IMG/VR virus record: IMGVR_UViG_3300005611_000182
Span: 1-25,107 of that record
Length of the DNA: 25,107 bases
Source: a virus
Lineage: Duplodnaviria; Caudoviricetes
Strand: one strand, 5' to 3'
Part shown: one piece after another, positions 1-25,107 of the stretch
Layout: each line of letters begins with the position of its first letter
Position numbering within the stretch: position 1 is the first letter of the stretch
Made by a program: the position numbers and the translations under genes
The notes under the pieces: generated by a model
What the model was told of the DNA's origin: nothing
Database searches by the model: none
The model's input: only the letters and a program-made list of their open reading frames with translations

Positions 1-824
1 ATGACGCGGACCCACATGGAGGTCGGGATACTGCCGAGCGTAACCGTAGTAGCCGTCAGCGGGGTGTTGCTCCCGGTACGGCGGCAGACGACGTAGAGCT
101 TCCCCTGCCCGTCCAGCCAGAAGCCGCCACCGGGGCCCCTTCTGGCCGGGCTCGTGGTGCCGAACATCTCGCAGATGACGTAGTCGTCCGTCTGCGGGAG
201 GCTGATGCTGGTGAGGCGCCAGGTCGCAACCATGATGCTGCCCTGCGCAACATCGGAGACGATGTCCAGCTCCAGGCCGGCGCCCAGGATGGTGCCGCCA
301 GAAGCGTTGAGGGCCTCGGCTACAATGCCGGTGCTGCCATCGGGGCCGAAAGTCGCAGCGCTGCCGCCGTAGCTGTCGAAGTCGGCGCCGTCGACAGTGC
401 GAGTAGTGCCCGCGTCTGCACTCCAATCTGCCGCGGCCTCGTCGGTGAAGTCGACCGAGAAGACAGAGCTGGGAGCGGTGAGGCCGCCGGCTACTGCTGC
501 CTTGCTCACCGCAAACGAGATGGACGCGGTCAACCCGTCCGCCGCGGTCGTCGTGTGCGTCACGAGCAGCGTGCTCCCCGCCGTCGGCTCTGGGACGCTC
601 GGCGTGGTCGTCGCCGAGTCCGTGACCACCACAGGCAGGCCCGTGGTCGTGTCGACGGCCGTGGTTGCGACGCTGGCCCCGTCGTGGCTCAGGGTCGGCG
701 TGTAGGCGCCGCTCTGGTCCGCGACGTTGCCCAGAGAGGAGGAGATTGTCGGGTCGGTGCAGGAGGGAGCGGCGCTCGGTGCAGCCGGGTACTCGAAGCC
801 CTGGTTCGGGTAGGAGAGCGCCAT
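1..824 (-). CDS. Putative tail fibre / receptor-binding or virion surface protein, 3'-truncated by the window edge
   Basis: Not in the ORF track; translated by hand. ATG at 824 overlaps the upstream stop (TGATG) and the frame is open to base 1: MALSYPNQGFEYPAAP...LLVTHTTTAADGLTASISFAV...VFSVDFTDEAAADW...GFWLDGQGKLYVVCRR. Thr/Ser/Gly-rich beta-type sequence distal to the tail-tip genes. Function is inferred. Confidence 0.6.
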   Translation of the reverse strand, partial: MALSYPNQGFEYPAAPSAAPSCTDPTISSSLGNVADQSGAYTPTLSHDGASVATTAVDTTTGLPVVVTDSATTTPSVPEPTAGSTLLVTHTTTAADGLTASISFAVSKAAVAGGLTAPSSVFSVDFTDEAAADWSADAGTTRTVDGADFDSYGGSAATFGPDGSTGIVAEALNASGGTILGAGLELDIVSDVAQGSIMVATWRLTSISLPQTDDYVICEMFGTTSPARRGPGGGFWLDGQGKLYVVCRRTGSNTPLTATTVTLGSIPTSMWVRV

Positions 825-1264
825 CAGTCGGCCAAGCCTGCGCAGAGGAGGTAGCGGGTCGTGATGGCGTTGTCCGAGCCAGAGTCCGGAACAGGGCGCT
901 CGTAGAAGGAGCCGCCAGCCGGGAAGCTGTACGGGATGCCGTCTGCGACGTAGTTGAAGACCTGGGCTCCGGCGGTGCCGTTCTCGAGGCGCCACGCCCC
1001 GGTAGCCGGGTCCGTCACGTTGCCCAGCACCGGGTCGACGGTGGAGCCGGACCCTGCGGTGAGGTCACCAATCTGCCCGAAGATGCGCCCCATCTGCGGG
1101 AGTTGGTAGACCCTCCCGCTGGAGTCGGTGCCAGCGAGCGGCACGGCGGCCTCGGTGGCGGTGCCGGCGCTGGTGTAGGAGATCGTGATCTCGAACTCGG
1201 CCCGAGACCCGCCATCGCGGGCGGTCTTCGTGGGTACTTCCCTCACCTGGAACGTGAACGCCAT
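824..1264 (-). CDS. Hypothetical virion/tail-associated protein (146 aa)
   Basis: ORF with GC-rich third positions, coupled to the next gene by TGATG and located in the tail module. No family recognised. Confidence 0.65.
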   Translation of the reverse strand: MAFTFQVREVPTKTARDGGSRAEFEITISYTSAGTATEAAVPLAGTDSSGRVYQLPQMGRIFGQIGDLTAGSGSTVDPVLGNVTDPATGAWRLENGTAGAQVFNYVADGIPYSFPAGGSFYERPVPDSGSDNAITTRYLLCAGLAD

Positions 1265-1300
1265 GTTTCACCCTGGAACGATGCGGTTTCAGAATAGCAC
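1265..1300. promoter_or_regulatory. Tandem pair of 15-bp palindromic operator-like sites
   Basis: GTTTCA-CCC-TGGAAC (1265-1279) and the weaker GTTTCA-GAA-TAGCAC (1286-1300), 21 bp apart. The same motif recurs at 15174-15210 and 18605-18640. Confidence 0.6.
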
Positions 1301-1319
1301 GGCAATTTCCCCCGGTCCA
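1291..1319 (-). promoter_or_regulatory. Predicted sigma70-type promoter for the distal tail genes
   Basis: Minus strand TGGACC-N17-TATTCT with an extended -10 (TGn), 26 bp upstream of the ATG at 1264. Confidence 0.45.
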
Positions 1320-1363
1320 TGGTGGTTGCCACGTTGCCCGATGCGGCTACAGACAGCGTCAAC

Positions 1364-1384
1364 CGCACGGAGGGACCCATGCGC
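1364..1384 (+). repeat. Left copy of an exact 21-bp inverted repeat (CGCACGGAGGGACCCATGCGC)
   Basis: Identical to the reverse complement of 9490-9510; spans the RBS and start codon of the lipoprotein gene. Confidence 0.85.
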
Positions 1385-1822
1385 ACCACACTCGCTCTCG
1401 CCCTGACTCTCGCCGCCGGCTGTGCCGAGGCCCGCCTCGAAGACTCCGCCGCAGAGGCCGGGGATGCCTCCCCGTCCATGCTGGGCGCGTGGGGCATCCT
1501 CGCCCCGTTCCCGGTCTACTACCAGCTCGACCACTACACGCTCCGCAACCCCGCCTCACCGGCGTGGCCGCTGGTCACCCTCGAGCTGGACCAGGAATCC
1601 ATCCTGCTCGGCGTCGACTACGAGACCACCAGCGGCGGCCGGTCGTGGGCGCTCGTCGACGAGTCCCCCAACGACTGCGAGCCCGCGGACGACGCCATCG
1701 CCTGCACTATCCTGGGCGAGCCTGCGGTCTTCCGCAACCGGAACGGAGGGTGGGAGGTGCCGACACGCTCCATGGCCTGGGGCGACGCGGTCTACGGCGT
1801 CACCTCAATCGCGGAACGGTAG
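1379..1822 (+). CDS. Predicted lipoprotein (147 aa), moron-like, opposite strand
   Basis: GGAGG RBS, then MRTTLALALTLAAGC: basic residue, hydrophobic core and lipobox-like AAGC with Cys15. It fills a gap in minus-strand coding. Start moved from 1319 to 1379. Confidence 0.75.
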   Translation: MRTTLALALTLAAGCAEARLEDSAAEAGDASPSMLGAWGILAPFPVYYQLDHYTLRNPASPAWPLVTLELDQESILLGVDYETTSGGRSWALVDESPNDCEPADDAIACTILGEPAVFRNRNGGWEVPTRSMAWGDAVYGVTSIAER

Positions 1823-3400
1823 CCGCATCAGCTCCAACGTGAGCAGCAGCCCGGTCGTGGTTGGCGTCCACGCCACCACACGACACGGCATCCTCGAGAG
1901 CGAGTAGTCGGAAGCCGTCAGCAGGACGCCCATCCCGGGCTGAATCCTGGCCTTGTCGTAGCGGACGCGCAGAGTCAGCTCAGCAACGGGGACGGCAGCC
2001 CTGACCACCTCGTCGGCCGCGATGAGTCCCGCTGTCGAGTCTCGCCAGACGAAGCGGCTCGAGATCTTGCTCTCGCCCCCCGACGGATTCGCCTCGAAGA
2101 GGCCTGAGCGGTGGGTCGTGGTGTCCCGCGCGGCCGAACCCGTCTGCGAGTAGAGGACCTCCTCGGCAGAGAGAGAGATGGAGCTCCCGTAGCCCTCCGA
2201 GACCGGCGAGTACGCGTACTCGACACGCACCGACGAAGAGAGGTCGGAGCGCGGCTTGACCAGCTTCGGACGGCCGACCTGCCAGCAGTCCTGTCCAACG
2301 GTGAGGTGGTCAATGCACTCGTGCTCGATCGGGGGCCGGCGCAGCAGCGTGAAGAAGTGCCCGCCGGGGCCCGGGGCCAGAGACAGCGGCAGGATGGGTA
2401 GAAGCTCGTCCTCGATGAACTCGGAGGGCTTCCCTTGGTCATCCCAGAATCCGTCTATGCGGTACCGGTCCAGCACATCGGCGGCGGAGATGATGCTGCC
2501 AAGGTCGTACTGGATGGTCGACCGCTCGGCCATCCACCGCAGATGGCTCGTGGCCTTGGTCCAGAGGGTGCCGTCGTAGGGGTCTGGGATGGCGCCGGCC
2601 TCTGGCCATGCCACGAAGATCTTGTCGCCGCCGTCGGTCGGGTCGTCGCCCGGCCCGCCGGCGTTGGTGGTGAAGCTCGTGTAGGTCTGCCCCAGGCCGT
2701 CCGTCAACTGGGCGAGCGTGTCCGAGCCGGTGTGGTTGCCGCCGTCGATGAGGTCAACAGTTGTCGAAGGCACGAAGCCACCGGCCACCATGACCTCATA
2801 CCGAGCCCCGGACGTTCGCAATTGGAACGCTGGCGAGCCTGGAGCGCCGAGGCCAGGGCGGCCGAACGGCATCGGGTACCACCGCCCGTAGCAGCTCGTG
2901 ATGGTCTGCAGAGGGCTCAGTGCAAGCGGCTGCGTCTTGGGACCGACCCGCCTCTCTGGGTCCAGGATGGTGCCGAGGTCATCCTCGGAGAGCTCTGGAG
3001 ACAGCTGCGCCCGAACCGTCTGCCCTGGGAGCGCCAGCTCCTCGAGGTCGAGAAGCCCATCCATGACCACGGTGCGGGTCTCCCAGCTCCCCCCGCTCGG
3101 CAGGATGGCCAGCTCCGCGGTCGCCAGGTGGATGGGCACGCCAGCGAACCAGAGAGCAGCCAGGTCGCCTGGGAAGCGGAGCTGAATCGGAATCGACATC
3201 TCCTCAGCCGCGCCCGGCTCGGTCGCCAGCTCGATGGAGACATCCACCGAGACCAGCCCGGAGAGGTACTGCAACGGGCCGAACTCGGCCGACTCCACCG
3301 AGACCGCGGAGTCGGCGATGCGGTACACCGTGCGGCCGATCTTGAGGCTCAGCAGCCAGCGGTAGCCGGGGGCCAGCGCAGAGCGCCCGAGCAGCATCAT
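1805..3400 (-). CDS. Putative tail-tip hub / Tal-like protein (531 aa)
   Basis: Second gene after the tape measure, ATGA-coupled; WYPMPFG motif; C-terminal RIQPGMGVLLT...CRVV beta segment typical of hub proteins. Confidence 0.6.
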   Translation of the reverse strand: MMLLGRSALAPGYRWLLSLKIGRTVYRIADSAVSVESAEFGPLQYLSGLVSVDVSIELATEPGAAEEMSIPIQLRFPGDLAALWFAGVPIHLATAELAILPSGGSWETRTVVMDGLLDLEELALPGQTVRAQLSPELSEDDLGTILDPERRVGPKTQPLALSPLQTITSCYGRWYPMPFGRPGLGAPGSPAFQLRTSGARYEVMVAGGFVPSTTVDLIDGGNHTGSDTLAQLTDGLGQTYTSFTTNAGGPGDDPTDGGDKIFVAWPEAGAIPDPYDGTLWTKATSHLRWMAERSTIQYDLGSIISAADVLDRYRIDGFWDDQGKPSEFIEDELLPILPLSLAPGPGGHFFTLLRRPPIEHECIDHLTVGQDCWQVGRPKLVKPRSDLSSSVRVEYAYSPVSEGYGSSISLSAEEVLYSQTGSAARDTTTHRSGLFEANPSGGESKISSRFVWRDSTAGLIAADEVVRAAVPVAELTLRVRYDKARIQPGMGVLLTASDYSLSRMPCRVVAWTPTTTGLLLTLELMRLPFRD

Positions 3401-6400
3401 GTCACACCCTCCAGCGTGATGGCTGGCACTCGCTGCAGCTGGCCATCGCCCTCGTCACCGACGATGTTCTCGTAGGTGACGCGGCGGGGTCCCTGGGCAT
3501 AGAGGTACTGGTGCCGATGCAGGAGCATGTAGGAGTCAGGCGGTCCACGGACGATCTCGTGAATGAAGAGCACCGAGCCATCCCGCCCCCCGACGCGGTC
3601 CAGGAAGCCGCGCAACATGGCGACCTGCCCCGCGCGGTTGTTGGTCGGGACCGCCCCAGAGCTGGCGGAAGCAGACCAGAAGGGGGCGTCGTAGGGGTCT
3701 GCGGTCCAGGTCGGGTCCGTGAACGCGATGCGCAGCTGCTCGCCCGTCGGACCAAGCTGGCGAGTGAAGACCGCCCCGTCATCGGCCCGGGTCTCTTCCA
3801 CGGTGTCAGTCGCTCGCCGGCTCCACCCGTAGGACGGGCCGCGCAGAAGCTCGAGGTCGAAGAGCTGCAAGATCCCGCACTGGTGGTAGTTGGGCACGTT
3901 GGCCTGCGAGTCCCAGACCACCTGGAAGCCGGCGTAGTCCTGCCCCAGGAGGTAGCAGACCAAGACCCCGTTCGGGCTCCAGATCTCGCCGTTGGATGCA
4001 CCAGACGTGGCCTCGGTGCCTGTCACACCCTCGAGCGGGAGCACCAGCGGCGGGCCGCCAGTGCCGGACGGGGCCAAGCATCCGCCGCGGTGCTTCCCAA
4101 TCCTGCGCAGGTTGTTGGGTCCAGTCGGGCCCAACTTGAATGTGCCCCCCTCGAGTTCATTGTCGCCTACCCAGATGGTTGAGCCGCTCTTCGTCGGGCG
4201 CACCGTGTTGCCGTAGCGCGACCACGACAGCCCCGTCATGCCCGAGGCCATGTCGATGGAGCCCAGGCTCGCCCACGCGCTCGACTGGTAGCCGTAGAGG
4301 GTGCCCGTCCGGCTGGTCGCGTTGAGGATGAGCAGCGCTACCGCGTCCGAGATGGGACGGCTCTCGTCGTTGCCCAGGATGGTGGGGTGCGCTGCGCACG
4401 CGATGGAGACAGCCGCCGGTGGGCTTGCCGTCGCGCCACGCCACACCGCCCGAGGGCTTCGTGACTCGCCAGCGAACAGGTTTTCGACTCCGAACTCGGC
4501 GACACCGGTGAGGGAGTAGGTGTCGCCCGTGCGCCCCGGGCCTCCGTACCAGTTGAGGTAGATGCCGTCGGTCATCCACATCGGCGCCGAGGAGATGGGC
4601 CGCCCGGCGAAGTCGTCGGGGACGGTCCTCGAGTAGAGAGACGTTCCGCCGATCTCAGCCTCGCGACCGTAGACGAGCCGCCGAATCCAGTAGGCGATCG
4701 TGCTCGTGTCCACCGTGCCGATGGTCAGGACGGCCCCGGTCAGAGAACCGGTGGTGAGCGAGTCCGTGGAGGCGATGGTCTGCCAGTTGCGGTCGTCGCC
4801 GTACTCGTCGAGTTCGCGGGCCTGGGCGACGCACTCCCGCCCGTCAATCCAGAGGCGAAGCTGCAGCTTCGTCGCGCTCCCCAGGGTCATCTGAGAGCCG
4901 ACCTGTGCGCCCGCCTCCTCGTCCCAGAGGGCCAGGGTTGTGGTCCCGGTCACCACGCCCACCCGGATGTGGGCCTGGGTGTCGAAGCCGACCGTTGAGT
5001 TCCGCAGGCCCAGGATGCACTGGTCTGCCGTGAGCCCCGTCGCAGAGAATCCCGAGTCGATCTCGATGTCCATCTCCACCAGCAGGGCGCCACTGCCCGG
5101 CACGCTCACCGACCAGTTGAGCTGGCCGCTCGTGGTGGAGACCTTCTGCCCCTCAGCCTCGATGGCGGTGCTTTGGGTTCCGCTGGTGTTCTTGGTCAGT
5201 CCGCAGGACGACAGCAGGGACAGCGGGAGCCACGAGTAGGTCATCGTTGCCCGGTAGTCCGAGCGGATGGAGGCGCCCTTCGCCGGGAGCTCCGCCGTCG
5301 ACCAGCCGCCCAGGTGCCATAGGAAGAGGTCGGGCTGCGGGATCGTCTGGAACCAGTTGGAGGCGACCACCAGCCGGCCAGAGGTGGCGCACATCGACAC
5401 GCCGTAGGGGAAGACCGTCGAGACGGAGAGCGCGCCCATGGTGAACACGTCGACCGGCGTGTCGCCGAAGACGGCGGAGTCGGGGGTCGCGATGGGCTGC
5501 CAGGTCAGGCCAGCGTCGGGGCTGCGGTACATCGTGAAGGCGTTGTCGTAGGCGCCGCCGGCCGTCGTCTCGGCCTTGAGCATCAGGTAGATCGCCCCGT
5601 CCTCGTCTGTAGTGGCGGCGATCTCGGAAATGCAGATGTTCGACGCGACTCCGCGGACCTCCCAAGCCAACGAGAGTGCGGTCTGGTCGCTCTCGTCGAG
5701 GGGTTGCCCCGCTCCGGAGAGGAGGGCGAAGTAGACCTGCGAGTCGGCACCGCCGAAGTAGCAGATCACGAACTGGTCACCGACAACGGCGACATCACAC
5801 CGGCCCTCGTAGACCGTCGGGCCCGCTTCGGTCTGGTACACCGACTGAAACGTCGCTGCGCCATCCGAGGAGACGCACTGAATCATGTGGTTTCGCGGGT
5901 CGTCCGTGTCGTGGGCGATGACCTCCGCAGCGAGCAGGATGGTGCCCAGACGCGAGACGGCGCCGCGGAGGCGCCCGGTGTCGAATCCGGAGGCCGCCGA
6001 GCCTGGGCTGCCCGAGCAGTCGACGGAGAGGCCGGCGTAGCGCTGGTGCAGCTGCCACGAGCTCGAGCCGGCGGGGCGGCGGTAGGTCGTGAGGTAGGCG
6101 ACAGCCTGGTCCGAGTCGTAGCCCCAGAACACCAAGATCACGTCACCCGACGGCATGACCAAGAGGCACGGGTGCGGCTCCTGGGTGAACGCCGACGACT
6201 GCGAGAGCACCTGCACCGTTGTCTGGGTGCCGTCCATCGCGAGCGCGTTGACCTCCACCGTGTAGGTGGTGCTGACCCCGTTGGAGCGCTCGCCAACGTA
6301 GGCAGTCAAGATCTCGCCGCTGGCTGTCGCGGCAACGTGCACCTGGTCGGTCGACTGGATGCCGGTGGCTGCCCCGACATCAATCCAGAGCGGCGTGTAG

Positions 6401-6711
6401 CCCGTGCACCACGAGGGCGGGTCCCAGCCACGATAATAGGTGTCGGCCTGACTGGCGTACTTCCAGAGGCTGCCCGGCCCGTTGGGGCCAGGGAAGCCCG
6501 AGCGCGAGACCCGCGTCGCGTAGTTGATGACCTCCGACGGGGATCCGCTCGCCGTGAGAGCGAAGCCCCCCTGCTGGTCTGCCGTGACCTCGGGGGGCCG
6601 AGGCGTCTGCTCGGTGATGCTGGACTCAGCCAGCCAGAGGTTTCCGTGCTGCCAGACCTGCGACGGTGAGCCGAGGGCCCGATACCGACTCTGTGAGATG
6701 TCCGTCGCCAT
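3397..6711 (-). CDS. Large tail protein (1104 aa) with Asp-box/BNR beta-propeller region and a putative C-terminal distal-tail (Dit)-like domain
   Basis: Immediately after the tape measure gene; Asp-box motifs SSDGAATF and RSPDAGLTW; C-terminal YGWSRRATDTVEETRADDGAVFTRQLGPTGEQLRIAF resembles Dit-like sequence. Confidence 0.65.
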   Translation of the reverse strand: MATDISQSRYRALGSPSQVWQHGNLWLAESSITEQTPRPPEVTADQQGGFALTASGSPSEVINYATRVSRSGFPGPNGPGSLWKYASQADTYYRGWDPPSWCTGYTPLWIDVGAATGIQSTDQVHVAATASGEILTAYVGERSNGVSTTYTVEVNALAMDGTQTTVQVLSQSSAFTQEPHPCLLVMPSGDVILVFWGYDSDQAVAYLTTYRRPAGSSSWQLHQRYAGLSVDCSGSPGSAASGFDTGRLRGAVSRLGTILLAAEVIAHDTDDPRNHMIQCVSSDGAATFQSVYQTEAGPTVYEGRCDVAVVGDQFVICYFGGADSQVYFALLSGAGQPLDESDQTALSLAWEVRGVASNICISEIAATTDEDGAIYLMLKAETTAGGAYDNAFTMYRSPDAGLTWQPIATPDSAVFGDTPVDVFTMGALSVSTVFPYGVSMCATSGRLVVASNWFQTIPQPDLFLWHLGGWSTAELPAKGASIRSDYRATMTYSWLPLSLLSSCGLTKNTSGTQSTAIEAEGQKVSTTSGQLNWSVSVPGSGALLVEMDIEIDSGFSATGLTADQCILGLRNSTVGFDTQAHIRVGVVTGTTTLALWDEEAGAQVGSQMTLGSATKLQLRLWIDGRECVAQARELDEYGDDRNWQTIASTDSLTTGSLTGAVLTIGTVDTSTIAYWIRRLVYGREAEIGGTSLYSRTVPDDFAGRPISSAPMWMTDGIYLNWYGGPGRTGDTYSLTGVAEFGVENLFAGESRSPRAVWRGATASPPAAVSIACAAHPTILGNDESRPISDAVALLILNATSRTGTLYGYQSSAWASLGSIDMASGMTGLSWSRYGNTVRPTKSGSTIWVGDNELEGGTFKLGPTGPNNLRRIGKHRGGCLAPSGTGGPPLVLPLEGVTGTEATSGASNGEIWSPNGVLVCYLLGQDYAGFQVVWDSQANVPNYHQCGILQLFDLELLRGPSYGWSRRATDTVEETRADDGAVFTRQLGPTGEQLRIAFTDPTWTADPYDAPFWSASASSGAVPTNNRAGQVAMLRGFLDRVGGRDGSVLFIHEIVRGPPDSYMLLHRHQYLYAQGPRRVTYENIVGDEGDGQLQRVPAITLEGVT

Positions 6712-6712
6712 C

Positions 6713-8845
6713 CTACGCTCCCCTCTGTCCGACAGCGCCAGAGCGGCGTGTCTCGCGCAGCATACGCCGGGCGCCCGGCGTCATGGTCAGTTCTACCCGC
6801 GCTGGGCGCGCGGCGCCGCCCTCGAGCCGCTCGCGGATGCCGTCGGCGCCTCCGAGGTCCTGTGTGGTCTGCCGGTCCATGACCGACTCCCCGGGGAGGA
6901 CTCGTGCGAGCTGCTGGTCTGGCGTCTGCGCCATCGGCGTGGAGGGCTGCCCACCTGGAAGGACCGTCCCGCCGATGTCGAAGGTCTGGGCGGTCGGCGG
7001 CTTGGCGACCGCGACCTGGGCCAGCGCGTTGCCGTATCCTGCGGTAGCCGCCGCAAGCGCGAGGCCGCGAGCGAAAGGCACCGGGATGGCCAGCGCCCGC
7101 ATGATGCCGACGCCATACTCGAAGTTGATCTGAGCAATGGACAGCGCCTTGAACGCCGTGAAGAGCCCCTTCGCCGCCTTGTTGCCCGCGTTGGCGGCGG
7201 CCTGGGCTGCCAGCCCGAAGCTCTGGGAGAAGGCACCGGCGGCGGCGCCAGCATTCGAGACGATGAGCTGCTGGCGGGCCTGGGCAGCTGCGCGGGCCTC
7301 TTCGTCGGCGCGGGCGCGGGCCTCGCGGATCTGCTGGATGGCGTCGAGTTCGAGCTCGGTCATCGCCATCGCGGCCTCTTGCTGCACGATCTCATCTTCT
7401 GCGCGTGCATCGGCGATGGCCTGGATCTTGTCCAGTTCCGCTTGTGCGGTCGTCCGGATCTGCTGCTCTTCGGTCATCGCGGCGAAGGCAGCCTCGCGCT
7501 GGCGCTCCGCAAGGCTGGCTCGGATGGCCTCCAGTTCCGAGAGGGCTACCGCCTGCTCGTCGATGGCCTCGGTTTCCGCCTTGATGGCCTTACGACCACC
7601 ACCGCCATCGTCCTCGTCATCTTCGCCACCTGGGAGCACCTGGGTCCCGCCCCGATGCTGCATCAGCGACTGGTTGATGGAGTCCGCCCACTGCGCGCCG
7701 CGTCCGAGGTTTTCTGCGAGCTCGCGGTAGCGCTCAGCCGCATCGAAGCCGCCCAGGTCCTCGGCGACCTCGCGGGCATACTGGCGGATCTCGTCTGCTG
7801 CTCGGCGGCGAGATTCCTCCATCTCCTGGAACCGGGCGGCGACATGCCCCAGGCCGGCGAACTCTGCCATGTCGCCAAGCAAGCCCAGCGCCTCAGCGGC
7901 CAGTTCCCGCATAGAGCCTACAGCCTCTCCGAACGCCAGAGGAATCGCGGCCACCCCCATCTTGGCGCCCTGGATAGCCATGTCGACGAGGTCCATGCCG
8001 TCGACCAGAAGGCCAGCCGTAGAGATCGCCGTCTGCAGCGCCGCGACGAAGCTCGAGCCCACCGTCGACGCGATGGACTGGATGGTGTCGCGGTTGTCTT
8101 CGATGAGGTCGAGCAACCCGCGGGCGGCTGCCTTCGCCGCGTCGAAGGTGCCCTCTGACGCGACCGCCATCTCGAACTTGGTCCACTCGTCCTGCAGGTT
8201 GCTGATCAGCCCGGCCATGGTCTTCGACATGCGCTCGGTGCCCCCCGCGATCTTGCCGTCGGGGTCGGTGAGCGTGTCGATGAGTGCGGCGCGGAACTCC
8301 TCCGCGCCCATTTCGGTGGCCTTCATGCCGGTGCGCATCTCCACCATCGCGAGCACGCCCCGCTCTCGGAGAAGGTCGGCGGAGCCCGCACCAGCCGTCA
8401 GGGCCTTGCCTACGGCCTGGGCGCTCTGCTCCAGGTCCATCCCCAGCGCTCCCGACAGGTCCATGACCGCGGTGCGCAACTCCCCCGCGTTCTGCCCGTA
8501 GCTCTCCAGGACCGCGTCAGCGCTCACCAGCTGCTCGAGGTTGAACGGGGTGGAGCTGGCGACCGAGAAGAGTTCGTCCAGCCTGCGCCGGCCCTCACCA
8601 GCACCGCCCAGCACGGTGGCGAGGCGGGCCTCGAGGGTCTCGAACTTGGCCGCCTGCATGACCGCAGAGGCGCCCAGACCGACCAGCGCGGTGGATGCCG
8701 CCCCGATGGCCGAGGCCGTCGCCAGGAAGGCAGCCTCGGCGGCCTGGGCCACCCTGTCGACCTTGCCCGGGACCCCGCGAAGCGCGCGGTCGAACGGGCC
8801 CGTGTCGAGTCCGAGGGTGAAGCTCAGGGAGTCAGCGATGGCCAT
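6713..8845 (-). CDS. Tail tape measure protein (710 aa)
   Basis: Ala-rich helical protein after the chaperone genes; N-terminal LGLDTGPFDRAL, tape-measure motifs ASSTPFNLEQL and GGTERMSKTMAGLISNLQD, C-terminal FDIGG...LPGESVM. Confidence 0.9.
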   Translation of the reverse strand: MAIADSLSFTLGLDTGPFDRALRGVPGKVDRVAQAAEAAFLATASAIGAASTALVGLGASAVMQAAKFETLEARLATVLGGAGEGRRRLDELFSVASSTPFNLEQLVSADAVLESYGQNAGELRTAVMDLSGALGMDLEQSAQAVGKALTAGAGSADLLRERGVLAMVEMRTGMKATEMGAEEFRAALIDTLTDPDGKIAGGTERMSKTMAGLISNLQDEWTKFEMAVASEGTFDAAKAAARGLLDLIEDNRDTIQSIASTVGSSFVAALQTAISTAGLLVDGMDLVDMAIQGAKMGVAAIPLAFGEAVGSMRELAAEALGLLGDMAEFAGLGHVAARFQEMEESRRRAADEIRQYAREVAEDLGGFDAAERYRELAENLGRGAQWADSINQSLMQHRGGTQVLPGGEDDEDDGGGGRKAIKAETEAIDEQAVALSELEAIRASLAERQREAAFAAMTEEQQIRTTAQAELDKIQAIADARAEDEIVQQEAAMAMTELELDAIQQIREARARADEEARAAAQARQQLIVSNAGAAAGAFSQSFGLAAQAAANAGNKAAKGLFTAFKALSIAQINFEYGVGIMRALAIPVPFARGLALAAATAGYGNALAQVAVAKPPTAQTFDIGGTVLPGGQPSTPMAQTPDQQLARVLPGESVMDRQTTQDLGGADGIRERLEGGAARPARVELTMTPGARRMLRETRRSGAVGQRGA

Positions 8846-8851
8846 GGTGCC

Positions 8852-9037
8852 TCACTTCGGGGGCTGCTTCGGGGTGTAGGCGCCGGAAGACTCGGCCCGG
8901 AAGTGCTCGATGTGCATGTCGACCAGAGGGCGCGGGAGCGCGTAGAACTCCATCGGGTCCAGAATACCGATCTTGCCGATAAGAAGCATGACCATCTCCA
9001 GCCCGGTCAGGGGGACGGTGCTCCCGGCCCTTGGGAG
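8852..9037 (-). CDS. -1 frameshift extension of the tail assembly chaperone (gpT-like; fusion about 214 aa)
   Basis: The -1 frame reads GKLPRAGSTVPLTGLEMVMLLIGKIGILDPMEFYALP... from the slippery site and stops 6 bp before the tape measure start. Confidence 0.8.
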   Translation of the reverse strand, partial: LPRAGSTVPLTGLEMVMLLIGKIGILDPMEFYALPRPLVDMHIEHFRAESSGAYTPKQPPK

Positions 9038-9495
9038 TTTCCCGATGCGGCGTCTCGCGCCATGCGGTTGGCCATGCGCACCCGCTCCACGCTCTCGTTG
9101 GCCGCCATGACCTCGCCGTAGAGGTGTGCGACCTCGGCGGATGTCAGGCCGGCCTCCTCGCACTCTGCGAAGATGCGGTCGGCGGTCGACTCCCAGGCCG
9201 CGGAGGTAGTGGTCCGGGCGGGGAGCTTGACATCGAAGGCGTCGGGGCCAGGCTCCAGCGCCTTCGCGAGGATGAGCACAGCCAAACGGTTCTTGTAGGC
9301 CATCTTCGCGCCGGCGCCGACCGGTACCGGCTTGCCGTTGAGGTAGCGCTCGGGCTCGTCGTACTGCGCTTGCAGGCACTCGATCCAACCCGGCGGGAGG
9401 GTCGAGACCTCGAGGCTGATGGTTTCGGGCTTGCCGTCCACAACCCGGGAGACCGAGATGGTGGAGACAGCGGGTGCGGAGAATCGTTGGCGCAT
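9007..9495 (-). CDS. Tail assembly chaperone (gpG-like, 162 aa)
   Basis: Between tail tube and tape measure genes, GGAGG RBS, ends with an in-phase slippery heptamer. Confidence 0.8.
   Translation of the reverse strand: MRQRFSAPAVSTISVSRVVDGKPETISLEVSTLPPGWIECLQAQYDEPERYLNGKPVPVGAGAKMAYKNRLAVLILAKALEPGPDAFDVKLPARTTTSAAWESTADRIFAECEEAGLTSAEVAHLYGEVMAANESVERVRMANRMARDAASGNSQGPGAPSP
9037..9043 (-). other. Programmed -1 ribosomal frameshift site G GGA AAC
   Basis: X XXY YYZ heptamer in the correct phase (TCG GGA AAC), at the canonical lambda G/GT position. Confidence 0.85.
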
Positions 9496-9510
9496 GGGTC
9501 CCTCCGTGCG
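9490..9510 (-). repeat. Right copy of the exact 21-bp inverted repeat
   Basis: Reverse complement reads CGCACGGAGGGACCCATGCGC; spans the RBS and start of the chaperone gene. Confidence 0.85.
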
Positions 9511-9519
9511 CTGGTGAGG

Positions 9520-9572
9520 GCGAGAGCCCCGGGGAGGGGACTCCCAGGGATGGGCAGCCCCGGGGCCCCCGC
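9520..9572 (-). terminator. Strong intergenic hairpin after the tail tube gene (terminator or mRNA-stabilising stem)
   Basis: GCGGGGGCCCCGGGG pairs with CCCCGGGGCUCUCGC: 15 bp with two G-U pairs that work only on the minus-strand RNA; no U-tract. Confidence 0.6.
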
Positions 9573-9577
9573 GAGAA

Positions 9578-10078
9578 TCAGCTGATGGTCGCGGCGTTGA
9601 TGTGCGCCACGAAGTTGGCGGCGCATCGAACGAAGTTTTCCTGCTCGTCGTAGGCGAGGTCAGTCACGCGCAGGTGGTCCAGCTCGACGCTCTGGCTCGC
9701 TCCGCCCGGCTCGGGCGTGTTGAACACGGCGACGATCTTGATGGTCTGCGCGTTGCCGTCGCTGCGACTGGTGTTCGAAGAGGCGGGGCCCGTGAACAGG
9801 ATGAAGTCGCGCGGCGTGGCGGCGGTGGCGCCAGACCAGGACTGCACCAAAAAGTCGAAGGAGCCGGTGACATCGACATCGGCGCTCTCGACCAGCACCG
9901 GCGTACTCTGCCGGCGCCCACGCGAACGGGCCTCGGAGTACTCGCGCTGCGACTCCGTGAAGGTCAACATGCTCTGCTCGAAGGTGAGCACCAGGCTGCT
10001 GCCCGACCCGTCGTAGAGGGTGACGGTCCCGCCGCCGGCGAAGCACTTCGGGACCCCTGAAACGTTGTGCACGGCCAT
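9578..10078 (-). CDS. Major tail tube protein (166 aa)
   Basis: AGGAGG RBS, beta-rich, positioned between the terminator and chaperone genes, followed by a hairpin. No sheath gene present. Confidence 0.7.
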   Translation of the reverse strand: MAVHNVSGVPKCFAGGGTVTLYDGSGSSLVLTFEQSMLTFTESQREYSEARSRGRRQSTPVLVESADVDVTGSFDFLVQSWSGATAATPRDFILFTGPASSNTSRSDGNAQTIKIVAVFNTPEPGGASQSVELDHLRVTDLAYDEQENFVRCAANFVAHINAATIS

Positions 10079-10087
10079 GTGGCCCTC

Positions 10088-10579
10088 CTACGCCGCGAGG
10101 CGCTCGAAGTAGATGCCGCGGGCGGTCACCCGGCGGCGGATCCACCCATTGACGTTGCCGATGTCCTGCAGCGTCGGTGGCGGAGTGTGGAAGATCAGGG
10201 ACACGCCAGCCACGGCGGCAGGGGCGTCCGGGTTGGTGTAGTCGTAGAGAGGCAAGTCGGCGTTGGCCATGGCGGCCCGACAGAGCGACGCGATGCGGTC
10301 AGCGGCCCAGAGGTTGACCTGGTCCGTGTTGCTGCCGTCCGGCGCATGAACATCGAGCAGCAGGTTCACCGGCACCCGGTTGGTGTAGACGCCATCCACC
10401 TGCCCGGCGGGCGACGGGGGGAGGTCCAGGAAGCCGACCCGAATCCATGGGGCGGAGCGGTCAAGGTTCGCCCGCATGGCCTCCGCCGGCACAAGGTCGG
10501 CGCCCAGATCTTGCCCGCGGAGGAACTCCCACACGGAGGCTCGGACCCAGTCGGCGCGCTGGCTGGCGTGAAGGCTCAC
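10088..10579 (-). CDS. Putative tail terminator/completion protein (163 aa)
   Basis: Start reassigned to the GTG overlapping the upstream stop (GTGA): MSLHASQRADWVRASVWEFL...APWIRVGF; position between gp10-like and tube genes. Confidence 0.6.
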   Translation of the reverse strand: MSLHASQRADWVRASVWEFLRGQDLGADLVPAEAMRANLDRSAPWIRVGFLDLPPSPAGQVDGVYTNRVPVNLLLDVHAPDGSNTDQVNLWAADRIASLCRAAMANADLPLYDYTNPDAPAAVAGVSLIFHTPPPTLQDIGNVNGWIRRRVTARGIYFERLAA

Positions 10580-11061
10580 GAGTTCCCCCAGCGGAACTGC
10601 AGCTCTTCCTGGGCGGGCCCCTTGGGGCGGGGCACGTTGCGGCGGGCGAGTTCCATGGCGCGCGTCAGGTGGTTGCCGGGAGCCATCTTCTCGGTGCCGT
10701 ACTCGACGAATGCCCCATACTCGACGTTGTTGGTGACCTCGAGGGCGGTCTCGTTGCGGCGCTTGATCCACCGTCCTTGACCGTCGCGAGGCTGCGCCGA
10801 TGCCGTGGAAGGCCCCGGGACATCGATCCCGACATCCTCACCACCAGCACGCCACGCGGCCCGGTAGCGGCCCGTGTCGACGCGCTTCGGGTTGCCGCCC
10901 TCGCCCGTGGTGATGCTGACGACCGTGTCCCGCAGCACATCGAAGCCAATCTTCCGCAGCACCGTCTCCCGCGCTTCGGGCATCTGCCGAAGGAAGCGGG
11001 AGAGCGCTCCGTTGAGCCGGCGCTGGCTGTAGGCCAGCTTGATGGCGCGGTTGGTCGTCAT
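10576..11061 (-). CDS. HK97 gp10-family neck/tail-completion protein (161 aa)
   Basis: Signature motifs VDTGRYRAAW and NNVEYGAFVEYGT. Confidence 0.88.
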   Translation of the reverse strand: MTTNRAIKLAYSQRRLNGALSRFLRQMPEARETVLRKIGFDVLRDTVVSITTGEGGNPKRVDTGRYRAAWRAGGEDVGIDVPGPSTASAQPRDGQGRWIKRRNETALEVTNNVEYGAFVEYGTEKMAPGNHLTRAMELARRNVPRPKGPAQEELQFRWGNS

Positions 11062-11067
11062 GCTCGC

Positions 11068-11565
11068 TCAGGCATCCTCGCCGGCGACGAAGACCTGGTA
11101 GTTCATGTTGTCGTTGGTCTGGATGGCGATGGTGTCGGCGCTGCCCGCGGTGACGGTGACGCCGTCCACGGGGGAGACCCACACCAGCAGCCCAGAGGGG
11201 CCAAGCGTCAGGGTCGGGTTGGTGCCACCCAGGAGGCCTGCCACCGGGTTGGAGCTTCCTTCCTTGAGGATGACGTTGTCACCCGTCGCGGTCGCGAGGT
11301 TCTCAAGGACGAGGACCTTCATGTCGGTCAGGGCCAGCATGTCGCCGTTGAAGATTGGCAGCGACCCGGCGAGGTCGAGGTCCTCGCTGGTGTTGTTGAG
11401 CGCGCGGGTCTGGTCCCACCAGAACTGCCCGATGCTGTCGGTGCCGGTCCCGTCGGTGAACTGCTTGTCGTAGTCGAGGAGCACGACCTGCTTAGCGCCG
11501 TCGGCGCCGCGAATCATGCCGGAAACCCTGACCTCGACGCGGAGGCCCTCGATAGTGCTTGCCAT
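11068..11565 (-). CDS. Hypothetical virion structural protein (165 aa)
   Basis: Well-formed beta-rich acidic ORF inside the neck module. Confidence 0.65.
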   Translation of the reverse strand: MASTIEGLRVEVRVSGMIRGADGAKQVVLLDYDKQFTDGTGTDSIGQFWWDQTRALNNTSEDLDLAGSLPIFNGDMLALTDMKVLVLENLATATGDNVILKEGSSNPVAGLLGGTNPTLTLGPSGLLVWVSPVDGVTVTAGSADTIAIQTNDNMNYQVFVAGEDA

Positions 11566-11569
11566 GGTG

Positions 11570-11977
11570 TCAGCCCCCGGCCCGTCGGGCCACGATGTCG
11601 AAGTGGGCGCCCAGCACGTCTCGCTGGACGGTGATCACGTCCCACCGCTCGCCGGTGGTGGTGTCGTAGATGGCTGTGGTCTCGTCGGGTGTGCTGGTGA
11701 GCGACGCCGACGAGACGTGGTAGGAGGTGTCGCCCATCTGGTAGAGGCCGCCAGAGCGCTCCACGTCCTTGGCCGACAACGGCGCGCGGTGGCAGGTGAC
11801 CGTGTCCGAGGAGTTGGTCGCCTGGAAGGCGCCGGTGCGCGCGTCGAAGCTCTGCCCGCTGGCGTACCTGATCTGCACGGAGACACCAGTGTCGGGGTCG
11901 TCGCACATTCCGCGGATGTCTGCGGTCATGTGGACCACCTCCGCGGGAGTCAGGAGGCCGGCGGGAAGCTGGTTCAC
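11570..11977 (-). CDS. Putative head closure (stopper) protein (135 aa)
   Basis: GTGA-coupled; size, position and C-terminal WDVITVQRD...FDIVARR pattern. Confidence 0.6.
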   Translation of the reverse strand: MNQLPAGLLTPAEVVHMTADIRGMCDDPDTGVSVQIRYASGQSFDARTGAFQATNSSDTVTCHRAPLSAKDVERSGGLYQMGDTSYHVSSASLTSTPDETTAIYDTTTGERWDVITVQRDVLGAHFDIVARRAGG

Positions 11978-12366
11978 GCGCTCACGTCGATGTAGAGCAC
12001 GAGCAGCGTGTCGCCGGTGGTGTCGGTGCCGCCCGTGTTGTTGATCGTGTTGGCTCCCGTGATGCTGAACTCGCTGGTGCGGCTGGTGGGCACGCCGCTG
12101 GCGAACTCGATGACCGAGACCAGGACATCATCAGCCGCAACACCGGTGACCGTGTGGTCTCCAGCTGCGCCGCCCGCGATGGTGGCGTCCTTGATCTGGC
12201 CGCCGCGCACGGTGGCGCCACCGATGACCGCAGAGGCGGCCGTGACCGAGGTCGTGGCCACGAGGGCGTTGGCCGTCGCGGTGCCACTGTGGGTCGCGTT
12301 GCCGTCGTCCTCGAGCAGGTGGGTCGTGGTGCCTGCGGCGTTCTGCAGCTCGAACTGGTCGGACAT
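11974..12366 (-). CDS. Hypothetical virion protein, possibly a small neck/head fibre (130 aa)
   Basis: Thr/Ala/Gly-rich ORF with GGGAG RBS between adaptor and stopper genes. Confidence 0.6.
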   Translation of the reverse strand: MSDQFELQNAAGTTTHLLEDDGNATHSGTATANALVATTSVTAASAVIGGATVRGGQIKDATIAGGAAGDHTVTGVAADDVLVSVIEFASGVPTSRTSEFSITGANTINNTGGTDTTGDTLLVLYIDVSA

Positions 12367-12382
12367 GAGGGGCTCCCGAGGG

Positions 12383-12724
12383 TCAGGACGGAGTCACAAA
12401 CCCGGAATCGAAGGGCTGTAGGGCGGGGAAGGTGATGCCGATGCTCGGCATGTTGGCGCCCAGGTCGGCCGCCAGCCGGTCGAGGGCGGCGAGCGCGGCG
12501 CTGTCGTCGTAGGACATGCCAGGCACGGTGAACTTGCGGGCGCGGCGAGCGCGGTCCATGCGCAGGACGTTGATGCCCTCGCGCGCCCCGCCATCGACGC
12601 TACCGCCCTTGGTCAGGAAGTAGTCGATCTCGGCGTCCTCGAAGGCGTAGGCCTCCGAGTTGGTGTCGGCGAGGCGAAGGCGAAGCTGGCCGCGGTCGGT
12701 CGCGAGATCGTAGGTGAACGCCAT
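12383..12724 (-). CDS. Putative head-tail adaptor (113 aa)
   Basis: MAFTYDLATDRGQLRLRLADT...FEDAEIDYFL pattern typical of adaptors; TGATG-coupled; second gene after the capsid gene. Confidence 0.7.
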   Translation of the reverse strand: MAFTYDLATDRGQLRLRLADTNSEAYAFEDAEIDYFLTKGGSVDGGAREGINVLRMDRARRARKFTVPGMSYDDSAALAALDRLAADLGANMPSIGITFPALQPFDSGFVTPS

Positions 12725-12999
12725 CAGCTGGCCTTGCCTCGCCCGCGAGTGGGCGAGGCCTTGCCGCTCAGCCCCTCAAGGGCCGCGAGGATGGAGTCCT
12801 GCGTCGCCTCGATGGAAGCCAAGCGGGCCTTGATGTGCTCCACGCTCTCGGTGAGGTCGATCTCGACCCGCAACGAGGCCTTGACCGCTTCCTGGAGCGC
12901 CTCGTCGAGGAGCTGCGCAGGGCTGCCGAGGTCGCGGAGTTGCTGGATGTCGGGCAGGAGCCCCTCGCGGAGCTCCTCGGCGGTCGCTGGGTTGAGCAT
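12724..12999 (-). CDS. Hypothetical protein (91 aa), coiled coil with basic tail
   Basis: GGAGG RBS, heptad pattern, C-terminal KASPTRGRGKAS; directly after the capsid gene. Confidence 0.65.
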   Translation of the reverse strand: MLNPATAEELREGLLPDIQQLRDLGSPAQLLDEALQEAVKASLRVEIDLTESVEHIKARLASIEATQDSILAALEGLSGKASPTRGRGKAS

Positions 13000-13021
13000 G
13001 GGTCCCTCCAGGCTCGGGTGC

Positions 13022-13047
13022 TGGTGGGCGAGATGTCCCGCCCACCA
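13022..13047 (-). terminator. Hairpin after the major capsid gene
   Basis: UGGUGGGCGGG-ACAU-CUCGCCCACCA, 11-bp stem with one G-U pair, just after a TGATGA double stop; no U-tract. Confidence 0.65.
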
Positions 13048-13053
13048 TGGTCA

Positions 13054-14043
13054 TCAGGTGGCAGCGCCGTTGCCGTTGACCCATGCGCGCCAGTCCGCGA
13101 CGGCAAAGCCGACGGCGATCTCGGAGCTGACCATGAACGCGCGGCGGTCCTCGTCGTACCAGGAGCGGAAGTCGGGCTCGCCCTCGTCGTAGTAGATGAC
13201 GCCGCGAGACCCAGCCTGCGGCCCACAGCTCCCCAGGAACCACGGGGTCGAGGAGGTGAGGTAGCGCCAGACGATGGGCTCGACGGCGTTGAAGTAGGGG
13301 TTGGCGTCGTTCTGGGCGGTGCCGGGCTGCTGCGCAGACATGAGGATCTTCATAGCGGTCGCCCGGAGGGCGGGCGGCACCAGGAGGTGCGTCGCCGGCA
13401 TGTCGATCTTGTTGTCCTTCTCGTCCTTGGCGTTGGTCGAGGTGAGCAGGGTCATAGCGGTGTCGAAGGCGTTGGCACTCAGCGCGGTCGAGTCCACCAC
13501 GTTGCCGTAGGTGGTCCCGGCCTTGTTGACGTGCGCGGCCCCGAAGAAGGACTCGCCGTCGTAGATGACCTTCGGGTAGGGGTCGGCCTCGCCCGGGTAG
13601 CTCTGGTCGAAGTAGGTCGCGTCGCCGGCGTTGAGGCGGCCCTTGTTGAACAGTCCAGCGGCGAGCTCTTCCTTCATGGTGGCGAAGGAGCGGCCCCAGT
13701 TGGCGGTGTTCGTGCGGACGTAGTTGCCGATTCCGACCGCGTCCATGGACTCGGCGACCTCGACTGGGATGGAAAGCTTCTTCGCGTAGCGCTTGATCGC
13801 CATGCGGACCGTGAAGCCCTCGCCGTCGGTGACCTCGGCGATCTGCTGGCCGGGGCGCCGGCGGACCGGGGCGCCGCTGCCCTGGAGCGTGGTCTCCTTG
13901 TGGCCGTAGGGCGCCGCAGTGGCGATCTCGACGCGCGTCATGATCCGGGGGTGGACCATGTCGATGGAGCGGTAGTTGTCGAGCAGCACGTCGATTGCGG
14001 CGCGGCTGCTGATCTGCTGGAACTCAGAGGGAGAAAGGGGCAT
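13054..14043 (-). CDS. Major capsid protein, Mu gpT-like HK97 fold (329 aa)
   Basis: Size and position, HLLVPPAL motif, C-terminal GFAVADWRAWVNGNG, GAGGAG RBS, downstream hairpin. Confidence 0.85.
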   Translation of the reverse strand: MPLSPSEFQQISSRAAIDVLLDNYRSIDMVHPRIMTRVEIATAAPYGHKETTLQGSGAPVRRRPGQQIAEVTDGEGFTVRMAIKRYAKKLSIPVEVAESMDAVGIGNYVRTNTANWGRSFATMKEELAAGLFNKGRLNAGDATYFDQSYPGEADPYPKVIYDGESFFGAAHVNKAGTTYGNVVDSTALSANAFDTAMTLLTSTNAKDEKDNKIDMPATHLLVPPALRATAMKILMSAQQPGTAQNDANPYFNAVEPIVWRYLTSSTPWFLGSCGPQAGSRGVIYYDEGEPDFRSWYDEDRRAFMVSSEIAVGFAVADWRAWVNGNGAAT

Positions 14044-14055
14044 CGGTCAGACTCC

Positions 14056-14478
14056 TCAGACCACGCCGGCGTAGCAGGCCGACTTGACCCGGCTCACCAG
14101 CAGCTTGTTGTTGTCGACATCGACGCCGACACAGAGAAGACAGTCGTCGGTGGAGGCGTCGATGTTGACCGACTGAGCGCCGCCCACATCCATCGTGGTG
14201 CCCACGAGAGCCTGGGAGACGGTGCCGGCGTCGGGATCGAAGCGGTAGACGGTCTCGCAGCTCACATCCACGAGGATGGTCACGTCGCCGTCTGCGCTGG
14301 GGCTGGTGACGCTGTCCTGCGCGATGCCGACGGGGAGCTCGCCGGCGCTGGCCTGCTGGATGTAGCCAGCCGTGGCGAGCGAGACGAAGTCGCCCTTCGA
14401 GATGTCGGCGCTGGAGCTGTCGACGGGCATCGGCAGCAGGATCGGCGTCCCGTAGACGAGACAGTTGTCGGTGGACAT
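14056..14478 (-). CDS. Putative head decoration/cement protein (140 aa)
   Basis: ISKGDFVSL...PVGIA motif; lies between scaffold and capsid genes. Confidence 0.65.
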   Translation of the reverse strand: MSTDNCLVYGTPILLPMPVDSSSADISKGDFVSLATAGYIQQASAGELPVGIAQDSVTSPSADGDVTILVDVSCETVYRFDPDAGTVSQALVGTTMDVGGAQSVNIDASTDDCLLCVGVDVDNNKLLVSRVKSACYAGVV

Positions 14479-14489
14479 GGGCTCTCCGG

Positions 14490-15119
14490 TCAGGATGCCT
14501 GGCGGCGCTGCCGCTGCATCAGGGTCTTTTCGATGTCGGCCTGGGAGAGGCCGGGGTACTTGGGCGCAAGGCGGACGGCCTCAGCCTTGACTTCAGGGGG
14601 CACGTTGAGGTCGCTGGTCGGGCGCGTTCCGCCGCGTGTTCCAGCGGGGAACGTCGGCGACTCGGCCAGCGTCTTCTTGATGGTCGCGATCTGCGCGGCC
14701 TTGGCCTCAGCGTCGAGACCAGCCGGCACAAGGGCGCGGTAGGCCTCGGGGAGGGCTTCGATGGCGGCAGCGTTGGCGGCTTCGAGGCGCTCCAGCCGAG
14801 CGGTCTCGCGGGCCTCGAGCTGCTCGAGCTTGGCGGCCAGCGCGTCGCGCTCGGCCTTGGTGCCCTGGTAGAGCTCGTCGAGCTTGCCGGCCTCGCGGGC
14901 GGCCTTCTCTTCGGCTTCCTTGGCGGCCTGGGCCCTCTCGGCCTCGATGGCCGCCAGGCGCTGCTCCAGCTCGGCGGCGCGCTTCTGCTCTGCGGCCAGC
15001 TTGGAGGTCAGGTCATCGGTGGCCGGCTTCGGCTCAACCGCAGCGGCCGGAGCGGGCGCGGGGGCCGGCTCCGCAGCGGGGGCTGGCGCTGGCGCTGGTG
15101 CAGGATTCTGCGTCGACAT
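14490..15119 (-). CDS. Capsid scaffolding protein (209 aa)
   Basis: AAGGAG RBS, N-terminal PAPAPA low complexity, Ala/Glu/Lys coiled coil, upstream of the capsid gene. Confidence 0.75.
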   Translation of the reverse strand: MSTQNPAPAPAPAPAAEPAPAPAPAAAVEPKPATDDLTSKLAAEQKRAAELEQRLAAIEAERAQAAKEAEEKAAREAGKLDELYQGTKAERDALAAKLEQLEARETARLERLEAANAAAIEALPEAYRALVPAGLDAEAKAAQIATIKKTLAESPTFPAGTRGGTRPTSDLNVPPEVKAEAVRLAPKYPGLSQADIEKTLMQRQRRQAS

Positions 15120-15158
15120 TGGGGCACTCCTTGCCCGTCCCCGGGCTGTGCTGTGGAA

Positions 15159-15187
15159 AGCCTACCGCGAGTCGTTCCATAGTGCAA
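15159..15187 (-). promoter_or_regulatory. Predicted sigma70-type promoter for scaffold-capsid genes
   Basis: TTGCAC-N17-TAGGCT in the 79-bp gap upstream of the scaffold gene. Confidence 0.55.
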
Positions 15188-15210
15188 CGGTCATCGGTTC
15201 ACTCTGGAAC
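15174..15210. promoter_or_regulatory. Tandem pair of 15-bp palindromic operator-like sites
   Basis: GTTCCA-TAG-TGCAAC (15174-15188, over the -35 and spacer) and GGTTCA-CTC-TGGAAC (15196-15210), 22 bp apart. Confidence 0.65.
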
Positions 15211-16320
15211 GTCGGGCGCGACTCGGTCCGGGTAGAGGCGGCGCAGGTCTCCGAGGGACAGTGCCCGCCCACGGTCGGAGAGGTCGCGGAGGGCCAGCTT
15301 GCGGCCGCGCCACAGCCGAGCCCGCGCCTTCCCGAGCACGGCTTCCTGGACTGCCTGTGGTTGCCGGCGAAGCCAGGCGTCGTAGCTCATGTTCTCGGCG
15401 CGGCTCCCGTCCATGCGGCGGCGCGTGGCATCGTCTGGCGAGTCGATGCCCAACTCTCGCCAGCTCTTGGTCACTGGGGCCAGGAAGCACCTGCAGCGCG
15501 GGTGGATGGGTGGCGCAATGAACGGCGGCGCCTTGGGGTCTTCGCTGTCCATCGGCCGGCCGTTGGGCCCCAACGGGTAGACCACCATGTGACGCGGGGC
15601 GCAGACCGGGCAGGTCCGGCTGTCGAGCGTCGCGAGGTACTGGACGGCCTGAATGATGTCGCTGTTGGCCTGGTAGGTGACCAGCGCCGAATCCGTGCTG
15701 ACCCGCTGGATTTCGGTCCGCGCGATGGTGGTGAAGCGCCCCTTGTAGGTCTCCGTGAGGCCAGACACGTCCTCGAGCAGCTGGGCCGCGTTCGGCATGG
15801 AGGAGCCGGAGATCACAGCGTCGGCGACGGCAGCGCGCACCGCCTGCTCCGCTTCGACGATGTCCCGGGCGAGGCGGTCAGTCCAGCGCAGCCCACCGAT
15901 AGGGCTCGTGATGGACACCAGCGCGTCGGAGGCTGGCACCGAGGCCACCGCGATGCCCTCCGCGCCCAAGGCGGCGGGGAGGCGGGCCTCGATGCGGCTC
16001 GCCGTGATGCGCAGCTCCGTCTCCCGCACCTCCGACAGCCGCTCGGTGAGCACCTCCGCGATCGTGCGCTCTGCGGCCTGCAAGGTGGCGCGGAAGGCAA
16101 GCTGCGCCTGCTGGTACCGGAAGCGCTCGGCGGGGGTCAGCGAGGTGCGGCCCGACCGCTGGAGCCGGCGGAGGCGCTCGATCTCCGCCTTGAGCGGGGC
16201 GACGGTCTCCTCCCACAGATCGACCACGTCCCGTGCGGTGCCCGCTTCGTAGCGGAGGAGCCACAGCCGGTGACGGGTGAAGTCCTCAGCCAGCTGCTGG
16301 TTGATGCTGTCTTCATTCAT
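15199..16320 (-). CDS. Minor head protein, Phage Mu F / SPP1 gp7 family (373 aa)
   Basis: Motifs TIARTE, YLATLDSRTCPVC and PPIHPRCRC. Confidence 0.92.
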   Translation of the reverse strand: MNEDSINQQLAEDFTRHRLWLLRYEAGTARDVVDLWEETVAPLKAEIERLRRLQRSGRTSLTPAERFRYQQAQLAFRATLQAAERTIAEVLTERLSEVRETELRITASRIEARLPAALGAEGIAVASVPASDALVSITSPIGGLRWTDRLARDIVEAEQAVRAAVADAVISGSSMPNAAQLLEDVSGLTETYKGRFTTIARTEIQRVSTDSALVTYQANSDIIQAVQYLATLDSRTCPVCAPRHMVVYPLGPNGRPMDSEDPKAPPFIAPPIHPRCRCFLAPVTKSWRELGIDSPDDATRRRMDGSRAENMSYDAWLRRQPQAVQEAVLGKARARLWRGRKLALRDLSDRGRALSLGDLRRLYPDRVAPDVPE

Positions 16321-16862
16321 GCGCGCACATGGCGGAGTAGCGCCGCCCCGGTCGCGGTCTTCTCGAAGCGGTCAGCCCAGGATGGGTCTACCTTGCGGAC
16401 GGCGCGCAGGGCTCCGAGCACGATGTCGTCGCCCCCCCACCCGTGCCAGGCCTGCCAGCCCTTGCCCTCGTCGGCCCAGGTCGCGCCCTGCTTGTCCTTG
16501 AGATGGCGCGCAAGGTACCGCAGGGCCCGCTTCGTGGTGCGGATGGAGAGCGGGCGGCCGTTCTTCAGGTCCCGTGCGCGAGCGAGACCCACCGGGGTCA
16601 TGCCGCGCTGGCTCGGCGGCTTTGAGTCGCGCACCTCCAGCGCCATGCCCCCGTTTCGCTGGGCTGCCTCGCCGGGGGTCCAGGTCGCGTCGTCCATGGC
16701 GGCCGTAGACTCGCGGGCCTTGGCTGCTCGACCCTGGGCGGCGGCGCGAGACCGGGCACGGCGGCGGCCAGCGTCATCCCCTGGCGTGTAGCGGTAGCGC
16801 TTGCCCCGCTCGCCCCACCGGTAGAAGGGGCCCTCGTCGTCTCGGCCGCGGGTGACGGGCAT
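16317..16862 (-). CDS. Basic hypothetical head-module protein (181 aa)
   Basis: Start reassigned to the ATG at 16862 (MPVTRGRDDEGPFYRWG...), 2 bp after the portal stop; ATGA-coupled to MuF; motifs GMTPVGLARARDL and WQAWHGWGGD. Confidence 0.75.
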   Translation of the reverse strand: MPVTRGRDDEGPFYRWGERGKRYRYTPGDDAGRRRARSRAAAQGRAAKARESTAAMDDATWTPGEAAQRNGGMALEVRDSKPPSQRGMTPVGLARARDLKNGRPLSIRTTKRALRYLARHLKDKQGATWADEGKGWQAWHGWGGDDIVLGALRAVRKVDPSWADRFEKTATGAALLRHVRA

Positions 16863-16864
16863 GG

Positions 16865-18595
16865 TCAGTCTCCGAAGCCGAGTGCGGCGCGGAGGTCTTC
16901 GGTGTCGTCCTCTTCGGCGCGCTCCTCCTCCCCGTCGGCCAGCACCGCGGTCGCGTCGCTGAGGATGGCGAGGGCGCGGCCGACGATGTCCGCGCGCTCC
17001 ACCTCGCTTGCTTCCTCGAGGCCTGCGAGCAGCTCGGAGACCTCGCGGAGGTCGTCGCCCACCGTCTCTGCCGTCTCCAGCATCGCCGTCAGGTTGTCGA
17101 CCATCTGCTGAGCCTCTGGCGGCGCGGTCGGGTCGACTCCGCCGAAGGTGTTCTGCGCCATGCCCGCGCGGTCCTGCGCCTCGGTGGCGTAGGTCTCTGG
17201 GTCTTTCGCTTTGTCGATCACGCCCAGGGTCTGCAGGTGCCTGACGTAGTCTCCGGGGGTGATCATCCCAGCCTGACGGACGATCTCCAGCGCTTCGAGC
17301 TCGGCCTTCTTGTCGGATGGCAGCACCGGGCCCGCGACGAAGCGGTAGACCGGCCGGTCGGGCTCGAGGTGAACCCCGCGGTCCATCGCGACCGCCATGT
17401 CTACTGCGCGGGCGAGCTCCGGGAGGATGTTGCCGCGGACCTTGAGGATGCTGGCCACGTAGGCGGCCGACAGGGTCCGGAGTGCCTCCCCGGACGCGCT
17501 GGCTCCGCCAGAGAAGACCGCGAAGACCGGGAACGTCTGCCGCACCCGGTCGAGGCACTTGTCGACGGCGAGCAACAACTCCTTGATGGGGTTTCCGCTC
17601 GGCTCGAGGTAGCCCAGCTCTGCGTTGGCCGGGAGGCTGTGCATCCATGTCCCGAAGCGGCCCACGTTGCGGTTGGTGGTGGTCGCCCCGGGTGCGCCGC
17701 CCAGGGACGCGCCCTTGAGGTAGGGCATCGGGGCGCCGTAGCGCGTCGCGATGGCGTGGACCTGGGCGACCAGCGAGTCAGCCGCCGCGAGAACCGACAG
17801 GATGCCGAAGCCAGCCCCGACGCCGTGCCCCGGCTGGTCGGTCTCGCCCCACACGAGGTTCACGAACGGGACGTGGCCAAGGTTGTGGGCGCCGCTCTCG
17901 CTGGGCACCGGGTCCCCGTTCATGCTGACCGTGATGGTCTCGGGCGTCAGGATCCGGGTGTAGATGTTGAGCGTCGCCCCCTCGCCACCAGACAGCGAGG
18001 CGATGGCATCTCCGCCCTGGTCCAGTTCTTCCGCCGTGAAATACTGGTTGGTGATGGCGACGCGCCGGACCTCGGTGTCGGTCGCGTCGTCGAAGACCAC
18101 CGCGTAGATGCGCGGGTCTCGGAAGACCATCTTCGTGCGGTAGGGGGCGGAGCTCTCCATGCGAACCAGCTCGATGCCGCACCGCCCGGGGCCCGCGCAC
18201 GCCCATCCGATTCGGCTCAGCTGGTTCGCGAAGTTGCTGCGGCGCAGCACCGCCTCCCCTTCCTGGATGGTCCGTTGCTCGAGGCCTGGGTCGCGCTCGG
18301 TGTCCGCTTGGTCCAGGAGGTCGCCCTGCAACTCCAGCGACAGCCCGCCACCAAAGAGGGATTCCGCGCCGCGTTCCACAATGAACACGTAGTCTCGGAA
18401 GACACGATGGGTGCGCGCGATCTCGTTGCCCCGCAGGTCCATCGCCGAGAACAGGTGGTAGGCCTCTGCCTCTGCGGCGCTGTATGGCTGCATCTGGAAG
18501 GCATCGATCCTTCGCTGGTAGGCGTCTCGCCACTCCGCCTCGGTCGTTGGGTACCGGAGCGGGCTGGCGGAAGTGTCAGGCCAAGTCGTGGTCAT
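16865..18595 (-). CDS. Portal protein (576 aa)
   Basis: Directly after TerL, GGAG RBS; HNLGHVPFV and ASGEALR motifs as in SPP1 gp6-like portals. Confidence 0.82.
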   Translation of the reverse strand: MTTTWPDTSASPLRYPTTEAEWRDAYQRRIDAFQMQPYSAAEAEAYHLFSAMDLRGNEIARTHRVFRDYVFIVERGAESLFGGGLSLELQGDLLDQADTERDPGLEQRTIQEGEAVLRRSNFANQLSRIGWACAGPGRCGIELVRMESSAPYRTKMVFRDPRIYAVVFDDATDTEVRRVAITNQYFTAEELDQGGDAIASLSGGEGATLNIYTRILTPETITVSMNGDPVPSESGAHNLGHVPFVNLVWGETDQPGHGVGAGFGILSVLAAADSLVAQVHAIATRYGAPMPYLKGASLGGAPGATTTNRNVGRFGTWMHSLPANAELGYLEPSGNPIKELLLAVDKCLDRVRQTFPVFAVFSGGASASGEALRTLSAAYVASILKVRGNILPELARAVDMAVAMDRGVHLEPDRPVYRFVAGPVLPSDKKAELEALEIVRQAGMITPGDYVRHLQTLGVIDKAKDPETYATEAQDRAGMAQNTFGGVDPTAPPEAQQMVDNLTAMLETAETVGDDLREVSELLAGLEEASEVERADIVGRALAILSDATAVLADGEEERAEEDDTEDLRAALGFGD

Positions 18596-18604
18596 GTCGG
18601 CTCC

Positions 18605-18640
18605 GTTTCATTCTGGAACTCCAGCGTATCACCATGGAAC
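18605..18640. promoter_or_regulatory. Tandem pair of 15-bp palindromic operator-like sites over a possible extended -10 promoter
   Basis: GTTTCA-TTC-TGGAAC (18605-18619) and GTATCA-CCA-TGGAAC (18626-18640), 21 bp apart; minus-strand TGnTACGCT at 18623-18631. Confidence 0.65.
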
Positions 18641-20251
18641 GGCCACAGTCGGCATCTCGTCTTCGCTGAGGCTCCAGCGCATCAGCATCTGGGAGGCGGC
18701 GTCGCAGTCGTCGTCGTGGGAGACGGCGGGGAAGGCGCACCACTGACCTACCACCTCCTCGACATCTGGCATCAGTCGGGCGTCCGGCAGAACGATGGCG
18801 CCCGCCTCCGCGTCGCGCTCCAGGTAGACGAAGCGGGCGGCCTTGCTCGAGTCCTTGCCGGGTGTGTGGGTCGTCGGGTTGAACGGCACCAGGAAGCTGT
18901 AGCGGTCCTTCCTCATCTGCAGGTAGGTCGTCCCGTTGGCCTGGTCTTCAATGTAAACGATGCCGGCGGTGCGCTGGACTGCCCACGTCCACTGCTCGAC
19001 CAGGGCATCGAGCGCGCGCTCGAACTCCGGGTAGGTGAACCGCTGGTGGACGCGGGCGAGCAGATGCCGCTTCCCACCGGTCCGGGCCCAGACGTGGAGC
19101 GCGTGGTAGTCGCTGTTGGTCTCGCGCTTCTTCGCTGCGTCGACGGAGATCGAGACCTCGTCTGCAGTCTTCGCGATGTCGGCGGGGTCGCACTGGTAGC
19201 GCTCGGCGAAGTGGGCGCGCTTGACCCGGCCGCCCTCGACGCGCCCAGGGCGCTGTTGGAGCTGGGCGGCGGCCTGCCCGAAGCCCGCACGGTTGAGCTT
19301 GGTCTTGAGCTTCTCGACCTCTTCGCGTGGGAACTTCGCGGGGAAGAGCAGCTCGCCCGGCTCGGTGCGCGGGTCGTCTGGGTGGATGTGCGGGTGGTCG
19401 GGGTCGTACTCCATCGGCAGGCACACGATCCTGCAGCCACCCTCGCGGATGGCGTGGCCGGCCGGGTCGTTGATGTGGAGTCGCTGCATCACGAGGAGAT
19501 GCCGAGCGGTCCCGAGGTCGTTGACGCGCGTCGAGAGCACCGCGTCGATGTTGGTGTTGACCTCTTTGCAGCGGCGCTCGATGGCCTCTGGTGAGCCGAG
19601 CACCACCTCTTTCACGTCCATCGGATCGTCGATGTCGAGGTCGTCTCCCCGCTTGCCAGTCGCCCCGGAGCCGAGGCCGAGGCACTGGCGGAAGCCGCGC
19701 TCGGTCGTCTCGAAGTTGACGCGCTGGTTCTGGTCATGGCTGAGGCGCCAGGGACGATCTCCCCGCGCCTTGGCCGCCGCGTCTGCCAGCGCGATGTACT
19801 CCGGATCTGTCACGATCTGCCGAGTCCGGCGGCTGTCGCGCGTGGCGAGGTCGGTGTCCTTGCTCAACACCAGCTTGCGGCGCGAGGGGTTGTGCAGCCA
19901 CTCCCAGGCGGGCGCGAAGACGAAACAGGCCAGCGACTTCATGCAGCCCGGCGGCATGTTGATGACCAGGCGGCGGTGGTCTGGCGACCCCATCGCTCTG
20001 GCCTGGAGTTCTCGGAACAGGATGCTCAGGTGCCAGTTCCACACCAGCGGGGTGCCCGGCTCCACCAGCGGCCACGCCCAGCGCGCGAAGCTCTCGAGCG
20101 AGTCCGGGCGCGTCGGGTCGATGGCGGCGTGGCCGTCTCGCTTCCGCTGCAGATCCGCGAGGCGCTCTTCCTTCTGCCGGCGCACCAGCGCTGCCCGGCG
20201 CGCAATGAGCTCTTCGAGGCGGGCCTCCAGGTCTCGCGGCTCGCTGCTCAT
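18629..20251 (-). CDS. terL: Terminase large subunit (540 aa)
   Basis: Start reassigned to the ATGA overlap at 20251; Walker A INMPPGCMKS, Walker B LDIDDP, VMQRLH coupling motif, nuclease SVDAA and HDDDCDAASQ. Confidence 0.93.
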   Translation of the reverse strand: MSSEPRDLEARLEELIARRAALVRRQKEERLADLQRKRDGHAAIDPTRPDSLESFARWAWPLVEPGTPLVWNWHLSILFRELQARAMGSPDHRRLVINMPPGCMKSLACFVFAPAWEWLHNPSRRKLVLSKDTDLATRDSRRTRQIVTDPEYIALADAAAKARGDRPWRLSHDQNQRVNFETTERGFRQCLGLGSGATGKRGDDLDIDDPMDVKEVVLGSPEAIERRCKEVNTNIDAVLSTRVNDLGTARHLLVMQRLHINDPAGHAIREGGCRIVCLPMEYDPDHPHIHPDDPRTEPGELLFPAKFPREEVEKLKTKLNRAGFGQAAAQLQQRPGRVEGGRVKRAHFAERYQCDPADIAKTADEVSISVDAAKKRETNSDYHALHVWARTGGKRHLLARVHQRFTYPEFERALDALVEQWTWAVQRTAGIVYIEDQANGTTYLQMRKDRYSFLVPFNPTTHTPGKDSSKAARFVYLERDAEAGAIVLPDARLMPDVEEVVGQWCAFPAVSHDDDCDAASQMLMRWSLSEDEMPTVAVPW

Positions 20252-21054
20252 CCTGCCAACTCGGCCTTGAGGCGCTCGATCTCGGCGTCCAGTTCGTCGA
20301 CCTCTGCCGGCGCATCGGTGTGCACGGTGTTGATTGCGCCCAGGTCGAGGGCCTCCCAGGCCTTGGTCACGAGAGAGCCCAGCGACTTGGCCGCCATGAT
20401 GGCGTTGGCCCTGCGCTGGTCCAGGAACTCCAGCTCGGCGAGGCGCTCCTTGGTCAATGGCTCCGCTCCAGGATCTGCCACGCGCTCGGCTTGCTCGCGG
20501 GTGTCGTCCACCATCTCCGCAGCGATGCGGACCGCGCCCGCGGAGGCCTTCGCCCCGTAGTAGGCGACCTCGGCGACATGCTCCACGGTGGCCCGGCGCT
20601 GGACTGCCCGGAGCTCCTCCACGTAGTCGCGGACCGGCCCGGGGTTCATCAGCCAGCGGCGGACGGTGGTGTCTGCCACGCCGACGCGCTCCCCGATGGC
20701 CTTGTAGCTCAGGCCGTTGTTGACCCAGAGCAGGGCCACCTGCTGACCCTGCGTTGCAGGCGGGGGTGCCGTGACCGTCGGCACAATGATCACCGGCGTT
20801 GCATCTTCTCCAGGTGTTGCAACGCTGTTGCAACGGTCGGGGGGTCGCGTTGCAACGGTCACCGGCTGGTTGGCCTTCGACTTCCTGCCCGCTTTGAGCT
20901 TCGGGGGCACGCCATCCCGAGAGCGCCAGGAGCGAAGAGTGCCAGCGCTCACCCCGTACTTCTTGCAGATGAAGTCCATCGACCGACCGCCGTGCTCCAG
21001 CTCCCGGAGGATGGCCTCGCGCTCCTCTGGCGTCCGTCGCTTGGCCCGGCTCAC
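20248..21054 (-). CDS. terS: Putative terminase small subunit with two HTH domains (268 aa)
   Basis: GGAGG plus GTG at 21054; HTH1 MDFICKKYGVSAGTLRSW, HTH2 LSYKAIGERVGVADTTVRRW, helical C-terminus; coupled directly upstream of terL. Confidence 0.7.
   Translation of the reverse strand: MSRAKRRTPEEREAILRELEHGGRSMDFICKKYGVSAGTLRSWRSRDGVPPKLKAGRKSKANQPVTVATRPPDRCNSVATPGEDATPVIIVPTVTAPPPATQGQQVALLWVNNGLSYKAIGERVGVADTTVRRWLMNPGPVRDYVEELRAVQRRATVEHVAEVAYYGAKASAGAVRIAAEMVDDTREQAERVADPGAEPLTKERLAELEFLDQRRANAIMAAKSLGSLVTKAWEALDLGAINTVHTDAPAEVDELDAEIERLKAELAG
20753..20856. repeat. Cluster of GTTGCAAC palindromes inside terS, candidate pac/TerS-binding region
   Basis: GTTGCAAC at 20816, 20827 and 20849; GTTGCA at 20753 and 20798. 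Confidence 0.6.
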
Positions 21055-21287
21055 GCTACCTCCGTGCCGGGCTGCCCCCGAAGCTCGACGCCCCACGCCC
21101 ACACGCTCTCAAGGGCCACGGTCTTGCCCGAGGCTGCCCAGATGACCGCGTCGACCTCGAGCTGGACCCGTCGCCCGTCGACGTAGACCTTCCGCCCCGC
21201 CCGCAGGTCGGAGACGAGGGAGGGCACCAGCGGGAGCGTGCAAGTCGCACCCGGGCCGTATGTGGCGATGTGGATGTCTGGGGCCAT
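21051..21287 (-). CDS. Hypothetical protein (78 aa)
   Basis: First ORF after the predicted promoter and GTGA-coupled to terS; start at 21287 preferred over 21305. Confidence 0.55.
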   Translation of the reverse strand: MAPDIHIATYGPGATCTLPLVPSLVSDLRAGRKVYVDGRRVQLEVDAVIWAASGKTVALESVWAWGVELRGQPGTEVA

Positions 21288-21313
21288 GTCGTGCCTTGGC
21301 CGCAACCGTGGGC

Positions 21314-21342
21314 ATTGTAGCCGGACGGTGGGGCGATGTCGA
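21314..21342 (-). promoter_or_regulatory. Predicted sigma70-type promoter of the packaging operon
   Basis: TCGACA-N17-TACAAT (5/6 and 5/6 to consensus); the spacer contains the iteron core GCCCCACC. Confidence 0.65.
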
Positions 21343-21410
21343 GATGCCAGCCCGGGAGACTCGGTGCCGTACGGGTACCGGGTCGGTCCCTCGGGGACTT
21401 TTCAGGTACC

Positions 21411-21693
21411 GGGTGGCCCCACCTGGCCCCACCTGGCCCCACCTTGGTGGGGCCGGGCAAAAGCACGATGAGCGGCCTATTTAGATAGGGGTGGCCCCAC
21501 CTGCCCCACTCTTGATGCAGGGTACTTGCACGGCAGCCGACTTTTCGCTGAAAACCAGAATTTCCGTTCTCTCCCCCCAGATAAACACCTCCTGTGCAGC
21601 TATGGTGGGGCAGGTGGGGCCACCCGCACGTAAAGACGCACCAGCAGCACCAAAAGGCCGGCCCCACCAAGGTGGGGCCAAGGTGGGGCCAGG
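21411..21693. repeat. Putative replication origin: symmetric iteron array around a lower-GC core
   Basis: Eleven GCCCCAC cores in nested inverted arrangement, non-coding, directly downstream of the helicase gene. Confidence 0.75.
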
Positions 21694-21715
21694 GGGCTAG
21701 ACTGTGCCATATCGC

Positions 21716-23833
21716 TCAGGCGTCGGCGGACTCGACAGCGGCCCGATGGATGACCAGCAGTCGGGGGCGAGAGCCCGCCATCCGTGTCTTCCGGGTGCGG
21801 TGCTTGCCCGGTGGGGAGTCGAGCCAGCCACGGGCGTGCCATGCCGCGATGGCGTTCGCCGTGTCGAAGCCCTGCCTGTCGAGGATGCCCTCGACCTCAG
21901 CCGGGGCGATAGCGATGCGGTCCCAGCCGTCTGTGGGCGTCTGTGAGCCGCCGACCTCTGACGTGTGGTCCCAGCGCCCCACCCAGCCCCCAGGAGGCGC
22001 CTGCCTGGCCCCTGGCCACCAGAACCGCGCCCGGTTGGCGGCGCACCAGGCGAAGAGGCGGTCCATGGCCGCGCGGGGCTGGTCTGCGTCCTCTCCGCTG
22101 CGCCTACAGGCCTCCATTGCCACCCGGAGGGGGTCACACCCTCGGGGAGGCTCGAGGCCCACCTCGGCGCACAGCTGGCGGGCAAGGGTCAAGGCCGCCA
22201 CGGCCTTGGAGAGGCGGCGGGCAACCGACTCGTCAGTCTGGGCAGCGGCGTACTCGCGGAGCGGCTCGAAGGCCTTGCGGAGCGCACCGAAGCCTCCGTT
22301 GCCCATGATGTGCCGCACGACCCTTGGCAACAGGTGGCCGTGGTTGGCCTTGGCGGCCGCCTCGGAGGCCTCCGCCAGCGATGCCCCGTGCGCGCTCTCC
22401 TCGCCCAGCATGGACCCGCCGATCACCAGCGTGCGAGCTCGTGCGCCGCCGTCTCGGCTCACCGACAAGATCGAGGCCTCCCCGTTGGAGCAGAGCCACG
22501 AGCGCCACTGCGAGCGCCAGCGGTTGCCGTCTGGGCGTCCCCTTCCCTTCTCAACACCGCGGGCGTGCTGGTAGAGCGTCCGGGCGACATCTTCGTCCGA
22601 CCGGCGCTCCTTGCTGTCGTCGAGAGCAATCGGGATGTGCTGGAGGAAGGCCGCGGTCCTCTCGATGTTGGCGGGCGTGTCCTTCCAGGAGCCCATCAGG
22701 CCCAACTTGCCCCCGACCTCTGCGGGCCGACCCACGGCAGAGAGGCCGACGATCATGGACGTGCTCTTGCCCTTGGAGGTGTCCCCGGCGAGGTCGATGG
22801 TGTAGCCGGGCAGCCCGAGGGGCTCGAGGAGCACGCTGGCGATGCAGGCCCAGGTCATCAGCCACGGGCCGACCGCGGAGTCCAGGCGGCGCATCATGTG
22901 CAGGTAACCCTCCCAGGTGCCGGCGCTCACGCAGGCGTCGGCGAGCTGGGCGAAGCCCTCGTCCGCTTGCACGGTCAGCTGCGACGGGCCGATGACCGAC
23001 CGCCCCCACACGAAGGACCAAGCGCCCTCAACCTGGACCCAGCCCATCCGGCTTATGCTGCGGGTCTCGGTGGTGGTCTCGCGGTCGAGCGAGGTGCTCA
23101 GCATGTGGTCGATGTAGTGGACCACGGTCCGGGCGTTTGCGCTGGAGACCGGTGCCCCGAGGCCGCCCAGGGCGCCGATGATGGCGCGGGAGTCCTTCGC
23201 GGTCGAGAGCGGCACCACCTTGCGCCTCCAGGAGCGGCCGATCCGCCAAGCGACCTCGATGACGCACTCTTCGGTCTCCACGTCCGAGCCGAAGCCGGTC
23301 ACCACCATCGGGGCAGAGCACACGAGCTCGGAGATGTCTTCCCCGTCCCGCTGGCGCACCAGCCAGACGCCGCTCGAGTCCACCCGGTACCCGCGAGGTA
23401 CCGAGTAGTCGCGGCCCTCTGTCGGCGCCCCGTCGAAGGCATCGATCGGACTCTCGTAGCCGTCGGGCAAGGGGTCGACCGCTCGGAGGTGGCTGCGGGC
23501 CTTGGCGGCCTTCTCGATGGCCTTGGCCTCGCGCGTGATGGCGGTGCAGACCTTGCTCACCTGGGAGGCCAGACCGGAGTGCCCGCGGAGGCCCTCGAGC
23601 AGCGCCACAGCCTTGCCGGGGCAGCGGTACTCCAGCCAGCCCAAGGCCTTCTGGTGGAACAACAGGCCCCCGATGGCCTCCGCCTTGACCTGCTTCGCGT
23701 CGGGTCCGGCGGCGTCGTCGACGGTGGCCAGCGCCTTGGTCAGCATGTCCAGGGCGGCGAAGGTGTCCGGCGGCGCGTAGTCGTCCACTGTGGCGCGCAT
23801 CTCGCCGATTGCCCTCTGTCTCAGCTCTTGCAT
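21716..23833 (-). CDS. DUF927-type replication helicase / P-loop NTPase (705 aa)
   Basis: Start reassigned to the TGATG overlap at 23833; DUF927-like VPRGYRVDSSGVW...SRMGW region, Walker A GDTSKGKST, Walker B IALDD, KGRG, SNGE and GGARAR motifs, HGH motif. Confidence 0.82.
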   Translation of the reverse strand: MQELRQRAIGEMRATVDDYAPPDTFAALDMLTKALATVDDAAGPDAKQVKAEAIGGLLFHQKALGWLEYRCPGKAVALLEGLRGHSGLASQVSKVCTAITREAKAIEKAAKARSHLRAVDPLPDGYESPIDAFDGAPTEGRDYSVPRGYRVDSSGVWLVRQRDGEDISELVCSAPMVVTGFGSDVETEECVIEVAWRIGRSWRRKVVPLSTAKDSRAIIGALGGLGAPVSSANARTVVHYIDHMLSTSLDRETTTETRSISRMGWVQVEGAWSFVWGRSVIGPSQLTVQADEGFAQLADACVSAGTWEGYLHMMRRLDSAVGPWLMTWACIASVLLEPLGLPGYTIDLAGDTSKGKSTSMIVGLSAVGRPAEVGGKLGLMGSWKDTPANIERTAAFLQHIPIALDDSKERRSDEDVARTLYQHARGVEKGRGRPDGNRWRSQWRSWLCSNGEASILSVSRDGGARARTLVIGGSMLGEESAHGASLAEASEAAAKANHGHLLPRVVRHIMGNGGFGALRKAFEPLREYAAAQTDESVARRLSKAVAALTLARQLCAEVGLEPPRGCDPLRVAMEACRRSGEDADQPRAAMDRLFAWCAANRARFWWPGARQAPPGGWVGRWDHTSEVGGSQTPTDGWDRIAIAPAEVEGILDRQGFDTANAIAAWHARGWLDSPPGKHRTRKTRMAGSRPRLLVIHRAAVESADA

Positions 23834-24402
23834 CAGGCCCCCAAGTCCCAGATGGGGCCGGCCCATCCGCAGGTGTTCGCGTGGTTGCACCGTGCCCAGG
23901 TCGCCCGGTCGGGGGCGATGAGGAACCAGGCGTCTCTGCGCCGGCACACGGGGCATGTGAGGTTGATCATGCGCTCGCCCTGCCGTCGACCCCCGCGGAG
24001 CTTGCCCTCGGTCTCGCGGGTGAGTGGGTCGAAGCGGAGCAGCTGGCGGCGCTGGTGCTCTGGGTGGTCGGCGGACTCGCGGACCGCTCGGCGGCGCTCC
24101 TCGAGCTCGGCGAGGCGGGCGCGCTCCTCGGAGGCCTCCCGCTCCTCCCGGTTCTGCGCCCACAGCCCACGGGTGACGAGAAGCTGGCGCAGCTCGTCGG
24201 CGGGGATGGGCTCGGTCCAGGTCTGGCGGGCGACCTCGTCCAGCAGCTCTTGTCGGTGGAGCACGAAGATCTCCGCCACGATGTCCCCGGCCGGGTAGCC
24301 AGCGTTGGCGCGCCCGTGGTCGTGGATGGTCTCGACGACGCGGAGCGGGTTGGTGCCGATGCTGTCGACGGCCTGGGAGACGAGGGTGCGGACGGCGGTC
24401 AC
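23833..24402 (-). CDS. Protein with C-terminal Zn-ribbon resembling a primase zinc-binding domain (189 aa)
   Basis: CPVC-x18-CNHANTC at the C-terminus; GTG at 24402 overlaps an upstream stop (GTGA); coupled to the helicase. Confidence 0.7.
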   Translation of the reverse strand: MTAVRTLVSQAVDSIGTNPLRVVETIHDHGRANAGYPAGDIVAEIFVLHRQELLDEVARQTWTEPIPADELRQLLVTRGLWAQNREEREASEERARLAELEERRRAVRESADHPEHQRRQLLRFDPLTRETEGKLRGGRRQGERMINLTCPVCRRRDAWFLIAPDRATWARCNHANTCGWAGPIWDLGA

Positions 24403-24545
24403 GGCGCCCACCCCGAAGGGCCCCCCACCGCGCCGCCGGGCATCGACGTGGTGGGGGGAGTGGTTGCAGCAATGGGAGCCCGGGAGATGCGGGGAGCCGC
24501 CCCGCGCGGGGCCTTGCGGCCGGAGTCGTTGGGTGGGCGGTTCAT
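24399..24545 (-). CDS. Small Pro/Ala-rich hypothetical protein (48 aa)
   Basis: Below the ORF-track cutoff; MNRPPNDSGRKAPRGAAPRISRAPIAATTPPTTSMPGGAVGGPSGWAP, with ATGA overlap at the start and GTGA overlap at the stop. Confidence 0.5.
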   Translation of the reverse strand: MNRPPNDSGRKAPRGAAPRISRAPIAATTPPTTSMPGGAVGGPSGWAP

Positions 24546-24769
24546 GGGCGCGTCCTGCGCCGCTTCCTGGCGAGACTCAGCTCCAGCAGCAGTTGCAGAG
24601 CCAGCGCCTCGGAGTTGCCGAAGGCCGCCAGCCGCTCCGCTTCGGAGAGGTCTCCGATGAGACTGCCGGCTTCCGGGTGCTCAGTGCCGAGGATGCGTGC
24701 GGCTCGCTCGGCAAGGTCTTCTTGCTGGCGCACGGGTGCATCCCCGCTATCGCGGGTGTTCTTGCTCAT
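24542..24769 (-). CDS. Hypothetical protein (75 aa) with basic C-terminus
   Basis: GAGG RBS then MSKNTRDSG...LLLELSLARKRRRTRP; start reassigned from 24913. Confidence 0.6.
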   Translation of the reverse strand: MSKNTRDSGDAPVRQQEDLAERAARILGTEHPEAGSLIGDLSEAERLAAFGNSEALALQLLLELSLARKRRRTRP

Positions 24770-24775
24770 GATGTC

Positions 24776-24879
24776 CTCGCTTGCGTTGTGACCGGTCGCC
24801 CGCTGTCCCCTGCCGCCGGTGTCGACTCCGACGGCAGGGGGCGCCCCCTGGGCGCGACAAGCGAGTGACCATGAGGTCG
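24776..24879 (-). promoter_or_regulatory. Structured 5' leader, candidate cis-regulatory RNA
   Basis: Outer 8-bp stem CUCGCUUG/CAAGCGAG enclosing a 13-bp and a 5-bp hairpin; the 3' arm overlaps the RBS. Confidence 0.45.
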
Positions 24880-24884
24880 AGCCG

Positions 24885-24913
24885 ACCCTACCGTGGGGGC
24901 CGTCTCGCGTCAA
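24885..24913 (-). promoter_or_regulatory. Predicted sigma70-type promoter of the replication operon
   Basis: TTGACG-N17-TAGGGT starting at the upstream gene's stop. Confidence 0.5.
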
Positions 24914-25107
24914 GTGACGGCGCCGAAGAGCGACCGCTGCTCACTCGGGCGCCAGCGTGGCTCCCGGCTCAGCGTCAGCCATTCAGCCTGCTGTGCTGAG
25001 AATGTACGTTTCTGGCCCCTTCTCGTGCCCGTAATCTCGACCGCGTGCCAGCCCTCTGCAACGAGGTCGGGGATTGGCTCAGCCTCGGAGACGCAGACCG
25101 TAGCCCC
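24910..25107 (-). CDS. 3' end of a gene, possibly a DNA adenine methyltransferase (5'-truncated)
   Basis: Hand translation GATVCVSEAEPIPDLVAEGWHAVEITG...EWLTLSREP...SLFGAVT*. It resembles the strand-SE...E-hydrophobic C-terminus of Dam-like enzymes, but catalytic motifs are outside the window. Confidence 0.35.
   Translation of the reverse strand, partial: GATVCVSEAEPIPDLVAEGWHAVEITGTRRGQKRTFSAQQAEWLTLSREPRWRPSEQRSLFGAVT

What the first reader, a model, noticed from the sequence alone, without database searches (positions are those of the whole stretch)
1265..18640. Paired 15-bp palindromic operators over three internal morphogenesis promoters: a candidate undescribed late-gene regulon
Seen: three separate intergenic gaps (before the portal, the scaffold/capsid block and the distal tail genes) each hold two copies of a GTTYCA-N3-TGRAAC-like palindrome: 18605 GTTTCAttcTGGAAC and 18626 GTATCAccaTGGAAC; 15174 GTTCCAtagTGCAAC and 15196 GGTTCActcTGGAAC; 1265 GTTTCAcccTGGAAC and 1286 GTTTCAgaaTAGCAC. 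Spacing is 21, 22 and 21 bp, about two helical turns, and one site in each pair overlaps a predicted -10 or -35 element. Known: cooperative HTH dimers such as lambda CI use paired operators with similar spacing. Inference: this phage splits its structural genes into several sigma70 promoters, each gated by one DNA-binding protein, more likely a repressor given the overlap. No obvious dedicated regulator lies in the window; the two-HTH TerS is one candidate.
Basis: partly seen in the sequence, partly recalled or inferred. Interest (0 to 1): 0.85.

Follow-up and report, generated by a model that had tools for sequence, protein, structure and literature searches.

The report
Paired operators on phage assembly promoters
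An uncultured marine phage, likely of a myxobacterium, carries the same 15-letter mirror-image DNA word in pairs at three gene junctions in its particle-building region, where the pairs overlap predicted promoters and are likely docking sites for a repressor, probably the phage's own, that would hold these genes off until needed.

Summary
An unbiased search for paired palindromes ranks this motif first, and 0 of 300 codon shuffles give even one pair. Each pair overlaps a sigma70-type promoter candidate. Four of the five departures from consensus create -10, extended -10 or -35 bases. The pairs sit at a different offset in each promoter, which favours a repressor over an activator. No transcript or binding data exist, and a strict scanner does not call these promoters. 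The phage probably infects Myxococcota, and about 17 kb of its ~42-kb genome is missing, so the regulator probably lies outside the window. TerS is a weak candidate. Distant relatives keep a promoter-like element before the scaffold gene but not this motif. The same half-site marks sigma54 enhancers in Myxococcota genomes, so a host enhancer-binding protein acting as repressor is a real minority reading (about 0.2). IclR, parS, iteron and RNA-hairpin readings fail. Verdict: a new member of a known kind (dispersed paired phage operators).

The parts
1265..1279 (.). Operator copy, exact consensus; predicted +6..+20 of the leftmost promoter; holds the likely ribosome-binding site and abuts the ATG at 1264
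1286..1300 (.). Operator copy, 2 mismatches; both create the TG and the -12 T of an extended -10 (TG-C-TATTCT); predicted -16..-2
1291..1319 (-). Predicted sigma70-type promoter TGGACC-17-TATTCT with extended -10; joint best score on the minus strand
   Evidence: prediction only, not called by the strict scanner
15174..15188 (.). Operator copy, 1 mismatch that creates the G of the -35 TTGCAC; predicted -36..-22
15196..15210 (.). Operator copy, 1 mismatch; contains the last codons and stop of the MuF-like gene; predicted -58..-44
15159..15187 (-). Predicted sigma70-type promoter TTGCAC-17-TAGGCT before the scaffold/decoration/capsid block
   Evidence: promoter-like elements at the same place in relatives
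18605..18619 (.). Operator copy, exact consensus; predicted -3..+12; 9 bp before the portal ATG
18626..18640 (.). Operator copy, 1 mismatch that creates the -12 T of TG-A-TACGCT; contains the TerL stop; predicted -24..-10
18623..18631 (-). Predicted extended -10 promoter (TG-A-TACGCT), no clear -35, before the portal gene
   Evidence: prediction only
14638..14652 (.). Unpaired 1-mismatch copy inside the scaffold gene, about 160 bp before the next gene; possible auxiliary site or chance
824..1264 (-). 146-aa gene behind the leftmost pair; no family match; tail-related by position only
1379..1822 (+). Lipoprotein-like gene in the opposite direction; it interrupts the structural region and makes the 1265-1378 gap divergent
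   Evidence: lipobox read from the sequence, no Pfam hit
14490..15119 (-). Putative scaffold gene, first gene behind the middle pair; followed by 14056-14478 and the major capsid gene 13054-14043
   Evidence: capsid PF25209; scaffold by position and composition
16865..18595 (-). Portal gene, first gene behind the right-hand pair
   Evidence: phrog_145
18629..20251 (-). Terminase large subunit
20248..21054 (-).
21314..21342 (-). Best-matching sigma70 promoter (TCGACA-17-TACAAT) ahead of the terS operon; carries no operator of this family

Best explanation
The three pairs are likely operators for one dimeric helix-turn-helix repressor, probably encoded in the unseen ~17 kb of the phage genome, that would block three predicted host-type (sigma70/sigmaA) promoters inside the particle-building region. 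Shown: six near-identical palindromes in three pairs two helical turns apart, at 3 of the 8 non-coding gaps, each pair overlapping a promoter-like element. Inferred: two dimers bind side by side on one face of the helix, probably cooperatively. One dimer covers the -10 or -35 element; the other covers the start site and ribosome-binding region (portal and leftmost promoters) or the upstream flank (scaffold promoter). This would keep portal, capsid and the distal genes silent until the repressor is removed or diluted by genome replication. The internal promoters would then raise expression of high-copy head proteins and restart transcription past the oppositely oriented lipoprotein gene. Whether this serves lysogeny or lytic timing cannot be told.
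For: Non-random pairs. All three touch gaps of 20 bp or more in a window with only 1,151 non-coding bp (chance about 1e-4). Only 23-24 TAnnnT hexamers exist on the whole coding strand and one lies at each pair (not fully independent of the motif). Four of five consensus departures create promoter-consensus bases. The offsets differ (-16/+20, -58/-22, -24/+12), which suits steric repression and not a fixed-position activator. Six distant relatives have promoter-like words before the scaffold gene, with different palindromes: significant in 2 of 6, borderline in 1, plus a paired TGACA-N3-TGTCG over the -35/-10 in a fourth. That pattern is expected of lineage-specific repressor-operator sets. At most one pair per genome in 18 of 401 Myxococcota genomes, so no global host regulon in those searched. 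About 17 kb of the genome is unseen.
Against: No binder identified; no transcript, start-site or binding data. The strict sigma70 scanner misses all three promoters, and the scaffold promoter scores only mid-rank. No close relative could be read across the sites: the one informative piece shows none of 12 listed differences in the portal pair, but 7 of its 19 differences are unlisted and the test is weak (about 0.08 by my arithmetic). None of 14 related loci has a pair of this motif, and 3 of 6 relatives show no significant single palindrome. The half-site also serves as a host sigma54 enhancer word. A complete relative gave no integrase or CI-type hit among 33 non-structural ORFs scanned.
Confidence: 0.55

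Rival explanations
1. The pairs are bound by a host sigma54 enhancer-binding protein (NtrC family, Fis-type HTH). In its resting state it would occlude the phage's sigma70-type promoters and tie virion production to a host signal.
For: 6 of 18 host paired sites have a sigma54 promoter 30-260 bp downstream, against 8 of 428 background windows (about three independent gene contexts). A site plus sigma54 promoter occurs in 17 of 401 Myxococcota genomes against 1 control match. Enhancer-binding protein genes lie beside 2 of 15 such loci examined. M. xanthus PexR represses a sigmaA promoter through tandem palindromes (PMC12754779, abstract and passages). Host factors control phage promoters in the CtrA, LexA and Spo0A cases (PMC9437464, passages).
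Against: The match is to the half-site and not to the spacing: 4- or 5-bp spacers score as well (25 of 401 against 4 control matches). No sigma54 promoter lies within 300 bp of any phage pair. Phage spacers are 44% A+T against 65% in host sites (small samples). The same half-site recurs in parS, IclR sites and phage iterons, so convergence is easy. The exact host is unknown, and relatives carry other palindromes.
Confidence: 0.2
2. A phage late activator binds the pairs and recruits RNA polymerase, as Ogr or Alt do.
For: At the scaffold promoter the pair spans -58 to -22, an activator-compatible position. Late activators are common (PMC3152322, passages).
Against: At the other two promoters the pairs cover the -10, the start site and the leader; the offsets differ by more than 30 bp between promoters.
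Confidence: 0.08
3. The two-HTH TerS moonlights as the repressor.
For: It is the only clear HTH protein in the late region. terS holds a cluster of GTTGCA/TGCAAC words that resemble one variant half-site.
Against: No N3 operator lies in terS or at its operon promoter. A relative with an 89%-identical capsid protein appears to carry a TerS only 31% identical (both list a 41,383-bp longest contig; same contig inferred), which shows fast turnover but not what its operators are. Ring-forming TerS is not known to read 15-bp dyads (recalled).
Confidence: 0.07
4. The sites bind a replication-initiator or ParB-type protein, coupling late genes to replication or partition.
For: The same word at a 20-22 bp period forms iterons in phage initiator genes (6 of 6 ORFs scanned are initiators). 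The half-site equals host parS. The 75-aa ORF at 24542-24769 has weak ParB-HTH structural look-alikes (TM about 0.5, under the bar).
Against: This phage's likely origin uses GGCCCCACC repeats behind a DUF927 gene. parS has a 2-bp CG centre, not N3. The 75-aa ORF scores no better than 374 of 1000 shuffles on a ParB-HTH profile and has no Pfam or PDB support.
Confidence: 0.06
5. The repeats act as RNA (translational operator or hairpin), or are non-functional.
For: The motif is polar (five of six copies read the same way on the coding strand), two pairs touch start codons, and two contain stop codons.
Against: Folding energies are within about 2 SD of shuffles, and one region is weaker than its shuffles. 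No Rfam match. The scaffold pair lies upstream of its predicted transcript. Chance is excluded.
Confidence: 0.04

Closest known systems
Cluster K mycobacteriophage ESAS (PMC3203893, passages) and Microbacterium cluster EG/EF repeats (PMC7302621, passages)
   Same: Pairs of imperfect 17-bp inverted repeats with a short spacer (4-13 bp) near gene starts, several per genome, sequence differing between lineages, binder unknown.
   Different: ESAS lie before non-structural genes and are tied to a conserved 13-bp SAS; here the pairs sit on structural-gene promoters of an unrelated phage and have no SAS.
Lambdoid CI/Cro paired operators; dispersed repressor operators of P1 C1, phiC31 and L5 (recalled, no call)
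   Same: Adjacent dyads about two turns apart over sigma70 promoters; one repressor silencing scattered promoters.
   Different: No repressor gene or immunity region is seen; the sites are inside the morphogenesis region and absent from the two strong promoters ahead of the replication and terS operons.
Sigma54 enhancer-binding proteins acting as repressors, e.g. M. xanthus PexR (PMC12754779, abstract and passages)
   Same: Tandem palindromes overlapping a sigmaA promoter in Myxococcota; the phage half-site is found in host sigma54 enhancers.
   Different: The PexR site is CACCG-n6-CGGTG and has a sigma54 promoter downstream; the phage pairs have none.
Lytic deferment by host CtrA (PMC9437464, passages)
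   Same: Would be the model if the binder is a host protein: host operators at phage promoters.
   Different: CtrA is a global regulator with a known site; here no global host regulon was found in 401 genomes searched.
Late activators RinA, Ogr, Alt (PMC3152322, passages)
   Same: Sequence-specific control of morphogenesis promoters.
   Different: They activate from upstream at a fixed position, RinA and Alt at one promoter before terS; here the terS promoter lacks the site and the pairs cover core promoter elements.

Membership tests
Phage repressor operators (CI/C1-type) | Repeated dyad sites beyond chance, paired on one helical face | tested here: met
Phage repressor operators (CI/C1-type) | Overlap with sigma70 core promoter elements | tested here: inconclusive
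   Relaxed scan finds -10 or -35 words at all three pairs; the strict scanner finds none; no start-site data
Phage repressor operators (CI/C1-type) | Cognate repressor gene in the genome, with the same sites at its own promoter | not testable with these tools
   About 17 kb unseen; the 42,446-bp and 29,298-bp contigs could not be read beyond the window
Cluster K ESAS | Pair of imperfect inverted repeats, 4-13 bp apart | tested here: met
   6-7 bp between 15-mers
Cluster K ESAS | Linked 13-bp SAS and location before non-structural genes | tested here: not met
   Sites precede portal, scaffold and distal genes; no shared SAS in the sequences (definition from PMC3203893)
Sigma54 enhancer (UAS) of an NtrC-family activator | Sigma54 -24/-12 promoter downstream | tested here: not met
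   None within 300 bp of any pair
Sigma54 enhancer (UAS) of an NtrC-family activator | Site sequence used as enhancer in the host phylum | tested here: inconclusive
   Half-site yes; N3 spacing not specific; exact host unknown
parS / ParB | GTTYCA-CG-TGRAAC with a 2-bp centre | tested here: not met
   Host parS has the CG centre; all six phage sites have a variable 3-bp centre
IclR-family operators | GTT-11-AAC (17 bp) geometry and an IclR gene | tested here: not met
   Motif is GTT-9-AAC (PMC8222616 section 13); IclR_C in 0 of 5 host genomes that carry pairs
O-like initiator iterons | Array of three or more inside or beside the initiator gene, with an AT-rich unwinding region | tested here: not met
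   Three dispersed pairs in the structural region; the origin-like element uses another repeat
Late activator sites (Ogr/Alt/RinA type) | Fixed position upstream of -35 | tested here: not met
   Three different offsets, two over the -10 and start site (rests on predicted promoters)

The most novel reading that the evidence does not exclude
A myxobacterial phage has copied a host sigma54 enhancer word onto three sigma70-type virion promoters, so that a host enhancer-binding protein, normally an activator, represses portal, capsid and tail genes until a host signal changes: lytic deferment through an NtrC-family protein.
Probability: 0.2. Interest if true: 0.75.

Novelty: new member of a known kind. 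Interest (0 to 1): 0.42.

Why it matters
Late genes of model tailed phages are mostly switched on by an activator or antiterminator at one promoter. This phage appears instead to use several internal host-type promoters under negative control, in a poorly studied group of likely Myxococcota phages. It gives three short, testable promoter fragments. If the binder is the phage's own repressor, it adds one more case to a known class. If it is a host enhancer-binding protein, it would extend host control of phage timing (CtrA, LexA, Spo0A) to the sigma54 activator family acting as repressor.

Tried and rejected
Close relatives. Single-protein and alignment searches of viral, metagenome and genome collections gave one further assembly of the same virus (L150) and relatives at 24-44% identity. 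The 89% relative has no readable DNA. A search of the viral collection with a 21-base stretch of the window found nothing. No RNA holder was listed, which says nothing about expression. Contigs laid on 14400-18800 (four of seven listed runs, leftmost pair not included) were informative for one pair only.

Background. 0 of 80 TerL-related loci hold a pair; among loci L083-L158 only L150 does.

Rejected readings: IclR; parS; iteron; ParB-like ORF 24542-24769; RNA hairpin; sigma54 promoter at the sites. ECF promoter and LexA box were judged by eye against recalled consensus; host pairs do not precede SOS genes. No Fis-type HTH_8 domain in 5 of 5 phage records, four of them incomplete. Exact single sites in Myxococcota (158 of 401 genomes, 263 sites, against 75 genomes and 160 sites for the control by my hand count) are too close to chance to show a regulon. 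In the most enriched genome (41 against 8) more than half of the 39 loci read fell in coding frames.

No structure model was obtained for TerS or the 75-aa ORF, so their folds stay open.

Literature. Ten searches found no description of this motif in a phage; the only literal hit was a yeast paper. The library lacks most subscription papers, and motif logos in figures or supplements (PMC6615313, PMC4641369) were not seen and may hold this enhancer word.
Full report
Setting. The window is the whole record G000, 25,107 bp at 69% G+C: a fragment of a tailed phage with nearly all genes on the minus strand. From the right it holds a zinc-finger and DUF927 replication module, an origin-like repeat region, a two-HTH TerS, TerL, portal, a MuF-like gene, putative scaffold, major capsid, head-tail, tail and tape-measure genes, then a plus-strand lipoprotein-like gene and two unassigned genes. 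Identical capsid and 75-aa proteins occur on a 42,446-bp contig, so about 17 kb is unseen; CheckV puts completeness at 37%. A second assembly, L150, differs at 1 of 20,987 bases and extends about 4 kb further left, but could not be read there. Of six genome hits to the capsid alignment, the one sharing gene order is a contig in a Myxococcota MAG and the others are delta-type bacteria; the host is therefore likely Myxococcota (inference). The best-matching run is an aquaculture metagenome.

Observation. All six sites are as reported. The motif survives tests that do not depend on how it was chosen. Held-out pairs rank 1-2, 1-2 and 1-4. A de novo search ranks it first at log10 p -16.9, against -10.7 at best in 62 other phage loci. 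0 of 300 codon-preserving shuffles hold one pair, and 0 of 80 TerL-related loci have a pair. The word is polar, GTTCCA-N3-TGAAAC on the coding strand in five of six copies, and 9 of 12 outer flanks extend the dyad by C...G. Three unpaired weaker copies lie in genes (2814, 14638, 18373); 0.9 are expected by chance. Two upstream copies hold the stop codons of TerL and the MuF-like gene, which both end V-P-x-stop; seven related proteins end otherwise, so the constraint is on the DNA.

Promoters. The coding strand has only 23-24 TAnnnT hexamers and one lies at each pair: TGGACC-17-TG-C-TATTCT, TTGCAC-17-TAGGCT and TG-A-TACGCT. Four of the five departures from the operator consensus supply the extended -10 G, two -12 Ts and the G of the -35, as expected where an operator and a promoter share bases. 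Relative to predicted starts the pairs span -16..+20, -58..-22 and -24..+12. That fits occlusion of polymerase and not a fixed-position activator. Against this: the strict scanner calls only the promoter at 21342-21314, the scaffold promoter scores mid-rank, and no RNA data exist. The two good promoters ahead of the terS and replication operons lack the operator.

Relatives. None of 14 related loci carries a pair of this motif. Six with a readable scaffold upstream region show promoter-like words there: TAnnnT in four, TTGACA-17-CAAGGT in one, TTGCAC in two. Their palindromes differ from one another; 2 of 6 are significant against shuffles, 1 is borderline and 3 are not, in a test that also misses the window's own sites. 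The complete relative G001 has a pair TGACA-N3-TGTCG, 19 bp apart, over its -35 and -10, the only two such words in 36 kb. So an internal scaffold promoter looks like a family trait and its operator looks lineage-specific; the support is partial. One near relative shows none of 12 listed differences (of 19 in 276 bases) inside the portal pair, which is weak support.

Who binds. TerS is the only clear HTH protein in the late region, but no operator lies in its gene or promoter, and it appears to turn over faster than the capsid. The 75-aa ORF's ParB resemblance failed a profile test. IclR, parS and iteron readings fail on spacing or context. In 401 Myxococcota genomes, pairs occur in 18, never more than one per genome, against 5 genomes for the control; there is no global regulon in those searched. 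However, 6 of those 18 lie upstream of a sigma54 promoter (background 8 of 428). A direct search for site plus sigma54 promoter hits 17 of 401 genomes against 1 control match, before flagellin, motA, sulfur-handling and small-RNA-like loci, twice beside an enhancer-binding protein gene. The control with 4-5 bp spacers is as rich (25 of 401 against 4), so the half-site, not the N3 geometry, is the host enhancer word. That makes a host NtrC-family repressor plausible, with PexR as precedent (PMC12754779), but not specific: the half-site also recurs in parS, IclR sites and phage iterons. I give a phage-coded repressor outside the window 0.55, a host enhancer-binding protein 0.2, an activator 0.08, TerS 0.07, an initiator or ParB 0.06, and RNA or no function 0.04.

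Comparison with what is known. It works like dispersed, paired repressor operators (lambda-type geometry and P1/phiC31/L5 dispersal, recalled). It most resembles cluster K ESAS in anatomy, but fails ESAS membership (no SAS, structural genes). Papers seen: PMC3203893, PMC7302621, PMC6615313, PMC4641369, PMC9437464 and PMC3152322 as passages; PMC8222616 as passages and section 13; PMC12754779 as abstract and passages. Ten searches found no report of this motif in a phage. Earlier notes of this scan describe several similar operator sets on late promoters in other phages (unchecked), which suggests the arrangement recurs.

Verdict. Observation confirmed; interpretation partly supported; new member of a known kind; interest 0.42, rising to about 0.75 if the binder proves to be a host enhancer-binding protein (probability about 0.2).

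Noticed in passing
window 21410-21696: Origin-like element right behind the DUF927 gene: inverted arrays of GGCCCCACC repeats flanking an A+T-richer core; resembles SaPI/Cch-type origins (recalled).
   Followed up: partly
window 21314-21342 and 24885-24913 (minus strand): Both strong promoters (terS operon, replication operon) hold a GCCCC(C)AC word like the origin repeat in their spacer, so the replication protein may regulate them.
   Followed up: no
window 20798-20856: Cluster of three GTTGCAAC palindromes and further half-words inside terS, between its two HTH domains; possible pac or TerS-binding region.
   Followed up: no
L190, L191, L192 (Myxococcota genomes G275, G320, G185), about 1486-1990: Conserved unannotated unit upstream of khpA-ECF sigma-anti-sigma: three enhancer palindromes, a sigma54 promoter 105-148 bp away, then a C-rich stretch (CCCCCTCCTCCTCAG) and a terminator-like hairpin; likely an sRNA, no Rfam match.
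   Followed up: partly
L082, L249, L251, L253, L254, L257, L262, L265, L267, L268: Many unrelated phage replication-initiator genes share the iteron GTTYCA-N3-TGRAAC at a 20-22 bp period.
   Followed up: partly
L152, L161, L167, L168, upstream of the scaffold gene: A small gene in the opposite direction appears to sit just before the scaffold promoter in several relatives, making it a divergent promoter region (read by eye).
   Followed up: no
proteins P0001 and P0021: An 89%-identical capsid protein and a 31%-identical two-HTH TerS both list a 41,383-bp longest contig, suggesting a terminase swap between close phages.
   Followed up: no
window 9496-9577, 13000-13053, 1360-1378: Three gene starts share the same ribosome-binding word GGAGGGACCC-ATG, two preceded by G+C-rich hairpin-like sequence.
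   Followed up: no
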